Below are positions 1 to 64,000 of a stretch of DNA of 64,000 nucleotides, in pieces; within the stretch, counting starts at the first letter, position 1, and the number at the start of each line of letters is the position of its first letter. Source of the DNA: an uncultured Acidobacteriaceae bacterium (GTDB lineage Bacteria; Acidobacteriota; Terriglobia; Terriglobales; Acidobacteriaceae); the NCBI GenBank assembly GCA_963837915.1, contig CAWIPZ010000046.1, positions 469-64,468 on the forward strand. The letters run 5' to 3'. Below the pieces are notes generated by a model, which searched no databases, had not been told where the DNA came from, and saw only the letters and a program-made list of their open reading frames with translations. Both the position numbers and the translations under genes were made by a program.

Positions 1-865
1 GTTTACGTGTACATCGACCCGCGAAACCGTCAACCTTTCTATTACGGTAAAGGGCAAGGTTCGCGGCAATTTTCACACCTCTTGGATGTCAAAGAAGGTG
101 CAAAAACGGCAAGGATCAAGCAGATACAGAAAGAAGGGCAAACGCCAATCGTGCGAGTCGTTGCCACGGGGTTGACCGAAGAACAGGCGTTGCTCGTTGA
201 AAAGACGCTCATCTGGCACTCTCGGGGCCTGACGAACATCGCGACTGGTCACTTCAGTGACAAATTTCCGACCTGCGAATACTCTTCATAGGAAGCTTCC
301 CGGCTTCGATTATCCAAACCAAGTGCATTACTTCAACGTTGGCGATGGAGAACACCGAAGCTGGGAGGATAACGTGAAATATTGCTATCTGGGGGCGGGT
401 CAAGCGAAGGCGTTTCGGGACGCCATACGCAGACTTCATCCGGGAGACATCGTGGTAGCCCGGTTAAACAAAGCTGGCTATGTAGGGGTCGGGCGAGTCA
501 TGTCGGAAGCAACTCCCGCGAGGGATTTTCGAGTCCCAGAGTTTGCTAAGAACGCTTGCGGGAAATTGTTAATTGACATCGTCCAAACTGCCGTCAAAGA
601 CAACTTGGACGATGACATCCGTTGCGAGTACATGATTGCAGTGAAGTCGATCAAGAGTGTGACTCGCGATGGAGCTTTCTGGAAGAGAAATGCAGGTCTC
701 TTTGCACAGCGAGGGACAACTCAGGCCAGTTTGGGCAAGCAACCCAAGACGATAGCCTTCGTTGAACGACACTTTGACATCAATATCGAACAGCTTGCGA
801 ATGACAGGGATGGGAATTCTAAACGCAGGTCGCAGCTACGGGACGGCGATACAAAAAAGGCATGA
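1..865 (+). pseudogene. GIY-YIG nuclease-domain protein, 5' partial at the window edge. It appears frameshifted (around 260-290) into a C-terminal uncharacterised domain.
   Basis: Frame 1 is open from nt 1 and reads VYVYIDPRNRQPFYYGKGQGSRQFSHL (GIY...YxGKG motif), ending at 291. ORF 257..865 in frame 2 continues without an obvious RBS (LPGFDYPNQVHYFNVG...HPGDIVVARLNKAGYVGVGRV). The fusion is inferred from the overlap only. Confidence 0.45.
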
Positions 866-2335
866 AAATCTCCAAATCCAAATTCCTTGCGGGATGCCAG
901 TGCTTCAAGCGCCTCTATTGGCAAGTGCATAAGCCGGAATTCGCGGTAGAGCCGGATGCTGCGACCGAGGCAATCATTCAGCAGGGGCGCGAAGTCGGCA
1001 TGCTCGCCCGCCAGTTGTTTCCGGGCGGCGTCGAGATTCGGAGCGATCGCGGTCTCGACCAGGCGATTCGTGCCACGCGGGAGCTAGTCGCCAACCCGGC
1101 AGATCCCACGATCTTCGAGGGAACGTTCAAGCACCACAACGTAGTGGTGCGCGTCGATATGTTTCATCGACGAGGAGACGGTCGATGGCGGCTCATCGAG
1201 GTCAAGTCGAGCACGGCCGTTAAGGACCACCATGTCGACGATTTCGGCATCCAAAGCCGTGTCGTCTCTGGTTCCGGCGTGGATTTGGCGTCGGACTGTC
1301 TGGCGCACGTCAATCGCCACTACGTATTCGAGGGCGGCTCTATCGATGCCTGGCGGATCTTCAAGATCAGGAATCTGACCCGCCGAGTCGAGCGGTTGCA
1401 GCCGAAGATGACCTTCCAACTCCGGTCAAAATTCACGCCGGTTCTGGCGATGCCGAAGGCTCCCGAGATGCCTCCCGGGCGCCATTGCACCAGACCGGTC
1501 ACTTGCGAATTCTACGACCGCTGCAATCCGCCACGTCCGAAGGATCATATTGGATACCTGCCGAGCTCCCACGCGAGTGCCGCAAAGGAACTGGAAGCAA
1601 TCGGACTCGAGTCGATCCTCGATATACCGGAAGACTTCGATTTGACGGAGATTCAGAGTCGAGCGGCTACAAGCGTACAGACGGGCGATCCGTGGTATGA
1701 CAGCGTAGCCCGAAGGCGGAGCTGGTGACGATGCCATATCCGATCTACTTCGTAGACTTCGAAACCGTAAACCGGGCAATTCCTAGGTTCACAGGGATGC
1801 GTCCTTATAGCAGTTACCCTTCCAGTGTTCGCTCCATTTGCAGACGGAACGAGGGTCACAACCCGAACACCATGAGTTTCTCGCCATGGATGCCAGCGAT
1901 CCCCGGCATGAATTCGTTAGGTCGTTCTAGACGCACTCGGCGAGCACGGAACCATAGTCGTGTATAACGCAGGATTCGAATCCCAGCGGCTCTCAGAACT
2001 CGCCGGGTGGCTGCCGGAATTCTCCGGCCGGGTCAGAAGATTCAGGTCGGCTGTGGGATTTGCTGCCCGTAATTCGCGACCGCGTTTACCATCCGGCGTT
2101 TGCCGGATCGTACTGATTAAAGTCTGTGTTGCCTGCACTCGTCCCCAGGATGACCTACGCGGCATGACCGTGGCGGACGGGCAGGATGCGGGCTGCTTGG
2201 CAGGCGCTCATTCGCGGAACCTTGGACATCACAGAGCAAGACAAGATCAGGAAGGCGCTGCTGGACTATTGCGGACAGGATACGCTGGCGCTGCTCAAAC
2301 TGCTTGAAGAACTTCGGCGGCTGATCTCCGTCTGA
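862..2335 (+). pseudogene. DUF2779-family (PD-(D/E)XK-like) protein, heavily frameshifted
   Basis: The N-terminus MKISKSKFLAGCQCFKRLYW is typical of DUF2779. Family-like blocks continue in changing frames: YPIYFVDFETVNRAIPRFTGMRPY (frame 0), QLPFQCSLHLQTERGSQPEHHEFLAMDASDPRHEF (frame 2), LDALGEHGTIVVYNAGFESQRLSELA (frame 1), LWDLLPVIRDRVYHPAFAGSY*LKSVLPALVPRMTY (frame 2, TGA at 2114-2116), and AWQALIRGTLDITEQDKIRKALLDYCGQDTLALLKLLEELRRL (frame 2, stop at 2333-2335). Confidence 0.75.
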
Positions 2336-2337
2336 TT

Positions 2338-5300
2338 CTAGCTTGTCAGCTTGGAGGTCAGGTCTCGCTTCAATTGCGCGAGGGAAGTATAGCGCTGACG
2401 CTCTATGGTCTCGACCTCGGCCCTTGAGCATTGGATATTGGCAAGGTATGAGCTAAACGATCCGCGATTGCCGACGAGTTCAATATCTCGACTAAAGGCG
2501 AACTCTAAGACCGCTCGGGGGATTGACGAGTTCGTGATGAGGACTGGCTTGAACGTAAACCCGCTGACCCTGATACTGCCGTGAAATGCATCGCAAGAAC
2601 TGATCAATTCCATCAGCATCTCTCTATCCACTGCGTTGGTCCATTGGGTATGTTTACACTGGATGAGCCGAACCTGCGAGCCTTGCTGAGCCACTACGTC
2701 GATCCCGCCATCTCCTGACTTTGGCTCCCCCAAACATTTCTACCGTACTTTCCCTCAATGAGCGCAACGAAAAACTCAAACCTGTCCCACGTCATCTTGC
2801 TTAAGTCATCGACGGTCAGAAGTTGTTGCCGAGGCACCGCTCGACAGGTGGCACCCAACGAGTCCAGCAGTTCTCCTTGGAGGTCTTCGTCACTTGGCAT
2901 CGGTGCAAGGAAGTCCGCAGCTAGCTGTTTTCGGCGCGTGAGAAGCGCATCCAACTTCTCGTCGAATGAGGGAAAGGTACGCTCCGGGTGCTTCGCAATT
3001 GGATAGTACACATGGACGGGTTTAGTTTGCCCAATCCGATACACGCGGTCCGTGGCCTGAGATTCTTTTGCCGGGTTCCACCATCGCCCATAGTGAATAA
3101 CGTGATTGGCTTCAACGATGGTCAAGCCGATGCCTGCGACATCGGGCGACAGAATTAAAACGTTGAAGCCAGAAGATTTTCGAAATGCTTCCACTATATG
3201 GAACGCCGTGAGCTACCGATTCCCCTCCGTCCGTCTTTACTAGAAGCACCGTTAACGATATGGACTGGGAACCGGAAGACGTGTTCAAGTGTCAGAGCGA
3301 GCAACTGCTGCATGTCGATGCTGCGCGTAAAAATGAGCGCCTTCTCTGAGGCGCTCCATATTTTTTTCAGGCAATCGATCACGCTTTCAAGCTTGGGGCA
3401 GCTTCAATCGCATCCTCAGCCGTCGTCGGTTCAAAACGTGGGACTAGTGCCGGGTGCTGCGAAACTCTAATTAGATTGTGGAGGATGGAGAACGGATGAC
3501 TCTCTGGCGTACTGCCTGAGCGCCTATTCAGCAGATCGATATGCCAGTTCAGTTGCGCTTGTGAAAGATCGCTTTCCAAGTAGTGCTCGTGCTTCGGCGG
3601 GAGGTCTAAGACATCCTCCTTGTTGCGCCGTAACAGGTGGGCATCGGACATGCCGAGCTTCAGTCGCTCTCTTAGCCTTGGCAAGTTATTGGTTTGTTCT
3701 GAAGACTCGTAATTGCTTCTAAATTCGGAGGCGCTTCCCAGCAGTATTCCCGGCTGTAGGAAATCGAATAGGTTCCAGATGTCGAAGAGTTGGGTCTCGA
3801 CAGGAGTTCCCGTGCAGGCGATCCGAAATCTTGCGGTCAGTGCCTTCAACGCATGCGAAACTTTTGTGCTTGGTGTCTTGTATTCCTGAGCCTCATCCGT
3901 AACTACAGCAGACCATCTCATTCGTGCAAATGAATGCTGATAGTTCACCACAGTTTCGTAGTTGGTTAGTACGACCTTGTATTTCCGCAGGGCGTCCAGC
4001 CTCAAGGCCGCGTGGCCGAGCGCTGTTTCCCTGCCTTGAACATCAGGGTTTCTAAATTGCTTAATCGTCGGCCCGTGCAACACAAGGAGAGGTTCGAAGA
4101 CAGCGCCCTCGGCACGAAAAAATGAGCGCATATCAGATTCCCATGTCGCGTTTTCAATGAGAATCACTGGAGCGACAACCAAAATTGGGTTCCAAGGAGG
4201 TAGGTACCCGTTGCCGTCCTGCTTGTCTGAAAGGTCGCCCGATTCTATTAGCGACGCTAGAAAAAGAAGAACCTGAAGAGTTTTTCCAAGACCCATGTCG
4301 TCGGCCAACAAGCAGCCGCTTCTGTTTCGATCATAGTTTTTCCGAAGCCACTGAAACCCAATAGTCTGGTGAGGCTTCGCCTCGGGCGTCGAATGCAGTC
4401 GGGACATTTAGAATGTCGCTAGTTTCGTTGCCGCCATCCGCCTCCTGATAGTCCACTTGCGTTTCATTCGTCAGAATCAGTACGTATTGCCCGGAGCGTT
4501 TCGGCTCCTCTGGCTGCATCGGCCTGCTCCCGTCGTCTGTTAGCAATCCGTCGAGTGAACTCTCAAGCGCGGAATCTACCGAAATTGTCCGACCATTCAT
4601 TTCGACAGTACCAACACCACGGCTTCGAGCGTCCGCCACCTGGTTTCTAAACTGTAAGAGTTCTTGCCGCGAAGAAAAACGCACCCGCTCACAGGTGCCA
4701 TCCGTATATCGGCACTCAAGCCCATACTCAGGTGTGCGAGGTGCTACTGGAGGAAGACCATCAAAGATGCCAGTGCGTGCATCAACATACGGCCTGACGG
4801 CAAATGGGAAGTCACCTACTCCGGTTACGCGTGGCCCAAAGGCAAACTCCATCGCACCCGACAACCCATCAAATACCGCTGAGGGATCGCGCATCACTTT
4901 TGCTTTCGACTGTCCACCCAGATGCCTGACTCGTTGGATACGGCGAAGAACCTCTTGTTGCGTGTCGTCGAAAATCACGCGGATACGACCGCCAGCAGGA
5001 TCGTCAACCGCATAAACGCTCTCGATGTCATCGGCAGCAAAGAACGCACTGGTGAGCCTGTCCTGAGGTACGCCCTCAACCTTTGGGACAAACGAGATTC
5101 GCCCACCTGCCTCGGCAACAATATCGACTCCCAGCTTTGAGGGCAGCAAGACACGTTCTGAACTCAAGTCTTGTCGAGTTTCGCGCCTACAGAGCTTGCC
5201 AGACCCTTGATTCGACTGAACTGAAGCAGGGCGCTACTAGTCCGGTCGGCCGACTGAGTGGCATTAAATGAATCAATCGCTTCGAGCAAGTTGAATGAGG

Positions 5301-5709
5301 CAGCATCAAGCCTGAAACAATCGTTGTGAGCACAAACGAAGCAGCCGCGTCGCTCAAATGGTACTGGCGAGCGTCCTTGGAAGAACCGATACTGATACCG
5401 GAAATCGGGCGCTCCCAACCAACGTGTTGACTCCAATTCCAGCGTAAATGGTGACCATTTGCATAGATTCTCGAATGCGTCGATTTCCTGTGATTCAAGC
5501 TCCGCGAACTCCGGGTAGGGTATGCACCAAGTTGTTTCCGACTGCCTGGACCCGATCTCCATATCCTCCAATTGAAGAAGGAGAGCCGGAAGTATTCTCT
5601 CGAATCTGGATACCGTAGATGAGCGTGAGCCTTGGCCATGGGTGATGATGACACCCTCAGTCTCGGCAGTCACTATGACGGAGCCGCTATTCAGTAAAGT
5701 CCAACCCAA
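2338..5709 (-). pseudogene. zorD: ZorD-like SNF2-family helicase with a C-terminal Mrr-type restriction nuclease domain, split into six ORF fragments
   Basis: The fragments are 5709-5164, 5167-4331, 4407-3379, 3382-3194, 3194-2694 and 2733-2338, in frames 0,1,0,1,2,0. SNF2 motifs: KPHQTIGFQWL, LLADDMGLGKT, VVTDEAQEYK. Helicase-C: FNVLILSPDVAGIGLTIVEANHVIHYGRWWNPAKESQATDRVYRIGQ. Mrr-like: FEFFVALIEGKYG / GDGGIDVVAQQGSQVRLIQCKH. An RBS (GGAGAGG) precedes the TTG start at 5709. Confidence 0.7.
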
Positions 5710-5719
5710 TTAGCCTCTC

Positions 5720-7151
5720 CTATGGATGGATGCCGAACTGTGCCAGCAACGTTCTCATCTTGCTCTGCCAGAGAACATTGTGGCTGATTCCTTTTCTGTC
5801 TACACAGTTTTCTGGTTGCTTCAGTTCTTTGATGGCGAATCGGTGATCTGACCAGAAATCCTCCATCAAGTCCGGTACATCCCTGTTTGCGTAGAGAAAC
5901 ACTGCGTTCCCGTATTTGCTGAATTCAACCACTATCACCGAACCGAAATCCAACAAGAATGCGCTTGTATTGCAGTTGTATCCATCCTCCCGAAGTTCCG
6001 CTTCCCCTTGGTGGCCGATTTGCTTGCCAACGGCTCTCGTCCAGAGAGTCGAGAAGTGGTCGCGATCTCTTCACCTTATTCTTGTACTTCAACCAGAAGG
6101 GCTTCCTGCCGTGAGGGTCGTCTCGCGTGGGCAACACATGGTCAAAGAAAAGCTGGATGTCCTCAGCAGAAAGCCACTGGATGACTAGGTCACGTGCGGA
6201 ATTGCTGATCCCGATCCAATTGGTGCCGTTTGCCGGAAGCCGGGGGTCTAACAGCCGAGAGTCGGTCAAGATGAAGGTCTTGAGGCGTTCGGAATGCTGC
6301 TGAGAGGACCGGGTGCAGGCAATAACCAATTGTTGAATGGCAGTCTTGAAAGAACTCGGTCTCCAGTGCCGACTCGGAAGAACCTCTCTAATCACGATGT
6401 CTTGAAGCCTCTCGGCATCACCACCGGAGCGACTGAGCGATTGAGCTACACACTTTTCCAGCACTTGATTCCCAAATTCGGTATCCGGTTCCAACGCCCA
6501 CGCGTTTGCACACGTTTCCCACGGGAACCCATCTCGGAGAATATCCCTCGCGAAGTATTCCGGACCCTCCTGATTCAGGACGTGTTGCAACCCGTATTTC
6601 CATTTCCCAAGCAGGGCATTTCTTGTTTGGTATGTTGTCAGAGCCACAACAAGGTTCCCAACAGAGGGTGAGTTGGCGACGCTGTCCCAGCGCCTATGGA
6701 CGCTGCGAACTAATCCTTGAATGGAACGGGCACTAATTCTTTCCGGGCTCAGTGCTACTGACTGGAATGCAGGCAGAATTGCTACCTCAGTTTCCCAACT
6801 CAAGTATCGGAGGGCTCTGGGAGTGAGTTCGGCAGAACCGCCAGAGCCAACTCTATTCCAGAGCGCAATGTAGTCCGGCGGACACTTTGCGGGTCGGGCC
6901 TTCTTGGGTTCCGATAGCTTGGCGACCGTGGCAAGCAATTTGCCAATTGTTCGAGCAGATGGATTCGCCGGAGGAACGGCGTTGTGCATAGCGCCGTATA
7001 AGCGCTCTAATCCAGCAAGAACTTCCAAGAGAGAACGTGTCTCGGCCATATGACAGACGCTGCTACACCTGATGGCGTTCTTCGAACGAACGAACACGAA
7101 TCTTAAACTGAACGCGGCGACTCCGCTCTTTGTCCTCTTTGCCGTTGCCAT
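5720..7151 (-). pseudogene. zorC: ZorC-like EH-signature-domain protein with one frameshift near 5960-6070. The likely true start is the ATG at 7049.
   Basis: The 408-aa ORF (7151-5925) ends in ...ILVGFRFGDSG. The alternative frame, open from about 6070, reads ...AFLLDFGSVIVVEFSKYGNAVFLY...SHNVLW (E...H signature-like tail) through to 5720. It sits between zorB and zorD in a tight operon. Confidence 0.55.
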
Positions 7152-7743
7152 CGAGTACTGGGTCTCGACTCCCTCGTCCGTTCGCAGACAAGAAATCGAG
7201 AAAACAATTCTTCAATTCAGCATCCTCCTTGCCAAGTGCCTTTAACTCGGCATCCGCATTGCCGAGAATACCTAAGGTCTGTTGAACGACTGCCAAGGAG
7301 CGACTCTGACTCAGTCCTAGATTGTATTCATCAGTTCCATTTGAATTCGTGTAACCCTCTACCACAATCGAACCGATTTCATCGTGAAATCGCTCATTGC
7401 AGGTGATCTTTGCGAACCGGGGCACAAACTCACTCAAGAACTCCTCGCCCTCTATGGAAATCTTGGATTCATTTTCATCGAATTTGAGGGCTTTCTCGGG
7501 AACCAGCACAAGAAGTCCTAAAGGGTCTCTAGGGTCTTGCTTCACGCTTACGCCCTGTTTTTCAAAATCTTTTAGCTCTTGTGTGAGTTTGTCCAGCATC
7601 AAACTGCGCGTGTTTGCGCCTTCCTCCGAAGCATTGTTGAGTGTTGCCACCAGCAAAAGAACGAAGATCACCATCAGCGATGTCATCAGGTCGGTTAGGG
7701 AATTCGACAGACTTCCGCCGCCGCCCCTGCCTTCAGTTGCCAT
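7063..7743 (-). CDS. zorB: ZorB-like MotB/OmpA-family stator protein
   Basis: Single N-terminal TM helix with an Asp just before it (SLTDLMTSLMVIFVLLLVATL). OmpA-like C-terminus (VVEGYTNSNGTDEYNLGLSQSRSLAVVQ). Overlaps the zorA stop by 11 nt. Confidence 0.7.
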   Translation of the reverse strand: MATEGRGGGGSLSNSLTDLMTSLMVIFVLLLVATLNNASEEGANTRSLMLDKLTQELKDFEKQGVSVKQDPRDPLGLLVLVPEKALKFDENESKISIEGEEFLSEFVPRFAKITCNERFHDEIGSIVVEGYTNSNGTDEYNLGLSQSRSLAVVQQTLGILGNADAELKALGKEDAELKNCFLDFLSANGRGSRDPVLDGNGKEDKERSRRVQFKIRVRSFEERHQV

Positions 7744-9712
7744 GTGGAGCCTTCCCCGCCGACCTCGTGGCTAAAACCTCGCTCAAGTCCTGAAGATATT
7801 CCTGTAGCTCGTCCACCGTCGCTCCCAGCCTCTGAGTTGCGGAAGAAAAGTGTTCATCCGATACCTTTATGAGGGAGTCGTACCCCTTTTGGCATAGCTC
7901 CAAATGCTGGCCGAGATTGCGCTCCAATGTCTGGAGCAGCGACGAAGCCGAGGTTTCGACTTTCGCAAAGGTGTACTCGTACTGCTGCATGGCTTGGGAA
8001 ATCCTGCCAATGAGGTTCTGTTGTTCACGGCCTGCCAAAGCGAGGTTCTCCACTTGGGTCGAGGTCAACCCGGCGATCCGCTGGAGGCTGTCCTGAGAGT
8101 CCTTAACGGCCTTTGCCGCGCCGCTCATTGCGGTTGTACAAACGCTTGTGTCCGATACTATTTTTTGCAGTGTTACGAGGATCGAATTGAAATGAGAGGC
8201 AGATGTGTTGAAACGGCTCGCGGATTCCTCAAGTGCTCCTCGAAGTCGGTCGACGGTGTTCAGTTGGCTGGTGTGCTTCTCAATGAGGGTTGCAAGCTGC
8301 TCCTTGCTAGCAACACTCCAGTCGCTGGCATCTTTCAGGACTGCCTTTGCTACGTCGGCGCTTGCTTGCGAACTCTGAGCCATTGTCGTCCGGCTATGTT
8401 CCGTCAGTTCGGTCACACGTGTCGAAAGGTCGGACATCAAAGCCGTCAGCGCAGCCCCCATGTCTTTCACGGAAGACCCGGTGGTCTGCTCAATCTGGGT
8501 CAGCACGGAACGAAGGACGTTCGTGAGGTCTTCAATCTGACTTCGACCAAGCGCCATTTGCTCCGTGGTAGAGTTCTTGGCGAATGTGACAAGCTCGGTG
8601 AGCGCCGATTGGGTAGCCTGATTCTGCGTATTCATCTGTTCGAGGACAGATGCTGTCCCGGCGACAGAGTCCGACAGACGAGCAAATTGTGTCATCGTGC
8701 TACCTGACAGCGACGAAGTGAACTGCTCTCCCATCTTTCCGAGAGAGTCGGCCAGCGAGGTCTCCAACCGCGAGATCATTCCTCCCAAACTTTCGGAAAT
8801 GGTGTCACTCTTCGCGGCCTCGGCCGCCCGAAGTAGGTGGTTCAAATCTTCTACTGCGATAACCATTCTTTCGAGCGTGGGCCCCATGCTCTCACTGAAA
8901 GATTGCTTCAGGCGACCTGCCAAGTCTGCGTTGAATGCCCTGAAGGCAACGGACTGCTCGCCCATATCTTTCTGAAGTTCAACGAGCACGTGCATCGTTG
9001 TTAGTGCCGGAATCACGGCGTCTATCGCATCGGTAAGGTCAGTGACCGACCTATCAAGCTTGTGCAGTTGGGTTTTTTCGAAGATAACGAAGAGCGTCGC
9101 CGCGAGCAACGCGGCTATCGAGGAGACAAATTTTCCCGAGAGTCCCTCGATAAGCAAGTCGATTCCTTCGACACGATTGTTCTTGAGGTGTACATGAAGC
9201 AATGCCACGAGAATTGCGACGAAGGTGACGAGGAGTCCTGTCCCGGCCAAGATTCCGGGAATCGCGTCATACCACTCACGATTGATGTACGCATCGGTAA
9301 CGGACGAACGCTCAAGGATTTCAGAAGCAGGGACGGAGAGCCAGTACTCGTCACCCGACGGTCCGGTTCGGCGAATCACCTTCTGTTGCAGTTGTGTCCA
9401 GCAACGTGAGAACAGTGGTAGCTTCGTGAATTGAAGTCTAATCTGCTCAAGTCCCGTTAGCGTTAGAGCAGTTCCCAGAGTTGTCTTGGGAAGTTTTGCC
9501 AAGGCGGATTGTAGTTTCTTCTCTGATGCTCGAAAGTTATAGACCTTAACGAATAGTGTCGCGGAAGCCCAAAGCGCAGACAGCAGCAGGATCAAAGCTG
9601 CCATCCATGCAAACAGAGGCGCATTTATGCCGATGAATTGCTTTGAGGCAATCAGAAGATTCATTAGGTTCATTTCAGACGAAACCTTCCACGCAGTGCG
9701 CCAGCGACTCAA
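7733..9712 (-). CDS. zorA: ZorA-like MotA/ExbB-type membrane protein with a long helical C-terminal tail
   Basis: Three predicted TM helices, including IPGILAGTGLLVTFVAILVAL and FVSSIAALLAATLFVIFE. These are followed by about 430 aa of low-complexity A/S/T/Q/L-rich sequence that is probably coiled coil. The longest ORF starts with TTG at 9712. The ATG at 9673, preceded by GGAAGG, is a more likely start. Confidence 0.7.
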   Translation of the reverse strand: MSRWRTAWKVSSEMNLMNLLIASKQFIGINAPLFAWMAALILLLSALWASATLFVKVYNFRASEKKLQSALAKLPKTTLGTALTLTGLEQIRLQFTKLPLFSRCWTQLQQKVIRRTGPSGDEYWLSVPASEILERSSVTDAYINREWYDAIPGILAGTGLLVTFVAILVALLHVHLKNNRVEGIDLLIEGLSGKFVSSIAALLAATLFVIFEKTQLHKLDRSVTDLTDAIDAVIPALTTMHVLVELQKDMGEQSVAFRAFNADLAGRLKQSFSESMGPTLERMVIAVEDLNHLLRAAEAAKSDTISESLGGMISRLETSLADSLGKMGEQFTSSLSGSTMTQFARLSDSVAGTASVLEQMNTQNQATQSALTELVTFAKNSTTEQMALGRSQIEDLTNVLRSVLTQIEQTTGSSVKDMGAALTALMSDLSTRVTELTEHSRTTMAQSSQASADVAKAVLKDASDWSVASKEQLATLIEKHTSQLNTVDRLRGALEESASRFNTSASHFNSILVTLQKIVSDTSVCTTAMSGAAKAVKDSQDSLQRIAGLTSTQVENLALAGREQQNLIGRISQAMQQYEYTFAKVETSASSLLQTLERNLGQHLELCQKGYDSLIKVSDEHFSSATQRLGATVDELQEYLQDLSEVLATRSAGKAPHGN

Positions 9713-9839
9713 ATGGGGGATTTAGCTCGCGGCGAACAATCCCAGAAAATGCAACGATACACTGTAGTCTTACCGCCCTAGATGTTGCAATGGGTTTGCT
9801 GCAATGGTCTCTGAGTAACTATGTCCTACGAAGGAGCTA

Positions 9840-10850
9840 TTGCCTAAGCTCTGTGCTTGTGAGCAAATCGTACTTTGCGTCAAGCGGGTAGTCGAGCAGC
9901 TTGCGCGGGGCGAAGTACAGGAAGCAATACAGAATCTTGACCGGCAGGGCCGAGTCCATGAGATTCAAGGCCACGACGAGCGCATCACCGCGATTGCGAA
10001 GGACTACGCAAAATCGCCGGAGAACACGCTGGTGATTTCGCCTGATAATCGCTCTCGCATCGAGATCAACGAGCGCATCCATGCGGAATTGCAGCGGAGG
10101 GGCCTCGTTAGTAACGAGGACCACCGCATCCGGACGCTTCTGTCGCGCCAAGACCTCACCGGCGCAGACCGCACATGGGCCGAGCGCTATCAGGTCGGGG
10201 ACGTGCTGCGCTACTCGCGCGCCTCGAAGGAGACTGGCATCGGCAAAGGCGAGTACGCACAGGTGAAGAGCATCGACGCGCCCAGAAACCGGCTGACAGT
10301 AGAGCTGCAGGACGGTACGCAGCGCACCTACGATCCACGCCGACAGCAGGGAGTCTCGGTCTTCCGCGCGGAGATGCGGAGTTTTTCAGTGGGCGACCGC
10401 ATCCAATTCACCGCGCCGGCCAACGACCTCAGAGTTGCAAACCGCGAGTTGGGAACCATCGAAACCGTCGACGGAGATAGCCGGCTGCGCCTGAAGATGG
10501 ACGATGGCCGCGCGGTCGAGCTTGATACACACAAGCGTCCGCACCTCGACTACGGCTACGCCATGACCAGCCACTCCAGCCAAGGGCAGACTGCCGACCG
10601 TGTCCTCATTCACGTGGACACCGAGTTGGGCGCGAAGGACCTGCTCAACAGCCGCATGGCCTACGTTTCCGTCTCGCGTGGACGCTATGACGTGCAGATT
10701 TATACGAATAATGCACAGACGCTCGGGCAAGAACTCAGTCGCGACGTGTCGCATTCTCCTGCGATTCAGCAAGAACCGGTAGCCCACAAGATAGAACCAC
10801 AACCTACACGCACGAATCAGATTGGTCAGGGTTTCGGTCTGGGTCTGTAG
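9840..10850 (+). pseudogene. 5'-truncated C-terminal (helicase) fragment of a conjugative relaxase of the TraA/TrwC/TraI type
   Basis: Family-typical blocks: ITAIAKDYAKSPENTLVISPDNRSRIEINERIHAELQRRG, HLDYGYAMTSHSSQGQTADRVLIHVD, MAYVSVSRGRYDVQIYTN. There is no relaxase or N-terminal helicase part upstream, and the ORF begins inside the domain. Confidence 0.65.
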
Positions 10851-10891
10851 TGTTACATTCCGAAATGACATCCCTCGGATAGCCAGAGCGT

Positions 10892-10981
10892 AGCCGAGGC
10901 GCCGTCTGTGTCAAGACTCTGCGACCGCGCTAGCGCGGCGGCCTTCGCCCGGTCTTGACACAGACCTCAGCGGCCTCGGCT
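10892..10981. repeat. Imperfect long inverted repeat (hairpin) at the island/core junction
   Basis: The left arm agccgaggcgccgtctgtgtcaagac (10892-10917) pairs with gtcttgacacagac...gcctcggct (10952-10981). An internal perfect palindrome ccgcgctagcgcgg lies at 10925-10938. Confidence 0.6.
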
Positions 10982-11307
10982 TATCATTCCTCTATTCCGG
11001 GAATGTCAGATTTTCGTCAAACGCTCTCATGGCAAATTCGTCTCAGTTCAGTAACAGATAGTGCCCGAAATTCATTCAAAAGGAACTAAGGTGCTACAGT
11101 GGTTGGTTCATGCGGTGGAAATCTCGATCCCCACTCTGCTTTTCTCAGATTTGACGGAAACATGGTCTCGGGCCTGTTGGGCACTTGGTCGAAAACATAA
11201 AAAAACATCGGTCGCTTCGTTATTCAACCGCTCTACATCGATTCGAAGTCCCAAGAATTGCCCCGAGCCTTAAAGGTTCGAATGCTAGAAGTCGAAGGTC
11301 GAGTCCC

Positions 11308-12708
11308 ATGACTCGCGTCGCGATCATTGGTGGGGGAATCTCCGGACTGGCCGCGGCCTTCACACTCGAAGAGCATCGAAGCGCCGGAGATATGGAATAT
11401 GTAGTTTACGAATCGTCACCGCGATCGGGAGGCGTGCTGTGCACCGAGCAGATCCAAGGCTTCCTGATTGAAGCTGGGCCCGATTCTTTTCTCAGCGAAA
11501 AACCTTGGGCTGTAGACTTGTGCCGCGAGCTCGGGATTGGCGATCAGCTTATCGGCTCCAACGACGTCGACCGGAAGACCTATATTCTTGTTCGCCGACG
11601 TCTAGTCTCGATGCCCGATGGACTCATGTTCATGGTCCCGACGAAAATCTTGTCCACGGGATTTTCTCCGCTCTTTTCCTGGAGCACGAAGCTGCGCATG
11701 GCACTGGAATTATTCCATCCGCCAAGGGTGGTCGATGAAGACGAAAGTGTTGCATCGTTTGTCGACCGTCATTACGGAGCCGAAATGGTAACCCGTGTTG
11801 CTGACCCGCTTCTCTCTGGTGTCTACGGTGGTGAAGGTGGCAACCTCAGTGTGCGTGCCGTTCTCCCACGCTTCGCTGAGATGGAACGAACTCACGGCAG
11901 TCTCGGCCGTGCAATGCTTGCTGCTAGAAGAAAAATGTCGCACGCGGCAAACAAAACTCTTCCTCCGCTTTTTACTTCTCTCAAGAACGGTATGCAACAG
12001 CTCGTTGAAGTGCTCGTGTCTAAGCTCAATCGCGCTTCCTTACTCACCAGCACTCCCGTGCAATCTATTGAACGCGAAGAGGGAGAGTGGAGAGTTAATG
12101 CAGGACTCAAATCGAATAGCTTCGACTCTGTCATTGTCGCTCTCCCTGCGCCTGCGGCTGCGCAGATTTTGTCGCTCTGTAGTTCAGAGCTATCCGCAGA
12201 ACTTGCATCTATCGGCTATAGCTCTTCCGTTACCGTCGGACTCGGTTACGACCGCGAAGTCCGCAAATCCCTACCCCCTGGCTTCGGATTTCTCGTGCCA
12301 CGTGCCGAAGGCAAGCGCCTGCTGGCCACGACTTTCGTTCATAACAAATTCCCCTATCGAGTGCCTGAAGGTCGAGCTCTGCTGCGCTGTTTCGTCGCTG
12401 GACCGAACGCCGAAAACATCTGGCAGGTTTCCGACGATGGAATCGTCGCCCTCGTCCGCGACGAATTGCATCAGATCCTTGGCGTACAGGCGACGCCTCT
12501 TTTTGCTCGCGTCAATAAATGGAAGTCAGCTATGGCGCAGTATGGCGTTGGACACCTTGAACGTCTCGATCGCATCGCGGGCCTGCTCAGGCAAATGCCC
12601 GGTCTGGGGCTCGCCGGTAACGCGTACCACGGCATCGGAGTCCCTGATTGTATCCGCTCCGGTCGTGAAGCTGCCCGGCAGGCAATGCAGCGGCATGAAT
12701 CACCTTAG
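11308..12708 (+). CDS. hemY: Protoporphyrinogen/coproporphyrinogen III oxidase, HemY (FAD) family
   Basis: MTRVAIIGGGISGLAAAF dinucleotide-binding motif and family-length protein. The ATG at 11308 was chosen inside the longer ORF 11185..12708. Confidence 0.85.
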   Translation: MTRVAIIGGGISGLAAAFTLEEHRSAGDMEYVVYESSPRSGGVLCTEQIQGFLIEAGPDSFLSEKPWAVDLCRELGIGDQLIGSNDVDRKTYILVRRRLVSMPDGLMFMVPTKILSTGFSPLFSWSTKLRMALELFHPPRVVDEDESVASFVDRHYGAEMVTRVADPLLSGVYGGEGGNLSVRAVLPRFAEMERTHGSLGRAMLAARRKMSHAANKTLPPLFTSLKNGMQQLVEVLVSKLNRASLLTSTPVQSIEREEGEWRVNAGLKSNSFDSVIVALPAPAAAQILSLCSSELSAELASIGYSSSVTVGLGYDREVRKSLPPGFGFLVPRAEGKRLLATTFVHNKFPYRVPEGRALLRCFVAGPNAENIWQVSDDGIVALVRDELHQILGVQATPLFARVNKWKSAMAQYGVGHLERLDRIAGLLRQMPGLGLAGNAYHGIGVPDCIRSGREAARQAMQRHESP

Positions 12709-12795
12709 CTCACGACGACGGTGATTAACAATTGTCTTTGAGCGCAGGCCCGCCATAGCTCTGCTTCTTCCAACGTCACCGTTTCTAGGGGCTTC

Positions 12796-13746
12796 TTAGG
12801 GTCGTGATGGAGCGCCAAAGCCACGCTCGTAAACAGCTTCCAGGATTTTATCGCCACCTCGGTTCAATAGGATTTTTCCGACGGTGTTGCCAAGTTTCTC
12901 GGGATCGCTCACATTGCCTTCGCGTGATTCGCGAAGAATCGTTGAGCCGTCGGGATCGGCGACGATGGCTTCGAGATGGAGCTCGGCACTGCGAATTGTC
13001 GCAATCGCTCCGATTGGAACCTGGCAGCCTCCGCCGAGACTGTTGAGCAAGGCGCGCTCGCATGTCGTAGCGGCGCGGGTGGCGGCATCGTTCAGAAATT
13101 CCAGATGCTGGCGAACAGTGCTGTTACCTTCGCGGATTTCTATGCCCAGCGCCCCCTGCCCAGCCGCAGGGCACATGATTTTAGCGGGAATGATCTGCTT
13201 GATCAATTCCGTTTTGGCAAGACGCTTCAATCCGGCGAACGCCAGAATGATGGCGTCGTATTCCCCCTGTTCGAGTTTACGCAAACGCGTATCGATGTTG
13301 CCTCGTAGGGGATGAATGTCGAGATCGGGACGAACGGCCTTGAGTTGCGCTTGCCGGCGTAGGCTGGATGTACCCACGCTCGCGCCCTGAGGCAAGTCTT
13401 GAATGTTCGAGTAACGCCGCGAGCAGAAGGCGTCGCGTGGGTCTTGCCGTTCAGTAATTGCAGCGATTTCGAATCCTGCAGGAAGTTCTGTGGGCAGGTC
13501 CTTCAACGAATGGACAGCAAGATCGACGGCTCCGTCGGCGAGGGCTTCCTCGATCTCTTTCGTGAACATGCCCTTGGTGCCGACCATCGCGAGCGCCACG
13601 TCGGTGATCTTGTCACCAGTGGTATGGATGATTTCGATTTCAACTGGATGACCGCGTTCGCGCAGAAGCGCGGAAATGTGGTTGGCCTGCCAGAGAGCGA
13701 GTTGCGAACCCCTGGAGCCGATCCGCAGTCTAGGCATTAGTGGCAT
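12796..13746 (-). CDS. hemC: Hydroxymethylbilane synthase (porphobilinogen deaminase)
   Basis: [17 protein letters not shown]...HTTGDKI...GGCQVPIGA are typical HemC blocks. Confidence 0.92.
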
Positions 13747-14113
13747 GACTCCACTTCATTGTTATGCAATACGTTACCCGGCACACGTTCGATCGGGTGG
13801 ATCAAGAATGTCAAATTGTTGTCAAATGTTTCTGATTTCTCAATGTAGGCTGCGGCACCTTCTTCCCGTAGCTTCGCAACTCTGTTTTGAGGAAGTCCAC
13901 TCACGATGACAGGAATTTGCTTCGTGATTTGGTTTTGCTTTAGCTTGCGAAGCACACGGAGGCCGGTCAATTCCAGTAACATCACATCCATCTGTATGAG
14001 GTCCGTATTGGTTTCGGTCACGAGACGCAAGCTTCCTTTCCGTCAGCAGCGCCGATCATGTTGTAGCGACACGCGCTGAGTGCGCTCGGATTAACGGCGC
14101 ACCATCACGTGGA
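13737..14113 (-). pseudogene. Degraded CheY-like receiver domain
   Basis: The 97-aa ORF retains only the central and C-terminal receiver part (TDLIQMDVMLLELTGLRVLRKLK...IPVIVSG). Upstream receiver-like pieces lie in two other frames (IIHV..., ...YNMIGAADGKEACVS*) between 14030 and 14113. Confidence 0.45.
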
Positions 14114-14117
14114 TTAT

Positions 14118-16874
<2,757 letters not shown>

Positions 16875-16990
16875 AAAAGCTCCTCACCCCTCAGCCTTGT
16901 GGCGGCAAAAACCGTTAGTCAAGGATAGACGATTCGCGTATGTTTGGGATTCGCTTCCGGCCTGCAGAGCTTCAGGTACTGTGCTTCAGC

Positions 16991-17887
16991 TCAACCCCGA
17001 ATAGTAAGCACGGGACAGGCAGCGTGCGCCACGATCTGTTGGGCCGTGGTATGGGCCAGGTGGGTAACCACCGCTCCATGCGTCGGGCGCACACCAAGAA
17101 CAATCAAGTCTGCCCCGCGCTCGCTGGCGATTTCCAGAACCCGCTCCGCCGGTGGAGCGAACTGGTGGCTGAACCCGACCAGGCATTCCACACGACACCA
17201 CGACTGGGCTTCAGGTGGGGCTAGTTCCTTAAGACGGCGCACCAGCGACGCCGTGACTTCCTCCAGGTCCAGGATGCCCGCGGAGGCTTCCTCGACGACG
17301 TGCAGCAATGCCAGTTGTGACTGATCTTCTTCAGCTATAGAAACGGCATAGGATAGAGCAGCCAAAGATTCCTTACTAAGATCTGTTGCGAACAAAATTC
17401 GCTGAAATGGTCCTGCGCCGTTCTTCATGCCAGGCACGTTCGGCCCAACAATCAAAACAGGGCAGGTAGCCTGCCGGAATATCTTCTCGGCGACCGAGCC
17501 CATCAACAACTTGCGGGCGGCCGTGCGGCCATGAGTGCCAACCACAATCAGATCAATGTCATGCTCGCCAATAAGCCGGGAGAGTACCTTCCACACATCG
17601 CCTACACCGAAGAGCACCTCGTGCGGCACTCCCGGAAGCTGCTCCTCAAGGCGCGCTGCCACTTCTTGCTGCAATTGTTCCTCCCGTTGAATGAGAGCCG
17701 GCCAGCATTCCGGCGCAGTAAAGAGGTAACCTTCCGAAGGCACTACATGGGCACCGAATAACTTCGCACCGTACTGGCGGGCAATCGCTACAGCATAAGG
17801 TAACGCGGCGTCGGAATATTCGGAAAAGTCTGTCGCAAACAACACGTTCTTAAGTCCGATCCGCTTGCCGGCTGCCAGGATTTTCAT
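16991..17887 (-). CDS. Tandem universal stress protein (2 x UspA domain)
   Basis: KNVLFATDFSEYSDAALPYAVAIARQYGAKLFGAHVV and a second repeat RILFATDLSKESLAAL...; C-terminal HAACPVLTIR. The ATG at 17887 was chosen inside the longer ORF. Confidence 0.85.
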   Translation of the reverse strand: MKILAAGKRIGLKNVLFATDFSEYSDAALPYAVAIARQYGAKLFGAHVVPSEGYLFTAPECWPALIQREEQLQQEVAARLEEQLPGVPHEVLFGVGDVWKVLSRLIGEHDIDLIVVGTHGRTAARKLLMGSVAEKIFRQATCPVLIVGPNVPGMKNGAGPFQRILFATDLSKESLAALSYAVSIAEEDQSQLALLHVVEEASAGILDLEEVTASLVRRLKELAPPEAQSWCRVECLVGFSHQFAPPAERVLEIASERGADLIVLGVRPTHGAVVTHLAHTTAQQIVAHAACPVLTIRG

Positions 17888-17952
17888 AAAGCACCTCCAC
17901 AATTTGATTTGAAATATCCGAGCATTCAACGTCACAACCTTCATCGGGGCAC

Positions 17953-18840
17953 TCAACCAGAAAGTTGGAAACTCACGGTGATCGTGGTTTCCACCTCCAC
18001 GGGTTCCCCGTTGAGTAAGAATGGACGATAGCGCCACTGTTTGACGGCATTTATCGCAGCCGGCACCAGCATGGGATGTCCGCTTACCAGCATGAGGTTC
18101 TGGATCTCGCCTGTCTTGGAAATGATAGCGGTGAGGACTACCTCACCCTGAATGCGTCCCGCTCGCGCAATGATCGGATACGCAGGTTCAATCTTCTGAA
18201 TTAAACGACCTTCCGTCACTCCCTGAGAAATCCGAACCCGTTTTGGGGCCACCGGAACTGCTAGTTTCGGCACCGACGAGAGAGTCGAGGTCGAACTAAT
18301 GATCCCACCGATCACGCCTCCCAACTGTCCGCCGGGAATTCCACCCGGAACTCCGCCGATGACTCCGCCCGAAGACAAAGCTGGCGGCGCCTCCTCTTCT
18401 CGAATCATCTGCACCTTCTGCGGAATCCTGCTGGGAGTGCGTAGCCGGCCATCCATGAGATCACTCTCTATGCGCTGCACGGTTTTGGCGGCAGCCGCGG
18501 ATGCGGCAGGAGGTGGGGGCGGAGGTGGGGGCGGAGGCGCGGTTAGAAACGAGAGCAATTGCTGCCTGGGTAGAGTTTCCGTGTACATCAACGGCACGAG
18601 CAGTAAGCCACCTACAAGCAAGCATTGAAAGAAAATTGACAATACGGTTGCCAGGGTTCGGCGGCGACGCTGCAGACCACTTGCTTCTAGCAGAACATCT
18701 GCAAATAGCGGACCTTCCGGCGTTAGTACTGCGGAAAGCAGCACTCGAGGCGGGCGCCTTACCTTGGCTAATTTGTGAGCCTCTGGTTCTCTGACTTCGG
18801 TTGCGGTGCTCATGGAAACCTCCATCCGCACAGCTTCCAT
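17953..18840 (-). CDS. TonB-family energy transducer
   Basis: N-terminal TM helix, a poly-Pro linker (PPPPPPPPPPP), and a TonB C-terminal domain (RIQGEVVLTAIISKTGEIQNLMLVSGHPMLVPAAINAVKQWRYRP). Confidence 0.85.
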   Translation of the reverse strand: MEAVRMEVSMSTATEVREPEAHKLAKVRRPPRVLLSAVLTPEGPLFADVLLEASGLQRRRRTLATVLSIFFQCLLVGGLLLVPLMYTETLPRQQLLSFLTAPPPPPPPPPPAASAAAAKTVQRIESDLMDGRLRTPSRIPQKVQMIREEEAPPALSSGGVIGGVPGGIPGGQLGGVIGGIISSTSTLSSVPKLAVPVAPKRVRISQGVTEGRLIQKIEPAYPIIARAGRIQGEVVLTAIISKTGEIQNLMLVSGHPMLVPAAINAVKQWRYRPFLLNGEPVEVETTITVSFQLSG

Positions 18841-18907
18841 AACTCCTGTACAGAATTGATTGTGCTCTCAGAAGGGCCTCGATACCGTGCTTCAAGTCAC
18901 GGTTCTT

Positions 18908-18923
18908 GGTGATATCGGTCACG
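18908..18923. promoter_or_regulatory. CRP-type box GGTGA-TATCGG-TCACG
   Basis: GTGA-N6-TCAC palindrome in the tonB/adh divergent intergenic region. Confidence 0.4.
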
Positions 18924-18965
18924 TGTGCTGAAATTTGCAGACTGCGCGGAAAAACTCTGCCCGAT

Positions 18966-18981
18966 CGTGATCCCCATCACA
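18966..18981. promoter_or_regulatory. CRP-type box CGTGA-TCCCCA-TCACA
   Basis: GTGA-N6-TCAC palindrome about 120 nt upstream of the adh start at 19102. Confidence 0.45.
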
Positions 18982-19101
18982 TGTCGCAGTGAGCGAGAGC
19001 ATCGCGTCGTCCTTGCAAGGAGAGCAAACTGTTCAGAGGAGTTTCCGTACCGGCTTGGGAAGACAGCTTCAGATCAGCCGGTGTGGAATCGGGAGGCAGA
19101 A

Positions 19102-20199
19102 ATGGCAACCATGGCATCACAATTATTGGAGCGCGAATCGAGATCCACGGGTATGATGCGGGCGCTCGTATTTCACGGACCGAACCAAATTGCGATCGAA
19201 AGTGTGCCCGTTCCAAGAGCAGGTGTCGGAGAAGCCGTAATTCGGGTGACGCTAACAACGATTTGCGGAACCGACATTCACATTGTGAAGGGCGAATACA
19301 AAATACGGCCGGGCCTTGTCATTGGACACGAGCCGGTCGGCGTGATCCACGAACTGGGCGAAGGTGTTTTTGGCTACAAAGTCGGCGACCGCGTGTTGGT
19401 TGGAGCCATTACGCCATGTGGCCAGTGCGGCAGCTGCCTGAGCGGTCAGTGGTCACAGTGCGGCGGCCCGATTGGCGGCTGGAAATTCGGCAACACCATT
19501 CACGGCGCACAGGCCGAATATCTACTCGTGCCAAACGCGCAAGCGAACCTGGCAAAGATTCCGAATGCGCTGAAAGATGAACAGGTAGTCCTTTTGGCTG
19601 ACATTGCCTCGACGGGTATTTCCGCAGCTGAAAGCGCCGAGTTGAAGATCGGCGATACTGCTGCAGTCTTTGCTCAGGGACCGATCGGGCTCTGTGCGAC
19701 GGCGGGAGCGCGGCTTAAAGGAGCGAGCTTCATTATCGGAGTCGAGTCCGACCCCGCAAGAGCAGCGATGGCGAAGCGAATGGGTGCCGACGTTGTGCTC
19801 AATTTCAAAGAGTGCGATGCGGTGTCGGAAATTCTTCGTCTCACCGGCGGCCGGGGCGTCGATGTGGCGATTGAGGCCTTGGGCACGCAGGGCACGTTTG
19901 AAAGTGCGCTCCGGGTTCTTCGACCCGGAGGCACCCTCAGCAGCCTTGGCGTGTATTCGGGAAAGTTGTCCCTACCTCTTGAGCCGTTTGCCGCAGGTCT
20001 TGGCGATCACAAAATCATCACGACACTTTGCCCGGGGGGAAAAGAGCGTATGCGACGCCTGATGGAGATGGTGCTTCACCGGCGGCTGGATCTGACGCCG
20101 CTGCTGACGCACCGTTTTAGACTCGATCAGATAATCGATGCCTACCGGCTCTTTGCCGAGCATCGCGACGGCGTTTTGAAGGTTGCCATCGAACCGTAG
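19102..20199 (+). CDS. Zn-dependent medium-chain alcohol dehydrogenase (secondary-ADH/TbADH-like)
   Basis: MRALVFHGPNQIAIESVPVP...ICGTDIHIVKGEY...GHEPVGVIHELGEGV. The ATG at 19102 is preceded by GGGAGG. Confidence 0.85.
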   Translation: MATMASQLLERESRSTGMMRALVFHGPNQIAIESVPVPRAGVGEAVIRVTLTTICGTDIHIVKGEYKIRPGLVIGHEPVGVIHELGEGVFGYKVGDRVLVGAITPCGQCGSCLSGQWSQCGGPIGGWKFGNTIHGAQAEYLLVPNAQANLAKIPNALKDEQVVLLADIASTGISAAESAELKIGDTAAVFAQGPIGLCATAGARLKGASFIIGVESDPARAAMAKRMGADVVLNFKECDAVSEILRLTGGRGVDVAIEALGTQGTFESALRVLRPGGTLSSLGVYSGKLSLPLEPFAAGLGDHKIITTLCPGGKERMRRLMEMVLHRRLDLTPLLTHRFRLDQIIDAYRLFAEHRDGVLKVAIEP

Positions 20200-20223
20200 G
20201 TAGATTTGGAGCTCATAAAATGT

Positions 20224-20255
20224 CCGCGCGGCGATCAGATTTCATCGCCGCGCGG
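20224..20255. terminator. Bidirectional hairpin terminator between convergent adh and usp
   Basis: Perfect 12-bp stem ccgcgcggcgat / atcgccgcgcgg with an 8-nt loop, flanked by A/T-containing runs. Confidence 0.55.
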
Positions 20256-20300
20256 TTGCTATTGCCGCCTCTCAGGCACGTTCCGTTAACACAGTCCTCC

Positions 20301-21257
20301 TTAGTCGCGGACTGTCAAGACGGGACATTTGGCATGGCATATAACTTCATGTGTGATAGCCCACGGTATGTGCGCAGCCATTCGTGGGGAGGGCGTTCGG
20401 TTCGCTCCCATAACGATCAAGTCGATTCTGTGTGTAGCTGCTGCATTCAAGATCCCTTCCGGCAGGAAATCCGTTACGGCCAGATATTCTGGGTCCGCCA
20501 CCAGACTCGTGTTGTTTGGAACCAGTTCCTTCAGTTTTCTCACACTGTCGCCTCGCGTGGTTCGTTGCCACTCTGTAAATAGTTCAGCAGCGTAACCAGA
20601 CGGGCCATAGGCGGCGGGGCCAAGATCAGCTACTGGCATTGGCGGCACCATGTGCAGTAGTACGAGCTTTGCCTGGTAGTCCTCCGCCAGCGATAGAGCA
20701 TACGGAAAAGCCTTGGCGGAAGCTGCTCCGAAATCGGTTGCAAATAGGATCCGCCTCAACTTGGTCGTGCCCGAGTCGACGGCAGGGACATGCGGACCAA
20801 TCGTAAGCACCAGGCAGGGAGCCAGGCGCAGGACTTCTTCCGCCACCGATCCCAGTGCGAGTTTCTTGAGGCCGCTTCGTCCGCGAGTCCCAAGCACCAT
20901 CAGATCGACATTCTCACGTTCAATCACCGATGCAAAAACATCCCATATTGGACCTTGTTCGAGCAGCAGATGGTGGTTGAGATCCTTCATTTGCACCATC
21001 TCGTCGAGGTGTTTCATTTGCTCTTCCGCTTCAAGTCGGCGACGATTTAGCTCTCGCGGCAACGGTTCTAGCGGGATTTGGTCGCGCGCTGCCGGCGGAA
21101 GTGCGTGTAGGACGGAAAGCCTGGAACCGTATCGCCGCGCAATCGCAACGGCGTACATGAGCGCTTGCCGTGACGCATCCGAGAAGTCTGTCGCAATTAA
21201 AACCTGCTTGAATCCGACACTCTGCTTTGGACCGTGTATCTGTGCAAGCGCTGACAT
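20301..21257 (-). CDS. Tandem universal stress protein (2 x UspA domain)
   Basis: FKQVLIATDFSDASRQALMYAVAIARRYGSRLSVLHAL, a second repeat RILFATDFGAASAKAF..., and C-terminal HAKCPVLTVR. Confidence 0.85.
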   Translation of the reverse strand: MSALAQIHGPKQSVGFKQVLIATDFSDASRQALMYAVAIARRYGSRLSVLHALPPAARDQIPLEPLPRELNRRRLEAEEQMKHLDEMVQMKDLNHHLLLEQGPIWDVFASVIERENVDLMVLGTRGRSGLKKLALGSVAEEVLRLAPCLVLTIGPHVPAVDSGTTKLRRILFATDFGAASAKAFPYALSLAEDYQAKLVLLHMVPPMPVADLGPAAYGPSGYAAELFTEWQRTTRGDSVRKLKELVPNNTSLVADPEYLAVTDFLPEGILNAAATHRIDLIVMGANRTPSPRMAAHIPWAITHEVICHAKCPVLTVRD

Positions 21258-21297
21258 AAGCTTCCTCCTTTCCGTCTTCGACTCCTGCCCAAACGTA

Positions 21298-21597
21298 CTA
21301 GCCGATCCGCTCCAAACTGCTACCAGTTCGGCGTGCCGTCCTTATCGCGGAAGCGGAAAGTTGACTTCTTCCACTGTTCCTTCGAACGTGACTTGGCCGT
21401 TGGACATGCTTCGAAACCGCAACCGCCGGTTCGGGCTTCTGCCCTGCCGCCGGGGCGATTGTTAAGATCAGCGCAACAGCCGTCAAAATTAGAATGTCGC
21501 TTAAGAAGAAACGACCCCCACAAGCTATCAAGAACTCAACTAGAGTTCTCTTGGGTACCCTATTTCTCTGGGGAGTGATGATGCGCGAGGTTTTCAT
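21298..21597 (-). CDS. Small hypothetical membrane-anchored protein
   Basis: Strong RBS (AGGAGGAGG) 6 nt upstream of the ATG at 21597 and one hydrophobic segment (ILILTAVALILTIAPAA). No recognisable family. Confidence 0.3.
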   Translation of the reverse strand: MKTSRIITPQRNRVPKRTLVEFLIACGGRFFLSDILILTAVALILTIAPAAGQKPEPAVAVSKHVQRPSHVRRNSGRSQLSASAIRTARRTGSSLERIG

Positions 21598-21670
21598 GAT
21601 CTACCTCCTCCTAAGCACCGAAAGCTCAAACTTTTCTGACTCAATTGTGGCCCTCTTGGCCCCATGATGC

Positions 21671-21686
21671 TGTGACGCAAATCACC
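21671..21686. promoter_or_regulatory. CRP-type box TGTGA-CGCAAA-TCACC
   Basis: GTGA-N6-TCAC palindrome in the divergent region between the usp operon and the cytochrome c gene. Confidence 0.45.
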
Positions 21687-21841
21687 GGATGCTGTGACGA
21701 GCGCCGGCGGCGAAGGTATGGTATCCGGAGCTGTGTCGGAGCTCTGCTGGGATCGAGATCAAAGTCTGGCAGTCACTTGAAAATGGGGGCCACGGTGCTC
21801 GGCGCTCAGGACGTTACCTCTTTCACCAAGTCACGGTTTAG

Positions 21842-21857
21842 GGTGATTTGGATCACT
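21842..21857. promoter_or_regulatory. CRP-type box GGTGA-TTTGGA-TCACT
   Basis: GTGA-N6-TCAC palindrome about 155 nt upstream of the cytochrome c start at 22012. Confidence 0.4.
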
Positions 21858-22011
21858 GAAGCTGTCCCTTTCAACGTGAGACTCTCAACTAAAGCTCTTT
21901 TGCCTAACTCCCGAGGGCTTGTATGAGCGGCTATTTTTTCAGTGCCGGCTCGACGGCGATAAGCACCGATGCGTTCGTCGGGTTAACAGAAAGAGGAGAG
22001 GAATCCAAGTC

Positions 22012-22329
22012 ATGAAGACGACAAAACTGGTGATGTTGGTAATGGTAATCGCGGTAGGGCTGTTCATCCTGGTCCCTAATCTGTCGTGGGCTGCCGATGA
22101 CGGAGCCGCCATCTACAAAGCAAAATGTGCGGTCTGTCACGGAGTGGATGCCATGGGTAAGCCCGCAGCCAAGATTCCGAGCCTGGTTTCGGACGAGGCA
22201 AAGAAGGCGTCGGATGACGACATGGCCAAGTCCGTAACGGAGAAACCGAAACACCCGGGAACCGTGAAGAGCCTAGCTCCTGACCAGGTAAAGATGGTTG
22301 TGTCGTACATTCGCACGCTACAGAAGTAG
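22012..22329 (+). CDS. Small monohaem class I c-type cytochrome (secreted)
   Basis: Signal peptide MKTTKLVMLVMVIAVGLFILVPNLSWA and a single CAVCH motif. AGGAGAG RBS. Confidence 0.8.
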   Translation: MKTTKLVMLVMVIAVGLFILVPNLSWAADDGAAIYKAKCAVCHGVDAMGKPAAKIPSLVSDEAKKASDDDMAKSVTEKPKHPGTVKSLAPDQVKMVVSYIRTLQK

Positions 22330-22785
22330 GCATCGCTATTTGGCTGTTCCTGTATGCGCAGCGCCACTGCCATGAATTGGCTGGGCAGCGGCTGGAGAAG
22401 GCGTGGGGCGAGTACGAAGGTGTCCTGGCTCAGTTTCGGCATAGGGACAGAAGTCCCGCCGATTCGTGGTTTAGCCGACAGCCTCCTCCCCCGTCGCCTT
22501 CCCAAATGGAACAGTCCCGACCGAGCCCGGATGCTCACCACTCCGGGCCCGGTTCTTCTTTTTCTTCAGTGCGTCGAGCATGTTCCGTGCATTTTCGCAC
22601 GGCCGTTCAAGTCCCGTGCGGGGTTACGTCGTACTTTATGCCATGGAAGGGAAGTCCCGCTTGCGAATAAGAGGAATGACCCTTGAGTCTGGGGCTCCCA
22701 TGCAAGTCTTCCGGACAGCAGAATTCGAAGAAATGCCCCGGTGAAGGAACTTTCCTAAGCTGACGGACCGTCACCTCTAATTGTG

Positions 22786-23397
22786 TCACTCCGGCGAATA
22801 CTGCACCTGCGGTTCGGCGTCCGCCGCGCTGGCCGGGATGGTTAATGCAACCGACCCGTATTGCAATCCTTTTTCAAAGGCCTCCAGATTCAGTTTAAGG
22901 AAGCTTCGAGGAACAGAATCAGCGACCGCCTTGCGCACTGCGTCGGCATCAAGCAGGCGCGTTACTGCAGTGAAGAATCCCACCATCACCGAATTCAGCA
23001 CCATGCGCTTTCCCAGTTCTTCGGCGATCCGGGTTGCCGGGATGCTATAGACCTGGATTTCCTTATTGAGACCCGTAGGGGTGGGATCGGAAAGGCGCAC
23101 CATATCCTGCTCGACGATCAAGATGCCGCCATCTTTCAGCTCGGGAACAAAGCGAACATAGGCCTCTTGCGACATTACGATGAGAATGTCCGGGTGGGTG
23201 ACGTAGGGGTATAACACCGGAGAATCGGAAAGGACGAGCTGTGCACTGCAGGCGCCGCCACGGGCTTCCGGGCCGAAGTTCTGCGTCATGGTGGCGAAGG
23301 CTCCTTGATAAATCGAAGCTGCCTTGCCCAGGAGGATGGCCGAGAGGATTACTCCTTGGCCGCCGAAACCCGCGATACGAATTTCTGTTAACTGCAT
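22786..23397 (-). CDS. 2-oxoacid:ferredoxin oxidoreductase, gamma subunit
   Basis: IRIAGFGGQGVILSAILLGKAA start. Last gene of a delta-alpha-beta-gamma operon. Confidence 0.85.
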   Translation of the reverse strand: MQLTEIRIAGFGGQGVILSAILLGKAASIYQGAFATMTQNFGPEARGGACSAQLVLSDSPVLYPYVTHPDILIVMSQEAYVRFVPELKDGGILIVEQDMVRLSDPTPTGLNKEIQVYSIPATRIAEELGKRMVLNSVMVGFFTAVTRLLDADAVRKAVADSVPRSFLKLNLEAFEKGLQYGSVALTIPASAADAEPQVQYSPE

Positions 23398-24266
23398 AAC
23401 ATCTCCGGTTGATCTTGTTCTATGTATTGGTCGCCCAGCGATTCGGTGTATTGCGCACGCATCATGGTTGCGTAGTCAGGGCGATCGCGGTCAACGAACT
23501 TGCCCACGATGATTTCCCCTGTCATGGTGAGACCCACCTCACAGGTCGGCGCTCCGTGCCGGACTTTGCTCTTCTCTTTGTAGTACTTCATGGTGTCGAG
23601 ACTATCGCCCAGTTTGTTGCGGCGTTGATAAAGCGTTGGACAGGGTGAGATCACTTCAATAAAGGAGAAGCCTTTCTTCTTGAACGCCTCGCTGATAGAA
23701 CGTGACAGTTGGCGCACGTGGAATGTGGTCCAGCGCGCGACATACACTGCGCCGGCAGCTTCCAGGAGATGGGGCAAATTGAACGATGGCTCGAACACGC
23801 CGTAGGGATTGGTGGAAGTGGTCGAGTGCTCCGGAGTGGTGGGCGCAGTCTGGCCGCCGGTCATGGCATAGATCAGATTGTTGACGCAGATGACCTTCAG
23901 ATCAATGTTGCGGCGCGCAGCGTGGATGAGGTGATTGCCCCCGATCGCCGAAAGATCGCCGTCCCCGGAATAGACGACGACGTTTAGCTTTGGGTTTGCC
24001 AGCTTGAGGCCGGTAGCGAACGGGATGGCGCGGCCGTGAGTGGTGTGGAAAGAATCAAGTTTCACATAGCCTGCCACGCGCCCGGTACAGCCGATGCCCG
24101 AGACCAAGGCCAGCGATCGTAAGTCGATTCTTGAGTCGATGAGCGCGCGCGCGAAAGAGTTCACGGTGGTGCCGATGCCACATCCCGGGCACCAGATGTG
24201 AGGCATGCGATCGGTGCGTAGAAAAGGCTCGACTGGATTGGTGATGCCGATCAAACTGTCTGACAT
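23388..24266 (-). CDS. 2-oxoacid:ferredoxin oxidoreductase, beta (TPP-binding) subunit
   Basis: HIWCPGCGIG...SGIGCTGR...GDGDLSAIGGNHLIHAARRN. Confidence 0.88.
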   Translation of the reverse strand: MSDSLIGITNPVEPFLRTDRMPHIWCPGCGIGTTVNSFARALIDSRIDLRSLALVSGIGCTGRVAGYVKLDSFHTTHGRAIPFATGLKLANPKLNVVVYSGDGDLSAIGGNHLIHAARRNIDLKVICVNNLIYAMTGGQTAPTTPEHSTTSTNPYGVFEPSFNLPHLLEAAGAVYVARWTTFHVRQLSRSISEAFKKKGFSFIEVISPCPTLYQRRNKLGDSLDTMKYYKEKSKVRHGAPTCEVGLTMTGEIIVGKFVDRDRPDYATMMRAQYTESLGDQYIEQDQPEMLCS

Positions 24267-25420
24267 CTGCTCGCCTCCACGATTACCCTGAGGATGTCTT
24301 CTGGTTTGTGAACTCCGCCACCGGCGTGCGACACGGCGAATGTCTTTGCCTGACCGGCGGCAGCTCGCTCCACTTCCCGCACCATCTGTCCCAGGTTAAG
24401 TTCGGGGACGACGAATGCTTTCACCTTCGCCGCGAGTTCGCGGATCTTATTCTCGGGGAAGGGCCAAGCTGTGATAAGGCGCAGCTTGCCGACGCGCAGA
24501 CCTTTCTTACGGGCGGACTCGATGGCCCGTTGTGCTACACGGGAGGTGATGCCGTATGAGACGACCACGACATCGGCGCTCTCGAGTTGTTCTTCCTCGA
24601 ACAAGGCAATGCAGTCGGCGGAGTTGCGAATCTTATCTTGCAAGCGCCGAACCAGCTTGTCCTGGACCAGCGGAGTCATATTGGGATAGCCGTGTTCGTC
24701 GTGGGTCAACCCCGTGACGTGAAAGTGGTAACCTTCGCCCGCGTGCGCCATTTCCGGCACTAAGTCCCCATTGGTAGCGTAGGGTAAGTAGTCTACAACT
24801 GTCTTGCGGGTGTGGCGTCGGGGCGTGATCTCGATCTGGTCGGCGGGCGGAATTACTACTTTCTCGGTCATGTGGCCGACGACCTCATCCATCATGAACA
24901 TGACGGGCACGCGGAATTTTTCGGCGAGGTTAAAGGCTTTGATGGTGAGGTCAAAACACTCCTGCGGCGAATTAGGGCAGAGGGCAATGATCTGGTAGTC
25001 GCCATGCGAGCCCCAACGCGCCTGCATCATGTCGCCTTGCGCGGGCAGTGTGGGCAGCCCGGTGGACGGGCCTCCGCGCTGCACATCCACGAACACACAA
25101 GGCGTTTCGGTCATGGCCGCGTAGCCGATGTGTTCCATCATCAAAGAGAAGCCGGGACCGGAGGTAACAGTGAACGCCTTGGCGCCGCCCCAGACCGCCC
25201 CCTGCAACGTGATCGACGCCGCAAGTTCGTCTTCCATCTGGATAAACGTTCCACCTACTTTAGGTACCCGAGAGGCAAAGCGTTCCACTACTTCGGTGGA
25301 GGGAGTAATGGGATATCCAGCAGCGAAGCGGGCACCAGCTGCTAGCGCACCCTCGCAGCAGGCGTGGTCACCATCGATGAAATGCGTGCCAGAGAGCACT
25401 CCACGAGGGTCAGCCTTCAT
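24251..25420 (-). CDS. 2-oxoacid:ferredoxin oxidoreductase, alpha subunit
   Basis: GDHACCEGALAAGARFAAGYPITPSTEV...TSGPGFSLMMEHIGYAAMTETPCVFVDVQRGGPSTGLPT. Confidence 0.88.
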   Translation of the reverse strand: MKADPRGVLSGTHFIDGDHACCEGALAAGARFAAGYPITPSTEVVERFASRVPKVGGTFIQMEDELAASITLQGAVWGGAKAFTVTSGPGFSLMMEHIGYAAMTETPCVFVDVQRGGPSTGLPTLPAQGDMMQARWGSHGDYQIIALCPNSPQECFDLTIKAFNLAEKFRVPVMFMMDEVVGHMTEKVVIPPADQIEITPRRHTRKTVVDYLPYATNGDLVPEMAHAGEGYHFHVTGLTHDEHGYPNMTPLVQDKLVRRLQDKIRNSADCIALFEEEQLESADVVVVSYGITSRVAQRAIESARKKGLRVGKLRLITAWPFPENKIRELAAKVKAFVVPELNLGQMVREVERAAAGQAKTFAVSHAGGGVHKPEDILRVIVEASRCQTV

Positions 25421-25653
25421 TTGTCACCTTTTCCGCCGGAAGTCACTTTGGTGGCGTAAATGGCGAAGTCATGGCAGTACATGCCGCATAAGTCGCAACC
25501 ACTGCACTTTTCCGGATGCACGACATGCGGTGGATGGTAGCCCTTGGAATTAAAAGCGGACGAGAGCGCGAGCACGTGCGAAGGACAAAACTCCACACAC
25601 AGGCCGCAAGCCTTGCAGTGCTCGACAACGATGGAAACGCGACCTTTCGCCAT
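25417..25653 (-). CDS. 2-oxoacid:ferredoxin oxidoreductase, delta subunit (2 x [4Fe-4S] ferredoxin)
   Basis: CKACGLCVEFCP and CSGCDLCGMYCH cluster motifs. ATGA overlap with the alpha subunit gene. Confidence 0.85.
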   Translation of the reverse strand: MAKGRVSIVVEHCKACGLCVEFCPSHVLALSSAFNSKGYHPPHVVHPEKCSGCDLCGMYCHDFAIYATKVTSGGKGDK

Positions 25654-25728
25654 GAGATCTCCCCGCTGAATGGCGGTAGAACACCCACGAAATCAGAGGT
25701 CATTATGCTTTGGAACGAGGCTGTTGGA

Positions 25729-25744
25729 TGTGACATCCATCACC
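25729..25744. promoter_or_regulatory. CRP-type box TGTGA-CATCCA-TCACC
   Basis: GTGA-N6-TCAC palindrome between the divergent oxidoreductase operon and the cytochrome c gene at 25938. Confidence 0.45.
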
Positions 25745-25937
25745 GGTGTTCGTGAAGTACAGCACACTCCTCCGGAGCGGTCGGGAAAGCGAGAAGGCGG
25801 CAACAAACGTTGAGCTGGGTCTCGGGGAAATTCCTCCAGGCGTTACGTCACTGTGGCACAAGACACAATGGATGGTGCCATTCATCACCGCAATCAGGAA
25901 AGCTGTGGACTAAGAATCAGTAGAAGGAGAAAATCCG

Positions 25938-26390
25938 ATGTCTCTAAGGAAATTGATTCTAGCGTTTTCTGTCCTGATCGTCTTCACCTGCGGGGCCGCC
26001 GCGCAGGAGCAAACGCAGGACCAAACAAAGACTACGATCCAGCATGTCACCATCAAGCCCACATCGGCTGCATCCGGCAAGGAAATGTACACATCGTACT
26101 GCGCCGTTTGTCATGGAACGGACGGCAAAGGCGGGGGTCCTGCGGCTAGCGCGCTGAAGACTCCGCCCGCCGACCTTACGATGCTGAGCAAGAACAACGG
26201 AGGCAAGTATCCCGCTCTGAAAGTCACTTCCACCATCCGCGGCGGCGCGTCTAATCTTCCCGCGCACGGATCCAAGGAGATGCCAGTTTGGGGACCGTTG
26301 TTTTGGGGAATGAGCAATGGACACGATGTAGAGGTGCAACTACGGGTAACGAACCTTACGCACTATATCGAAACTCTGCAAGCGAAGTAG
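25938..26390 (+). CDS. Monohaem c-type cytochrome (secreted)
   Basis: Signal peptide MSLRKLILAFSVLIVFTCGAAA, one CAVCHGTDGKG motif, and a distal MPVWG. Confidence 0.8.
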   Translation: MSLRKLILAFSVLIVFTCGAAAQEQTQDQTKTTIQHVTIKPTSAASGKEMYTSYCAVCHGTDGKGGGPAASALKTPPADLTMLSKNNGGKYPALKVTSTIRGGASNLPAHGSKEMPVWGPLFWGMSNGHDVEVQLRVTNLTHYIETLQAK

Positions 26391-26537
26391 GCCGTCGAAC
26401 GAGCATCTGCAAAACCGGCACAGAGCCAGTCGGGCATGAGCACGGGCTCGTGTCCGCTGCTCGTCTGTCGCGGAACTGATCGCCTCAGTCTGGCCAGTCA
26501 GCGTGACCCATCGGCTTTTAATCTCGACAATTATGTT

Positions 26538-27578
26538 CTAGCCCCCACTAAGGATTCTCCAGGCCTCGCGGGCGGTGACTTTTACATGCTGCACGCTCTT
26601 GACCGCCTTCATGTATTGCGCCCGCTCGAAAGCTGAAGGATCGGGACAGCGAATCTGACTCATGCTGCCCTTCATTTGCTGAACCGATTCGTATTCGTGT
26701 TCTTCCATCCATGCCCGGACGCCATCCTCAATCTTCTCAAGGTGACCGATGCCGTTGCGTAGCAGCGTCGAGCAGAGCATAGTGACGTCGGCGCCGACCA
26801 TCAGCAGCTTTACGACGTCTTCGGGGCCATGCACGCCGCTCGTCGCAGCCAGGCTGGCTCGAATGCGATGATAAAGGATACCGATCCAGGTCAGGGGGAG
26901 CCTTAGCGCTTGTGGCGAGCTGAGCAACACGTTTGGTTGGATTTCCAGCTCATCGAGGTTGATGTCTGGCTGATAGAAGCGATTGAACAGCACCAGCCCA
27001 TTTGCTCCAGCATCGTCGAATCGCTTTGCCATATTGGCCATATTGCTGAAAAAAGGACTGACCTTTACCGCGACGGGAATGTGCACCGAAATCTTTACTT
27101 CTCGAAGAATGTCAATATAGGTCTTCTCGACGTCGTAACCTGCGGTATCTGGGTTTGTCGGAATGAAGTAGATATTGCACTCGATGGCGTCGGCTCCGGC
27201 TTGCTCGATCTCCTTCGCATACTTGGCCCATCCGCCAAGGGTCGGACCGTTGAGGCTGGCGATAATCGGAATTGTCACCGCGTTCTTGGCTTTGCGGATG
27301 TGATTCAGATATCCCTCAGGTCCCAGGCGGAACTCATCGGGCTGAGGGAAGAAACTTGCGGCCTCCGCAAAGCTGTTCGTTCCTTCCCGCAGATGATGTT
27401 CAAGTTCGAAGCTTTCCTGCCGCAGTTGCTCCTCGAACAGCGAGTACAAGACCACGGCGGATGCACCCGCATCTTCGAGGCGGCGAATGCCATCGATCTC
27501 TTGCGATAACGGCGATGCTGAAGCTACCAAAGGCGTACTAAGCTGCAAGCCCAGGTAAGTCGTGCTGAGGTCAGTCAT
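26538..27578 (-). CDS. Dihydroorotate dehydrogenase-like (class 1 DHOD fold) protein, PFOR-associated
   Basis: TTYLGLQLSTPLVASASPLS start and a TIM-barrel DHOD-like sequence. Lies 25 nt downstream of nifJ on the same strand. Confidence 0.75.
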   Translation of the reverse strand: MTDLSTTYLGLQLSTPLVASASPLSQEIDGIRRLEDAGASAVVLYSLFEEQLRQESFELEHHLREGTNSFAEAASFFPQPDEFRLGPEGYLNHIRKAKNAVTIPIIASLNGPTLGGWAKYAKEIEQAGADAIECNIYFIPTNPDTAGYDVEKTYIDILREVKISVHIPVAVKVSPFFSNMANMAKRFDDAGANGLVLFNRFYQPDINLDELEIQPNVLLSSPQALRLPLTWIGILYHRIRASLAATSGVHGPEDVVKLLMVGADVTMLCSTLLRNGIGHLEKIEDGVRAWMEEHEYESVQQMKGSMSQIRCPDPSAFERAQYMKAVKSVQHVKVTAREAWRILSGG

Positions 27579-27603
27579 AATTTCACCTTCGTCTCCCTGT
27601 GTC

Positions 27604-30600
27604 TTACTCGGTCTTAGGTGGTTCTCCGTTAAACTTCCGCTGCGCCAGATATTCGTAAAGATGAAAGCGCGTCACGGCATCACGCTGCGCCTGGTTCCAG
27701 AGCTGCTTGGCGTCTTCGGGTCTACTCTTGGTGAGCATCTTGAAGCGCGTTTCCATCAGCATGTAATCCTGAACTCTGCGCGTCGGCGTCCGTGAATCGA
27801 GCGTCAGAGGGTTCTCGCCGCGGGCAGCTCGTTCCGGGTGGTAGCGATAAAGCAACCACTGACCCGAATCGACTGCCGCTTTCTGATTCGACATCGCCGT
27901 CGTCATGTTGATGCCGTGAGCGATGCAGTGCGAATAGGCAATGATGAGACTTGGTCCGTTGTAAGCCTCAGCTTCGAGAAATGCCTTCAGCGTGTGCTCA
28001 TCTTTTGCGCCCATGGCCACGCTCGCGACATAAATATTCCCGAAGCTCATGGCGATGAGGCCCAGGTCTTTCTTGGGACCGGGTTTGCCGCCGGCGGCAA
28101 ACTTTGCCACTGCGGCGCGCGGAGTTGCTTTGGACGCCTGGCCTCCGGTGTTGGAGTAGACCTCGGTATCCAGCACAAGCACGTTGACGTTGCGACCACT
28201 GGCCAACACGTGATCCAACCCACCGTAGCCGATGTCGTAGGCCCAACCATCCCCGCCAATAATCCAAATGCTTTTCTTGACGAGCAAGTCGGCGACGGAA
28301 AGGAGTTGCCTAGCCTCGGCGGTATCGACGCCGTGCAATTTTTCTTTTAGCAGGTGCACGCGCTGACGCTGATCATAGATATCGGCTTCGTCTTTCTGCG
28401 GAGAAGTGAGAAGCACAGTCGCGAGTTCTTCACCAATCGTTCCCGCCACGCGCCGGACTAACTCTTGAGCGAACTCGGTCTGCTTATCGATAGAGAGACG
28501 GAAGCCCAGTCCGAACTCGGCGTTGTCTTCGAAAAGAGAGTTGGACCAGGCGGGGCCGCGGCCGGCTGCATTCTTGGTCCAAGGCGTCGTGGGCAGGTTG
28601 CCGCCGTAGATCGACGAGCACCCCGTGGCGTTGGCAATGATGGCGCGGTCGCCGAACAACTGCGACATCAGCTTGAGATATGGGGTTTCGCCGCAACCAG
28701 CGCAGGCCCCAGAGAACTCGAACAGCGGCTCCTGGATTTGTTGCTGGCGGATGTTGGTGACTTTAATGTTGCGGCGGTCGAGTTCAGGAATCTTGAGGAA
28801 GAAATCCCAGTTTTCGCGCTCGGGGACGCGCAGCGGAGGTTGCGGTACCATGTTGATTGCTTTGAGCCGGGTTTCGGCCTTGTTCTTGACCGGACAAACT
28901 TCGACGCAGATGCCGCATCCCGTGCAGTCTTCCGGCGCTACTTGAATCGTGTAGTTGAGACCTTGCCACTCCCGGTCGCGGGTCTCAGTAGATTTGAAAG
29001 TTCCCGGCGCGCCGTCCAGTTCTTTCGAGTCGTAAACCTTGATGCGTATGACCGAATGTGGGCAAACCATGGCGCACTTGCCACACTGGATGCAAATTTT
29101 CGAATCCCAGGCGGGGATTTCGAGCGCCAGGTTGCGCTTCTCCCATTTCGCGGTCCCAGTCGGAAAGGTGCCGTCCACTGGAAATGCGCTCACTGGCAAT
29201 TGGTCGCCGCGTCCTGCGTACATCATGCCCAGGACATCGCGCTCGAACTCGGGCGCTGAAGGTGAAAATGGGGGAGGCATCTCAATCGTGCTGGTGAGTT
29301 CAGCTGGGACGTTCACTTCGAACAGGTGAGCCAAGGTCTCGTCCACGGCCCTCATGTTCTGTTGGACGATCTCTTCGCCCTTTTTGCCGTAGGTATCGCG
29401 AATCGATTTGCGAATCGCCTCAATCGACTCGTCGGGCGGCAAGACTTTGGAGATGGCGAAGAAGCACACTTGCAAAATCGTATTCATGCGGCTGCCCATG
29501 CCGGTGTCACGTGCTACCTGATAGGCGTCAATTACGTAAAACTTTGCTCGCTTCGAAATAATCTGCTCCTGGACTAGACGTGGGAGATGGTCCCAAGTTT
29601 CATCTGCGCCGAACGGACTGTTGAGCAGGAATGTGCCGCCAGGAACCAGGGTGCTGAGCATGTCGTAGCGCTCAAGAAAAATCCACTGGTGACATGCGAC
29701 GAAGCTGGCACTGGAAACCAGATAGCCGGAACGAATCGGCTGTGGCCCGAAGCGGAGGTGCGAAACAGTCACCGCGCCTGACTTCTTCGAATCGTAAACA
29801 AAGTAGCCCTGGGCATAGTTGTCAGTGTTCTCGCCAATGATCTTGATCGAATTCTTGTTGGCTCCCACCGTGCCGTCGGCCCCTAACCCGTAAAACATGG
29901 CCCGAACAACGTTGTCAGACTCGGTCGAGAAACCGGCGTCATAAGCCAAACTGGTGTGGCTAACATCATCCTGGATGCCGATGGTGAAGTGATCTTTGGG
30001 CTGATCTGCTTTCAGATTGTCGTAGACCGCTTTGACCATGGCCGGAGTGAATTCCTTCGAGGAGAGCCCATAGCGTCCGCCCACGACCGCGGGTGGAGTT
30101 GGCCGAGGGTTGTAACCGGCTTTCACTCCCTCATGGAGCGCGTTCACAACATCGAGATAGAGCGGCTCGCCAATCGCTCCGGATTCTTTCGTGCGATCAA
30201 GGACGGCGATCTTTTGCACGCTGGCAGGCAGGGCTTCGAGGAAAGCCTGCACTGGAAATGGACGATACAAACGGACCTTCAACAAGCCGAGCTTCTCGCC
30301 TTGCGCGTCGAGATGATCGATAGTTTCGTGTGCGACCTCGGCCCCTGACCCCATCATCACGACCACGCGATCGGCATCCGGCGCGCCGGCATAGTCAACT
30401 AAATGATACGAACGTCCTACAACGTTCGCGAATCTGTTCATCACGCTCTGGACCGTTTGTGGACACTCGCCGTAGTAAGAGTTTGCGCGTTCGCGCATCT
30501 GGAAGAACACATCAGGATTCTGCGCTGTACCACGTAAAACCGGATGATCGGGCGACAAGGAGCGCTGGCGATGCTCGAAGATGCGATCTATGTTGATGAG

Positions 30601-31179
30601 TGCGCGCATATCGTCTTCCGTGAGCATTTCGATCTTATTCACCTCATGCGAGGTGCGGAAGCCGTCGAAGAAGTGCAAAAAAGGGATGCGCGAGTCAAGC
30701 GCAGCGGCGTGTGCGATTAGCGCGAAATCCATTGCCTCCTGCACTGAATTCGAGCACAGCATGGCGAAGCCTGTCATGCGGCACGACATAACATCCGAGT
30801 GGTCACCGAAGATCGAGAGCGCGTGAGTGGCTAGGGTGCGCGCCGATACATGGAACGCTGTGGGCGTCAGCTCTCCCGCAATCTTGTTCATGTTCGGGAT
30901 CATGAGCAGGAGACCCTGGGAAGCCGTGAATGTGGTAGCAAGGGACCCGGTCTGCAAGGCACCATGAACCGCCCCGGCAGCGCCGCCTTCGCTCTGCATC
31001 TCGACCACATGGGGTGCTGTACCCCAGATGTTCCTGATTCCCTGAGACGCCCACTCATCGGCCCATTCGCCCATGGCGGAAGAAGGAGTGATCGGATAGA
31101 TAGCAATCACCTCGTTAACCCGGTAGGCGATGTATGCGACCGCCTCGTTTGCATCCATGGTCTTAAACTTGCGTGTCAT
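27604..31179 (-). CDS. nifJ: Pyruvate:ferredoxin (flavodoxin) oxidoreductase, single-polypeptide type
   Basis: About 1190 aa. TMDANEAVAYIAYRVNEVIAIYPITPSS, ferredoxin motifs CIQCGKCAMVCPH / CTGCGICVEVCP, and TPP region GGDGWAYDIGYGGLDH. The longest ORF extends to 31278, and the MTRKFKTMD start at 31179 was preferred. Confidence 0.92.
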   Translation of the reverse strand: MTRKFKTMDANEAVAYIAYRVNEVIAIYPITPSSAMGEWADEWASQGIRNIWGTAPHVVEMQSEGGAAGAVHGALQTGSLATTFTASQGLLLMIPNMNKIAGELTPTAFHVSARTLATHALSIFGDHSDVMSCRMTGFAMLCSNSVQEAMDFALIAHAAALDSRIPFLHFFDGFRTSHEVNKIEMLTEDDMRALINIDRIFEHRQRSLSPDHPVLRGTAQNPDVFFQMRERANSYYGECPQTVQSVMNRFANVVGRSYHLVDYAGAPDADRVVVMMGSGAEVAHETIDHLDAQGEKLGLLKVRLYRPFPVQAFLEALPASVQKIAVLDRTKESGAIGEPLYLDVVNALHEGVKAGYNPRPTPPAVVGGRYGLSSKEFTPAMVKAVYDNLKADQPKDHFTIGIQDDVSHTSLAYDAGFSTESDNVVRAMFYGLGADGTVGANKNSIKIIGENTDNYAQGYFVYDSKKSGAVTVSHLRFGPQPIRSGYLVSSASFVACHQWIFLERYDMLSTLVPGGTFLLNSPFGADETWDHLPRLVQEQIISKRAKFYVIDAYQVARDTGMGSRMNTILQVCFFAISKVLPPDESIEAIRKSIRDTYGKKGEEIVQQNMRAVDETLAHLFEVNVPAELTSTIEMPPPFSPSAPEFERDVLGMMYAGRGDQLPVSAFPVDGTFPTGTAKWEKRNLALEIPAWDSKICIQCGKCAMVCPHSVIRIKVYDSKELDGAPGTFKSTETRDREWQGLNYTIQVAPEDCTGCGICVEVCPVKNKAETRLKAINMVPQPPLRVPERENWDFFLKIPELDRRNIKVTNIRQQQIQEPLFEFSGACAGCGETPYLKLMSQLFGDRAIIANATGCSSIYGGNLPTTPWTKNAAGRGPAWSNSLFEDNAEFGLGFRLSIDKQTEFAQELVRRVAGTIGEELATVLLTSPQKDEADIYDQRQRVHLLKEKLHGVDTAEARQLLSVADLLVKKSIWIIGGDGWAYDIGYGGLDHVLASGRNVNVLVLDTEVYSNTGGQASKATPRAAVAKFAAGGKPGPKKDLGLIAMSFGNIYVASVAMGAKDEHTLKAFLEAEAYNGPSLIIAYSHCIAHGINMTTAMSNQKAAVDSGQWLLYRYHPERAARGENPLTLDSRTPTRRVQDYMLMETRFKMLTKSRPEDAKQLWNQAQRDAVTRFHLYEYLAQRKFNGEPPKTE

Positions 31180-31285
31180 GATCATCCGCCTATCGTTATA
31201 TGCAGAAAGGTGTCTGCAGCCCCACTTGGCTGCATAAGCATGGATGAAGTTGAACATCACCGCAGCAAGACAAGTCACAGACTTA

Positions 31286-31301
31286 TGTGATCCACGTCAC
31301 A
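31286..31301. promoter_or_regulatory. Perfect CRP-type box TGTGA-TCCACG-TCACA
   Basis: Exact match to the TGTGA-N6-TCACA consensus in the nifJ/crp divergent region. Confidence 0.55.
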
Positions 31302-31310
31302 CAAGGCCGT

Positions 31311-31326
31311 TGTGAGCCAGATCACG
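31311..31326. promoter_or_regulatory. CRP-type box TGTGA-GCCAGA-TCACG
   Basis: Second box; the two box starts (31286 and 31311) are 25 nt apart. Confidence 0.45.
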
Positions 31327-31400
31327 ATGGGGTGTGCCCTGCAGCACAGCCAAGGGATTCATCCCGATGGACACTGACTTCAGACATAGGAGGCTGGTAC

Positions 31401-32123
31401 ATGCTCTCGCCATACGGAATGGAGATTGTGGAACGCTGCGTTACCTGCAAGCTGCGTGCGGATCGGGTCTTTTGCAACCTGCCGGCTACCGCGCTGCAAA
31501 CCTTTGAAGACATCAAGTTCGCCACCGCATATCCCCCAGGAGCGGTGCTGTTTGTAGAAGGGCAGCTGCCACGCGGAATTTTTGTGCTCTGCAAAGGCAG
31601 CGTAAAGCTCTCCATTAACTCTCCTGGCGGTAGAACGATGATTGTAAAGCTGGCCGAACCCGGGGAAGTGTTGGGGTTGAGCGCCACCATCTCTGGCAAA
31701 CCTTACGAAGTGACTGCGGAGACGATCGATCCCTGCCAGATCAATTTCGTCAAGCGCGAGGACTTTCTCAAGTTTCTGAAGGAAGACGTGGAGGTCTGCT
31801 TCAAAGTAGCGGAGCAGTTAAGTGAAAAGTACCACAATGCTTGCAAGGAAGTGCGGTCGCTGGGACTGTCCCATTCCGCCGCCGAGAAGCTGGCGGCGTT
31901 GCTCCTGGAATGGAGTGCCAAGAACGGGGAAGCCGGCAAACCCGAGCCCCGGTTAAAGATTAGACTCACCCACGAGGAAATCGCGCAGATGATCGGAACT
32001 TCGCGAGAGACGGTTACACGGCTGTTCGCGGAGTTGAAAAAGCATCAGATCGTGCAGACCAAAGGCTCGACGTTGGTGATTCACGACACGCCAGCGTTGC
32101 GCGAAATTGCAAACCATAACTAG
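31401..32123 (+). CDS. Crp/Fnr-family transcriptional regulator with an N-terminal Cys cluster
   Basis: cNMP-binding-like fold (GAVLFVEGQLPRGIFVLCKGSVKL) and C-terminal HTH THEEIAQMIGTSRETVTRLFAELKK. N-terminal C-x2-C-x8-C (ERCVTCKLRADRVFC). AGGAGG RBS before the ATG at 31401. Confidence 0.85.
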   Translation: MLSPYGMEIVERCVTCKLRADRVFCNLPATALQTFEDIKFATAYPPGAVLFVEGQLPRGIFVLCKGSVKLSINSPGGRTMIVKLAEPGEVLGLSATISGKPYEVTAETIDPCQINFVKREDFLKFLKEDVEVCFKVAEQLSEKYHNACKEVRSLGLSHSAAEKLAALLLEWSAKNGEAGKPEPRLKIRLTHEEIAQMIGTSRETVTRLFAELKKHQIVQTKGSTLVIHDTPALREIANHN

Positions 32124-32235
32124 ACGCCTCCCTCGCCTCATAGCTGGCGAGCGCTGTCGGAAGATCGCGCCTGCGACCACTCTGGCGAAAAACGCGAACG
32201 CTTCGAAATATCACAAATCCAGAAGACGTATGTGA

Positions 32236-32251
32236 CGTGACCGCGATCACA
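32236..32251. promoter_or_regulatory. CRP-type box CGTGA-CCGCGA-TCACA
   Basis: GTGA-N6-TCAC palindrome about 100 nt upstream of the radical SAM gene. Confidence 0.45.
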
Positions 32252-32257
32252 ATTCCG

Positions 32258-32273
32258 GGTGATGAGAGTCACC
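32258..32273. promoter_or_regulatory. CRP-type box GGTGA-TGAGAG-TCACC
   Basis: Second box; the two box starts (32236 and 32258) are 22 nt apart. Confidence 0.4.
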
Positions 32274-32350
32274 GCAGGGAGATTCGTCCTCCTTTATCGT
32301 TGCCCCGTGGGTAAGCGACGGCGCCCGTTTCAAGATGGAAGGAAAAGCAC

Positions 32351-33619
32351 ATGACTACTGCAAACGGCAATGGACAGCCTTCAAATCATGGAAACCAGAA
32401 CAAGCCAAGACTGGTTTTCTGGGAACTGACCAAAGGGTGCAATCTCCGCTGCATCCACTGCCGGGCCAGCGCCACGGAACTGAGCTCTCCCTCCGATCTC
32501 TCTACTCAGGCTGCACGCGACATTATCGACCAAATTGCCGCGGTTTCGTCTCCCATTTTGGTGCTCAGCGGTGGCGAACCGCTATTCCGTTCGGATATTT
32601 TCCAGTTGGCGCGCTACGGGACTGACAAGGGCCTGCGCGTAGCGCTGGCCACAAATGGCACTCTGGTTACGAAGGAGGTCGCGAAGAAGATCGTCGATAG
32701 CGGGGTGAAGCGCGTGGCCATTAGTCTGGACGGCTCCGATGCGCCGACTCACGATACGTTCCGCGGCATTCCCGGCGCATTCGACGCCGCGATTACCGGT
32801 TTCCGCAATCTCAAAGATTTGGGAATGTCCGTGCAGATCAACACGACGATCGCACGCCACAATGCCCATCAGCTTCCGCAGGTGCTTGAACTGGCGAAGT
32901 CGATCGGAGCGGATGCGCTGCACACATTCTTGCTCGTGCCAGTGGGTTGCGGTGTGGATATCGCTGCCGAGCAGATGGTGCCCCCCGAAGAGTACGAGCG
33001 GATGCTGAACTGGTTCTACGATCGCTCTCTCGAAGGTGGGATCGAGCTGAAAGCGACCTGCGCGCCCCACTACTTCCGCGTAGTTCGCCAACGGCGCGCG
33101 GCGGAGGGCCGGTCCGCAGCCGCGGCGGTTCAGGCTGCGCGGCCGGCGATTGAAACTCCGCCGGATTCGCCAAGTATCGGGCCCACAGATATGACCATGC
33201 CTGGGTCAACGGGCATCGAACTCAAACCTCATGGCATCGGCAAGGCCGTGGGACACCCTGGAGCTCATCCTTCCGACATGAACGCCATGACCAAGGGATG
33301 CCTGGCGGGAACGGCCGTCTGCTTCATCTCAAACCAGGGCGAGGTTTATCCCTGCGGATATCTGCCGGCTTTGGCGGGCGATCTGAAGAAGCAGCCGTTC
33401 GCCGATATCTGGGAAAACTCGGTGGTGTTCAATCAACTGCGCGACGTTAATAACCTTAAAGGGAAGTGCGGTTGCTGCGAGTTTCGCAATGTTTGCATGG
33501 GCTGCCGCGCACGGGCTTATGCCGCCACCGGCGACTATCTTGATCAGGAACCGTTCTGCGTCTACCAACCCGGCGCGAAGAATTTAAAGGACATTACTCC
33601 GGCGCACGTCTCGCGTTAG
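32351..33619 (+). CDS. Radical SAM/SPASM protein of the AhbD/NirJ type (putative anaerobic haem-biosynthesis enzyme)
   Basis: [19 protein letters not shown] (CxxxCxxC) and a Cys-rich SPASM tail ([14 protein letters not shown]...[20 protein letters not shown]). Adjacent to hemA. Confidence 0.7.
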
Positions 33620-33810
33620 GCACCGACCTCCCTTACCCGAGACGGGCCAAAAGCCTCCCGGCAAAGCGCGATATCCCACAGCCTGCTCTCCTGGGTCCGA
33701 TCCTCCGCCGACACGAAGCCCGTAAGTCATTGAAACTAAATGCGATTTATCTTGTTCCACGGGGCAGCGTTTTGGCAAGGCAGATGCCCTTAGCAGGGAG
33801 TGGACAGGAG

Positions 33811-35121
33811 ATGAGGACATTGGAACCCACTTTGATGGTCGTTGGCTTGAACTACCGCACCGCCCCTGTGGGGGTGCGGGAGCGCTTCTGGATCAGCGAG
33901 GATCGGCGTTACCAAGCGCTGGTCGAGCTGCAAAGAGCAGAGGGCATCGAGGAAGTCATCGTGCTGGCCACCTGCAACCGCACTGAGTTCCTGCTGTGGG
34001 TGAACGACGTCACGCTGGCCGCGAACTCCGTGATGCGGATGCTCAGTTCCGAGTATGGGCTGAAGCTGTGCGAGTGGAAGCACTTCTACCGCCTGCTGGA
34101 TGAAGCCGCTTTGCTACACATTTTCCGGGTCGCTTCCAGCCTTGATTCCATGGTGGTCGGTGAGCCCCAGGTAATCTCGCAGGTGAAGCAGGCCTGGCAA
34201 CAGGCGCAAAAAGTTGGGGTGACCGGGCGGTTTCTTGATGCTGTGATGCAGAAGGCGCTCACCGTCTCGAAGCGCGTGCGCAGTGAAACGGCGATTGGCA
34301 ACGCGGCGGTTTCGATTCCGTATGCCGCCGTGGAACTCACGCGCCAGATTTTCGGAACGCTCGAAAACAAGAAGGTGCTTCTGTTAGGCGCGGGCAAGAT
34401 GAGCGAGCTCTCAGCGCGTGGCCTACTCAATCACGGCGCCAGCTCGATCCGCGTAATCAACCGGACACTAGAAAACGCCGCTGAGCTGGCTGCCAAACTG
34501 GGTGGACTGGCGATTCCTTTTGAAGAGCGCTGGCTACATATGGCAGAAGCCGACATTATCATCAGCTCGACTTCCTGTCCGCACACGATTCTGAGCCGCG
34601 AGGAAGCCGAGATTCTGGTTCGCGGTCGCAACGATCAACCGCTCGTGATCGTGGATATCGCGTTGCCTCGCGACATCGATTCTGCGGTGCGTGAAGTGAA
34701 GGGTGTTTTCCTCTATAACCTTGACGACCTGGAAAACGTAGTCGACCACAATGAGGGCGAGCGTGAGGCTGCCGCCGCGGACGCACAAAAGATTCTAGAG
34801 GCCGAGGCGCAAGGTTTCCGCCGCAAGCTGATGGCGGAGCGCGTGGTGCCGACCATCGTCGCACTGCGCCAGCGGCTAGATGAGATTTGCCGGCAAGAAC
34901 TGGATTCCTTCCGACAAGAGAACGGGCCTTTTTCCAAGGACCAGGACGAAATGTTAAACGCAGTAATGTCCAGAATGACGAAGAGGATTGCAGGGTCCTT
35001 AGCCCGTGAACTCAAGGAACTTCCGGAAAAGGTGGAGCAGGAACAGATGACCACTGCGGTGCAGCGGCTGTTCCACCTGCAAACGCCTGAACCGGCGCTT
35101 GCCGGCACCAGATCCCAGTAA
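33811..35121 (+). CDS. hemA: Glutamyl-tRNA reductase
   Basis: [19 protein letters not shown]...[10 protein letters not shown]...[10 protein letters not shown]. The ATG at 33811 follows GGACAGGAG. Confidence 0.9.
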
Positions 35122-35136
35122 GGAGCAGCCAAAACC

Positions 35137-35796
35137 ATGGCCAATCTAGAACACGACGCATCTCATTCCAAAGCCGGCTGGACCGATGTTCAGGCGTATC
35201 TGCTCGCTGTCTTCTGCCTCGTGCTGGGAGTCGCGCTCGGCTACCTGTTTCGTGGTTCGGCCTCGCCCTCGCCGCTCGCAGAAAACGCCCAAGCGTCCAC
35301 TACTGGCGACGGCAGTATGCCTCAAGGACAGTCAACCCAACCCCGGTTGAGTCCCGAACAGCAGAAGACGATGGTGGATCAAGCCGTCACACCCTTACTC
35401 GCGACTCTGAAGACCAGTCCTGATGATTTCAACACGGTTGTGCAAGTGGCAAATCTCTACTACGACGGACGGCAATATCCAGAGGCTGTCAAGTACTACC
35501 AACTTGCCGTGAAGAGCCAACCCACGAACGCAGATGTGTTAACCGACCTTGGAACTTCGCTGTGGTACACGGGGGACGCCGACGGAGCCATCACTGAATT
35601 TCAGAAAGCTTTGAAGTATCGGCCTGGTCATCCGGCAACGTTGTTCAATCTGGGCGTGGTTCGGTGGCAAGGCAAGTTGGATCCCAAAGGCGCGGTCGAG
35701 GCCTGGGAACAACTTTTGCGGCAGAACCCGGATTATCCGCAGAGACAGGAAGTCCAGGAATATATCGACCGAGCCAAGCAGCACGCCAAGGGGTAA
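35137..35796 (+). CDS. Membrane-anchored TPR-repeat protein (paralogue of 56074..56787)
   Basis: One TM helix ([21 protein letters not shown]) followed by TPR repeats. The C-terminal 130 aa align by eye with the 56074 protein. Confidence 0.7.
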
Positions 35797-35815
35797 GAGC
35801 CGGCGCACTCAGACC

Positions 35816-35831
35816 TGTGCGCCAAGTCACA
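35816..35831. promoter_or_regulatory. CRP-type box TGTGC-GCCAAG-TCACA (one mismatch)
   Basis: Lies about 90 nt upstream of the adhP start. Confidence 0.35.
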
Positions 35832-35920
35832 TACAGCGGGTGCCATTTCATTACAAAGTAATTCGGAGTCCGCAGGACTGCAAGCAATCCATTAAACCGT
35901 GGTTTCGAAGGAGACATAAT

Positions 35921-37003
35921 ATGGCAAAAACAATGAAGGCGGCTTTTGTCGAGAAATTCGGCGAACCGTTAAAGATTCGGGAAGTTCCAATTCCAGATCC
36001 AGGGCCGGGAGAGGCGCTGGTCGAGGTGGTAGCGAGCGGGGTCTGTCACACCGACCTGCACGCGGCAGACGGCGATTGGCCGATCAAACCAACTCTGCCC
36101 TTTATCCCTGGGCACGAAGGCGCGGGGTTCGTGGCCAAGTTGGGACCGGGCGTGACCCATTTGAAGGAAGGCGATCGCGTCGGAATCGCATGGCTGCACA
36201 GCGCTTGTGGGCACTGTGAATTCTGTCTTACCGGCTGGGAAACGCTTTGTCCAGAGCAGCAGATGTCTGGTTATACGGTAAACGGCTCGTTCGCTGAGTT
36301 CGCTTTGGGTCAGGCAGACTACCTAGGACGGATTCCTGACAAACTGTCCTTTATTGATGCCGCGCCGATTCTCTGCGCCGGCGTCACTACCTACAAAGGT
36401 TTGAAACAAACCCAAGCACGCCCCGGTGAGTGGGTCGTGATTTCGGGGGTGGGCGGCCTAGGCCATGTCGCGATTCAATATGCAAGGGCAATGGGTCTGC
36501 ACGTCGCCGCCGTTGACATCGGACCCGAGAAACTGCAGTTGGCCCGCAAACTTGGCGCCGAAGTAACCGTCGATGCGAAGGAAGAAGATGTGGTGCAGGC
36601 GATCCAGAAGCAAACCGGAGGAGTTCACGGTGCATTGGTGACAGCTGTGTCTCTCCCGGCATTCAAACAGGCGCTCGGCACCCTACGCCGCGGCGGGACC
36701 TGCGTTCTGAACGGCCTTCCTCCCGGCGAATTTCCGGTCTCCATCTTCGATCTGGTGCTGAACGGCCAGACCGTGCGGGGTTCGATTGTGGGCACACGCA
36801 AAGACCTCGAGGAAGCTCTGCAATTTGCCGCCGAAGGCAAGGTGAAGGCGACCATCGAGGAGCAGCAACTGGGATCGATTAACGATATCTTTGATCGTCT
36901 CAAGAAGGGGAAGGTCAATGGCCGGATCGTTCTCGATATAGCTGGCGCGTCCCGTTCGAAGAAATCCACCCGGACTAAGACCTCTGAGTACGCTGTCGCG
37001 TAA
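35921..37003 (+). CDS. adhP: Zn-dependent alcohol dehydrogenase, AdhP-like
   Basis: [50 protein letters not shown]...GHEGAG. AAGGAG RBS. Confidence 0.88.
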
Positions 37004-37127
37004 ACGCTTAGGTCTCTTTGTTGTGCCGGAGAAACTGAACCAGGCGGATTGCGGTGCTCCTCGCACGATGCGAGCAACGCTGTCCGCCTTTCTTGTTTGT
37101 CAGGTAGATTGCCAGGTCACTGAGGGA

Positions 37128-37143
37128 CGTGACGGCACTCACA
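37128..37143. promoter_or_regulatory. CRP-type box CGTGA-CGGCAC-TCACA
   Basis: Lies about 85 nt upstream of the aldehyde dehydrogenase start. Confidence 0.45.
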
Positions 37144-37225
37144 GACTTACGTCATGCCGAGAGATATCTTCGCAGCGTTCGAGGAATCTTCATATTTCAA
37201 GTTCTGGAGAAGAGGAGGAGTCATC

Positions 37226-38773
37226 ATGGCAGTTTCAGATCTCGTGAAACAAACTTCCGTTCAGGAAGCACTTGTGACGCTTCGCAAGGGCGGCGTCAAA
37301 ACTAGATATGAGAATTTCATCGGTGGCAGGTGGGTAGCGCCGTTGAAAGGCAAGTACTTTACAGATTACAGCCCGATCAACGGTGAGCCGATCGGTGAGA
37401 TCGCCCGTTCATCGGCCGAAGACGTCGAAAAGGCACTCGACGCGGCACATGCAGTCAAGGATCTCTGGGGCCGTACCTCACCCGCGGATCGCGCCAACAT
37501 CCTGCTCAAGATTGCCGACAAGATGGAAGAGAATCTGGAGCTTCTGGCCCTGGCTGAAACTCTCGACAATGGCAAACCGATTCGCGAAACTCGCGCCGCT
37601 GATGTTCCCTTGGCGATCGACCATTTCCGTTATTTCGCCAGCTGCGTCCGCGCTGAAGAAGGCACGGTAAGTGAGATCGACAACGACACGATTGCTTATC
37701 ACTTCAAAGAGCCGCTCGGAGTGGTGGGACAGATCATTCCGTGGAACTTCCCGCTGCTGATGGCGGCGTGGAAGCTGGGTCCGGCCCTGGGCGCGGGGAA
37801 CTGCGTGATCCTCAAGCCGGCTTCCAACACTCCGCTCAGCGCTTTGGTGCTGATGCAACTGATCGCGGATCTGGTGCCCGCAGGCGTGGTCAACGTGGTT
37901 ACCGGACCGGGCGGCGAGATCGGCAAAGCCCTGGCGGCGAATCCGCGTATTGCGAAGATCGGCTTTACGGGGGAAACCACGACCGGCCGCCTCATCATGC
38001 AGTACGCGTCCGAGCCCATCATTCCGCAGACGCTGGAGTTGGGCGGAAAGTCGCCGAACATCTTCTTCGCCGACGTAATGGATGAGGATGATGAGTTTTT
38101 CGATAAAGCCTTGGAAGGCTTTGCCCTGTTTGCTTTTAACAAGGGCGAGGTCTGCACTTGTCCTTCTCGTGCTCTGATACAGGAATCGATCTTCGACAAG
38201 TTCCTGGAGCGCGCGGTCGATCGTGTGGCCAAGATCAAGGTCGGCAACCCTCTCGATCCGAATACCCAGATGGGAGCGCAGGCCTCGCGCGACCAGCTGG
38301 AAAAGATTCTGGGATACATTCAGGTCGGGAAACAAGAAGGCGCGAAGTGCGTCACAGGCGGAGTCCGGGCTCATCTGGGCGGAGACCTGGAGAATGGCTA
38401 CTACGTCAAGCCGACTGTATTCGTCGGCCACAACAAGATGCGCATCTTCCAGGAAGAAATCTTCGGCCCGGTGCTCTCGGTGACGAAGTTCAAGAACGTG
38501 GAAGAAGCAATCGCCATCGGCAACGACACGGTGTACGGACTGGGCGCTGGCGTGTGGTCGCGCAACGGTACGAATGCCTATCGTGTCGGCCGAGAGATCA
38601 AGGCGGGACGGGTATGGACCAACTGCTATCACCTGTATCCAGCGGGTGCGGCGTTTGGCGGTTACAAACAGTCCGGTTTTGGCCGCGAAACCCACAAACT
38701 CGCGCTCGGACACTATCAGCAGACCAAGAACCTGTTGGTGAGCTATAGCCCGAAGCCGCTGGGATTCTTCTAA
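37226..38773 (+). CDS. NAD(P)-dependent aldehyde dehydrogenase
   Basis: [34 protein letters not shown], and catalytic [24 protein letters not shown] before the ATG at 37226. Confidence 0.9.
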
Positions 38774-38796
38774 ACTAGTTGGGCGCAAATATTACA

Positions 38797-38828
38797 GGGC
38801 GAGTGCTTGAGCACTCGCCCTGTTTTCT
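38797..38828. terminator. Rho-independent (bidirectional) terminator
   Basis: 10-bp stem gggcgagtgc / gcactcgccc, loop ttga, then tgttttcttg. An A-rich run lies on the other side, between the convergent ALDH and NtrC-type genes. Confidence 0.7.
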
Positions 38829-38841
38829 TGTATACCCGCGC

Positions 38842-40305
38842 TCACTGATCTTCGCCCACGCCCGCCTGCGCCCCTTCTTCATCGCCGCGAATCAAGCCAA
38901 ACTTCTTCAGCTTGTAACGCAGAGCGTCACGGCTAATATCCAGCAGCTTGGCGGCGTGGGTTTGGTTGCCGTTCGCCTGGCGCATCGCCAGTTCGACCAT
39001 GGCATGCTCTACCTCTTCCAAGGATGTCCCGCCCTCCGGGATATAAAGCCGCGGCAGAGTTCGGCCGTTGGGCAACGTCTGTCCGCCATCGGCCGGTGAG
39101 GTTCGCTCGAAGACAGTGCGGCCGCCCGATTCGCCCACAGAAAAGGGAAGATACAACGGACGCAGGAGCGGTTCGTCTTCCAGGATCATGCCCCGCTCGA
39201 TGGTGTTTTTCAGTTCGCGAACATTACCTGGCCAGTTATGACTGAGAATAAGGCGGCGGGTTTCGTCGGTAATGCCACGAATCGACTTCTTGAATCTGCG
39301 ATTGTAGCGATCGATGAAGAAGTCCACCAAAGGCATGATGTCTTCTTTTCTGTCCCGTAGCGGCGGGATAAAGATTGCAATGATGGCCAAGCGGTAATAG
39401 AGATCCTGCCGAAACTCACCTTCGCGCACCGCTTTTTCGAGATCGCGGTTGGAGGCGGCGATTACGCGCACGTCCACCTGCATATCCTTGATGCCTCCCA
39501 CGCGGCGAATGACCTGGTCTTCTAGCACGCGCAGCAGTTTGGCTTGCAGCAGGGGAGAGAGCTCGCCGATTTCGTCGAGAAATAACGTACCGCCATCAGC
39601 AGCCTCGAACAAACCCTTCTTCATCTGTTTGGCATCGGTGAACGCGCCTTTTTCGTGGCCGAAGAGCTCCGCCTCCATCAACGTTTCTGGGATCGCCGAA
39701 CAATTGATGGCAACGAAGGGTTTCTCCTGACGCGAGCTTTCATAGTGAATGGCTTTTGCGATGAGATCCTTGCCAGTGCCACTTTCGCCTTGAATCAGGA
39801 TCGTGGTGGCTTCGCTGGAAGCAACCTTGCGCACGAAGTTCATGAGCTCGGTCATCTTGGATGAGGCGCTCACTACGCTCTCATAACCGGCTCCGCGACG
39901 CACCTCACCTCGCAGGGCTTGGACCTCGGTACGCAGGCTGGTGGCTTCGAGCGCGTTCTTGATAGTCACGTGGAGCTCATCGAAATCAACCGGCTTACCC
40001 ACGAAGTCGTAAGCCCCAAGCTTGAGCGCGGCTTTGACATCGTCAAGTTGCGGATCGGCGGTGATCATGATGACGGCGCGCGCGTCACCGTTTTTCTTCA
40101 GTTGGTCGAGCACTTCGATGCCAGTGAGGTCGGGCATGCGCACGTCGAGCAGGACAAGATCGGGAGATTCCTTTTCGGCGAGCTTAAGGCCGGGCACGCC
40201 GGCATCGGCCTCGATGACGTGGTAGCCCCACTCTTCGCACTTCTGGCGCAGCGACCAGCGCACCAGACGCTCGTCGTCCACGATCATGATTTTCTCAGCA
40301 GCCAT
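38842..40305 (-). CDS. Sigma54-dependent response regulator (NtrC/AtoC family)
   Basis: Receiver (IMIVDDERL...DLVLLDVRMPD), AAA+ domain (GESGTGKDLIAKAIH, GAFTDA, ...), and a Fis-type HTH tail. Confidence 0.9.
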   Translation of the reverse strand: MAAEKIMIVDDERLVRWSLRQKCEEWGYHVIEADAGVPGLKLAEKESPDLVLLDVRMPDLTGIEVLDQLKKNGDARAVIMITADPQLDDVKAALKLGAYDFVGKPVDFDELHVTIKNALEATSLRTEVQALRGEVRRGAGYESVVSASSKMTELMNFVRKVASSEATTILIQGESGTGKDLIAKAIHYESSRQEKPFVAINCSAIPETLMEAELFGHEKGAFTDAKQMKKGLFEAADGGTLFLDEIGELSPLLQAKLLRVLEDQVIRRVGGIKDMQVDVRVIAASNRDLEKAVREGEFRQDLYYRLAIIAIFIPPLRDRKEDIMPLVDFFIDRYNRRFKKSIRGITDETRRLILSHNWPGNVRELKNTIERGMILEDEPLLRPLYLPFSVGESGGRTVFERTSPADGGQTLPNGRTLPRLYIPEGGTSLEEVEHAMVELAMRQANGNQTHAAKLLDISRDALRYKLKKFGLIRGDEEGAQAGVGEDQ

Positions 40306-40373
40306 TGGTGCTTAATTTACTACGAATGGGCTGCGGAATGCTTTGGCGGCGGGTCCGGGATCAATCAACAACT

Positions 40374-41528
40374 CTAGGAAGCGGCGATATGCGCGGTCGG
40401 CGTGTGAAGGGGCAGCAATACCGTAAATTTGCTGCCGCTTCCTACGACACTGCTTACTTCGATCCGGCCGTGATGATCTTCCACGATACGGTGAGCCAGC
40501 GAAAGGCCGAGACCTGTACCGTCACCCTTGGTCGTGTAGAAAGGCCGGAAAATGTTGGGGAGGTTCTGAGGAGAGATGCCTCGGCCGCTGTCGCTTACAA
40601 CCACACTGGCATAGCCATCTTGCGTATCGATCTCGACACACACTTTTCCTGCACCGTCCATGGCCTGGACCGCGTTCAAAAGCAGGTTCAGAAGCACCTG
40701 GTGGATTTGATCGCTGTCATGCTCCACCTCAGGCAGATGGGGCGCCTTTTGCAGTTCGATCTTGATTGGTCTGGAGACTACCTGCTGGCGAGCCAGCATC
40801 ACGGCATGTTCCACCGTCGTGTTCAGGTTACTGCGGCGAATCTCGGGACGGCGGGGCCGCGCCGTTTCCAGAAGGTCGGTTAAGGTGCGACTGATGCGGG
40901 TGATCTCCAGCCGAACATCTTTCACGACTGCGCGGGCGGGACTGGTTGCGGGCAGATCGCGGCCGACGATTTCGATGACTCCTGCTATGCCGGCCAGCGG
41001 GTTGCGAATCTCGTGGGCCAAGCCTGTGGCCAACTCACCGAGTGTTGCCAGGTGTTCAGCCCGCGACATTTGTGTGCGATGCAGGCGTTCAATCTCCTCA
41101 CGGCTTTCGCGCAGTTGCTGCATCATGTGGTTAAAATTGCGGCCGAGGTCTCCGATTTCGTCGTTGCGCTGGGAGAAGCTGACAGCAACATCCAAGTTAC
41201 CGTCGCTGACCTGCTCCATTTTTTCCTGCAATTCAACCATGGGCCGTTGAATCAGATACGCAAGCACAAACATTGAAACTGCGCAGATAGCAACTGCGCC
41301 TGCTCCCGCGACGATCAGTACAGCGTGGCGGTCGGGGTCGCGCAACGAGACGGTGGCCAAAGTGAAGAGTAGCAGCCCCGCCAACAGGACCAACCCTACC
41401 GGCAAAATTGCTTTGAGCTGCCAATTGACGCGTACAGAACTCAATCGGAGGTCCTCCTCCTGACTCGTGGGGGCTGACGCCGCCAGTGGCCCAATTGCTT
41501 TCGCCGCAAACTGATTGCGGCTAGGCAT
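40374..41528 (-). CDS. Sensor histidine kinase (2 TM helices, HAMP, HisKA, HATPase_c)
   Basis: Two TM helices separated by only about 9 residues (SLRDPDRHA), H-box LAHEIRNPL, and G-boxes DSGRGI / GTGLGLS. Confidence 0.88.
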
Positions 41529-42924
41529 AAGCGTGCATCCCAGGCAGCAAGTAAGTCACGCCGAAGAAAGTGAACATCACTACGGCAAACCCAAGGATGG
41601 CGAAGTAAGCAGCGCGCCGGCCTCGCCATCCACGAGTGATACGCATGTGCAGATAGCCCGCGTACACCAACCAGGTAATTGCAGCCCAAGTCTCTTTCGG
41701 ATCCCAGCTCCAATAGGAGCCCCAGGTGCGATTGGCCCAGTAGGCGCCCGCCGCGATCATCAGGGTGAGTAAAGGAAATGCGATCGCGATGGTCTTGTAG
41801 GTAATGCGGTCCAGTTCGTCCGCACTCGGCAACATGCGCTCTAAGTCTTCACGCCTCCAGAGCAGTAACAGGTACAACAGCGATACAAAGATTGCGCCCA
41901 CAAGGCCGGAGAGAATAAACGGGCTGGCGGCCAGAGTGGTGGGGAATAAACCGTCGGCATCGAGAGAAGCGTAACGGCCATCGCGGGCTCGGAGCACAAA
42001 GAACACTACCGCCAGTATCTGCAACAGGATGCTCAGGAACACGGCTCGATTGGCCATGTCGAGCAGCTCCTCATTGTGAGTCTTGTGCCAGATGAGATAA
42101 AGAACAAGCGGTGCCGCTACTGCCGCCATCACCAGAAGGAGCAACCAGCCGAGATCAGGAATCACAACGAAGAGGCGTACGCCACGGGACAGGAAGGCTT
42201 CCGACTTTTCTTCGGGGTTCCACGCAACGACGCTCAGCCCTCCCCATTTTTCAAAGCGGGTCAGGACGCCCACATACGTTGCGACCGTAAACAAGCTGGT
42301 CGCCGCCAGAAAGGTTTCAGTTTTCATCTTGTCCTGGATCAAGAACATCATGGCCAGGGCGAAACTGAGTGCGCATGCCGCATAGGCGAGCATGGCTAGT
42401 GTGACGTGGACGTGCAGCCAGGTCGATTGCAGCGCCGGCACCAGAGGACGAACCTCAGTCCGCAACAACTGCATCAGCACAACACCTACGATCGCGACCG
42501 GCATGGTCACTGTCCCGATTACCTTCACTCCATATTTCTTCTCGGCAACCAGCGTGAGCACGGCCAGAGTCCATACGAACATGAGCAGCATTTCGTAAAT
42601 GCTTGCGAAAGGCGGATGCCCAGCCTCGTACCAGCGGCGCGCTACCGCGCCAGTGTTGGCTAGCAACCCCGCCCATGTGGCCAGCGAGGCGAAGCGAATA
42701 TAAGAAGGAGTGCCAGTGATGCCGAATCCAAGATAGAGCGTTCCCGCGCCTGCATAGAAAATAAGCGCGGCGTAGAGGAGGTTGGAATCGTTGAGCAAGT
42801 TGCCGCTCTTGACCACGTTCAGAAACGCCATGAACAGCAGGAAGGCAACCCCCAATCCCACCATTACAACCAGCGTGTTGCTTGAAGCTCTCGGTTGCCG
42901 TTCGATTGTTGCGACGCGTGTCAT
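41521..42924 (-). CDS. ccsA: Cytochrome c biogenesis protein CcsA/ResC (System II)
   Basis: Polytopic membrane protein with the WWD-type motif [26 protein letters not shown]. Confidence 0.88.
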
Positions 42925-42942
42925 CGATGCTTCCTCCGTGGT

Positions 42943-44388
42943 TTAGTTTCCGGCGAGCGCTGGAACAGGCGCCTTGGGGCCCGTCTTTGCCGAAACTTTG
43001 AGTTCCGATTCGATTTGTTCAACCAGTTCGCGAAAACGCTGCTCAAACGCATCTTTATTTTTGTTGGCTGTTCCGCCGATCCAAAGCATCAAACGGCCCC
43101 TGACATCGCGCACCGGCACGGCCCACACCCGCATGTGGACGAAATAGAAGACGAAGGCCAGACCAAAGCCCATGACGATCACGCCCGCCCAAACCCCCCA
43201 CTGGCCAGGTTCGTGCGAAACCTCCAGTCCGGTGAAGTAGGCCATCTCCACGTCCTTGCCTTCGAATGCATATGGCGACGACGCGTTCTGCTCGTGGCCT
43301 GGGATCGGAGGCAGCCAGACATTCACGGCCTGACTCGACTTCCTGGATTCCACTATCAGATGGGCCGCCGGATTTTCCAACTGGTGAGAGCGAGCGTAAA
43401 CCTGGCCATCACTTACTACATAGTCGGGTATGAACTCGGCGAGGCGAACAGTTGTGTCGGCATCCAGTGGAAGAGTTTCATCTAAACCAATCGTGATGTC
43501 CTTGGGATCTCGGCCGTCGCGTGGAGTGGCGGTTAGCACCAGTTTGTCGAGCTTTCCCGTGTTCCCGTAGCTCGCCTGATAGAAGCGTATGCCGCCATAA
43601 ACCAAAGGATCGTTGACCACGATCTGCTTCCGCAGGATTACGTGCCCATCCTTCAGCACCGCCAGATCGGACCACCACCGTTTGGGAGTGCCATCGGCAT
43701 AGTTTTCCCGGCCAGCGCCGTCACAGCGGACGGCAAACGGCAGGTTGCGCGTAACGCCCTTCTGCGGTTCCACCTGGCTCGACTGTTGTCCGCGGGTGAG
43801 TGTGACGAAGGCGCGCCAGCCGTACAGCGCATCGACGATGCCTCCGAGAAAAATGAGAAGCAGGCTTGCATGCACGATATAAACTGCCATTTCAGAAAGG
43901 CGGTTACGCTCGCCGAAAAGAGAGAAGCTGTTCTCGCGCACAATCCGATCCGGTCTGAATCCTGCCTTTTGAAACACTCGCTCCGCGATGCTCAAGGTCG
44001 CTTCTTCATCTTCAATCGGAATCAGCACATGGCCGGGCAGTGCTTTTCGGAATGCCTCGTCAGGGCTTTTATAGGGACGGGAGAAATACCTCCACGCGTT
44101 GGGAAAGCGCTGGACCGAGGCGGCAATGATGCTGAGACTCACCAGGCTCAGCAGCAAAACGAACCACCAGGCATGGAAAACGTCGGTTAGTCCCAATCCA
44201 TCGAGCAGGCGCAGCACCTGTGGCGAATAGGCCCGCTGCATCTCATCGACATCCGTCGCGGGACGCTGCAGAATCACTGTCCCAGCTGCCGAGAGGATTA
44301 CGACTAGAATGAGCAGCATGACTCCGGTCTTAATCGCAGCCAGAGTTTGCCAGATTTTGCGAGGTATGGAATCGACGGTCGCAGCCAT
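42943..44388 (-). CDS. ccsB: Cytochrome c biogenesis protein CcsB/ResB (System II)
   Basis: ResB-like N-terminus IWQTLAAIKTGVMLLILVVILSAAGTVILQRP, a large soluble loop, and C-terminal TM helices. Immediately upstream of ccsA. Confidence 0.85.
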   Translation of the reverse strand: MAATVDSIPRKIWQTLAAIKTGVMLLILVVILSAAGTVILQRPATDVDEMQRAYSPQVLRLLDGLGLTDVFHAWWFVLLLSLVSLSIIAASVQRFPNAWRYFSRPYKSPDEAFRKALPGHVLIPIEDEEATLSIAERVFQKAGFRPDRIVRENSFSLFGERNRLSEMAVYIVHASLLLIFLGGIVDALYGWRAFVTLTRGQQSSQVEPQKGVTRNLPFAVRCDGAGRENYADGTPKRWWSDLAVLKDGHVILRKQIVVNDPLVYGGIRFYQASYGNTGKLDKLVLTATPRDGRDPKDITIGLDETLPLDADTTVRLAEFIPDYVVSDGQVYARSHQLENPAAHLIVESRKSSQAVNVWLPPIPGHEQNASSPYAFEGKDVEMAYFTGLEVSHEPGQWGVWAGVIVMGFGLAFVFYFVHMRVWAVPVRDVRGRLMLWIGGTANKNKDAFEQRFRELVEQIESELKVSAKTGPKAPVPALAGN

Positions 44389-44502
44389 AACTTTCCTCTT
44401 CCCGCACTGAAGAAAGCACGTTTCGCGCCATTATTGGAGGTTCGGCGAAGTTGTTGAAATTCCACGTCGTAAGGAGAATCGGCTTGATCCGCAAAAGCGC
44501 GT

Positions 44503-44518
44503 TGTGAGCCATATCACA
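44503..44518. promoter_or_regulatory. Perfect CRP-type box TGTGA-GCCATA-TCACA
   Basis: Exact consensus in the divergent region between the ccsB operon and the 16-haem cytochrome operon. Confidence 0.55.
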
Positions 44519-44764
44519 CAGCGGATTGGAATTCCGCGGGGATTTGGCGCAGACTAATGCCGCTAGCGCGGCTTCGGTTCGTTCGTCCGAGGAGCCTAGT
44601 TCCATGGGTCATTTTGACCATTTCACTGCGGGAGAATCCGCAAAGTAGTGAAAGTCTCAACGATTGCGAGCTCTCATAGAGTCGAACCCGGCTCCCAACT
44701 GATTTTGTTGCAATGTATTAGAGAAGATGTTCGGAAATCCACCGAGTCGGAGAGCTAAGGCGAG

Positions 44765-46315
44765 ATGCGTGCACAAGCAACCGAGCAGGGAGTGGTGGGC
44801 GTGACGCTGAAATCATTCCAATTGAATCCCAGAGCGACTCACAGGCTAAGCGTACTGGTGTGCTTCCTGGTTGTCGTCGTATTTGCTGCTCCCGCCTTCG
44901 CTGCGAAGCATCCGGTTCCACTGGATCCGAAAGCCGATCCCGCCACCTGCCTCACCTGCCATGAAAATAAAACCAAAGGCAAGGCGGTCCATTCCGCGAT
45001 TGCCATGGGCTGCCTGAGCTGCCATGAAATCCGGGTCAATAGAGATAACACTTACGTAAAGCTGATTACCGCGACGCCTTACAAGCTCTGCCTCACCTGC
45101 CACGCTGATAAAGACTCCACGCAGATCAAGGGTAAAGTGCACCCGCCGGCAGTTCGCGATTGCCTGACCTGCCACGATCCGCACACTTCCGACAATAAGA
45201 ATCAATTGTTGAAGCTGACTTCGGGCGACAAGAAGGATAATCTCTGCCTCACCTGCCACACGCAGGGGACGAATGTGCCGGATGGTGGCAGCCGCCACGC
45301 TGCACTGGACATGGGCTGCGACACCTGCCACACCGTGCACAAGACGGGGGACCGGGGCAAGCGCGAATTTGATTTTCACCTGACCAGGGATGCTCCCGCG
45401 CTGTGCGTCGACTGTCACGATGTGAAGGAAAGCAGTCTGGTGAAGGCGCACCAGGGACAGCCCTTCGCCACAGCTGACTGCCTGACCTGCCACGATCCGC
45501 ACCAGTCGAAAGCACCCAAGCTGATGCAGGCGTTCTTGCATCCTCCGTTTGAGTCGAAGTCGTGCGATACCTGCCACCAGCCTGCCAAGGATGGCAAAGT
45601 TGTGCTGACCATGGCCAGCCCGAAGGAGATATGTGTTACCTGCCACGCCGACAAGGCTGAGCAGATCGAGAAGGCGAAGGTGCCGCATCCGGGTGCGGCG
45701 GGCGATTGTACCGATTGCCACAACCCGCACGCCGGACGCTCGCCGGCCTTCCCCAAGCCGGACGCGGTTTCGGTTTGCCTCGGTTGTCATAGTGATCAAG
45801 CGGAGGAGGGCAAGAAACAGCACGTGCACCAGCCCGCCTTCGAGCAGGGCTGCGCCACCTGCCATGATCCGCATGGCAACGATAACCAACATTTGCTGCG
45901 GGCGAACGCGCCCAATCCACTGTGCCTTGAGTGCCACGCTCCCGATGCCAAGCCGCAGAAGCTGGAAGGCGAACACCTGGTAACCATCTTCGACGGCAAG
46001 GTGAAATTGCCGGAAAACTACTTTGCCAAGGTGCCGGTTCTGCCGCTGGAGTATGGCCTAGGCCATCCCGTAGAACGTCACCCGGTTTCGGATCTGGTGG
46101 ATCCCAAGGATCGGACCCACGTTCTGATCCCCTTGAATTGCCTGACCTGCCATCAGCCGCACGCTTCGGCGAAGCCCGATCTACTGGTGAAAGATCAGGC
46201 CAACAATATGGAGTTTTGCCACAGCTGCCACAAGGGTCTGATTGGTCCCAAACAACAGCTTGGTCCGGCGCAAGGAAACGCTGCGCCAGGAATTCCTCCA
46301 AAAGGAGCGCAATAG
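44765..46315 (+). CDS. Periplasmic multihaem c-type cytochrome with 16 CxxCH motifs
   Basis: Signal peptide (LSVLVCFLVVVVFAAPAFA). I counted 16 CxxCH motifs (CLTCH x6, CLSCH, CDTCH x2, CVDCH, CVTCH, CTDCH, CLGCH, CATCH, CLECH, CHSCH), arranged in c7/c3-like repeats. Confidence 0.9.
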   Translation: MRAQATEQGVVGVTLKSFQLNPRATHRLSVLVCFLVVVVFAAPAFAAKHPVPLDPKADPATCLTCHENKTKGKAVHSAIAMGCLSCHEIRVNRDNTYVKLITATPYKLCLTCHADKDSTQIKGKVHPPAVRDCLTCHDPHTSDNKNQLLKLTSGDKKDNLCLTCHTQGTNVPDGGSRHAALDMGCDTCHTVHKTGDRGKREFDFHLTRDAPALCVDCHDVKESSLVKAHQGQPFATADCLTCHDPHQSKAPKLMQAFLHPPFESKSCDTCHQPAKDGKVVLTMASPKEICVTCHADKAEQIEKAKVPHPGAAGDCTDCHNPHAGRSPAFPKPDAVSVCLGCHSDQAEEGKKQHVHQPAFEQGCATCHDPHGNDNQHLLRANAPNPLCLECHAPDAKPQKLEGEHLVTIFDGKVKLPENYFAKVPVLPLEYGLGHPVERHPVSDLVDPKDRTHVLIPLNCLTCHQPHASAKPDLLVKDQANNMEFCHSCHKGLIGPKQQLGPAQGNAAPGIPPKGAQ

Positions 46316-46317
46316 AT

Positions 46318-47580
46318 ATGGCTGAGACGATGCAAAAGTGTGCGCGCAGCGGATTATTTGCGACTGCGGTGCTGACCCTGCTGGCCGCCATTTGGGTTTC
46401 CGCGGCTTTCGCCGATCAAAAGAAAGAGACTACGCCCGCAAAGCCGCCGGAGCCGCCGAAGATCGATATTTCCAACATCGTCTGGCCGCAACCGCCCGCC
46501 ATCGCGCGGCTCAGGTATCTGGACTATTTTTCCGCTCAGAAGAAGGATCCAGAGACTGCAAAGCCGGAGGTCAAGAAGAAGTCGTGGATGGACCGCATGG
46601 CCGGCGTCAGTCCCGATGATGCCGCCAAGAAAGCCGGCACCAAGCCCCGTTACCAACTCGGCACACCCTACGGGCTCGCGGTCGACTCCAAGGGATTGTT
46701 GTACGTGGCCGATACCAAGGTGGGAGCAGTTTTTATCTTCAACCCCGAGAGCAAAGACACCGGATTTATCAAGCATGGTGTGGACGCCAAGTTCGGCCGC
46801 ATTTTCGGCCTGGTCATCGATGATGGCGACCGGCTTTTCGTCTCCGACGGCCAGTACAATCACGTGCTGGTGTTCAATCCCGAACATAAACTCGAAGGCC
46901 AGTTCGGCGAAGGCGTGATGAACGATCCGGCGGGGCTGGCCATCGACGAAGAGAACCGTTTTCTTTATGTGGCGAATACGGGAACCGACCAGGTGCTGGT
47001 CTACGATGCCGACACATTCAAGCTGCTGCACAAGATTGGGACCGCGGGCAAGAACCGCACTCTGACCGATCCCGGTGATTTTGCCGCGCCGACCAACGTG
47101 GCCGTGGATAAAGACGGCAATCTTTACGTTACCGACACGCTGAACGACCGGGTTGAAGTGTTTGACGCTGAGGGTGCATTCATCCGCACGTTCGGCAAGA
47201 ACGGCGATGGGCCGGGAGAGTTCACGCGTCCCAAGGGCATTGCCATCGATTGCGACGGCCATGTGTGGGTCGCGGACGCCAACTTGAACCGGCTGCAGGT
47301 ATTCACGCCGGAGGGTGATTTGCGTCTGATCGTGGGTGGATTCGGCTGGCTACCCGGGCAATTCCAGGCGCTGGCGGGGTTGACCATCGATAAGCAGAAC
47401 CGGGTGTTCACCAGCGAGCAATATCTCGGCCGAGTGCAGATGTTTCGCTACGTCACCAACGCTGAAGCCCAGGTCGAATACGATCGCCGCCTAGCCGAGG
47501 TGGCGAAGAGGGCGGCGCAGAAGCCGGCACCGGCGCCGGTAGGCGAGAAGAAGCCTGTGGACAATGCGCCGCAGCGTTGA
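46318..47580 (+). CDS. Secreted six-bladed NHL-repeat beta-propeller protein
   Basis: Signal peptide (LFATAVLTLLAAIWVSAAFA) and six repeats of the form P.G.A.D..G.LYV.D....RV.VF. Its ATG lies 3 nt after the cytochrome stop, with an AAAGGAG RBS. Confidence 0.85.
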   Translation: MAETMQKCARSGLFATAVLTLLAAIWVSAAFADQKKETTPAKPPEPPKIDISNIVWPQPPAIARLRYLDYFSAQKKDPETAKPEVKKKSWMDRMAGVSPDDAAKKAGTKPRYQLGTPYGLAVDSKGLLYVADTKVGAVFIFNPESKDTGFIKHGVDAKFGRIFGLVIDDGDRLFVSDGQYNHVLVFNPEHKLEGQFGEGVMNDPAGLAIDEENRFLYVANTGTDQVLVYDADTFKLLHKIGTAGKNRTLTDPGDFAAPTNVAVDKDGNLYVTDTLNDRVEVFDAEGAFIRTFGKNGDGPGEFTRPKGIAIDCDGHVWVADANLNRLQVFTPEGDLRLIVGGFGWLPGQFQALAGLTIDKQNRVFTSEQYLGRVQMFRYVTNAEAQVEYDRRLAEVAKRAAQKPAPAPVGEKKPVDNAPQR

Positions 47581-47986
47581 ACCCAACGCCCGAGACGCCA
47601 AAGCCGACGCCACCAGTAGCACCAGCAATGCCGACAACCGTCAAGAGGCCCTAAGCAACGAGTACCGAGACAAAGACGCTCGGTATCCCGCCTAATCTCG
47701 CCCAAACGCCCCTAGAATAAGTGCGCCAGATCGCCCCTCTAACCCAGCCGGATGTTGCGTTATTTCACCTGTCCGGGTGTGGGAGAAGGCTCATCCCAGC
47801 CCTACGCTGCCGCCATTGAAATTTGCAAAACGTTTCGCATGATGCGGAACTCATTATGTGGCAATAGTTTACGGTCCATGGAAAGGACTAACGCGCTCCA
47901 ATGATTAGGTGATGGCCGTGCACATACAGGGGTGAGTAAGAAGTACAACTCGAACAAAGGTCTTTATTCTGAGGAGGTTTTAGACC

Positions 47987-48997
47987 ATGAAACGCGTAAT
48001 GCTAGTAGTCCTCTTCGCCCTGCTGGCAGTAGCCATGGCATCGGCGCAGACATTCGTACCCACCACAGACGTGTTGGGTGCACACAATAACGGAGGACGC
48101 GGCTGCGCGGGCTGCCACGCTCCCCACAGCGGCGGACGCGGCAACGGTGGCGATCTGGTCGCCGGCAGCGGTGTCACCAGCCTGGGCGGCGCAGAAGGCG
48201 ATTATCACCTCTGGGGCCAGGACGTATCGTTGATCACCCAGGAAACCCTGCAATTCGGCGGCGGCTATGACAACGGCGGCGCCGGCTACACGGTCAACTT
48301 TGTGGCCGGACAGTGGACAGCCTCGTCCCTGCCCGCGATCTCGGGCATTGCTTCCTGCCTGAGCTGCCACGACGGGAACGTCTCGAAGGGCGCCATGATG
48401 ATGAATCAGTCCTACGAGCAAGCGGCTGGCCTGCTGCCGAACGGCAACGGCAAATATGCCACCACAGGTCCGCTGTATGGCAGCACGCCCATTCCGACCC
48501 TGCTTGGCAACGACGGTGGCACGCCTGGCGATTACCTGAACGATCACCCGGTGGGACCGAATGCGAACTACAACGGCCTGAGCTATCCTCAGCCGCTGTC
48601 CTACTACGGTCTGACGTACGTCGATTCGACCGGCTTCCTCGGGCCCGCCCCCGTCTGGACGGCGACCGGAACGTATGCGACGTTCCTGCAGAACTACGGC
48701 GCGCCCGCCATCAACGGGATGGTGATCGACGCCACCAACCAGGTGCCTTATGTGGTTTGCACCACTTGCCACAACCAGCACCAGATGAACGTCTACAACG
48801 CTCCCGCCACTGGGTTGGGCGCGATTAATGGCGCGGCAGGAACCTATGCCACGTACTTCTTCGTCAACGCTCCTTACAACCCGGGCGCGAAGTGGACACC
48901 GACGGCTGCGCCTTCCACCACGCAGTTCTGCCGGCAGTGCCACTTCGGCGTCGCCAATGAAGCTTTTGGCGTCACCGGCGTGACCACTGCGTATTAG
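47987..48997 (+). CDS. Secreted tetrahaem c-type cytochrome, G/N/T/Y-rich with very few charged residues
   Basis: Signal peptide MKRVMLVVLFALLAVAMASA. Four CxxCH motifs (CAGCH, CLSCH, CTTCH, CRQCH). GAGGAGG RBS and its own terminator. Confidence 0.85.
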   Translation: MKRVMLVVLFALLAVAMASAQTFVPTTDVLGAHNNGGRGCAGCHAPHSGGRGNGGDLVAGSGVTSLGGAEGDYHLWGQDVSLITQETLQFGGGYDNGGAGYTVNFVAGQWTASSLPAISGIASCLSCHDGNVSKGAMMMNQSYEQAAGLLPNGNGKYATTGPLYGSTPIPTLLGNDGGTPGDYLNDHPVGPNANYNGLSYPQPLSYYGLTYVDSTGFLGPAPVWTATGTYATFLQNYGAPAINGMVIDATNQVPYVVCTTCHNQHQMNVYNAPATGLGAINGAAGTYATYFFVNAPYNPGAKWTPTAAPSTTQFCRQCHFGVANEAFGVTGVTTAY

Positions 48998-49010
48998 TTG
49001 GTTGTTTTGC

Positions 49011-49045
49011 CTGAGGGGAGAAAGGATCTCTCCCCTCAGATTTTA
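49011..49045 (+). terminator. Rho-independent terminator
   Basis: 11-bp stem ctgaggggaga / tctcccctcag, 7-nt loop, followed by atttt. Confidence 0.7.
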
Positions 49046-49192
49046 AGACTTGGTCATTTGGTTAGGGCAGTTTCAGTGAAACCAGAAACCAGGAACTAGC
49101 GACCGGAAACTGGAAACTGCAGTCACCAAATCACCAAGTGAATGGATTGGGGAGAGGAGCCGCTGAAGTTCTGCCCCGAAAGTGAGAACTAA

Positions 49193-50269
49193 ATGAAAAG
49201 CAAGAACTACAAACTGCAGATTCTGACCTTGGCCCTGGCAGCACTGGCGATCTCTCCGGCGCTGGCGCAGGTCGCTTCCCACGAACCGACAGCACTGAAG
49301 CCGATGGTAGCGTCGAGCGCCGCGCCCGCAGGCGCGCCGACAGCAAGCGCGACCCTGAGCCCGGTTCAACCGGTCACCAACAGGCCAGTGGTGCGCATTA
49401 ATGGCACCGAACTGACCGACCGCGACTTATTGCGCGAGATGCTGATCATCTTTCCTTATGCGCGCCAGCACAACGGCTTTCCGAAGGCTGAGGAACCGAA
49501 GATCCGGATGGGCGCACTGAAGATGATTGAGTTCGAGGAGTTGGTGTACCAGGAAGCGGAGCGCAAAGGGCTGACGGTGCCCCCTGCGACGCTGCAGAAG
49601 GCGCAAGCCGAGTTCCGTGCCCAGTTTCCCAACCAGGAAGCGTTCGATGGATTTTTGAAGACGGAAATGCAGGGTTCAAAGCTGGTGTTGCGCAAACAAA
49701 TCAGGCGCTCGCTGCTGGTCGACCAATTCCTGAAGGCGGAAGTGACGGACAAAGCAAAAGTAACGCTGGCGGAAACGCGGGCTTATTACGACAAGAATCC
49801 GGACGTCTTTCGCTATAGCGAGAACTTCAGCATCCAGACCATTTCGATTCTGCCCTCGGATAAAGCCAGCGATGAAGTGAAGAAGCAAGCCCGCCAAGCG
49901 GCGGAAGAAGCGTGCCAGAAGGCCAAGGCGACCAAGAGCTACCAAGAGTTTGGCTTGCTGGCAGAAAGAGTTTCGGAAGATGACTTCCACGTGAACATGG
50001 GCGACCACAAAACGGTCGACCGCGACAAGTTGCCGCCGGAGATCGTGAAGGCGGCGCTGGCCATGCAGCCGGGACAAACGAGTGATCTGCTGCAACTGGG
50101 CAACTTCTACACCTGCTTCCGGCTGAACGCGCATATGCCCGCCGGCAAGCGGACGTTTGCGCAGGTGAAAGATGCTCTGCGCCAAAGCTTGGAGAGAGAA
50201 AAATACGAGCGCTTGCGCGGGGGGCTAGACCAGAAGCTGCGGCAGACCGCGAAGGTGGAAGAACTCTAA
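49193..50269 (+). CDS. Periplasmic SurA/PpiD-like peptidyl-prolyl isomerase (parvulin type) chaperone
   Basis: Signal peptide (LQILTLALAALAISPALA), a SurA-N-like region, and a PpiC-type domain (FSIQTISILPS...MQPGQTSDLLQLGNFYTCFRL). Confidence 0.75.
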   Translation: MKSKNYKLQILTLALAALAISPALAQVASHEPTALKPMVASSAAPAGAPTASATLSPVQPVTNRPVVRINGTELTDRDLLREMLIIFPYARQHNGFPKAEEPKIRMGALKMIEFEELVYQEAERKGLTVPPATLQKAQAEFRAQFPNQEAFDGFLKTEMQGSKLVLRKQIRRSLLVDQFLKAEVTDKAKVTLAETRAYYDKNPDVFRYSENFSIQTISILPSDKASDEVKKQARQAAEEACQKAKATKSYQEFGLLAERVSEDDFHVNMGDHKTVDRDKLPPEIVKAALAMQPGQTSDLLQLGNFYTCFRLNAHMPAGKRTFAQVKDALRQSLEREKYERLRGGLDQKLRQTAKVEEL

Positions 50270-50281
50270 GGGGTTGACGCT

Positions 50282-52141
50282 GTGCCGTGGAGAATGAGAG
50301 ATCGACGGTTGGTCGGGCTGGCGCTGATGGTGACGCTGGTGTTGGGGACGCTGGCGCTCTCACCGGTGGCGGCGGCGCAGGTAGCGTTGGGCGACCTGCA
50401 TGCTACCGCGAGCGGGCAACTGACGTCGTTGTATAACGACAGTTTCGGCAATCTGGGCACTACGGATGCTCACTCCTTGGGCTTCGCGGGCCGGGGCGTA
50501 ATCAGCGGCGATTACTATAACCCCAATTTCCTCTCTTTCACACTGCTCCCTTATTACGGCCGGTCGCAGGACAACTCTGATATGCAGTCGATTAGTGACG
50601 CCAGCGGTTACACGGGGACACTCAATATTTTCAAGGGCAGCCACTTTCCCGGGGTTGTAACCTTCGACCAGACTTGGAACAGCACGGGAACATTCGGGGT
50701 TCCGGATGTGAGCGGACTGGCCACGAAGATTAACAGCCACGGATTGAACGTGGTGTGGAGCGCACTGTTGCCCAACCTGCCAACGCTTTCGGTTGGCTAC
50801 GGACAGACCGCGGGCACGAGTTCCTTGTTGGGCAGCGACGAGTCGACGGCATCTTCAACCAAGAATTTCAACGTCGGAAGCACATACAGCATCGGCAGTT
50901 TCTACTTGACTGGCGGCTTCATTCATTTGGACACGGATGTAGATATCAGCGGGCTCGAAGACGGGGAGGGGGACACGGCGCGCAGCTCGTCGAACCAATA
51001 CCGCCTCACCGGCCAGGGCCGGATCCCCTACCGAACCAGCAGCGCGTCGTTGAGCCTCAGCCGGATCAGTTACAGCAACGATGACACCCTCGGGGGCACG
51101 AATTATGGCACCACCGACACCGTCAACGGGAATGTAAACCTGGCATTCCCCAGGGCGCCGGTACAGGTGACCGCGACCTATACTGATAACCTTCTGGGCA
51201 GCATCGAGCAGCAAATGGTGAGCAACGGACAGGCGCCACTGGCGGGCTTAAACAGTCCCGAATCGCGCTCCGTCTCGGTGGAGGCCAGCACCTTTGTGAA
51301 TATATTGCCCCGGACGCTGGTGGGTGCTTACGTGTCGCGCACGCAGCAATACTTCGATGGTCAAAATATTGGGGTGACGCAGCTGGGCGTGAATGTGAGC
51401 TACAACTTCCTGCACACGCTGAAGGGGTTGATGTTTTACGGGGGGCTGGTGGAAAGCGCGACCCAGCAAGGCAATACTCGGCTGGGATTTATCGGCAACG
51501 TCACTTACAACAAGTACCTAGGCAAGTGGGAAATCAACAGCTTCGTGCGCTACGACCAGGACGTTGAAACACTGCTGGTGATGTACACGACTTCTACCTT
51601 GAATTATGGAGGCACACTAAAGCGCCAGCTTCCTCATGACGTGCGCTGGGTGGCCGTAGCCAACCTGGTCCGCAGCGTTTTTGAACAACAGGCCGGGAAT
51701 GCCAGCCACGGCGAGAGCTTCACCACCATGCTGATCTGGAGCCGGGCTTCGGTCTCGGGCATTTATACGAAATCAAACGGGACTTCGATTCTGACCGCGA
51801 CTGGGCTGGCGCCGTCGCCGGTGCCGGGATCGGTGCTGGGTGCGGGCAATTCGATTCTCTACAACGGCAGCAGTTACGGGGCTAACGCGAGCGTTTTTCC
51901 GGTGAAGCACATGTCCATCAGCACGGCGTGGTCGAAGTCGCTGAGCAATACCACGAGCCCATCGCTGCTTTCCAATAGCGGAAACACCAACTACTACGGT
52001 CTGGCCACGTATGAGTACAGAAAGCTGCTGTTCCAGGCGGGAGTAACAAAGTTCAACCAGAGCATCAGCACTTCCGGCACCCCGCCCACTATGTTAACTT
52101 CCTACTCATTCGGGATTTCCAGATGGTTCAAAGGATTCTAG
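50282..52141 (+). CDS. Outer-membrane beta-barrel (porin-like) protein
   Basis: Signal peptide (LVGLALMVTLVLGTLALSPVAAA), G/S/T/N/Y-rich sequence with an alternating pattern throughout, and a C-terminus ending in ...SRWFKGF with terminal Phe. Confidence 0.7.
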   Translation: MPWRMRDRRLVGLALMVTLVLGTLALSPVAAAQVALGDLHATASGQLTSLYNDSFGNLGTTDAHSLGFAGRGVISGDYYNPNFLSFTLLPYYGRSQDNSDMQSISDASGYTGTLNIFKGSHFPGVVTFDQTWNSTGTFGVPDVSGLATKINSHGLNVVWSALLPNLPTLSVGYGQTAGTSSLLGSDESTASSTKNFNVGSTYSIGSFYLTGGFIHLDTDVDISGLEDGEGDTARSSSNQYRLTGQGRIPYRTSSASLSLSRISYSNDDTLGGTNYGTTDTVNGNVNLAFPRAPVQVTATYTDNLLGSIEQQMVSNGQAPLAGLNSPESRSVSVEASTFVNILPRTLVGAYVSRTQQYFDGQNIGVTQLGVNVSYNFLHTLKGLMFYGGLVESATQQGNTRLGFIGNVTYNKYLGKWEINSFVRYDQDVETLLVMYTTSTLNYGGTLKRQLPHDVRWVAVANLVRSVFEQQAGNASHGESFTTMLIWSRASVSGIYTKSNGTSILTATGLAPSPVPGSVLGAGNSILYNGSSYGANASVFPVKHMSISTAWSKSLSNTTSPSLLSNSGNTNYYGLATYEYRKLLFQAGVTKFNQSISTSGTPPTMLTSYSFGISRWFKGF

Positions 52142-53238
52142 CCCGGAACTGGAAAGCAAACCTGAGCCGATGGGTGATTGCCTGCTGCTTCCTGCTGCTC
52201 AGCACTCCTTTTCTGGTCACCCCTGCGTGGGCCGCCAAGAAAGCCAATCCTGCGGGCGTACCGGGCCCCCCCGACTTGCTGCTGGAAGGCGGGCGCAAAC
52301 TGACCTTCGAAGGCAGCTTCGGCTCCGAAAAAGAAGTGCTGGGAAAGCAGAAATTCTGGACCAGGGTTTTCAATGCAGTAGCCGGAGAACCGGAATACCG
52401 GATAGTGGTGCGTCCGTATAGCATCGCAGTCGATTCCCATGGACGAGCCATCGTAACCGACCCCGGCGCGGCCGGGGTGCACATCTTCGACTTCGCGCAC
52501 CACAAATACAAGTTCATCGAGCGCAGGGAAAAGGAAAAAGATGCGATGCTGGCGCCACAATGCGTGGCCCTGGATGCGCAAGATAACATTTATGTCACTG
52601 ACTCCCGGTCGGGTAAGATCTTCGTCTTTGACCCGAGCGGCAAATACCAGCGCGCTATCGGCAGTTTGAAAGGCGGCGAAGGTTACTTCAAACGGCCCAC
52701 GGGGATCGCCGTGGATTCCGCGGCGCAGCGCATTTATGTGACCGATACCCTGCGCGACAAGATCTACGTGCTGGATATGCAGGGACAGGTACTGCAAACC
52801 ATCGGCAAGCACGGCAGCGGCAGCGGCGAATTCTACTACCCAACCGAACTGCACCTCGACAACAACAACCTGCTGGTGGTGGACGCGATGAACTTCCGCG
52901 TGCAGTGGTTTGACCGCAATGGCAATGCGGAGGGATCGATGGGCCAGATTGGCGACTCTCCTGGCCAGATGTTCCGCCCGAAGGGCGTAGCGGTGGATTC
53001 AGAAGATCACTTGTACATTGTGGACGGGCTTTCGGGTATGGTGCAGGTTTTCGATCGCGAAGGCCGCCTGTTGTACTTTTTTGGAAAAAGAGGAGTAGGA
53101 CTCGGCGAGTTCCAGTTGCCCACGGGTTTGTTCATCGACCACGACGACCGCGTGTTTGTTGTGGATTCTTTCAATCGGCGCGTGCAGGTATTTCACTATC
53201 ACGGACTCGCGAAGCCGGCGCGGGGAGCGACCCGGTGA
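52123..53238 (+). CDS. Secreted six-bladed NHL-repeat beta-propeller protein (paralogue of 46318..47580)
   Basis: Signal peptide (VIACCFLLLSTPFLVTPAWA) and six NHL repeats (e.g. RPTGIAVDSAAQRIYVTDTLRDKIYVLD). Overlaps the barrel gene by 19 nt. Confidence 0.85.
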   Translation: MVQRILARNWKANLSRWVIACCFLLLSTPFLVTPAWAAKKANPAGVPGPPDLLLEGGRKLTFEGSFGSEKEVLGKQKFWTRVFNAVAGEPEYRIVVRPYSIAVDSHGRAIVTDPGAAGVHIFDFAHHKYKFIERREKEKDAMLAPQCVALDAQDNIYVTDSRSGKIFVFDPSGKYQRAIGSLKGGEGYFKRPTGIAVDSAAQRIYVTDTLRDKIYVLDMQGQVLQTIGKHGSGSGEFYYPTELHLDNNNLLVVDAMNFRVQWFDRNGNAEGSMGQIGDSPGQMFRPKGVAVDSEDHLYIVDGLSGMVQVFDREGRLLYFFGKRGVGLGEFQLPTGLFIDHDDRVFVVDSFNRRVQVFHYHGLAKPARGATR

Positions 53239-55274
53239 AGAGCCTCGCGATTGTCGGCGCGTTGCTTTTCGCCATGGCACCTGTTCTTCTGGGGCAGACG
53301 CCGCAGGAGGACGTGCTAGGCATTCACAATCTGGGACCGGGCAGCCAGTCGCCGGTGACCGGGGCACTGCCCGCCTGCCAGTTCTGCCATGCTCCGCACT
53401 CCGGCCTCAACAGCACCAGCCTTCCTAACCTGCCGTTGTGGAGCCAGACGCTCTCTACTGAATCGAATTACACGCTCTACACTAGCCCGACCTTGGTGAA
53501 TACAGAACAGGAGCCTACGCTGGGCTCGGCCAGCAACCTCTGCCTTAGCTGTCATGATGGCACCGTCGCCCCCGGAACGAACGTACCTTATATCGGCCTC
53601 AAGATGAGCGGCTCGATGAACAGCCAGGATTTATTCATCGGCACGCTGCAGGGTATCCACCCGTTTAATTTCAAGCTCCCGCTGAATTGTTCGAACGACA
53701 ACCTGCTGTCGAGTCTTTGCAGCGGCGGCACGGGGAACCCGGCTGTGCCCTTGGTGAACGGCAACGTGCAGTGCAACAGCTGTCATAATCCGCACGCGCA
53801 GTTTATCGATCCAGTGCAAGGGGATTTTCTGGTGATGAACAACGCGAACTCGGCACTGTGCCTGTCCTGCCACGTGAGCCAGCCCTCCGACATTAGCGCG
53901 ATCCGCGTGCGAACGGCGAATACAGCTACAGCGCCTGCCGATGCTGGCACAGGTACAGGGATCAGCCGCTCTACGGGCAGCCAATACAATCCCTTCACTG
54001 CCTGGCGCGAGAGCATTCATGCGACGGCCGCCCACAAACTATCCAAGAACGCCAAGGTGGGACCGTACAGCACGGTGAATCAGAACGCCTGCCTCTCGTG
54101 CCACACCTCCCACAATGCTCCGGGCGGGGCGCAGTTGCTAGGTGGACCGATTCCAGCAATTCCAAACATGGACGCGGCTACGCAGAACTGCATTACGTGC
54201 CACAACGGCGGCACTAACCTTTCCCCGGTAATCCCCAATGTTTACGCCGAGTTTGCTAAGGTAGGCCATCCTTTTCCAGCAGGAAGCAACCGGCACAGCC
54301 AGCAGGAAAGCCTGGTGCTCAATAACGACCGGCACGCCACCTGCGTCGATTGCCACAACCCGCACGCCTCGCGACAGACTGGTTCCTTTGCGTCGACTGC
54401 AATTCGTCCCTCACAGAATGGCACAATTGGGGTCAGCGCGACGGATGGCACCGCTGAGGTGAATCCTGCGGCCGATCAATATGAGACTTGTCTGCGTTGT
54501 CACGGAACGAGCACGGGCAAGCGGGTTCTGGCCGTTTACGGCTATGCGCCGGTACGTGCGACGACCGGCGGCGACCCGTTAAACCTTCTGCCGCAGTTCG
54601 GGATTGCGGCGAGGTCGAGTCACCCGGTGATGCATGAGAGTAAGAGTGGGCTACCACAGCCCAGCCTACTCAAGTACATGTGGAATCTGGATGGCCGCAC
54701 CCAGGGGCGGCCGATCAGCGCGCGCATTCTTTGCACGGACTGCCACAATAGCGACGATAATCGGGAATTTGGCGGCACCGGACCCAACGGACCACACGGT
54801 TCGCAGTTCTCGCACATTCTGGAACGGCGTTACGAGTTCAGCCAGGTAGCGCCGGGCCTTCCGCCAGCTGCTGGTCCGGGAAGCACTATTCTGAATCTTC
54901 TTCCCCCGATTCTCGATCCCGGTGCCGGTGGACCTTACTCCTTGTGCGCCAAGTGTCACGACCTGAATGATATTGTTTCCAACGCCAGCTTCACCAAGCA
55001 CGCACTCCACATCAACGCGGGATTCTCTTGCTCGGTGTGTCACACGGCTCATGGTATGGCCGCAAATGCATCGAATCTCTCAGGCGAACGCATTGTCAAC
55101 TTCGATTTAAAGGTTGTGGCTGAGAACGGCACTTCGAGTTATTTACGCTCTCCTATTTTCTACAATCGCGGCACTAATACCTGTACCCTCACCTGCCACA
55201 ACATGAGCCACAACGCTGACGGTACGGTGACGCCGGGTGGTAGCGCCAAAGCGCCCGTGGCAGGTAAACGTTGA
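53235..55274 (+). CDS. Secreted multihaem c-type cytochrome with 11 CxxCH motifs plus one C-terminal CxxxCH
   Basis: Signal peptide MKSLAIVGALLFAMAPVLLG. Motifs: CQFCH, CLSCH x3, CNSCH, CITCH, CVDCH, CLRCH, CTDCH, CAKCH, CSVCH, and CTLTCH at 55182-55199. ATGA-type 4-nt overlap with the NHL gene. Confidence 0.88.
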   Translation: MKSLAIVGALLFAMAPVLLGQTPQEDVLGIHNLGPGSQSPVTGALPACQFCHAPHSGLNSTSLPNLPLWSQTLSTESNYTLYTSPTLVNTEQEPTLGSASNLCLSCHDGTVAPGTNVPYIGLKMSGSMNSQDLFIGTLQGIHPFNFKLPLNCSNDNLLSSLCSGGTGNPAVPLVNGNVQCNSCHNPHAQFIDPVQGDFLVMNNANSALCLSCHVSQPSDISAIRVRTANTATAPADAGTGTGISRSTGSQYNPFTAWRESIHATAAHKLSKNAKVGPYSTVNQNACLSCHTSHNAPGGAQLLGGPIPAIPNMDAATQNCITCHNGGTNLSPVIPNVYAEFAKVGHPFPAGSNRHSQQESLVLNNDRHATCVDCHNPHASRQTGSFASTAIRPSQNGTIGVSATDGTAEVNPAADQYETCLRCHGTSTGKRVLAVYGYAPVRATTGGDPLNLLPQFGIAARSSHPVMHESKSGLPQPSLLKYMWNLDGRTQGRPISARILCTDCHNSDDNREFGGTGPNGPHGSQFSHILERRYEFSQVAPGLPPAAGPGSTILNLLPPILDPGAGGPYSLCAKCHDLNDIVSNASFTKHALHINAGFSCSVCHTAHGMAANASNLSGERIVNFDLKVVAENGTSSYLRSPIFYNRGTNTCTLTCHNMSHNADGTVTPGGSAKAPVAGKR

Positions 55275-55567
55275 AGTGAATGGGGTTCCTCGGCGGAGTG
55301 GAGCTACCACCGAGGTACTCGCCGTCCAACCAGGACGGAAGACAAATCACCGCAGGGGCAAAACGCGCCCGCAGTGAGGAGAAAAACCCATTCCGCCCGC
55401 TCCCATTTGAGACCAGTTCACAGCGCATTTCATAAGTTACTGAAATCAGAGGCGTAATCCTCCAAGGCATCTGCATTTAGGATTTGGACGCTCTGGTGCA
55501 TTGGCAGTTGGACGAGCCTTTCGCACCGAACAATTCGGTGCGAAGACGGCGGACGAGGAGGGAGCAT

Positions 55568-55972
55568 ATGGAAGGGCAACGGCAGCAGAGAGTATTGATC
55601 GTTGACAACGATGAGCGCGTCTTGCGCGTCGTCGATGGATTCCTGGCGAATGCCGGTTTTGAAACGAGCACTGCCTCGGATGGAAACTTAGCACTCGATG
55701 TTCTAAAGTCGGAAGAATGTGATCTCGTGCTTGTGGCAGATCACCTTTCTGATTTTTTCCTCGACGGCTTCCTTAAGGCCTTACAGCAGTTTTCCATGCG
55801 GCCGGCGGTGATTGTGATGCAGTCCGAACCACCCAGATCGTGGGATGTGGGACCGTTCAGATCCCTCGGTGCAAGCGGACCGGTAAACAAATTCCGCCCA
55901 TGCGAGGTTCTGGGGGCGGCTAATGAGGTGCTGGCAGCTAGCCGAGCCGCGAGAATTGAATCCGTCAGCTAA
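55568..55972 (+). CDS. Stand-alone CheY-like receiver protein
   Basis: RVLIVDNDERVL...CDLVLVADHLSD...AVIVMQSE. GGAGGGAG RBS before the ATG at 55568. Confidence 0.7.
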   Translation: MEGQRQQRVLIVDNDERVLRVVDGFLANAGFETSTASDGNLALDVLKSEECDLVLVADHLSDFFLDGFLKALQQFSMRPAVIVMQSEPPRSWDVGPFRSLGASGPVNKFRPCEVLGAANEVLAASRAARIESVS

Positions 55973-56073
55973 AGTGACCTTTACTTTCGGATCATTCTAG
56001 GCAAAGCTTACAACAATCGTTTTCTCCACCTACCAAAAACGGTGCAGGTGCGGAGCAAACAGGAGTTCAAGAA

Positions 56074-56787
56074 ATGGTCGAAGAATCGAGGACACCGGCG
56101 GCCTCCAGGCTGGGCTGGCAGCCGAGACAGTTGGCCGTGATGTGCGTCGTGTGCCTCGCGACAGGGGGCGTGGCGGGCTACTTATTGCGAGGTTCGGCTC
56201 CCGCTCCGGTCCAGGCACCTGAGGCCAGGGCAGTGGCACCTGCAACTCCAACGCAGACTACAGGTGAATCTGCCAGTCAAATACAAGCGCAGCAGATGCC
56301 ACACAAAATGCCTACTTTGGACGACATGAAACGGATGGCGGACACGAAGGCTGCGCCGCTGCTGGCAAAATTGAACTCCGACCCAGAGAACCCCCAACTG
56401 CAGAACCAGATCGGTCTAATCTACAAGGGCGCTCATCAATTCAAGGAGGCCGCCGGATACTTTGAAAGATCGCTGCAGTATGATCCCAAGAACATCGGCG
56501 TGCGGGCTGACTACGCCTCTTGTTTGTATTACACCGGGGATGTGGACGGAGCGCTCGCGCAACTCGACAAATCGTTAGCTTACAATCCGAAACATGCTGG
56601 CACGCTGATGAACATAGGCATCATCAAGTGGCGAGGTAAGAATGACGTCGATGGTGCAGTGGCGGCATGGGAGAAGCTGCTGCAATACCATCCCGACTTT
56701 CCGCAAAAAGCCGTGGTCCAGCACATGATCACCCAGGCTAAACAAACGAAGACCGCAAAGACTATCGGCGAGGGACAAAAGGGGTAG
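56074..56787 (+). CDS. Membrane-anchored TPR-repeat protein (paralogue of 35137..35796)
   Basis: TM helix (LAVMCVVCLATGGVAGYLL) followed by TPR repeats. Shares blocks with the paralogue, e.g. YYTGDVDGALAQLDKSLAYNPKHAGTLMNIGIIKWRGK versus [38 protein letters not shown]. Confidence 0.7.
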   Translation: MVEESRTPAASRLGWQPRQLAVMCVVCLATGGVAGYLLRGSAPAPVQAPEARAVAPATPTQTTGESASQIQAQQMPHKMPTLDDMKRMADTKAAPLLAKLNSDPENPQLQNQIGLIYKGAHQFKEAAGYFERSLQYDPKNIGVRADYASCLYYTGDVDGALAQLDKSLAYNPKHAGTLMNIGIIKWRGKNDVDGAVAAWEKLLQYHPDFPQKAVVQHMITQAKQTKTAKTIGEGQKG

Positions 56788-56795
56788 CCCACCAT

Positions 56796-57824
56796 TTACA
56801 TTGCTAGCGGTCGCCCTCGGCTCTGCGGCGCCGGACAACAGTTCTCTGCGCATGTATCGGGTCGCGGCCCAAGCGATCCCACCGCTCGCCGCTCCCACCC
56901 CGGATTCATCCGCTCCAGAATCAGTTCGCGAATCATGTCAATGAATTTCGGATGCAAACCCGCGGTTCCCGCCCGCGTCATGGGCAGGCCCAGCGAATGG
57001 CATACCTGTCGAGCTTCCACGTCCAGGTCGTACAACACTTCCATGTGATCGGAAATAAAGCTGATCGGCGCCAGCACTACCGCCGACGCCAGATCCCTTG
57101 CCTTCACCTCACGCAGGTAATCGAGAATATCTGGCCCCAACCATGGCTGTCCCGGAGCGCCGCTGCGGCTTTGATATACCAATGCATCGTTCTTCTTCGC
57201 AAGCGCCAGTGAAGCAAGCATTCGCACTTCCTCCAGTTGCTTCACATAATCACTCGTGTTGGCCATGGCAAGCGGAATACTATGAGCCGTATAAATTACC
57301 TGCACATTTCTCTGCGCGTCCGCTGGAATGGCCCGCAGGGCATCTCGTACCCGTTCCACAGTGGCCTCGACGAATGCCGGATGGTTGAAGAATGCACGCA
57401 ACTTGTCCACTTCAGGAGCGCCCGGCCCAACTTCGCGTTGTGCCCGCGCAATGTCCTCGCGATACTGCCGGCATCCTGAGTATGAGCTGTAAGCCGAAGT
57501 CACGAAGCCCAACGCCCGCCGAATGCCATCCTGTTTCATTCTTCGCAAAGTCTCAGGCAGCAGGGGATGCCAGTTGCGGTTTCCCCAATAGATTGGCAGG
57601 TTGGGGCCATTTCGCTTCAACTCAGCTTCCAGGGCGGAGATCAGTTCTCGCGTTTGCTGGTTAATCGGGCTCTTGCCCTCGAAATGGTAGTAGTGCTCGG
57701 CTACTGCGAGCATGCGTTCGCGCGGAATATTCCGTCCGCGCAGCACATTCTCAAGAAACGGAATCACCTCTTCACGAGATTCCGGTCCGCCGAAAGAAAC
57801 AATCAGAACGGCATCGTAATTCAT
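56796..57824 (-). CDS. hemH: Ferrochelatase
   Basis: MNYDAVLIVSFGGPE...IYTAHSIPL...SFISDHMEVLYDLD are typical HemH blocks. Confidence 0.9.
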   Translation of the reverse strand: MNYDAVLIVSFGGPESREEVIPFLENVLRGRNIPRERMLAVAEHYYHFEGKSPINQQTRELISALEAELKRNGPNLPIYWGNRNWHPLLPETLRRMKQDGIRRALGFVTSAYSSYSGCRQYREDIARAQREVGPGAPEVDKLRAFFNHPAFVEATVERVRDALRAIPADAQRNVQVIYTAHSIPLAMANTSDYVKQLEEVRMLASLALAKKNDALVYQSRSGAPGQPWLGPDILDYLREVKARDLASAVVLAPISFISDHMEVLYDLDVEARQVCHSLGLPMTRAGTAGLHPKFIDMIRELILERMNPGWERRAVGSLGPRPDTCAENCCPAPQSRGRPLAM

Positions 57825-57953
57825 ATCCTGATTATCGATCCCTCATCAATATACGACCTGGCGGAGAACGCTGAAGCGGCTAAGCAGTAGCCCGGCGCAG
57901 GAAATGGAACCCCGGAGCATCTGCCCCGGGGTTTCGAGTCGGCTTGCGTTGCC

Positions 57954-58280
57954 TCAGGCAGCTAACGCATCGACGAAGTGCTCACAAACTGAGGTCTCGA
58001 GTTTGTAGTAGTTCACCTTGACTGGTGTGGTCAGGAATGGCTTCAGGATGTCCAGAGCCTTGGGATAGAACTCTCTCTCATAGCGATCGGCATCCGATCT
58101 GGTCGCCCACAGGCTGATGGTGATTACCTTCTCCTCTCTCGTCTTCTCAGGGAAAAAGGGCAGAATCTCCAGGAAGCCGGTCTGCTTCTTGAGGATGGGC
58201 ACGATTTCGTTCTTTACGACCTTCACGAACTCTTCTTTCTTTTCCAGTTTCACTTCAAAATCAAGAATACGTGCAAACAT
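57954..58280 (-). CDS. Small ABM (antibiotic-biosynthesis-monooxygenase-like, ferredoxin-fold) domain protein
   Basis: 108 aa, with MFARILDFEVKLEKKEEFVKVV...ISLWATRSDADRYE resembling ABM/Dabb-fold proteins. The assignment is by general resemblance only. Confidence 0.45.
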   Translation of the reverse strand: MFARILDFEVKLEKKEEFVKVVKNEIVPILKKQTGFLEILPFFPEKTREEKVITISLWATRSDADRYEREFYPKALDILKPFLTTPVKVNYYKLETSVCEHFVDALAA

Positions 58281-58553
58281 GATGGTTCTCCTTTTCGATT
58301 TGAAATAAGGGTTGCTGGCGGAGGCCCTCGGTTTAAGGAGGGTTCAGTGTTTTCCGAATGCCGGGAGGCTCGGGCCGAATCAAAAGTTAGCACAATTGGT
58401 TTTGCCGATGCAGTGACGGATGACTGTCAGCGCGGTGCACTATGTCACAGAGTTCGATGAGCGGACCGCCAGGAGGGCCCCAGGAACATCTTCCCTTGTA
58501 ACGGTGGAGCGAAGAATGGTTCGCACGGATTTAGAGAGCCACTGAACCGGTGA

Positions 58554-59036
58554 CTACGACTTATCTTCGAAGTTGCCCGCCTGCAAGGATAGGTAGCGCT
58601 CATAGCCTACTTCTTTGATCTGGTGAAGTTGCGCCTCCAGCCAGTCCACATGGTCTTCTTCATCCTTAAGCAGCTTCACAAGGAGGTCGCGGCTGCCGTT
58701 GTCTTTCTCCTCTGTCGCGATCTGCACTGCAGTGTTGTACTGTTTGACCGCCCCGAGCTCAAGCTCCAGGTCGCTCTCAATCATGTGGCGAACGGTTCCG
58801 CCAACGTTCAGCTTTAGAGGTTCCATGGAAGGTGTTCCATCGAGGAAGAGCACCCTCTCGATCAGAACTTCGGCATGCTTCATCTCATCGATGGATTGTT
58901 TCTTGATGTAGTCGGCGAGTTTCTTGTAGCCCCAGTTCTCGCACATTTCGGCGTGCACAAAATACTGGTTGATCGCCGTGAGTTCTTCCCGCAGAGCGTC
59001 GTTCAGCTCTTTGATTACTTTCGGATTACCCTTCAT
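58554..59036 (-). CDS. bfr: Bacterioferritin
   Basis: MKGNPKVIKELNDALREELTAINQYFVHAEMCENWGY...IDEMKHAEVLIERVLFLDG is a canonical Bfr sequence, including the haem-ligand Met region. Confidence 0.92.
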   Translation of the reverse strand: MKGNPKVIKELNDALREELTAINQYFVHAEMCENWGYKKLADYIKKQSIDEMKHAEVLIERVLFLDGTPSMEPLKLNVGGTVRHMIESDLELELGAVKQYNTAVQIATEEKDNGSRDLLVKLLKDEEDHVDWLEAQLHQIKEVGYERYLSLQAGNFEDKS

Positions 59037-59179
59037 TTAGAATTCCCTTCTTTTTCGAACTAGAAAACGGCAGCAATTGTACACCCCATGCGCTTGTCCA
59101 TGACGTGGTGAAACAATCACAACTCGGAACCAAACTCGATGCGAATGCCTACTAACCGGGGAGACCGGCGCGCGCGGCC

Positions 59180-61324
59180 ATGGTCTCGACATTCTTGCAG
59201 AAGCAGGGTGGGGTTACGGTGACGGGCGGCACGATTGCCTGTGATCAGCATCACCTACCGGCGGTCCTTTACAGGCAAGCCGGTTCCGACATAGATTTAA
59301 GGACCGACAGTTCGACAACGGAGTGTATGTCCCCACGTCCCTCTGAGCACAAGCGAACCAAAACCTCAGCCCCGGCCATAACCATGGCTGAGGTCCTGCT
59401 TTCGACCGACCTCTTGGAGACCCTCCCGGATGCTGTCGTCGCCGTCGATCACGACGGAGTCATCGTCCAAGTAAATTCGCAGGCACAAGGGTTGTTTGGC
59501 TATGAGCGCGACGAATTGATCGGCCAGAAAGTCGAAATGCTTGTCCCAGAGAGTTATCGTGGCAAGCACCACCATCACCGTGAGAACTTCGCAAAGACAC
59601 CGAAGACGCGGCGCATGGGAGCAGAGCTGGATCTCTATGGAAGACGGCGGGATGGCGCGGAATTCCCGGTAGAAATCAGTCTCAGTCCCGTCTCCACCGA
59701 GAAAGGCGCGTTCGTGCTGAGCGCGATCCGCGACATCAGCGATCGCAAGAGAATCGCGGAAGAACTGCGCCGAGCGAACGAAGAACTGCACAGAAGAACT
59801 ACCGAACAGCTGGGAGAATATCGATCGCGACTGGCCCTGATCATAGATTCCTCCGAGGACGCCATCCTTAGCAAGGACTTGAATGGCACGATTACCAGTT
59901 GGAACAAGGGAGCCGAGCGCATCTATGGTTACACGCCAGAAGAGGCCGTTGGAAAACACATATCGCTTTTAATTCCCGCTGACCGTCCCGATGAAGTCCC
60001 TCAGATTCTCCGGAAAATCGCCCGAGGGGAAGGAATTGACCATCACGAATCTGTGCGGGTAACCAGGGATGGCCGCCGCCTGGACGTGTCCGTTTCCGTC
60101 TCTCCCTTGCGCAATGCAGCCGGCGACGTCTTGGGAGCGTCAGTAATCGCGCGCGACGTCACGACCCAAAAACGGACTGAGAACCAACTCCGACAATCCC
60201 AGAAGATGGAAGCAATCGGCCGATTGGCTGGAGGAGTGGCGCACGATTTCAATAATGTCCTTGGCATTATCAACGCATGTGCTGAATTTCTGCGCGACCG
60301 CATCGATCCCGCCGCCGAACCGTCGATCTATGTCGAGAACATCAGGAAAGCAATCGGGCGCGGCACCTCACTGACGAAACAATTGCTCGCCTTCAGCCGG
60401 ACGTCTGCCGTTCAACCCCGCGTCCTCGATCTCAACGAACGACTGAGGGACATCAGCAAGCTGCTGCGTCCGCTGCTAGGAGAAGATGTTGAGATTCTCG
60501 TTGTGCCCAGAACGACCTCGGCGGTGGTCGAGGCCGACCCTGGCCAGCTTGACCAGATCGTGGTCAACCTAGCAGTGAATGCCCGCGATGCCATGCCGCG
60601 TGGTGGCAAGTTCATCCTCGAAACCGGCGCGATCACATTGGACGAGGGGTTCGCCGAGCAAGATCAAGCCATGGTGCCGGGAAAGTACGTCATGCTCGCG
60701 GTTAGCGATACGGGCACAGGCATGAATGAGGGCACCGTGTCGCGGATTTTCGAGCCTTTCTTTACCACCAAAAAGGCGGGCAAAGGAACTGGCTTGGGCC
60801 TAGCCACGGTATATGGCATCGTCAAGCAGAGCGCAGGACACATAATGGTCTACAGTGAACCCGGTCAGGGAACAACGTTTAAGATATACCTCCCGAGCGC
60901 GGAACATAAGATGGGAGTCGGTTCCAAGGTTGAAACGGAGACCATCAGCCCGAAACGGCAAGGCACTACGATTTTGCTCGTAGAGGACGACGAGATCATG
61001 CGCGGCTTGACTCGAAAACTTCTCGAAGAACACGGGTATAGCGTAATCGAGGCGGATGACGGCAAGTCCGCGCTCGAATGGGTCAATTCGCATCCGGATC
61101 CGATTGATCTGTTGTTGACAGATGTAGTGATGCGCCGGATGAGTGGTCCTGAACTAGCCGAGCACCTGAGCACCTCTCACCCGACGCTGAAAGTCGTATA
61201 CATGTCAGGCTACACTGGCGAGCTGATGGCCAATCGTGAAGTGTTAAAGCCCGGTGTAACTCTCCTTGAAAAGCCCTTTAGCCGAACTGCGCTGCTGAAC
61301 ACGATCCATTCAACGTTGGGGTGA
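59180..61324 (+). CDS. PAS/PAC hybrid sensor histidine kinase with a C-terminal receiver
   Basis: Two PAS domains, H-box GGVAHDFNNVL, HATPase_c (GTGLGLATVYGIV), and a receiver (TILLVEDDEI...DLLLTDVVMRRMSG). The start is uncertain, with alternative ATGs at 59327 and 59384. Confidence 0.85.
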   Translation: MVSTFLQKQGGVTVTGGTIACDQHHLPAVLYRQAGSDIDLRTDSSTTECMSPRPSEHKRTKTSAPAITMAEVLLSTDLLETLPDAVVAVDHDGVIVQVNSQAQGLFGYERDELIGQKVEMLVPESYRGKHHHHRENFAKTPKTRRMGAELDLYGRRRDGAEFPVEISLSPVSTEKGAFVLSAIRDISDRKRIAEELRRANEELHRRTTEQLGEYRSRLALIIDSSEDAILSKDLNGTITSWNKGAERIYGYTPEEAVGKHISLLIPADRPDEVPQILRKIARGEGIDHHESVRVTRDGRRLDVSVSVSPLRNAAGDVLGASVIARDVTTQKRTENQLRQSQKMEAIGRLAGGVAHDFNNVLGIINACAEFLRDRIDPAAEPSIYVENIRKAIGRGTSLTKQLLAFSRTSAVQPRVLDLNERLRDISKLLRPLLGEDVEILVVPRTTSAVVEADPGQLDQIVVNLAVNARDAMPRGGKFILETGAITLDEGFAEQDQAMVPGKYVMLAVSDTGTGMNEGTVSRIFEPFFTTKKAGKGTGLGLATVYGIVKQSAGHIMVYSEPGQGTTFKIYLPSAEHKMGVGSKVETETISPKRQGTTILLVEDDEIMRGLTRKLLEEHGYSVIEADDGKSALEWVNSHPDPIDLLLTDVVMRRMSGPELAEHLSTSHPTLKVVYMSGYTGELMANREVLKPGVTLLEKPFSRTALLNTIHSTLG

Positions 61325-61383
61325 AGGACTCGGTTCCTAGAGTCACAGCTAGCCAGGCGCCGGTGCCCAACAACCAATCGACT

Positions 61384-61399
61384 GGTGATGGGGATCACA
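61384..61399. promoter_or_regulatory. CRP-type box GGTGA-TGGGGA-TCACA
   Basis: GTGA-N6-TCAC palindrome about 180 nt upstream of the second crp/fnr gene. Confidence 0.45.
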
Positions 61400-61581
61400 C
61401 ATCAGTGTGGGAAAACACCCATTAAACATTACTCATAGCCGCCCGCGAGGAGCGGTCCTGTTCTTCCAAGGCGAAGTAACCCGTTTAGTTTGTTTTGCTT
61501 GGCGCTTCGCGGGCGAAACGTAACATGTTGGAAGCGATTGGTCCGGGACTTGCCAAAGTAAGCCTGTAAACGGAGGCACTC

Positions 61582-62283
61582 ATGGCGACTCATATCGTAA
61601 ACAGCGCTCAGAAAGTTGCACCAGCAGACAAGACCTTTTGCGATTTTCCCGCTACCGTGGCTGATGCCTTGGAGCAAGAAGCAGTCACAACCACTTACCC
61701 GACGGGAGCAGTTTTGTTCGCGGAAGGGCAAGCCCCACGGGGAATCTTCATCGTGCGGCGAGGCCGCGTGAAGCTCTCCATTTGCGGAAGTGATGGCAGG
61801 ACGCTGATTCTGCGAATGGTCGAGACTGGTTCCCCATTGGGCGTTGCTTCTGTAGTTTCCGGACGCCAATATGAAGCGACTGCTGAAACTCAGGAACCCA
61901 GCGAGATCAGCTTCCTCCGACAATGCGATTTGCTGCGCCTCATGCGGATTCACGGCGAGCTTGCCCTGTGGGTGACCCAGCATATCAGCCAGGATTACGC
62001 CGCTACCTGCCGTGAAATCCGTGACCTGATCCTTTCTGACTCTGCCAGCGAAAAACTTGCCAGACTGCTCGTGGGATGGCTCGACCAAAACACCGAAGCA
62101 AGAAACCCCCGCCAGATGAAGGTAGCTCTCACTCACGAAGAGATCGGGCAAATGATTGGCACTTCGCGAGAGACCGTCAGCCGGCTCTTCGCGGGTTTCA
62201 AGAAGCAGCATCTTATCGAGCAGAGCGGCTCTACGCTGGTAATCCCCAACCGCGTTGCCTTGGAATCCCTTATTACCGCATAG
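61582..62283 (+). CDS. Crp/Fnr-family transcriptional regulator
   Basis: GAVLFAEGQAPRGIFIVRRGRVKL and HTH THEEIGQMIGTSRETVSRLFAGFKK. Lacks the N-terminal Cys cluster of the first paralogue. Confidence 0.85.
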   Translation: MATHIVNSAQKVAPADKTFCDFPATVADALEQEAVTTTYPTGAVLFAEGQAPRGIFIVRRGRVKLSICGSDGRTLILRMVETGSPLGVASVVSGRQYEATAETQEPSEISFLRQCDLLRLMRIHGELALWVTQHISQDYAATCREIRDLILSDSASEKLARLLVGWLDQNTEARNPRQMKVALTHEEIGQMIGTSRETVSRLFAGFKKQHLIEQSGSTLVIPNRVALESLITA

Positions 62284-62346
62284 AGGTATCACGGCGTAGA
62301 GGAAGCTGCTCGATGAGGGCCGATCCCCCACCCGGTTTGATCCCTT

Positions 62347-64000
62347 CTAGGGATTAGTGGGTGGGTTATCGCTTGGATCGGTAGTACCCTGCTCCTCCTC
62401 ACTATTGGCAGGCTCCGTGGCCAACTCGACGAGGTGGGCTCGTTCCAGGGCGCGATAATATTCCGGGCGGGAATGCCGGTAATGATCGGCCGGAACTTTG
62501 CCGTTGAGCCAGGCGGTATCCATCGGGTAAACCAGCGGGTCGAAGATCACCATGTAGAAGTGCCAAATCAGAATGGAGAAGGTCGCGAGCAGTGCCTCAT
62601 AATAATGCACAGCTGTGGCGGCGTCTGACACCCACTTCGGTAAGTGGCGCAGCGTAAAATTGTTGAACCACAGCAGGAGACCGGAGATCGTCATCACCGC
62701 CGTGCCCCACAGGAACGCCCAGTATTCCATCTTCTCCGCGTAGCTGAATTTCGCGAAGCGTGGTTCGCTTTTCGTGAGTCCCAGATTGTATGAGAGCACT
62801 TGCAGCATATCGGTGGCATCTTTGAATTGGGGCAGCATGGCTTTCAGGAACAAGCGGTCACGCCGGACTGCCGCGAGGTGAATCACGTGGTAGACCGTGG
62901 AAGCGATGAGTATAACTGCCGCGGCACGATGCACCGCGCCGCGAAACGCTAAGTGGCCCTCCCAGAGCAATAGCGGACGTGCCCACCATGCTTCGGGATA
63001 CTTCAGCGCGAACCCTGTGAACACCAGTGTCGGAAAGCTGAGAATGACTCCCCAGTGGGCGATGCGAAAGTTTAGATTCATCCGGGCTACTTGTGCTCCG
63101 GCTTCGTGTCGCGGTCGCCGGCGGATCAGCTTCGCCAAAAAGTCGAGCACGTTGTGCACGATCATGAAGCCAAGCGTCAGCGGAATCAGAACCAGGTAAG
63201 TCCAACGGATCCACTTCACCACGGGATGCGCGGGCCCAGTCGAAATCTGCACGTGCACCGGCCCAATAATGAAATGATCACCCGCGCCAACGTGACAGGC
63301 TCCGCACGTTTTTGCAAGGTTTGCTGCATTCACCGTGGAACGCGAGTCTGTCGACCGAAAGATATTGTGCACCCCATGACAGGAGGCACAGTTGGCTACA
63401 CTCTGGGATCCGCCCCGCATGGCAAGGCCGTGGTAGCTGTCGGCGTAGGAGGGAACACGATCAGCGGGCAGATTGTAGCGCAAGGCCAGGCGTTCATCGC
63501 TGTGGCACCGCCCACAGGTGGCGATCGAAACCCGTGCCGCGTTCACCAGTGATCCTTGATCTTTCGGCCCAAGAATCAAGTGCTCGCCGTGGCAATCGCT
63601 GCATACGGGGGCACCCTGTTCGCCGGCTCTCATAGCCTTCCCATGCACACTTTGGAGATACGTCTTGGCAATGTCCGCATGACACTCTCCACAGGTTGCC
63701 GGGATGTTGAAATGGTTGACCTTGGAACGAGTATCATGCGCGGGAAGGATTCCGTGGCTACCATGACAGTCGGAGCAAGTCGCGGCGGCACCGTCTCCGT
63801 CGACCACGGCTCGTCCATGCACGCTTTGGCGATAGAGTTCCACGGGATGGGCGAATGGAATCTTGTGGCGTGAGAGAAACTGCTGATCACTGTGACAGGA
63901 GGCACAAGTGTCAGGCAGGCTCGTCTTGGCAACGGTTGAGGCCGGATCGCTCGAAGTATGAATCTGATGGACGGGCCCATGGCAGGACATGCAGGTCGGC
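62347..64000 (-). CDS. CbcL-like fusion: N-terminal periplasmic multihaem c domain plus C-terminal FdnI/HydC-type membrane cytochrome b domain. The N-terminus runs off the window.
   Basis: Eight CxxCH motifs inside the window (CMSCH, CASCH x2, CSDCH x2, CGECH, CGRCH, CGACH). These are followed by 4-5 TM helices with conserved His (RIAHWGVILSF, HRAAAVILIASTVYHVIH, VHYYEALLATFSILIWH). The ORF is open at nt 64000. Confidence 0.8.
   Translation of the reverse strand, partial: PTCMSCHGPVHQIHTSSDPASTVAKTSLPDTCASCHSDQQFLSRHKIPFAHPVELYRQSVHGRAVVDGDGAAATCSDCHGSHGILPAHDTRSKVNHFNIPATCGECHADIAKTYLQSVHGKAMRAGEQGAPVCSDCHGEHLILGPKDQGSLVNAARVSIATCGRCHSDERLALRYNLPADRVPSYADSYHGLAMRGGSQSVANCASCHGVHNIFRSTDSRSTVNAANLAKTCGACHVGAGDHFIIGPVHVQISTGPAHPVVKWIRWTYLVLIPLTLGFMIVHNVLDFLAKLIRRRPRHEAGAQVARMNLNFRIAHWGVILSFPTLVFTGFALKYPEAWWARPLLLWEGHLAFRGAVHRAAAVILIASTVYHVIHLAAVRRDRLFLKAMLPQFKDATDMLQVLSYNLGLTKSEPRFAKFSYAEKMEYWAFLWGTAVMTISGLLLWFNNFTLRHLPKWVSDAATAVHYYEALLATFSILIWHFYMVIFDPLVYPMDTAWLNGKVPADHYRHSRPEYYRALERAHLVELATEPANSEEEQGTTDPSDNPPTNP

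What the first reader, a model, noticed from the sequence alone, without database searches (positions are those of the whole stretch)
2338..9712. Type I Zorya-like anti-phage operon with intact motor genes (zorAB) and broken effector genes (zorCD)
Seen in the sequence:
- Four co-directional minus-strand genes with overlapping or near-abutting junctions.
- Gene 1 is a 659-aa MotA/ExbB-like membrane protein with a roughly 430-aa helical tail.
- Gene 2 is a 226-aa MotB-like protein with an Asp just before its TM helix and an OmpA-like domain.
- Gene 3 has an EH-signature-like C-terminus (VVEFSKYGNAVFLY).
- Gene 4 is a roughly 1,160-aa SNF2 helicase (LLADDMGLGKT, DEAQ box, helicase-C) ending in an Mrr-type nuclease (GDGGIDV...QCKH).

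Established knowledge: this four-gene order and domain content define type I Zorya (ZorA-D).

Unusual point: zorC carries one frame change and zorD five, while zorA and zorB are uninterrupted.

Inference: this is either a decaying system in which ZorAB is retained, perhaps for another role, or a population/assembly artefact.
Basis: partly seen in the sequence, partly recalled or inferred. Interest (0 to 1): 0.7.

Follow-up and report, generated by a model that had tools for sequence, protein, structure and literature searches.

The report
Zorya operon broken by assembly errors
This is an ordinary four-gene type I Zorya anti-phage system on a mobile cassette in a soil Acidobacteriota genome bin, and its "broken" effector genes are most likely long-read sequencing/assembly errors near a contig end rather than biological decay.

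Summary
The type I Zorya call is correct. PADLOC and Pfam models identify zorA, zorB, zorC and zorD in the canonical co-directional order on the minus strand. The frame breaks are in the sequence too: two 1-bp deletions in zorC, and five frameshifting indels plus one in-frame 3-bp insertion in zorD.

The breakage is not specific to the effectors. It continues through the next two genes, a DUF2779-like nuclease and a GIY-YIG nuclease, to the window edge. There are 17 private indels in window 1-6016. There are none in 6017-9891, and about 38 chromosomal genes from 11 to 64 kb are intact.

Ten near-identical copies of the cassette (94-99.8% DNA identity) were recovered from public metagenomes.
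- All five JGI or Logan contigs have no private indels. One of them, L005, shares the window's own insertion junction and has intact zorC and 5' zorD.
- All five Flye-style ENA contigs carry their own, different indels. In L014, zorAB is shattered and zorCD is intact, the reverse of the window.

The window's indel spectrum (mostly 1-bp deletions outside homopolymers) matches those error bursts. The window's contig is an unannotated 69.5-kb NCBI/ENA MAG contig, and the damaged stretch lies within 11.5 kb of its end.

Verdict: a real Zorya system whose "decay" is probably an artefact. Interest is low.

The parts
7733..9673 (-). zorA. MotA/ExbB-like membrane motor subunit with a long helical tail, 646 aa, intact. 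The longest ORF extends to a TTG at 9712.
   Evidence: PADLOC ZorA1 E=1.2e-21, with alignments covering residues 24-648. Identical 646-aa proteins carry PF28082 ZorA-like_t1. 0 differences from L005.
7063..7743 (-). zorB. MotB-like stator subunit with Asp18 before the TM helix and an OmpA-like peptidoglycan-binding domain, 226 aa, intact.
   Evidence: PADLOC ZorB1 E=9.1e-41 and Pfam OmpA 9.3e-8. The identical protein occurs on 6 other contigs.
5720..7049 (-). zorC. EH-signature DNA-binding effector, 443 aa in relatives. As assembled it is interrupted by two 1-bp deletions.
   Evidence: Pfam EH_Signature 1.2e-19 and PADLOC ZorC1 on both fragments. tblastn with intact L004 ZorC shows three frames.
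6016..6017 (.). 1-bp deletion in zorC. On the coding (minus) strand a T is lost from AAATC[T]GGCC. Not in a homopolymer.
   Evidence: Present in all 6-8 relatives and absent only in the window.
5980..5981 (.). 1-bp deletion in zorC. On the coding (minus) strand a G is lost from GGATGGA[G]TACAAC. A private substitution lies at 5998, between the two zorC deletions.
2338..5709 (-). zorD. SNF2 helicase plus Mrr-type nuclease effector, 1122 aa in relatives. As assembled it is split into six pieces.
   Evidence: The six fragments map collinearly on PADLOC ZorD1 PDLC00631. Pfam SNF2-rel_dom 6.7e-47, Helicase_C and Mrr_cat. The intact counterpart in L014, about 99% identical in DNA, scores 4.4e-201 end to end.
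5169..5170 (.). 1-bp deletion in zorD. On the coding (minus) strand a T is lost from GACAAG[T]ACTTGAG. Not in a homopolymer.
   Evidence: Intact in L005, L014, L013, L004, L002 and L001.
4384..4386 (.). 1-bp insertion in zorD (coding strand CC->CCC).
3405..3406 (.). 1-bp deletion in zorD. On the coding (minus) strand a C is lost from GCGATT[C]GAAGC. Not in a homopolymer.
3195..3199 (.). 2-bp insertion in zorD (AT->ATAT).
2725..2730 (.). 1-bp deletion in zorD, clustered with three private substitutions within 6 bp (window plus strand GGC-TCCCCC versus GGCGACAACC).
2464..2468 (.). In-frame 3-bp insertion in zorD with two adjacent substitutions.
862..2335 (+). DUF2779-like (RecB-family) nuclease gene, convergent with zorD, 492 aa in relatives. 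As assembled it has about six frame changes (about 1707, 1810, 1929, 2036, 2161, 2192) and an in-frame stop near 2110. The centre of the gene is a divergent allele.
   Evidence: tblastn with the L002 protein. Homologues carry PF11074. Codon-position bias of substitutions is 29/13/67, so the allele is real.
1..820 (+). GIY-YIG (LEM-3-like) nuclease gene, cut by the window edge, 282 aa in relatives. As assembled it has +1 at about 262 and -1 at about 817.
   Evidence: tblastn gives 96-99% identity in two frames. DNA alignment. The intact L014 copy hits PADLOC PDC-S11 at 4e-34 and PD-T4-3 at 6.5e-14.
9891..9892 (.). Left junction of the shared Zorya cassette. Homology to L001, L003, L004 and L016 stops here. 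L005 continues 25 nt further with the window's own flank.
9892..10850 (+). Helicase C-terminal fragment (UvrD_C_2) abutting the cassette junction, probably a truncated gene.
   Evidence: Pfam UvrD_C_2 at residues 238-282 of the 336-aa ORF. Weak PADLOC PDC-M16A and RecD hits.

Best explanation
The locus is a genuine type I Zorya defence operon (zorABCD). It sits on a mobile cassette that also carries a DUF2779 nuclease gene and a GIY-YIG nuclease gene. The cassette is integrated near hemC in an Acidobacteriota (Ca. Sulfotelmatobacter-like) metagenome-assembled genome.

By homology it should work as described for E. coli Zorya I. ZorA5B2 is a peptidoglycan-anchored, proton-driven inner-membrane motor. 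On phage-induced envelope perturbation it signals through the long ZorA tail to recruit ZorC (DNA binding) and ZorD (SNF2 helicase/nuclease), which degrade the invading DNA.

The frame breaks in zorC and zorD are most likely not biological. They belong to a roughly 6-kb low-quality stretch of consensus at the window's start, within 11.5 kb of the end of the 69.5-kb contig. That stretch carries 17 private indels across four genes. The likeliest cause is low or mixed read support in a long-read (Nanopore/Flye-type) metagenome assembly, for an island that occurs in several variants and contexts in the same communities. zorAB look spared because they lie outside that stretch. They are also almost invariant among the cassette variants, so any mis-recruited reads would still agree there.

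Shown: the gene identities, the indel positions, their privacy to this contig and their spectrum. Inferred: the sequencing technology of the window's contig and the coverage explanation.
For: Zorya identity
- PADLOC ZorA1, ZorB1, ZorC1 and ZorD1 hits, and Pfam OmpA, EH_Signature, SNF2, Helicase_C and Mrr_cat hits, in canonical order.
- The intact counterpart in L014, about 99% identical in DNA, gives ZorD1 at 4e-201 end to end and ZorC1 at 7e-22.
- The mechanism is taken from PMC11946911.

Artefact
1. There are 17 private indels at window 262-6016, spread over GIY-YIG, DUF2779, zorD and zorC. There are none in 6017-9891, where the sequence is 100% identical to L005 over zorAB. No split genes were found among about 38 chromosomal genes at 11-64 kb, most of them with full-length Pfam matches.
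2. L005 shares the window-specific flank beyond the cassette junction, so it is the same lineage. It has intact zorC and the first 1.2 kb of zorD. Over that span the window differs from it by 3 deletions and only 4-5 private substitutions.
3. Private indels occur in the window and in all 5 Flye-style ('contig_N') ENA contigs: L014 has 30-32, L016 has 47, L002 has 4, L015 has 3 and L013 has 1-2. They occur in 0 of 5 JGI or Logan contigs.
4. Which gene is hit differs from contig to contig. L014 has zorA and zorB shattered within 2.5 kb of its contig end while zorC and zorD are intact. L002 has zorA and zorD hit. In L016 every gene is hit.
5. L017, a syntenic chromosomal contig from another assembly with a neighbouring ERZ accession and the same contig naming, has its 918-aa ACS/GNAT gene in five pieces.
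6. The indel spectrum matches. 1-bp deletions make up 60-65% of events in the window, L014 and L016. In the window 8 of 11 of these fall outside homopolymers, compared with 18 of 29 in L016 and 7 of 18 in L014.
7. Substitutions between the window and L014 in the zorD SNF2 region fall 0/0/6 by codon position. The underlying allele therefore looks purifying-selected, not decayed.
8. The broken protein fragments occur on only one contig in a 15-billion-protein collection. That contig is an unannotated 69,524-bp NCBI+ENA contig.
9. Related GTDB genomes are MFD long-read MAGs. Those are Nanopore-only, assembled with Flye --meta and polished with one round of Medaka (PMC12313526).
10. Three contigs from one sample (ERZ25039454) carry the cassette in different contexts. 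The island is therefore a multi-copy or multi-strain repeat in such assemblies.
Against: - The sequencing technology and read depth of the window's own contig could not be established. The contig is not retrievable.
- The rest of the contig is clean, so the error burst has to be local.
- Within the window the indel density peaks around 1700-2200 rather than at position 1. That is not the monotonic rise towards a contig end seen in L014.
- The window has fewer private substitutions per indel than the L014 and L016 bursts.
- Structural loss of zorD is seen in relatives. L001 (a JGI contig) has zorD truncated after about residue 547, and in L015 (a Flye-style ENA contig) zorD homology ends next to an ISL3 transposase fragment. 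Natural effector loss is therefore plausible in this cassette family.
- That the Logan and JGI contigs derive from accurate short reads is my inference and was not verified.
Confidence: 0.75

Rival explanations
1. Genuine, very recent decay. The distal half of the island (zorC 3' end, zorD, DUF2779, GIY-YIG) has been inactivated and is accumulating indels in this lineage. zorAB are still under purifying selection, either for an effector-independent role or simply because they have not yet been hit.
For: - The indels are in the deposited sequence, and zorAB are perfectly conserved.
- If indels fell uniformly along the cassette, the chance that all 17 land in 1-6016 and none in 6017-9891 is about 2e-4. 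This is my own calculation from the positions.
- Structural loss of zorD is seen in relatives: a truncation in L001 and an ISL3 transposase fragment next to a truncated zorD in L015.
- The clean remaining 58 kb argues against a globally poor assembly.
Against: - Every indel is private to one contig.
- The same-lineage contig L005 lacks the three indels it covers.
- Against L005, the indel-to-substitution ratio is about 1:1.5 in zorCD. From my own knowledge, natural pseudogenes accumulate several-fold more substitutions than indels.
- Most events are 1-bp deletions outside homopolymers, sometimes inside 3-4-change clusters within 6-36 bp. Spontaneous frameshifts concentrate in homopolymer runs (established knowledge).
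- Substitutions in zorD are synonymous-biased.
- The breakage ignores gene boundaries and functional modules.
- Other long-read contigs show the opposite pattern, with zorAB broken and zorCD intact.
Confidence: 0.2
2. Chimeric or mixed-haplotype consensus. This is a specific form of the artefact. The near-invariant zorAB-zorC 5' block acted as a collapsed repeat in the assembly graph. The contig leaves it along a branch belonging to a rarer variant, or reads from several variants were polished together. Either would produce indels where haplotypes disagree.
For: - At least three contexts of the cassette occur in one sample.
- zorAB differ by 1.3% or less among variants. zorD differs by 4-7%, and the centre of DUF2779 by 15-38%.
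- Indel density is highest in the most divergent segment.
- At about 2036 and about 2161 both the window and L013 carry deletions exactly where L014-type and L004-type haplotypes switch, and both show hybrid sequence there.
Against: - The zorC and zorD indels at 6016, 5980, 5169 and 3405 sit in stretches where all known variants are identical for +/-15-20 nt. Haplotype conflict does not explain those.
- This explanation cannot be tested without the reads or the assembly graph.
Confidence: 0.35
3. Programmed frameshifting or phase variation of the effector genes.
For: None beyond the presence of the frame changes.
Against: - Seven separate indels would need seven recoding events.
- None lies in a slippery heptamer, and only one (CC->CCC at 4384) lies in even a short nucleotide run.
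- Relatives encode single intact ORFs.
Confidence: 0.01

Closest known systems
Type I Zorya (ZorABCD) of E. coli NCTC9026 and related systems (Doron et al. 2018; Hu et al. 2024, PMC11946911)
   Same: - Same four genes in the same order and orientation.
- ZorA is MotA-like with a tail of about 400 aa.
- ZorB has the TM Asp and an OmpA-like PG-binding domain.
- ZorC has the EH signature.
- ZorD is an SNF2 helicase with a C-terminal Mrr nuclease.
- All four pass the PADLOC Zorya I models.
   Different: - The host is Acidobacteriota. Relatives in GTDB genomes are only 66-79% identical in ZorA.
- The operon is carried on a cassette together with DUF2779 and GIY-YIG nuclease genes and, in relatives, a serine recombinase.
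- As deposited, zorC and zorD are out of frame, probably through sequence error.
Near-identical cassette copies in public metagenomes (L004 Logan SRR16963053; L005 Logan ERR10755938; L014 ENA ERZ25039484 contig_5740)
   Same: - 97-99.8% DNA identity over zorABCD.
- L005 shares the window's flank.
- Over zorC and zorD, L014 is 98.8-99.6% and L013 96-99.4% identical per 500-nt bin.
   Different: - Wherever these copies cover them, ZorC is 443 aa and ZorD is 1122 aa, both uninterrupted.
- L014 instead has zorA and zorB shattered next to its own contig end.
Local consensus-error bursts in Nanopore-only metagenome assemblies (for example MFD-LR MAGs: Flye --meta plus one round of Medaka; PMC12313526)
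   Same: - Deletion-dominated 1-bp indels clustered in a few kb, private to one contig.
- The same pattern is seen in L014, L016, L002, L015 and L017.
   Different: - The window's burst has a lower substitution load.
- Within the window it does not rise monotonically towards the edge.
- The technology of the window's contig is inferred, not known.

Membership tests
Type I Zorya | ZorA: MotA/ExbB-like transmembrane domain followed by a long alpha-helical cytoplasmic tail | tested here: met
   PADLOC ZorA1 models, best E=1.2e-21, with several aligning residues about 24-648 to nearly the full profile. Identical 646-aa proteins are annotated PF28082 ZorA-like_t1.
Type I Zorya | ZorB: MotB-like protein with a conserved Asp at the TM helix and a peptidoglycan-binding OmpA-like domain | tested here: met
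   PADLOC ZorB1 E=9.1e-41 over residues 14-219. Pfam OmpA 9.3e-8, above the gathering score. Asp18 precedes LMTSLMVIFVLLLVATL.
Type I Zorya | ZorC: protein with an EH-signature domain | tested here: met
   Pfam EH_Signature at 71.4 bits (cut-off 27.5) on the 5' fragment, and PADLOC ZorC1 on both fragments. The intact homologue scores 6.6e-22.
Type I Zorya | ZorD: SNF2-family helicase with a C-terminal Mrr-like nuclease | tested here: met
   Six fragments are collinear on PDLC00631. Pfam SNF2-rel_dom 6.7e-47, Helicase_C 2.2e-10 and Mrr_cat 1.4e-7. The intact homologue scores 4.4e-201 over profile positions 46-1064 of 1071.
Type I Zorya | Gene order zorA-zorB-zorC-zorD, co-directional and tightly spaced | tested here: met
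   zorA and zorB overlap by 11 nt. The zorB-zorC gap is 13 nt and the zorC-zorD gap is 10 nt. All are on the minus strand.
Type I Zorya | All four genes are intact ORFs (a complete, potentially functional system) | tested here: not met
   As assembled, zorC has 2 frameshifting indels and zorD has 5. This is judged a probable sequence artefact, and intact versions exist in relatives that are 99% or more identical.
Type I Zorya | Confers anti-phage protection that depends on all four components | not testable with these tools
   This requires phage infection assays. The requirement for all components is reported for E. coli Zorya I in PMC11946911.
Genuine pseudogene (decaying defence system) | The inactivating mutations are reproducible in independent sequence data from the same lineage | tested here: not met
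   L005, which has the same flank and identical zorAB, lacks the three deletions it covers. The fragments are unique to one contig. The deletion allele at 5980 was not found in the metagenome scan, although that scan also missed known intact copies and so carries little weight.
Genuine pseudogene (decaying defence system) | Relaxed selection signature: substitutions spread evenly over codon positions, and indels mainly in repeats or homopolymers | tested here: not met
   Window versus L014 in the zorD SNF2 segment gives 0/0/6 differences at codon positions 1/2/3. 8 of 11 1-bp deletions are outside any nucleotide run.

The most novel reading that the evidence does not exclude
The indels are real. 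This Acidobacteriota lineage has lost the ZorC and ZorD effectors and the neighbouring nucleases within a very short time, while keeping a perfectly conserved ZorAB motor under selection. That would imply that the ZorAB envelope-sensing motor has an effector-independent function, or can work in trans with effectors encoded elsewhere.
Probability: 0.1. Interest if true: 0.5.

Novelty: new member of a known kind. Interest (0 to 1): 0.12.

Why it matters
As biology, it adds little. It is another type I Zorya, here in an under-studied phylum (Acidobacteriota) and on a cassette that moves between genomic contexts.

Its main value is as a caution. Frameshift-riddled defence genes in long-read MAGs can mimic "decaying" or "orphan-module" systems. 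Surveys of defence-system integrity, for example counts of partial Zorya systems or orphan ZorAB, would be inflated by such local consensus errors.

If the indels were real, retention of ZorAB without effectors would hint at a second role for the motor. The evidence here does not support that.

Tried and rejected
- megablast of the locus against PLSDB plasmids found no match.
- Two scans of metagenome contigs found nothing. One used a gapped pattern spanning the 5980 deletion and the other the exact deletion allele. The first also failed to recover JGI contigs known to contain the intact sequence, so these negatives carry little weight.
- Attempts to retrieve the window's own contig by exact protein look-up failed for HemC, the 358-aa PPIase and P0001. 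The contig offset, technology and coverage therefore remain unknown.
- A codon-usage frame score for detecting frameshifts in the rest of the window was too noisy to use. It was replaced by Pfam profile-coverage checks on about 38 genes.
- The GTAC motif lies at two deletion sites (5980 and 5169), which suggested methylation-linked basecalling error. Two sites are compatible with chance, so this was not pursued.
- An L016 deletion at 5170 coincides with the window's deletion at 5169. Given L016's indel density, I calculate that at least one such coincidence would occur by chance about one time in three, so it is not significant.
- Looking up the ERZ accessions in the supplementary tables of the MFD-LR paper failed because no supplements are held.
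- Programmed frameshifting or phase variation was rejected: there are no slippery or repeat contexts, and the orthologues are intact.
- Rfam and tRNA scans of the window found nothing.

Full report
**1. What is in the sequence**

Window 2338-9712 holds a run of minus-strand ORFs.
- PADLOC models identify them as ZorA (7733-9712, best ZorA1 E=1.2e-21) and ZorB (7063-7743, ZorB1 E=9e-41).
- Two ZorC fragments follow (5925-7151 and 5720-5956).
- Six ZorD fragments follow (5164-5709, 4331-5167, 3379-4407, 3194-3382, 2694-3194, 2338-2733). They map collinearly onto one ZorD1 profile.
- Pfam adds OmpA, EH_Signature, SNF2-rel_dom, Helicase_C and Mrr_cat.

Two small corrections apply.
- ZorA most likely starts at the ATG at 9673, giving 646 aa as in most cluster relatives.
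- ZorC starts at 7049 (443 aa) and ZorD is 1122 aa in intact relatives.

The type I Zorya call is therefore confirmed.

**2. Relatives and exact indel positions**

A look-up of the exact ZorB protein returned six metagenome contigs, L001-L006, with 96.6-99.8% DNA identity to the window. Later look-ups added L013-L016. In L004, L005, L003, L006 and L014, zorC and zorD are uninterrupted wherever they are covered.

Multiple alignment shows 17 indels private to the window.
- GIY-YIG gene: +1 at about 262 and -1 at about 817.
- DUF2779-like gene: +3 at 1436, -1 at 1707, -1 at 1810, -1 at 1929, -2 at 2036, -1 at 2161 and -2 at 2192. tblastn shows an in-frame stop as well.
- zorD: +3 at 2464, -1 at 2725, +2 at 3195, -1 at 3405, +1 at 4384 and -1 at 5169.
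- zorC: -1 at 5980 and -1 at 6016.

However, the damage is not effector-specific. It runs through four genes on both strands to the window edge.

**3. Where the damage stops**

From 6017 to the cassette junction at 9891 the window has no private indel. Over zorA and zorB it is 100% identical to L005.

Beyond the island, about 38 genes between 11 and 64 kb are single ORFs, most with full-length Pfam matches. They include:
- hemC, hemA and hemH
- a 1224-aa PFOR
- a 918-aa ADP-forming acetyl-CoA synthetase/GNAT
- an aldehyde dehydrogenase
- sigma-54 regulators
- ResB/CcsA
- several multihaem cytochromes.

The contig is therefore clean except for the first roughly 6 kb of the window.

An exact-sequence look-up shows that the window's own contig is 69,524 bp, held by NCBI and ENA, with unnamed proteins. 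The damaged stretch thus lies within at most 11.5 kb of a contig end.

**4. Real decay or artefact?**

Several independent lines favour an artefact.

(a) Privacy to this contig.
- Each broken fragment occurs on one contig only among about 15 billion proteins.
- L005 shares 25 nt of the window-specific flank beyond the cassette junction, where L001, L003, L004 and L016 have a different flank. It is therefore the same lineage.
- L005 lacks the three deletions it covers. Over 5.4 kb the window differs from it privately by 3 deletions and only 4-5 substitutions, all in zorCD.

(b) Association with data type.
- Private indels occur in the window and in every Flye-style 'contig_N' ENA contig: L014 has 30-32, L016 has 47, L002 has 4, L015 has 3 and L013 has 1-2.
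- None occur in the JGI and Logan contigs L001 and L003-L006. Three gaps assigned to L006 lie at the alignment edge and were absent.

(c) The gene that is hit is arbitrary.
- L014 has intact ZorC, ZorD, DUF2779 and GIY-YIG, but its zorB and zorA are shattered within 2.5 kb of its own contig end, where identity falls to 79%.
- In L016 every gene is shattered.
- L017 is a syntenic chromosomal contig from another assembly with a neighbouring ERZ accession and the same contig naming. Its 918-aa synthetase gene is in five pieces.

(d) Spectrum.
- 1-bp deletions make up 60-65% of events in the window, L014 and L016.
- In the window 8 of 11 of them are outside homopolymers, compared with 18 of 29 in L016 and 7 of 18 in L014.
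- Some sit in tight clusters with private substitutions: 2725-2729, and 5980/5998/6016.
- Spontaneous frameshifts are expected mainly in nucleotide runs (established knowledge).

(e) Selection signature.
- Substitutions between the window and L014 in the zorD SNF2 segment are 0/0/6 by codon position.
- In the intact 5' part of DUF2779 they are 29/13/67.
- The underlying alleles are therefore real and purifying-selected, with the frameshifts superimposed on them.

(f) Context.
- The GTDB relatives are Acidobacteriaceae/Terriglobales MAGs, several from the Microflora Danica long-read catalogue.
- That catalogue is Nanopore-only, assembled with Flye --meta and polished with one round of Medaka (PMC12313526).
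- Three contigs from one sample carry the cassette in different contexts. The island therefore behaves as a multi-variant repeat in these assemblies.

**5. Why zorAB would be spared under the artefact model**

zorAB and the 5' part of zorC are nearly invariant among all variants: 1.3% divergence or less, with identical blocks up to 519 nt. By contrast zorD differs by 4-7%, and the centre of DUF2779 by 15-38%.

A contig path that crosses the conserved block and exits into a poorly covered variant branch would give exactly this picture. So would polishing with mixed reads.

At about 2036 and about 2161, both the window and L013 carry deletions where L014-type and L004-type haplotypes switch, and both show hybrid sequence there. 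This fits mixed-haplotype consensus.

The zorC and zorD deletions, however, lie in stretches where all variants agree. Low read support is the better explanation for those. This step is inference, because reads and the assembly graph are not available.

**6. What speaks for real decay**

- The rest of the contig is clean.
- Indel density peaks at 1700-2200 rather than at the window edge.
- The window has fewer substitutions per indel than the raw-looking bursts in L014 and L016.
- Structural loss of zorD is seen in relatives: L001 is truncated after about residue 547, and L015 has an ISL3 transposase fragment next to a truncated zorD.

I put genuine recent decay at about 0.2, and a ZorAB-retention biology at about 0.1.

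**7. Mechanism**

By homology the system should act like E. coli Zorya I.
- A ZorA5B2 proton-driven, peptidoglycan-anchored motor senses phage-induced envelope perturbation.
- It signals through the ZorA tail.
- ZorC (DNA binding) and ZorD (nuclease) are recruited to degrade phage DNA.
- All four components are required (PMC11946911).

The sequence features tested here (the four domains, the TM Asp in ZorB, and the Walker A, DEAQ and Mrr motifs in ZorD) are consistent with this. Function itself was not tested.

**8. Verdict**

The operon is a real, ordinary type I Zorya, a new member in an Acidobacteriota MAG related to Ca. Sulfotelmatobacter (HemC is 82-84% identical to those MAGs).

The "intact motor, broken effectors" pattern is most probably a local long-read consensus artefact (confidence about 0.75). 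Interest is low. The practical lesson is to check read support before interpreting partial defence systems in long-read MAGs.

Noticed in passing
window 1-9891; L001-L006, L013-L016: The zorABCD cassette is mobile. Copies of 94-99.8% identity sit in at least four different flanking contexts with a sharp common junction at window 9891 (CTACCCGCTTGACGC...). The flanks seen are a 1134-aa RNase_H_2/AAA_11-12 helicase plus an N6_N4 methyltransferase in L001, L003 and L016, and a conjugative-element-like context (ArdC, SSB, TraG) in L015. L002, L013 and L014 carry a serine recombinase (Resolvase) gene 2-3 kb beyond the GIY-YIG gene.
   Followed up: partly
window 1-2335 (+); L002, L013, L014: A GIY-YIG (LEM-3-like) nuclease gene and a DUF2779 (RecB-family) nuclease gene always lie convergent to zorD in the window, L002, L013 and L014. 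The GIY-YIG protein hits the PADLOC candidate PDC-S11 (4e-34) and PD-T4-3 (6.5e-14). DUF2779 has no PADLOC hit. This may be a conserved companion defence module.
   Followed up: partly
window 900-2200: The centre of the DUF2779 gene is an allelic replacement. It is only 62-79% identical in DNA to L002 and about 85% to L013 and L014, while both flanks are 97-99% identical. Substitutions are biased to third codon positions, so this is a real divergent allele. It looks like a recombination or diversification hotspot inside an otherwise near-clonal cassette.
   Followed up: partly
window 2338-5709 vs 7063-9673: Among intact cassette variants zorD is far more polymorphic (4-7% DNA divergence) than zorA, zorB and zorC (0.3-1.3%).
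   Followed up: no
L001 12037-14181; L015 4245-5542: Structural disruptions of zorD occur in relatives. L001 (a JGI contig) has zorD replaced by unrelated sequence after about residue 547. In L015, zorD homology ends next to an ISL3-family transposase fragment.
   Followed up: no
window 9840-10850 (+): This 336-aa ORF has only a helicase C-terminal domain (UvrD_C_2 at residues 238-282, with weak PADLOC PDC-M16A and RecD hits). It abuts the cassette junction and looks like the 3' remnant of a helicase gene truncated by the insertion. It is not homologous to the L001 helicase.
   Followed up: partly
window 11185-13746; L017 10001-11929: The island sits next to hemC. In a related strain (L017, HemC 96% identical) the sequence beyond hemC instead carries a phage-type integrase, a sortase and glycosyltransferases. 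This flank of hemC is a variable integration region.
   Followed up: partly
window 41521-55274 and 62347-63990: This is a dense cluster for c-type cytochrome biogenesis and multihaem cytochromes. It contains ResB and CcsA-like genes, four or more proteins rich in doubled-CXXCH and MtrC-like domains (516, 336, 679 and 547 aa; the last is fused to a cytochrome b561 domain), NHL/beta-propeller proteins and a SurA-like PPIase. Haem synthesis genes hemA, hemC and hemH are nearby. The arrangement is suggestive of extracellular or periplasmic electron transfer.
   Followed up: no
L017 6856-9519; L016 whole locus: Other contigs from ENA assemblies with neighbouring ERZ accessions and the same contig naming show gene shattering in housekeeping genes too. 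In L017 the 918-aa ACS/GNAT gene is split into five ORFs and TonB into two. Local frameshift bursts therefore appear common in these assemblies.
   Followed up: partly
window 5169 and 5980: Two of the non-homopolymer 1-bp deletions remove a base inside a GTAC tetranucleotide, and L016 has a deletion at the same 5170 site. This could hint at motif-linked (methylation) basecalling error, but it is compatible with chance.
   Followed up: partly

Follow-up and report, generated by a model that had tools for sequence, protein, structure and literature searches.

Tandem GTGA-N6-TCAC boxes ahead of redox operons as predicted operators of a Crp/Fnr-family regulator in an uncultured acidobacterium

Results

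The window analysed here, a stretch of 64 kb belonging to a close relative of Ca. Sulfotelmatobacter within the acidobacterial order Terriglobales, encodes two Crp/Fnr-family regulators, crp1 (31401..32123, plus strand, 240 aa) and its paralogue crp2 (61582..62283, plus strand, 233 aa), among genes of redox metabolism, haem supply and cytochrome maturation. Searching the whole window with GTGANNNNNNTCAC, the exact pattern for GTGA-N6-TCAC, returned 14 matches, at 18909, 18967, 21672, 21843, 25730, 31287, 31312, 32237, 32259, 34000, 37129, 44504, 59241 and 61385. The same pattern occurred 1.02 +/- 1.00 times in 100 dinucleotide-preserving shuffles, with a maximum of 3, and none of the 100 reached 14. 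On the homology-corrected gene map, intergenic DNA makes up 5,928 bases (9.3% of the window) and holds 13 of the 14 boxes (binomial P = 5e-13). Box density is thus 2.19 per kb in intergenic versus 0.017 per kb in coding DNA, a difference of about 130-fold, and 815 kb of homology-confirmed coding DNA from relatives carries 0.014 boxes per kb, the chance level. The palindrome surplus in the window is genuine.

A preliminary description of this DNA had listed 13 sites, with coordinates that refer to the flanking base, one ahead of GTGA. All 13 were recovered: 12 are exact, and the site at 35816 (GTGCGCCAAGTCAC at 35817) has one mismatch, as had been stated. The list was incomplete, however, since the exact matches at 59241 and 34000 were absent from it. 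The full TGTGA-N6-TCACA form occurs at exactly two sites, 31287 and 44504, the same two that had been named (31286 and 44503 in the earlier numbering). Between 18.8 and 44.8 kb, each promoter-bearing intergenic region has a box, and convergent and intra-operon gaps have none. At least eight further boxes are degenerate, retaining 6-7 of the 8 core bases, and each has an exact or near-exact partner at a distance of exactly 22 bp (20 bp in one case).

The tonB-usp operon (minus strand) is preceded by tandem boxes at 18887..18922, one at 18887 (GTGCTTCAAGTCAC, 7/8) and the exact box at 18909, spaced by 22 bp, with a -10-like CACAAT at 18859-18864 (minus strand). At 18967..19002, the exact box 18967 and a 6/8 box at 18989, again 22 bp apart, face the Zn-ADH gene (start 19103; -10-like CAAACT at 19025-19030). 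The exact box 21672..21685 lies ahead of the hyp99-usp2 operon (minus strand, ATG 21597), with CACAAT beginning 22 nt past it, and the exact box 21843..21856 ahead of a plus-strand cytochrome c gene (21919-22329), with GAGACT beginning at 21 nt. These two boxes, 172 bp apart, also occur in the closest relative (L025), and another relative (L009) has a box 160 nt ahead of the orthologue of this cytochrome c gene. The korDABC operon for a 2-oxoacid:ferredoxin oxidoreductase (minus strand, ATG 25653) follows tandem boxes at 25730..25765, the exact 25730 being proximal and 25752 matching 7/8, with a -10 hexamer, CATAAT, on the minus strand at 25702-25707, a distance of 22 nt from the box. Degenerate tandem boxes at 25853..25888 (25853, 6/8; 25875, 7/8; 22 bp spacing) precede a second plus-strand cytochrome c gene (25938-26390; AAGAAT at 25912-25917).

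The divergent nifJ/crp1 region contains a four-box array at 31265..31347, comprising 31265 (6/8), 31287 (exact), 31312 (exact) and 31334 (6/8) at spacings of 22, 25 and 22 bp, with candidate -10 hexamers CATGCT for nifJ (31237-31242, minus strand) and GACACT for crp1 (31370-31375). An exact pair spaced by 22 bp (32237..32272) precedes the ahbD-like radical-SAM/hemA/TPR operon, whose -10 hexamer is TATCGT (32295-32300). The one-mismatch box 35817..35830 lies ahead of adhP (start 35922). The gene for an ExaC-type aldehyde dehydrogenase (ATG 37227; -10 TATCTT at 37165-37170) has the exact box 37129..37142 and a weak upstream partner at 37107, which retains the TCAC half alone. Further downstream, tandem boxes at 59219..59254 (59219, 7/8; 59241, exact) separate a ferritin gene (minus strand, 58554-59036; hexamer AAGAAT at 59191-59196) from a hybrid PAS histidine kinase gene; the true start of the kinase is ATG 59327, which places the 59241 box in intergenic DNA.

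The palindrome reads tGTGA(T/C)-N4-(A/G)TCACa, with a G+C-rich spacer. A is found at half-site position 5 in 0/26 intergenic half-sites of the window, and among 526 unique boxes in relatives this position is A in 2% and T or C in 85%. The match at 34000..34013, within the hemA coding sequence, is the sole exact site with A at this position, and only 2/76 hemA orthologues contain an internal box. It was therefore judged a chance occurrence outside the box system.

A partner box at exactly +/-22 bp accompanies 8/14 window sites (P about 7e-14) and 32-48% of sites in relatives, against about 1% at other offsets. Hexamers of the form nAnnnT peak 22 and 44 nt past the box (18-20% versus about 5% background), as do TAnnnT hexamers (7% versus 0.5%); in the window, those at the peak positions include CATAAT, TATCGT, TATCTT and CACAAT. 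The -10-like hexamer begins 22 nt past the promoter-proximal box, which puts the box centres at about -41.5 and -63.5. At the position of the proximal box, aligned promoters share no conserved -35 consensus. We infer from this placement a class II/III activator geometry, which depends on weak -10-like hexamers (nAnnnT); at boxes 21843, 35817 and 44504 the best hexamer is one nucleotide off this spacing, at 21 or 23 nt. The tandem arrays and their class II spacing do not feature in the preliminary description.

Two boxes are associated with a different promoter type. The TGTGA-N6-TCACA box at 44504..44517 is upstream of two genes, resB (minus strand) at a distance of 116 nt and the 16-haem cytochrome gene at 250 nt. 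A sigma54-type promoter (TGGCGCGAAACGTGCT, 44415..44430, minus strand) precedes the resB-ccsB-HK-sigma54 response-regulator operon, and the element recurs in distant orthologue contexts as TGGCGTGGAACTTGCA (L071 and L077) or the variant TGGCGTTGGACTTGCG (L048). Similarly, the exact box 61385 and a conserved second element, GTGTGGGAAAACAC at 61405 (together 61385..61418), lie about 190 nt upstream of crp2, which has a sigma54-type promoter (TGGTCCGGGACTTGCC, 61539..61554, plus strand) 28 nt ahead of its ATG; TGG-N9-TGC is found 41-45 nt ahead of the ATG in 65/67 metagenome loci. Both boxes are roughly 90-150 nt upstream of the sigma54 promoters, and no conserved -10 follows either. Judged from these promoter sequences, class II activation fails to explain the crp2 and resB boxes. 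The 44504 box had been listed as preceding both ccsBA and the 16-haem operon. The divergent resB-ccsB operon, which has its own sigma54-type promoter, is its more plausible target, and we found no support for the box driving the 16-haem operon 250 nt away.

In the window the box stands ahead of roughly a dozen operons for fermentation, haem and cytochromes, and its conservation extends to at least 150 related genomes and metagenome contigs. In orthologue upstream contexts taken from 80 related genomes, it precedes crp1 in 79/80 genomes, the ahbD-like gene in 75/76 orthologues, nifJ in 40/42, korD in 34/34 and korA in 50/52. The ahbD-like box pair is found in 77/80 loci with an invariant 22-bp spacing. 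The ALDH box is exact in 11/14 contexts (12/14 with one mismatch allowed), and the imperfect TGTGcGC..gTCACA of adhP is itself kept in 20/22. Orthologues of the cytochrome c gene 25938-26390 have a box with at most one mismatch in 44/59 contexts, and resB has an exact upstream box in 2/3. Boxes lie near the start of the hybrid PAS kinase in 8/13 metagenome loci, the printed examples being 22-bp tandem pairs, and an exact box occupies the 61385-equivalent position in 70/70 independent metagenome crp2 loci. Internal operon genes lack an upstream box in relatives (dhod 0/41, tpr 0/25, sigma54 response regulator 0/39). Phylogenetic footprinting thus bears out the regulatory reading of the motif: boxes are kept ahead of orthologous operon-first genes and are absent before internal ones. 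Half-sites are invariant in the alignments, and spacers and flanks drift. Crp1-type homologues of 44-53% identity in unrelated contexts still have intergenic boxes around them, beside genes for Usp, cytochrome c and Crp paralogues; at one such locus (L162), a stretch of 10.7 kb contains 7 boxes. The regulon had been called local, which merely reflects the size of the window.

Crp1 and Crp2 are 47% identical. Their recognition helices, SRETVTR and SRETVSR, are indistinguishable and so cannot tell the two apart as binder. As had been proposed, both are CRP-type: R-E-x-x-x-R aligns with CRP R180/E181/R185, the RETVTR of Crp1 falling on CRP R180-R185. The PDB matches of Crp1 are CRP and FNR, and its NCBIfam matches, FtrB, CRP and Fnr, all score under their cut-offs (84 bits versus 266 for the CRP model). 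Crp1 has an FNR-like N-terminal cysteine triad, C13-x2-C16-x8-C25 (CxxC-x8-C), plus C64 and C112, and its C13, C16, C25 and C112 align with FNR C20, C23, C29 and C122. These cysteines are conserved among 79 orthologues, except that Cys112, the FNR C122 equivalent, is Thr in 3/79 close orthologues, and it is only 50% conserved in the wider subfamily. Aligned to Crp1, Crp2 lacks C13, C16, C64 and C112. The CRP alignment shows no conservation of the cAMP ligands E72, R82 and S83. By these residues, neither Crp1 nor Crp2 is a cAMP-CRP.

Discussion

We read the boxes, with their observed enrichment, intergenic bias, conservation and fixed geometry, as predicted operators for an activator of the Crp/Fnr family whose own gene lies in this cluster (probability about 0.7). 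They would define an uncharacterised FNR-like hypoxia regulon in an uncultured soil acidobacterium, with Crp1, given its residue pattern, as the primary candidate. Binder, signal and activation upon binding are inferred as follows. At low oxygen, Crp1 would carry an Fe-S cluster ligated by C13, C16, C25 and C64 or C112; cluster and ligand set are a proposal, as Cys112 is partly conserved. The cluster-loaded dimer would bind DNA via the CRP-type R-E-x-x-x-R. Most targets would present two abutting boxes at a constant 22-bp spacing, with centres at about -41.5 and -63.5 relative to the predicted start. The proximal dimer would stand in for a -35 element, as in class II activation, and a second, class III-like contact would come from the distal dimer. 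A neighbouring oxygen- or redox-sensing protein would thereby switch genes on once oxygen is gone. Predicted targets include the pyruvate:ferredoxin and 2-oxoacid:ferredoxin oxidoreductases, two alcohol dehydrogenases and one aldehyde dehydrogenase, Usp proteins, TonB, small cytochromes c, ferritin, the AhbD-like radical-SAM/HemA operon for oxygen-independent haem supply, the ResB/CcsB cytochrome maturation operon, crp1 itself and the kinase-crp2 unit. The preliminary description had suggested a low-oxygen or energy-limitation regulon. Those of its proposed refutation tests that can be run by computation all came out favourably, and the FNR-like cysteines of Crp1 speak for low oxygen, whereas energy limitation via cAMP is not upheld.

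It seems unlikely that the boxes are bound by Crp2 only, or by a third Crp/Fnr paralogue encoded at another place in the genome, with Crp1 just one target among others. Crp2 shares the R-E-x-x-x-R helix, its own box is present in all 70 loci, and relatives have several paralogues (two crp2-like genes beside crp1 in L076, a second crp gene in L162 and L165). Yet crp1 is the gene most tightly tied to the densest arrays, being adjacent in 79/80, and distant Crp1-type homologues elsewhere retain surrounding boxes. Crp1 and Crp2 may also both bind the boxes, which is compatible with the evidence. We regard it as improbable that the boxes are repressor operators at which a Crp/Fnr protein blocks transcription, for example under oxic conditions. 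Three or four boxes do span the whole core promoter in places such as nifJ/crp1, class II contact is impossible for boxes upstream of sigma54 promoters, and E. coli fnr is negatively autoregulated. However, repressor sites usually lie over the -10 or the start site, whereas a proximal box at the -35 place, a fixed 22 nt ahead of a -10-like hexamer and with no conserved -35, is in sequence terms a class II activator signature.

Control by Rex, the NADH/NAD+-sensing repressor typical of fermentation, haem and respiratory genes, would suit the adh, PFOR and hemA content. Its operator consensus, TTGTGAA-W4-TTCACAA, contains the GTGA-N6-TCAC core (PMC2883068), and Rex and HcpR1 sites are reported to be identical in Desulfovibrio (PMC5701242). 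Rex is nevertheless strongly disfavoured, because it requires the A past GTGA that is avoided here; moreover, the spacer is G+C-rich rather than W4, no rex gene was found within the 64 kb, and a -41.5 position without a -35 element is unlike a repressor. A classical cAMP-CRP catabolite regulon is equally hard to credit: box type and recognition residues match, and homologues are named 'cyclic AMP receptor protein' in databases, but the cAMP ligands are not conserved, the CRP model score is far under its cut-off, the targets are anaerobic redox genes instead of sugar catabolism, and the conserved cysteine set suggests a redox or oxygen signal. Chance, composition or a dispersed repeat, for which the single coding match at 34000 and nothing else could be cited, is refuted by the shuffles, the intergenic bias, the chance-level coding density and conservation over 160 loci, in which half-sites alone are conserved and flanks vary from site to site.

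With Crp1 as the favoured binder, Crp2 would be a second-tier regulator, having the same DNA specificity, no cysteine set and a sigma54 promoter. Such a Crp1-Crp2 circuit would resemble the ANR-DNR or FnrN-FixK cascades.

Boxes in promoter-bearing intergenic DNA

The 64-kb window contains 14 exact matches, in all eight core bases, to the palindrome GTGA-N6-TCAC, GTGANNNNNNTCAC. Dinucleotide-preserving shuffles gave an expectation of 1.02 ± 1.00 with a maximum of 3, and 0 of 100 shuffles reached 14. The preliminary description had listed 13 such sites and proposed that they mark a local Crp/Fnr regulon. Twelve of the 13 are exact and two further exact matches, at 34000 and 59241, had been overlooked; the coordinates were also one base too far left, since the flanking n had been counted. 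The 35816 site, GTGCGCCAAGTCAC, carries one mismatch and the full TGTGA-N6-TCACA is found only at 31287 and 44504, both as originally described.

The gene map was derived from NCBIfam, Pfam and PADLOC scans, and start codons were corrected by homology before coding and intergenic DNA were separated. Thirteen of the 14 exact matches are intergenic, whereas intergenic DNA comprises 5,928 bases, or 9.3% of the window (P = 5e-13). The proposal required the motif to be rarer within genes than between them, and the densities bear this out, with 2.19 matches per kb of intergenic versus 0.017 per kb of coding DNA. From 18.8 to 44.8 kb, a box is present in every intergenic region obliged to hold a promoter, and the box-free gaps lie either at convergent gene ends or inside operons. 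This stretch encodes a Zn-ADH (19103–20199, +), hyp99-usp2 (20301–21597, −), a cytochrome c (21919–22329, +), korCBAD (22786–25653, −), another cytochrome c (25938–26390, +), a DHOD-like protein with nifJ (PFOR; 26538–31178, −), the regulator gene crp1 (31401–32123, +), an ahbD-like radical SAM gene with hemA and a TPR gene (32351–35796, +), adhP (35922–37003, +), an ExaC-type ALDH (37227–38773, +) and an NtrC-type sigma54 response regulator (38842–40305) with HK, ccsB and resB (together 38842–44388, −).

The match at 34000 lies within the hemA coding sequence. It is kept in only 2/76 orthologues and is the sole site with A at position 5 of the half-site; we therefore treat it as a chance occurrence rather than a functional internal site. 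The match at 59241 would be coding if the kinase ORF began at 59180. We rejected that start, because orthologue alignments begin at residues 49–50 and a ribosome-binding site precedes the kinase ATG at 59327.

In 80 related loci carrying crp1, we counted 414 exact matches in 1.5 Mb. Only 11 fall within the 815 kb of homology-confirmed coding DNA, a density of 0.014 per kb that equals random expectation. Together, the shuffles, the intergenic bias, the coding density in relatives and the conservation described below exclude an origin of the boxes by chance or from a repeat element. The original observation is confirmed, and its interpretation is supported with the refinements set out here.

Conservation in Terriglobales

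The Crp1 homologues of these loci are 80–93% identical and stem from 80 species-level genomes, all of which belong to the Acidobacteriota, order Terriglobales, several being labelled Ca. Sulfotelmatobacter. An exact box was scored when it lay within 400 nt upstream of the orthologous gene. By this measure, boxes upstream of first genes are kept: crp1 in 79/80 loci, ahbD-like in 75/76, nifJ in 40/42, korD in 34/34, korA in 50/52, ALDH in 11/14 and resB in 2/3, while adhP retains the same imperfect box in 20/22. Before internal genes they are nearly absent (dhod 0/41, tpr 0/25, sigma54 response regulator 0/39, ccsB 0/8, hemA 2/70). Site-anchored alignments display invariant half-sites amid drifted spacers and flanks, which indicates true footprints. 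A separate metagenome scan with Crp2, the second regulator of the window, recovered 70 loci, all of which (70/70) have an exact box approximately 190 nt before crp2. At the kinase start, boxes are present in 8/13 metagenome loci, with 22-bp tandem pairs in the examples displayed.

Only one relative, locus L076 (CAWIMI010000039.1; 10001–10720, 10995–11636, 20137–20718), lacks a box in front of crp1. Its synteny is entirely lost and two crp2-like paralogues flank crp1, which suggests that the regulator set has been reshuffled in some lineages.

Intergenic boxes also surround Crp1 homologues of only 44–53% identity in unrelated gene contexts. One such locus (L162) has seven boxes in 10.7 kb, located between divergent usp genes and before usp, a second crp paralogue and a multihaem cytochrome gene. 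In two others (L165, L166) boxes precede usp, HSP20 and GroEL genes, and in a further two (L163, L168) a box lies immediately upstream of the crp gene. We regard it as highly probable that the boxes are genuine, conserved Crp/Fnr operators.

Box anatomy and promoter geometry

The half-site reads tGTGA(T/C), with the preceding T present in about 50% of sites. Of the half-sites of 526 unique boxes, 85% have T or C as base 5 and only 2% have A; 0 of 26 window half-sites have A at this position.

For eight of the 14 exact sites in the window, a partner matching at least 6/8 core bases lies at exactly ±22 bp, where 0.12 would be expected (P ~7e-14). The tandem pairs of the window are 18887/18909, 18967/18989, 25730/25752, 25853/25875, 31265/31287, 31312/31334, 32237/32259 and 59219/59241. 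In relatives, 32–48% of boxes have a ±22 partner, versus about 1% at any other offset.

A −10-like hexamer (nAnnnT) begins 22 nt after the proximal box of a pair, which puts it 44 nt from the distal one. In relatives, nAnnnT has sharp maxima at these two distances (18–20% versus a background of ~5%), as does the stricter TAnnnT (7% versus 0.5%). In the window, the hexamer lies 22 nt after the proximal box in 9/13 contexts and at 21 or 23 nt in three more. It reads CATAAT at kor, TATCGT at ahbD, TATCTT at ALDH, CAAACT at Zn-ADH, CATGCT at nifJ, GACACT at crp1, CACAAT at both hyp99-usp2 and tonB (usp and tonB, 17.0–18.8 kb, −), and AAGAAT at the cytochrome c gene at 25938 and at ferritin (ferrochelatase, ABM and ferritin, 56796–59036, −). 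No separate −35 element is conserved at the boxed promoters. If the hexamer is taken as −12 to −7, we infer that the box centres fall at −41.5 and −63.5. A proximal box at −41.5 would overlap the −35 position and correspond to class II activation, with a second dimer bound upstream at −63.5, as in class III promoters.

Two Crp/Fnr regulators with different cysteine content

Crp1 (240 aa) and Crp2 (61582–62283, +) are both Crp/Fnr-family proteins and are 47% identical to each other. Residues 42–237 match CRP, FNR, NtcA and other structures in PDB phmmer searches, and close homologues carry PF00027, PF13545 and PF00325 in addition to NCBIfam family matches, as expected for a β-roll domain of the cNMP-binding type joined to a C-terminal HTH_Crp_2 domain. 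In HMMER and MAFFT alignments, SRETVTR of Crp1 and SRETVSR of Crp2 fall on SRETVGR of CRP. The CRP-type recognition helix ascribed to both regulators is therefore present, with equivalents of R180, E181 and R185, which accounts for the GTGA-type half-site. The cAMP ligands E72, R82 and S83 are not conserved, the aligned positions being a gap, Pro/Tyr and Tyr/Glu. Both curated NCBIfam models fall far short of their cut-offs, with 84.1 of the required 266 bits for CRP (NF008732) and 44.4 of 228 bits for Fnr (NF008365).

Crp1 has the motif C13-x2-C16-x8-C25 followed by N-L-P, which aligns with C20, C23 and C29 followed by I-P-F in FNR, while its C112 aligns with FNR C122. All 79 orthologues keep the triad and C64, and 76 of them have Cys at position 112. 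Crp1 has no cysteine beyond residue 148, and Crp2 lacks C13, C16, C64 and C112. When 1.8 billion cluster representatives were searched exhaustively with HMMER, 524 clusters matched at E <= 1e-30. Of the 118 top representatives that are full-length, 81 contain the CxxC-x8-C triad and 103 contain RExxxR, while 35 combine RExxxR with all four FNR-equivalent cysteines. In 90 triad-carrying representatives C64, within the β-roll motif FVLCKGS, is 98% conserved, whereas C112 is conserved in only 50%; the fourth ligand may therefore differ from that of FNR. The FNR structure paper reports no role for the residue aligned with Cys64 (PMC4672761), and literature searches for CxxC-x8-C motifs returned only irrelevant papers. 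Homologues of at least 85% identity are annotated generically, often wrongly as cAMP-dependent.

Comparison with known systems

The Fe-S proteins of the FNR group that have been surveyed all have an ExSR helix, whereas RExxxR accompanies cNMP-binding CRPs (PMC3590769); Crp1 is thus a hybrid. It shares the superfamily fold with FNR, the [4Fe-4S] oxygen sensor of E. coli and Aliivibrio fischeri (PMC4672761), as well as a Cys triad near the N terminus with a hydrophobic-Pro motif behind it, a Cys that aligns with C122 and inferred box positions near −41.5. The predicted regulon content is also typical of FNR/ANR, with oxygen-sensitive oxidoreductases, ADH, Usp, anaerobic haem synthesis and cytochrome genes. 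However, FNR reads TTGAT-N4-ATCAA through an E--SR helix, Crp1 has RETVTR and the box is GTGA-N6-TCAC. The triad spacing is CxxC-x5-C in FNR and CxxC-x8-C in Crp1, and neither the conservation of Cys64 far above the C122 equivalent nor the strict 22-bp tandem pairs are FNR-like. Dimerisation and DNA binding of FNR depend on an oxygen-labile Fe-S cluster.

A precedent for an Fe-S Fnr that reads TGTGA-N6-TCACA is the oxygen-responsive Crp/Fnr regulator of Bacillus/Paenibacillus, whose cluster is held by the C-terminal C227, C230 and C235 together with Asp141 (bioRxiv 10.1101/2020.01.03.894683). This C-terminal Cys-x2-Cys-x4-Cys is absent from Crp1, which has the N-terminal triad instead. HcpR1 of Desulfovibrio desulfuricans, a non-cAMP Crp/Fnr protein with an R-E-R helix, likewise binds TGTGA-N6-TCACA and controls its own gene; a two-site 'class 3' organisation has been suggested for it, and some of its targets have sigma54 determinants (PMC5701242). 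HcpR1 is thought to sense NO via haem and controls nap and nitrosative-stress genes (PMC5701242), and neither a Cys triad nor a fixed 22-bp register has been described for it, in contrast to Crp1.

We estimate a probability of roughly 0.7 that Crp1 senses oxygen or redox state and activates transcription from sites at −41.5 and −63.5. One rival explanation is a cAMP-CRP regulon: among PDB sequences E. coli CRP matches best (E = 4e-15), and its R180/E181/R185 equivalents and its half-site TGTGA(T) are present here. Identity is only 23%, however, and the missing ligand residues exclude this explanation; the regulon predicted here is redox-related and that of E. coli CRP catabolic. The boxes might instead be operators of Rex, TTGTGAA-W4-TTCACAA (PMC2883068), since the core GTGA-N6-TCAC is common to both, the target gene classes overlap and Rex reportedly shares sites with HcpR1 (PMC5701242). 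We reject this reading: Rex, a repressor of another protein family, needs GTGAA/TTCAC and an A/T spacer, whereas the boxes here systematically avoid A at position 5 and have G+C-rich spacers. Moreover, the inferred box position is of the activator type and the 64-kb window has neither a rex gene nor a Rex-like ORF. Repression from the boxes is a less probable alternative to activation, as is binding of the boxes by Crp2, with the same R-E-R residues, instead of Crp1.

In the ANR-DNR system of Pseudomonas and the FnrN/FixL-FixK systems of rhizobia, an Fe-S regulator stands at the top of a hierarchy in which a paralogue without the cysteines reads an identical box, and such a box precedes the gene of the second regulator; both proteins use the FNR-type TTGAT box. 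Crp2, a cysteine-less paralogue with a box before its gene, is reminiscent of these cascades, but crp2 differs in its conserved sigma54 promoter and the adjoining hybrid PAS kinase (59327–61324, +).

Sigma54-type promoters and exceptions to the inferred class II geometry

In 65/67 loci, a conserved sigma54-type promoter, TGG-N9-TGC, lies 41–45 nt before the crp2 ATG (window 61539–61554, +). A second such promoter (44415–44430, −) precedes the operon of resB, ccsB, HK and the sigma54 response regulator; in distant orthologue contexts its element reads TGGCGTGGAACTTGCA (L071, L077) or, as a variant, TGGCGTTGGACTTGCG (L048). Boxes 61385 and 44504 lie ~90–150 nt upstream of these sigma54 promoters and have no conserved −10 after them. 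Class II activation leaves these two boxes unexplained. They may serve sigma70 promoters of their own further upstream, or they may influence the sigma54 promoters. It is unusual for a Crp/Fnr box to occupy the enhancer position of a sigma54 promoter. For the suggestion that box 44504 drives the 16-haem operon we found no support.

A look-alike TGGCAC-N5-TTGC at crp1/nifJ was rejected as a sigma54 promoter, because only 21/59 crp1 loci keep the GG and the nifJ element has GT in its place. A degenerate box at +22 is the better interpretation. Upstream of crp2 (window 61325–61384; metagenome loci L081–L160), a conserved element with the consensus ggtcataTaACCAacc lies 5–20 nt upstream of the box. 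A second conserved element, TGTGgGAAAgcACgCA, begins 20 bp after the box start and departs from the 22-bp rule seen elsewhere.

Known principle and new features

A Crp/Fnr activator that controls anaerobic metabolism from a palindromic box at −41.5 is a textbook principle. Three features appear new: a putative FNR-style N-terminal cysteine sensor, probably with a different fourth ligand, judging from residue conservation, combined with a CRP-type reading head; the strict 22-bp tandem register; and the pairing with a paralogue that lacks the cysteine set and has a sigma54-type promoter. Literature searches for a −41.5/−63.5 tandem architecture returned only irrelevant papers, and full-text searches found no oxygen-responsive or FNR/CRP regulon in Acidobacteria. 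Peat and acidic soils count Terriglobales and Ca. Sulfotelmatobacter among their most abundant bacteria. Their description as facultatively anaerobic is based on genome content only, and that of Ca. [quoted passage not shown]

A more far-reaching and rather doubtful reading would make Crp1 the representative of an uncharacterised, widespread Crp/Fnr subfamily, for which at least 80 clusters at 50% identity were found. Its CxxC-x8-C triad, with the β-roll Cys64 replacing the C122 equivalent as fourth ligand, would be joined to the CRP-type DNA-reading head. Two abutting dimers, locked at the 22-bp register, would form an obligatory dimer-of-dimers activator, which would also act at a distance on the sigma54 promoters of crp2 and resB. 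If this were true, Crp1 would be a master hypoxia switch of abundant peat and soil Terriglobales.

The mixture of an FNR-style sensor with a CRP-style DNA head and 22-bp tandem sites is of moderate interest to Crp/Fnr specialists. The predicted regulatory map states which operons should rise together in anoxic soil (PFOR, KOR, ADH/ALDH, Usp, oxygen-independent haem synthesis and cytochrome c maturation), via which protein and through which DNA element. It could be used for reading metatranscriptomes and for forecasting anaerobic capacity from MAGs.

Further gene content of the window

A large multihaem cluster (44765–55274, +) and a cytochrome b/multihaem fusion (62347–63990, −) together encode proteins with 16 (the first of the cluster) and 4 CxxCH motifs, an 11–12-haem MtrC/MtrF-like protein, NHL β-propeller proteins, a PpiC-type isomerase and a 7-haem cytochrome fused to a cytochrome b561-type membrane domain. 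This content is similar to that of gene sets for extracellular electron transfer, and the cluster contains no exact box. At its maximal length, the ORF of the NHL/ScyF-like protein (45931–47580) overlaps the 16-haem cytochrome gene (44765–46315) by ~385 nt, and its true start is probably much farther downstream.

The radical SAM gene co-transcribed with hemA (32351–33619) reaches 491.6 bits with the AhbD (haem b synthase) model, against a cut-off of 500, and its product has an insertion. The gene may encode an oxygen-independent coproheme decarboxylase, a substitute for ChdC in anoxic conditions. The other haem genes have no box: hemC (12796–13746) and the HemY-like oxidase gene (11185–12708), which lie on mixed strands at 11.2–13.7 kb, and ferrochelatase (56796–57824).

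The window also carries a type I Zorya anti-phage defence system at 2.3–9.7 kb (2338–9712, −), comprising ZorA (7733–9712), ZorB (7063–7743), ZorC (5925–7151) and ZorD. The latter is spread over five consecutive ORFs (5164–5709, 4331–5167, 3379–4407, 2694–3194 and 2338–2733) and is thus frameshifted or pseudogenised, unless the sequence contains errors there. Finally, a 918-aa ADP-forming acyl-CoA synthetase (CoA-binding, Succ_CoA_lig, ATP-grasp_5) with a C-terminal GNAT acetyltransferase domain is encoded at 14.1–16.9 kb (14118–16874, −), downstream of usp and tonB. This fusion has the architecture of Pat-like protein lysine acetyltransferases and possibly belongs to their box-controlled transcription unit.

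Follow-up and report, generated by a model that had tools for sequence, protein, structure and literature searches.

A porin-NHL-CytC cluster of Acidobacteriota, EET1, was described by Fiorito et al. in May 2026 (bioRxiv 10.64898/2026.05.27.727921), and the available part of that preprint reports that its core is transcribed throughout deep peat. In Desulfuromonadia, the omcE nanowire clusters (PDB 7TFS and 9YUQ) were described by Petersen et al. (bioRxiv 10.1101/2025.10.22.684050), who list five phyla, Acidobacteriota not being one of them. The uetABCDEFGHIJ cluster is known from Ca. Tenderia electrophaga and Tenderiales (bioRxiv 10.1101/2022.05.06.490989), and ccs genes adjoin both the uet and the omcE clusters (bioRxiv 10.1101/2022.05.06.490989; bioRxiv 10.1101/2025.10.22.684050). 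PCC3 systems are defined by a periplasmic cytochrome of 21 to 27 haems, an extracellular cytochrome of 10 to 35 haems, a porin, and an inner-membrane protein. Here, we analysed a window (the whole stretch of DNA, 64,000 nucleotides) from an uncultured Acidobacteriaceae bacterium, in which a seven-gene locus is likely an outer-membrane electron-transfer system of the OmcE/Uet/EET1 type and probably serves as an outer-membrane electron conduit of that type in a peat acidobacterium.

Organization and conservation of the locus

The gene order and the haem counts of 16, 4, and 12 that an earlier note had read from this DNA agree with the open reading frames and motif counts (Table 1). The mechanically called frame of NHL1 begins at 45931, within the A16 gene, and its true start is likely the ATG 3 nt past the A16 stop. 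The coordinates also agree with the claimed 12-nt gap between the PPIase and barrel genes and with the overlaps of 19 nt (barrel/NHL2) and 4 nt (NHL2/G12), which are unchanged across related loci. Type-I-like signal peptides were read in the translations of 7/7 proteins, and no lipobox was found in the 62 to 75 orthologues per family (65 for NHL1), in agreement with the signal peptides and missing lipoboxes claimed in the note.

Table 1. Features of the locus and its surroundings, with positions in the window
Feature	Positions	Strand	Basis
Sigma-54-dependent response regulator	38842-40305	-	Pfam Response_reg/Sigma54_activat/HTH_8
Histidine kinase	40374-41528	-	Pfam HAMP/HisKA/HATPase
ccsA, System II cytochrome c maturation	41521-42924	-	Pfam Cytochrom_C_asm 3.6e-49
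resB/ccsB, System II cytochrome c maturation	42943-44388	-	Pfam ResB 3e-82
Sigma-54-type -24/-12 element TGGCGCGAAACGTGCT	44415-44430	-	Ahead of ccsB
CRP/FNR-type palindrome TGTGAGCCATATCACA	44503-44518	.	Divergent promoter region
16-haem cytochrome (A16)	44765-46315	+	ORF + 16 CxxCH
NHL propeller 1 (NHL1)	46318-47580	+	Pfam NHL, DUF5128
Sigma-70-like promoter match TTGAAA-16-CATGAT	47816-47843	+	Ahead of C4 gene, weak
Tetrahaem cytochrome (C4)	47987-48997	+	ORF + 4 CxxCH
Intrinsic terminator or attenuator hairpin (stem of 11 bp, loop of 7 nt) followed by ATTTT	49011-49044	+	After C4
SurA-N + parvulin PPIase	49193-50269	+	Pfam
619-aa outer-membrane beta-barrel	50282-52141	+	AF2, Foldseek, C-terminal Phe
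NHL propeller 2 (NHL2)	52123-53238	+	Pfam DUF5128, NHL
12-haem cytochrome (G12)	53235-55274	+	ORF + 11 CxxCH + 1 CxxxCH
TPR protein like CcmH/NrfG	56074-56787	+	Pfam
Ferrochelatase	56796-57824	-	Pfam
CbcL-like fusion, 7-haem cytochrome c + membrane cytochrome b	62347-63990	-	Pfam Ni_hydr_CYTB + multihaem families

Barrel relatives are present in 386 species genomes. The 79 best loci of these relatives were compared, gene order being judged where a locus was long enough. Profiling the conservation of the set, as the note had proposed, showed the seven-gene order to be retained in every sufficiently long locus. Across the 79 best loci the overlaps and haem counts were also kept, with 16 haems in 62/62 relatives of A16, 4 in 72/76 of C4, and 12 in 72/76 of G12. 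The PPIase gene was syntenic in all loci with enough flank, and ccsA and resB/ccsB were so in most of them. The propellers and the chaperone, proposed earlier as integral parts, are such parts on the evidence of the related loci, across which they and the surface cytochromes are co-inherited. Overall, the seven genes and ccsBA are inherited as a single unit. The median identity in distant loci was lowest for the barrel (36%) and C4 (45%), higher for NHL2 (65%) and A16 (68%), and highest for ccsA (82%); the fast divergence of the barrel and C4 is the pattern expected if both are surface-exposed.

Around the cluster, Pfam finds ResB/CcsB and CcsA where a divergent ccsBA had been claimed. The co-oriented kinase and regulator genes lie downstream of ccsBA, and most related loci keep the histidine kinase gene in synteny with ccsBA. 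The TPR gene stands 3' of the cluster in many of them. The CbcL-like gene announced downstream is likewise present, with 7 CxxCH motifs and a cytochrome b domain; its product may serve as the entry or exit on the quinol side, tied to the cluster by proximity alone. The window also encodes PFOR, alcohol and aldehyde dehydrogenases, and an acetyl-CoA-synthetase-like gene.

The perfect CRP box placed by the note between ccsBA and the cluster was found there. In the same spacer of 50 relatives, a CRP/FNR-type box was perfect in 22 and near-perfect in 32, with differing central bases, and the sigma-54-type element ahead of ccsB was found in 29/50 related loci. A second CRP-type box lies at the PFOR promoter within the window. 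As for the promoter and terminator attributed to the tetrahaem gene itself, the terminator stands: the hairpin after C4 has a free energy of -21.5 kcal/mol, and one of -20 kcal/mol or stronger follows C4 in 48/62 relatives versus 9/61 random control windows. For the promoter the evidence is weak, sigma-70-like matches across the region being no more numerous than in shuffles. The gap from NHL1 to C4 is long in relatives (median, 232 nt).

Predicted cytochromes, barrel, and accessory proteins

A16 falls below the cut-off of the NCBIfam DmsE family (184.9 versus 192.2 bits), matches chain A of PDB 6r2q (E = 2.4e-20), and shares 31% identity with the 19-haem cytochrome from one Desulfuromonadia omcE cluster. 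On these sequence matches, A16 is a predicted periplasmic haem wire of the MtrA/DmsE type.

The G12 family profile matches OmcE (7tfs) with an E value of 3.9e-22 over residues 15 to 231 of 232, and 9yuq with an E value of 3e-18. Reciprocally, the OmcE-family HMM spans G12 positions 27 to 212 (E = 6e-22). The haem-motif spacing is 52/77/30 at the G12 N terminus and 53/84/26 in OmcE. By these matches the first four haems of G12 make up a complete OmcE nanowire module (residues 31 to 214, nt 53325-53876), which is followed by an 8-haem extension that matches Pfam PF22113 (MtrC domain II/IV) at 40.2 bits, with a cut-off of 30.

C4 carries four invariant histidines (H33, H47, H187, and H265) besides its 4 CxxCH motifs. 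Its family profile matches two solved OmcE structures, 9yuq from D. soudanensis (E = 2e-9) and 7tfs from G. sulfurreducens (E = 0.005), and hhalign gave probabilities of 99.5% against the OmcE family, with the first half alone aligned, and of 99.6% against the G12 N terminus. In C4, G12, and OmcE, the eight haem-ligand histidines and the four CxxCH motifs follow one another in the same order. C4 has 336 aa versus about 220 for OmcE, a spacing of 79/133/58, and a 17-residue tail past haem 4; its AF2 model, made without haems, has a pLDDT of 47 and gives no fold-level support. As judged from these alignments, C4 is a putative diverged and enlarged OmcE-family protein. Each OmcE-family gene, C4 and G12 alike, lies directly 3' of an NHL propeller gene. 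The OmcE modules in C4 and G12 change the role expected of the outer cytochromes; the earlier proposal of a porin-cytochrome conduit had overlooked them, while its large barrel, its periplasmic cytochrome (here the MtrA-like A16), and the conserved locus hold.

The 619-aa protein, rightly described as ending in Phe, does so in 77/77 orthologues, and its reading as a beta-barrel is supported by AF2, which gave an all-beta barrel of ~29 long strands (about 28 to 30; mean pLDDT, 71). Foldseek matched the model to TonB-dependent receptors, LptD, and MtrB, the top TM-score being 0.41 for the MtrB chain 6r2q_B. The sequence has no match in Pfam, NCBIfam, or the PDB, and no sequence relation was found to MtrB or to the omcE-cluster barrels (hhalign probability, 0.3%). 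The barrel is without sequence relatives beyond its own family, and its modelled fold is MtrB-like; because a sequence relation is absent, these barrels are perhaps analogues of MtrB and of the omcE-cluster barrels.

The PPIase matches Pfam Rotamase_2 (4.7e-15) and SurA_N_3 (2.2e-6). NHL1, a six-bladed propeller (Pfam NHL 1.5e-27, plus DUF5128), aligns along its whole length with the propeller lipoproteins found in omcE clusters, at 27 to 30% identity (E = 1e-40 to 1e-47). For NHL2 (DUF5128 1.6e-25, NHL 3.8e-22), identity with the propellers of those clusters is 28 to 34% (E down to 1e-49). NHL paralogues at other places in acidobacterial flanks show similar identity, and orthology of the propellers with those of omcE clusters is therefore not proven.

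A model of electron flow and its alternatives

We favour an outward flow of electrons as the likelier direction. Electrons would leave the quinol pool via the CbcL-like or a similar inner-membrane cytochrome and cross the periplasm along A16, which would be inserted in the barrel as MtrA is in MtrB. At the cell surface they may be handed to G12, which NHL2 would help to keep on the barrel. C4, made in excess, would carry the path further out: it might form an OmcE-like polymer that is seeded by the OmcE module in G12, or be a surface cytochrome that is only loosely bound. The PPIase and propellers would act as dedicated folding and assembly factors, a role proposed for the Geobacter osc proteins OscH and OscD in the available part of that study (PMC13194489). 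The acceptors would be peat organic matter, humics, or Fe(III).

C4 is a candidate abundant or polymerising subunit; the conserved terminator and the tandem duplication (2 to 3 copies at three related loci, L030, L035, and L040) both fit a major subunit. That C4 polymerises into a filament is conceivable but on balance doubtful. A plain porin-cytochrome conduit without a filament, in which A16 occupies the barrel, G12 acts like MtrC as the sole fixed surface cytochrome, and C4 is a monomeric tetrahaem shuttle, soluble or loosely bound and periplasmic or extracellular, is rather unlikely. It is consistent with an MtrA-like A16, an MtrB-like barrel fold, and a G12 above the Pfam threshold for MtrC domain II/IV. 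C4 also differs from OmcE in size, spacing, and C terminus, its four extra histidines could let a tetrahaem protein satisfy all haems in one chain, and OmcE-like tetrahaem proteins are widespread and not all expected to polymerise (Petersen et al., bioRxiv 10.1101/2025.10.22.684050). However, both outer cytochromes contain an OmcE module, for which the known structures are filaments alone. The C4 spacer with its weak promoter match, the conserved terminator, and the tandem copies are typical of a major structural subunit, and the dedicated PPIase and propellers parallel proposals for nanowire biogenesis in the accessible text on osc (PMC13194489).

It is improbable that the same machinery runs inward, taking up electrons from reduced minerals, reduced humics, or partner cells and feeding sulfate or other respiration. 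Inward flow has been proposed for Uet in Ca. Tenderia (bioRxiv 10.1101/2022.05.06.490989), the closest system by gene order, and for NHL-associated cytochromes of Desulfovibrio ferrophilus, which expresses NHL-linked outer cytochromes under electron-donor starvation; Mtr-type conduits, moreover, are reversible. Nevertheless, the PFOR, alcohol and aldehyde dehydrogenase, and acetyl-CoA-synthetase-like genes point to an organotroph needing an electron sink, a CRP-type box is found at the PFOR promoter too, equivalents of the cupredoxin and trihaem proteins UetDEFG are absent from the cluster, and the peat study, in its available part, argues for organic-matter reduction (bioRxiv 10.64898/2026.05.27.727921).

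We give equally little weight to the barrel serving chiefly as a pore through which C4 and G12 are secreted or ushered out, with electrons exiting by another route: a porin-like secretion or anchoring role has been proposed for omcE- and omcS-region barrels (Petersen et al., bioRxiv 10.1101/2025.10.22.684050, and Shen et al. therein, as far as the available text goes) and the PPIase gene lies 12 nt 5' of the barrel gene, like a chaperone-usher pair, but every locus has inherited the MtrA-like 16-haem wire along with the barrel, the surroundings encode no other conduit, the barrel/NHL2/G12 gene overlaps suggest that the complex is stable and not a transient pore, and both roles of the barrel can coexist.

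Comparison with described systems

The outward conduit favoured here shares with MtrCAB (PDB 6R2Q) an MtrA-type periplasmic haem wire, an MtrB-like barrel fold, and a match to MtrC domain II/IV in the outer cytochrome. MtrA has 10 haems versus 16 in A16; G12 differs in not being a lipoprotein and in starting with an OmcE module, and the locus adds propellers, a PPIase, and another outer cytochrome. In the osc cluster of Geobacter sulfurreducens (Shen et al. 2025, PMC13194489), likened here by the description in the available text, a PPIase chaperone (OscH), channel-like OscEFG, and a beta-propeller (OscD) lie beside a nanowire gene, as here, but the nanowire subunit is hexahaem OmcS, unrelated in sequence to OmcE.

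The omcE clusters share two large multihaem cytochromes, two NHL/DUF5128 propellers (27 to 34% identical, full length, to those here), an OmcE-family tetrahaem protein, a large barrel ending in Phe, adjoining resB/ccsA, and an NHL gene directly 5' of the OmcE gene. Loci L080 to L087 bore out the published description of these clusters. Their gene order differs, they lack the PPIase, their propellers are lipoproteins, and their barrels have 738 to 785 aa versus 619. Unlike in those clusters, the canonical OmcE module is here fused to eight further haems, the separate tetrahaem protein is larger, at 336 aa, and glycosylation genes are absent.

By gene order and published descriptions, on which this likeness rests, the locus resembles uet, proposed for electron uptake: tetrahaem UetA, PPIase UetB, and the 28-strand barrel UetC are followed by NHL UetH/I and the 11-haem extracellular UetJ, with adjacent ccsAB and an nrfG-like TPR gene, which in uet is 3' of ccsAB. 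Uet is the sole described system with a PPIase between the tetrahaem and barrel genes. The phyla differ, and the locus has neither the three trihaem c7 proteins (UetDEG) nor the cupredoxin (UetF), having instead the 16-haem MtrA-like protein and its propeller. The PPIase and NHL companions that the earlier note had assigned to PCC3 clusters were misattributed; they belong to uet, as UetB and UetHI of the Tenderiales.

EET1, described as a three-gene core and likened here by description, has phylum and order (Terriglobales) in common with the locus, and SPRUCE and Stordalen MAGs carry EET1 and likewise loci of the present set. Both share the order of an MtrB-like porin, an NHL propeller with a type-I signal peptide, and an extracellular OmcE-like multihaem cytochrome. 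In the available part of the preprint (bioRxiv 10.64898/2026.05.27.727921), AF3 models of the cytochrome and porin give TM 0.70 with 7tfs and 0.48 with 6r2q (here, E = 3.9e-22 and TM 0.41), the cytochrome has 13 haem motifs by relaxed patterns versus 12 counted in G12, and the description does not include the tetrahaem OmcE paralogue, the PPIase, the 16-haem MtrA-like protein and its propeller, ccsBA, or the regulatory sites. The locus is therefore not the uncharacterised variant it had been taken for: its barrel-NHL-cytochrome core is already published as EET1, its parts list as that of the Desulfuromonadia omcE clusters, and two sister loci in other phyla appear in recent preprints.

Layout and conservation of the cluster

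The locus is real and coherent. The ORF listing returned seven plus-strand ORFs where the earlier note had read them, in the order 16-haem cytochrome (A16), NHL propeller (NHL1), tetrahaem cytochrome (C4), PPIase, 619-aa barrel, second propeller (NHL2) and 12-haem cytochrome (G12). Motif counting confirmed 16, 4 and 12 haem motifs in the three cytochromes, the last as 11 CxxCH and one CxxxCH, and the coordinates reproduced the 12-nt gap and the overlaps of 19 and 4 nt described for the last four genes. Pfam and NCBIfam searches likewise recognized the two propellers (NHL/DUF5128) and the PPIase, whose N-domain is of the SurA type. The neighbours that had been named were also recovered, namely, the ResB/CcsB and CcsA genes divergent from the cluster, a CbcL-like fusion with seven haems and a cytochrome b domain, and a palindromic CRP-type box. 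A TPR gene and a ferrochelatase gene adjoin the cluster. For NHL1, the ORF listing gave a GTG-started frame whose first 129 codons overlap the A16 gene and which has no signal peptide; this version was rejected, and an in-frame ATG followed by a normal signal peptide is the plausible start.

Features of the window at and around the cytochrome cluster
Feature	Position	Strand	Remark
PFOR gene	27604-31278	-	
Second perfect TGTGA-N6-TCACA box	31286-31301		TGTGATCCACGTCACA; directly upstream of the PFOR gene
Haem-supply genes	32351-35121 and 56074-57824		Both sides of the cluster; radical-SAM/SPASM protein, glutamyl-tRNA reductase (hemA), TPR protein like CcmH/NrfG, ferrochelatase
Sigma-54-type -24/-12 element	44415-44430	-	TGGCGCGAAACGTGCT; ccsB starts about 27 nt further on
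CRP-type box	44503-44518		TGTGAGCCATATCACA
GTG-started version of NHL1	45931-47580	+	Rejected
Upstream part of that ORF	45931-46317	+	ORF-listing artefact; GTG start 385 nt inside the 16-haem gene, other frame
Plausible NHL1 start (ATG)	46318	+	
NHL1-C4 gene pair	46318-48997	+	
C4 tail	48947-48997	+	Residues 320-336
NHL2-G12 gene pair	52123-55274	+	
162-aa ORF	55484-55972	+	After the cluster; receiver-domain match weak and partial only
300-aa ORF	61429-62331	-	Adjoins the CbcL-like gene; no family match, odd composition; probably not a gene

The conservation scan used one genome per species. Relatives of the barrel turned up in 386 genomes, and the 79 best loci belonged almost entirely to Acidobacteriota. 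Every locus with sufficient flank kept the gene order of the window, from A16 through NHL1, C4, the PPIase, the barrel and NHL2 to G12, and in most of them ccsB, ccsA and a histidine kinase gene lay upstream. Haem counts were also held (16 in 62/62 loci, 4 in 72/76 and 12 in 72/76), the barrel/NHL2 and NHL2/G12 gene overlaps were invariant across related loci, and no lipobox was found in the orthologues of any of the seven families. Since order, haem counts and overlaps are kept across loci, the cluster is clearly conserved as a unit in relatives, and one of the conditions that the earlier note had named as refuting its reading does not apply. Among the bacteria of peat, Terriglobales such as Candidatus Sulfotelmatobacter are dominant and uncultured; barrel homologues that have a name in their source records are called Candidatus Sulfotelmatobacter or Terriglobales. 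The full syntenic cluster also occurs in two MAGs (L016 and L074 of the scan), labelled Candidatus Binatia and Candidatus Dormiibacterota, with barrel identities of 62% and 35%, which could reflect mis-binning or lateral transfer. Among distant loci, the most diverged proteins were the barrel (median 36% identity) and C4 (45%), and the least diverged were the 16-haem protein (68%), NHL2 (65%) and CcsA (82%). We infer from the fast divergence of the barrel and C4 that both may be surface exposed.

The CRP-type box was perfect in 22/50 and near-perfect in 32/50 homologous spacers, with differing central bases. Together with the box at the pyruvate:ferredoxin oxidoreductase (PFOR) gene, it suggests that the cytochrome cluster and pyruvate oxidation may be coupled through the same regulator of the CRP/FNR type. 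The sigma-54-type element ahead of ccsB, TGGCGY-N5-GTGCT, was present in 29/50 related loci. No convincing sigma-54 promoter was seen ahead of A16 or C4, and the sole good one faces ccsB. Because the ccsB-headed operon ends with a sigma-54 activator gene, this arrangement suggests putative autoregulation.

OmcE-family relationships of G12 and C4

Single-sequence PDB searches with C4, G12 and the barrel returned nothing useful, and OmcE, the tetrahaem nanowire cytochrome in whose filaments one haem is ligated by a His from the adjoining subunit, was reached by family profiles only. The G12 ortholog profile matched the Geobacter sulfurreducens structure (7tfs) with an E value of 3.9e-22 over residues 15 to 231 of 232 and that of Desulfuromonas soudanensis (9yuq) with 3e-18. 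An OmcE HMM built from 117 homologues and searched against all ORFs of the window matched G12 residues 31 to 214 over nearly the whole model (E = 6e-22). A16 also appeared as a match to this model, which was rejected as non-specific, only the model's 30-residue paired-CXXCH end aligning, repeatedly. The first four haem motifs of G12 are spaced 52/77/30, resembling the 53/84/26 of OmcE. Given this coverage by HMM and profile and the OmcE motif spacing, G12 is a canonical OmcE module fused to eight further haems. It differs in length from a free-standing OmcE subunit, as the module runs on into 465 more residues, which include a stretch above the Pfam threshold for MtrC domain II/IV.

The relationship of C4 is more distant. 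Its first family profile reached 9yuq with an E value of 0.002; a broader profile, from an exhaustive representative search, gave 2e-9 for 9yuq and 0.005 for 7tfs, weaker and partial compared with G12. Alignment with 30 OmcE homologues by hhalign had a probability of 99.5% over the first half of C4 only, and the N-terminal 135 residues of C4 resemble G12 (E = 6e-8; hhalign 99.6%). Both proteins have the haem-ligand order of OmcE (H, CxxCHxxH, CxxCH, H, CxxCHxxH, CxxCH), and the eight axial histidines and four CxxCH motifs are collinear in the two. In G12, these residues (H31, C48-H52, H55, C103-H107, H142, C180-H184, H187 and C209-H213) are all invariant; in C4, they (H33, C40-H44, H47, C124-H128, H187, C258-H262, H265 and C315-H319) are invariant or nearly so. 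C4 is larger than free-standing OmcE (336 aa versus about 200 to 240 aa), its haem motifs are spaced 79/133/58 rather than 53/84/26, and whereas OmcE stops 1 to 2 residues past haem 4, C4 continues into a conserved 17-residue tail ending in Thr-Ala-Phe/Tyr, which may form an interface or act as a sorting signal. Judged by sequence, C4 is a diverged, enlarged OmcE-family paralogue. AlphaFold2 modelling of the C4 monomer, from a 34-sequence alignment and without haems, reached a pLDDT of 47.

The C4 gene is also set apart from its neighbours. A spacer of 406 nt with a weak sigma-70-like match lies 5' of it, and an 11-bp hairpin followed by ATTTT (-21.5 kcal/mol) lies after it. The terminator scan omits this hairpin, as its T-run rule is unmet; we accepted it on folding energy and on conservation relative to a control, hairpins of -20 kcal/mol or stronger occurring within 100 nt past the C4 gene in 48/62 loci versus 9/61 random windows. 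Three loci (L030, L035 and L040) have two or three tandem tetrahaem copies upstream of the PPIase gene, 47 to 50% identical to the window C4. Spacer, hairpin and tandem copies are features that would befit a protein made in excess.

Barrel, 16-haem protein and proposed electron path

AlphaFold2, with a 38-sequence alignment, predicted an all-beta 619-aa protein with approximately 29 long strands (mean pLDDT, 71). As seen with Foldseek, this model resembles only large outer-membrane barrels in the PDB, the top TM-score being 0.41 for the MtrB chain 6r2q_B, and a C-terminal Phe is present in 77/77 orthologues. The likeness is one of fold: the barrel had no Pfam or NCBIfam match and no sequence match to solved structures, either as a single sequence or as a family profile, and hence does not qualify as a member of the MtrB family. 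A16 matched chain A of the Mtr complex entry 6r2q with an E value of 2.4e-20 along one 115-residue stretch. That chain is named 'Cystathionine beta-synthase' in the PDB sequence table, which we treated as a labelling error; because the entry is the Mtr complex, chain A (333 aa) should be MtrA, and from our reading of the entry we take it to be so. A16 also carries paired-CXXCH/DmsE-type signatures in Pfam and NCBIfam, and its score of 184.9 bits against the DmsE family TIGR03508 is below the cut-off of 192.2.

Protein identities, export signals, conserved linkage and gene overlaps are observed; the most likely electron path is proposed to be as follows. Electrons would be released by a quinol oxidase of the inner membrane, for which the CbcL-like protein is a candidate by its proximity only, and A16 would be the MtrA-like wire that takes them through the periplasm and into the barrel. 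G12 would sit on the outer face, assembled with NHL2, and C4 would prolong the path; it may do so as a surface cytochrome bound there or as an OmcE-like polymer for which the OmcE module of G12 is the seat. Folding and assembly would fall to the PPIase and both propellers, as has been proposed for OscH and OscD of the G. sulfurreducens osc cluster (PMC13194489).

Outward electron flow is favoured, since genes for fermentative and oxidative carbon metabolism lie in the window, as does a CRP-type box at the PFOR promoter, and the peat study agrees in arguing for outward flow (Fiorito et al., bioRxiv 10.64898/2026.05.27.727921). By analogy with Uet and Desulfovibrio ferrophilus, for which electron uptake has been proposed, the machinery may instead work inward. 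The locus is the best candidate machinery of peat Terriglobales for respiration with solid organic matter as electron acceptor. Such respiration has been proposed to suppress methane in northern peat, which, according to the available text of the same study, holds about a third of soil carbon (bioRxiv 10.64898/2026.05.27.727921).

A bolder and, in our estimate, unlikely scheme is that the locus encodes a complete, self-contained nanowire machine. G12 would then be the long-sought filament base, its OmcE module templating C4 polymerization and its eight haems plugging the filament into the barrel and A16; each propeller would partner one OmcE-family protein, and the PPIase would be the assembly chaperone. 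If true, the G12 fusion would show how cytochrome nanowires are anchored and connected electrically to the cell, since Geobacter-type omcE operons encode no tip or base candidate (Petersen et al., bioRxiv 10.1101/2025.10.22.684050). G12 is a concrete, testable candidate for anchoring an OmcE-type filament to a trans-outer-membrane conduit.

Comparison with known porin-cytochrome systems

In MtrCAB, the MtrA/DmsE-family cytochrome of the periplasm is a decahaem protein; A16 has 16 haems. The parallel with the PCC3 type of Gallionellaceae did not hold up: PCC3 is defined by a periplasmic cytochrome of 21-27 haems, an extracellular one of 10-35 haems, a porin and an inner-membrane protein, whereas the window proteins have 16, 4 and 12 haems and there is no inner-membrane protein in the cluster. 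In the paper defining PCC3, the system credited with PPIase and NHL companions is Uet and not PCC3. By gene order, the uet cluster of Tenderiales is the closest. Its published order is tetrahaem, PPIase, 28-strand barrel, then NHL, NHL, 11-haem, ccsA, ccsB and a TPR gene (bioRxiv 10.1101/2022.05.06.490989), and the window follows this order except for the trihaem and cupredoxin genes, a likeness in architecture only, drawn against the published gene list. Between barrel and NHL genes, uet has the trihaem c7 proteins UetDEG and the cupredoxin UetF, whereas the window has none; there is no place for equivalents, because the barrel gene runs 19 nt into that of NHL2, and the Pfam scan found no such domains.

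With the omcE clusters of Desulfuromonadia, whose layout was confirmed in six loci (L081, L083, L084, L085 and L087 serving as references), the locus has in common two multihaem cytochromes, two propellers, an OmcE-family gene, a large barrel and adjoining resB/ccsA. The propellers are 27 to 34% identical over their full length (E = 1e-40 to 1e-49), and A16 is 31% identical to the 19-haem protein of these clusters. They differ in that the omcE-cluster propellers have lipoboxes (LAAC, LVGC and LSAC), whereas none was found in 65 NHL1 and 74 NHL2 orthologues of the window type, and in the PPIase, which is absent from the omcE clusters. Their barrels, of 738 to 785 aa, have no detectable relation to the 619-aa barrel: our barrel profile gave E values of 0.14 or worse against five of them (hmmsearch, 14-sequence database), and hhalign gave the two families a probability of 0.3%. 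Each OmcE-family gene seen has an NHL gene immediately before it, both in the two pairs of the window and in seven Desulfuromonadia-type loci (L080-L087), of which L086 has the pair alone, with no barrel.

Acidobacterial EET1, described by Fiorito et al. (May 2026; bioRxiv 10.64898/2026.05.27.727921), is a porin-NHL-CytC core present in 49 MAGs of Terriglobales and UBA7540. Its extracellular cytochrome is OmcE-like and its porin MtrB-like, and transcription was seen down deep peat profiles. This core corresponds to the barrel/NHL2/G12 trio, which lies in that order with conserved overlaps and gave the same fold and sequence matches as in their study; the correspondence rests on order, on taxon as given by homologue names and on these shared matches. 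The locus can therefore no longer be called an uncharacterised variant, as the earlier note had it, its core being published for the same lineage and sister clusters for two other phyla. In its available text, that paper does not take up the remaining four genes. Four results are new here. The conserved unit extends to seven genes, joined by ccsBA and a sensor pair; the published 'OmcE-like' cytochrome is predicted to be a fusion in which eight haems are added to a full OmcE module; another OmcE-family gene, which stands free, has the traits of a major subunit; and the NHL-then-OmcE gene pair is a shared motif linking uet, omcE and EET1. The practical value is that all seven genes of the unit, with their regulatory sites, are defined for expression studies and heterologous reconstruction. 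Overall, three named systems, uet (Tenderiales), the omcE clusters (Desulfuromonadia) and EET1 (Acidobacteriota), come together as one class. What recurs in it is a propeller-cytochrome gene pair, NHL first and the OmcE-family member after it, with a large barrel and ccsBA alongside.
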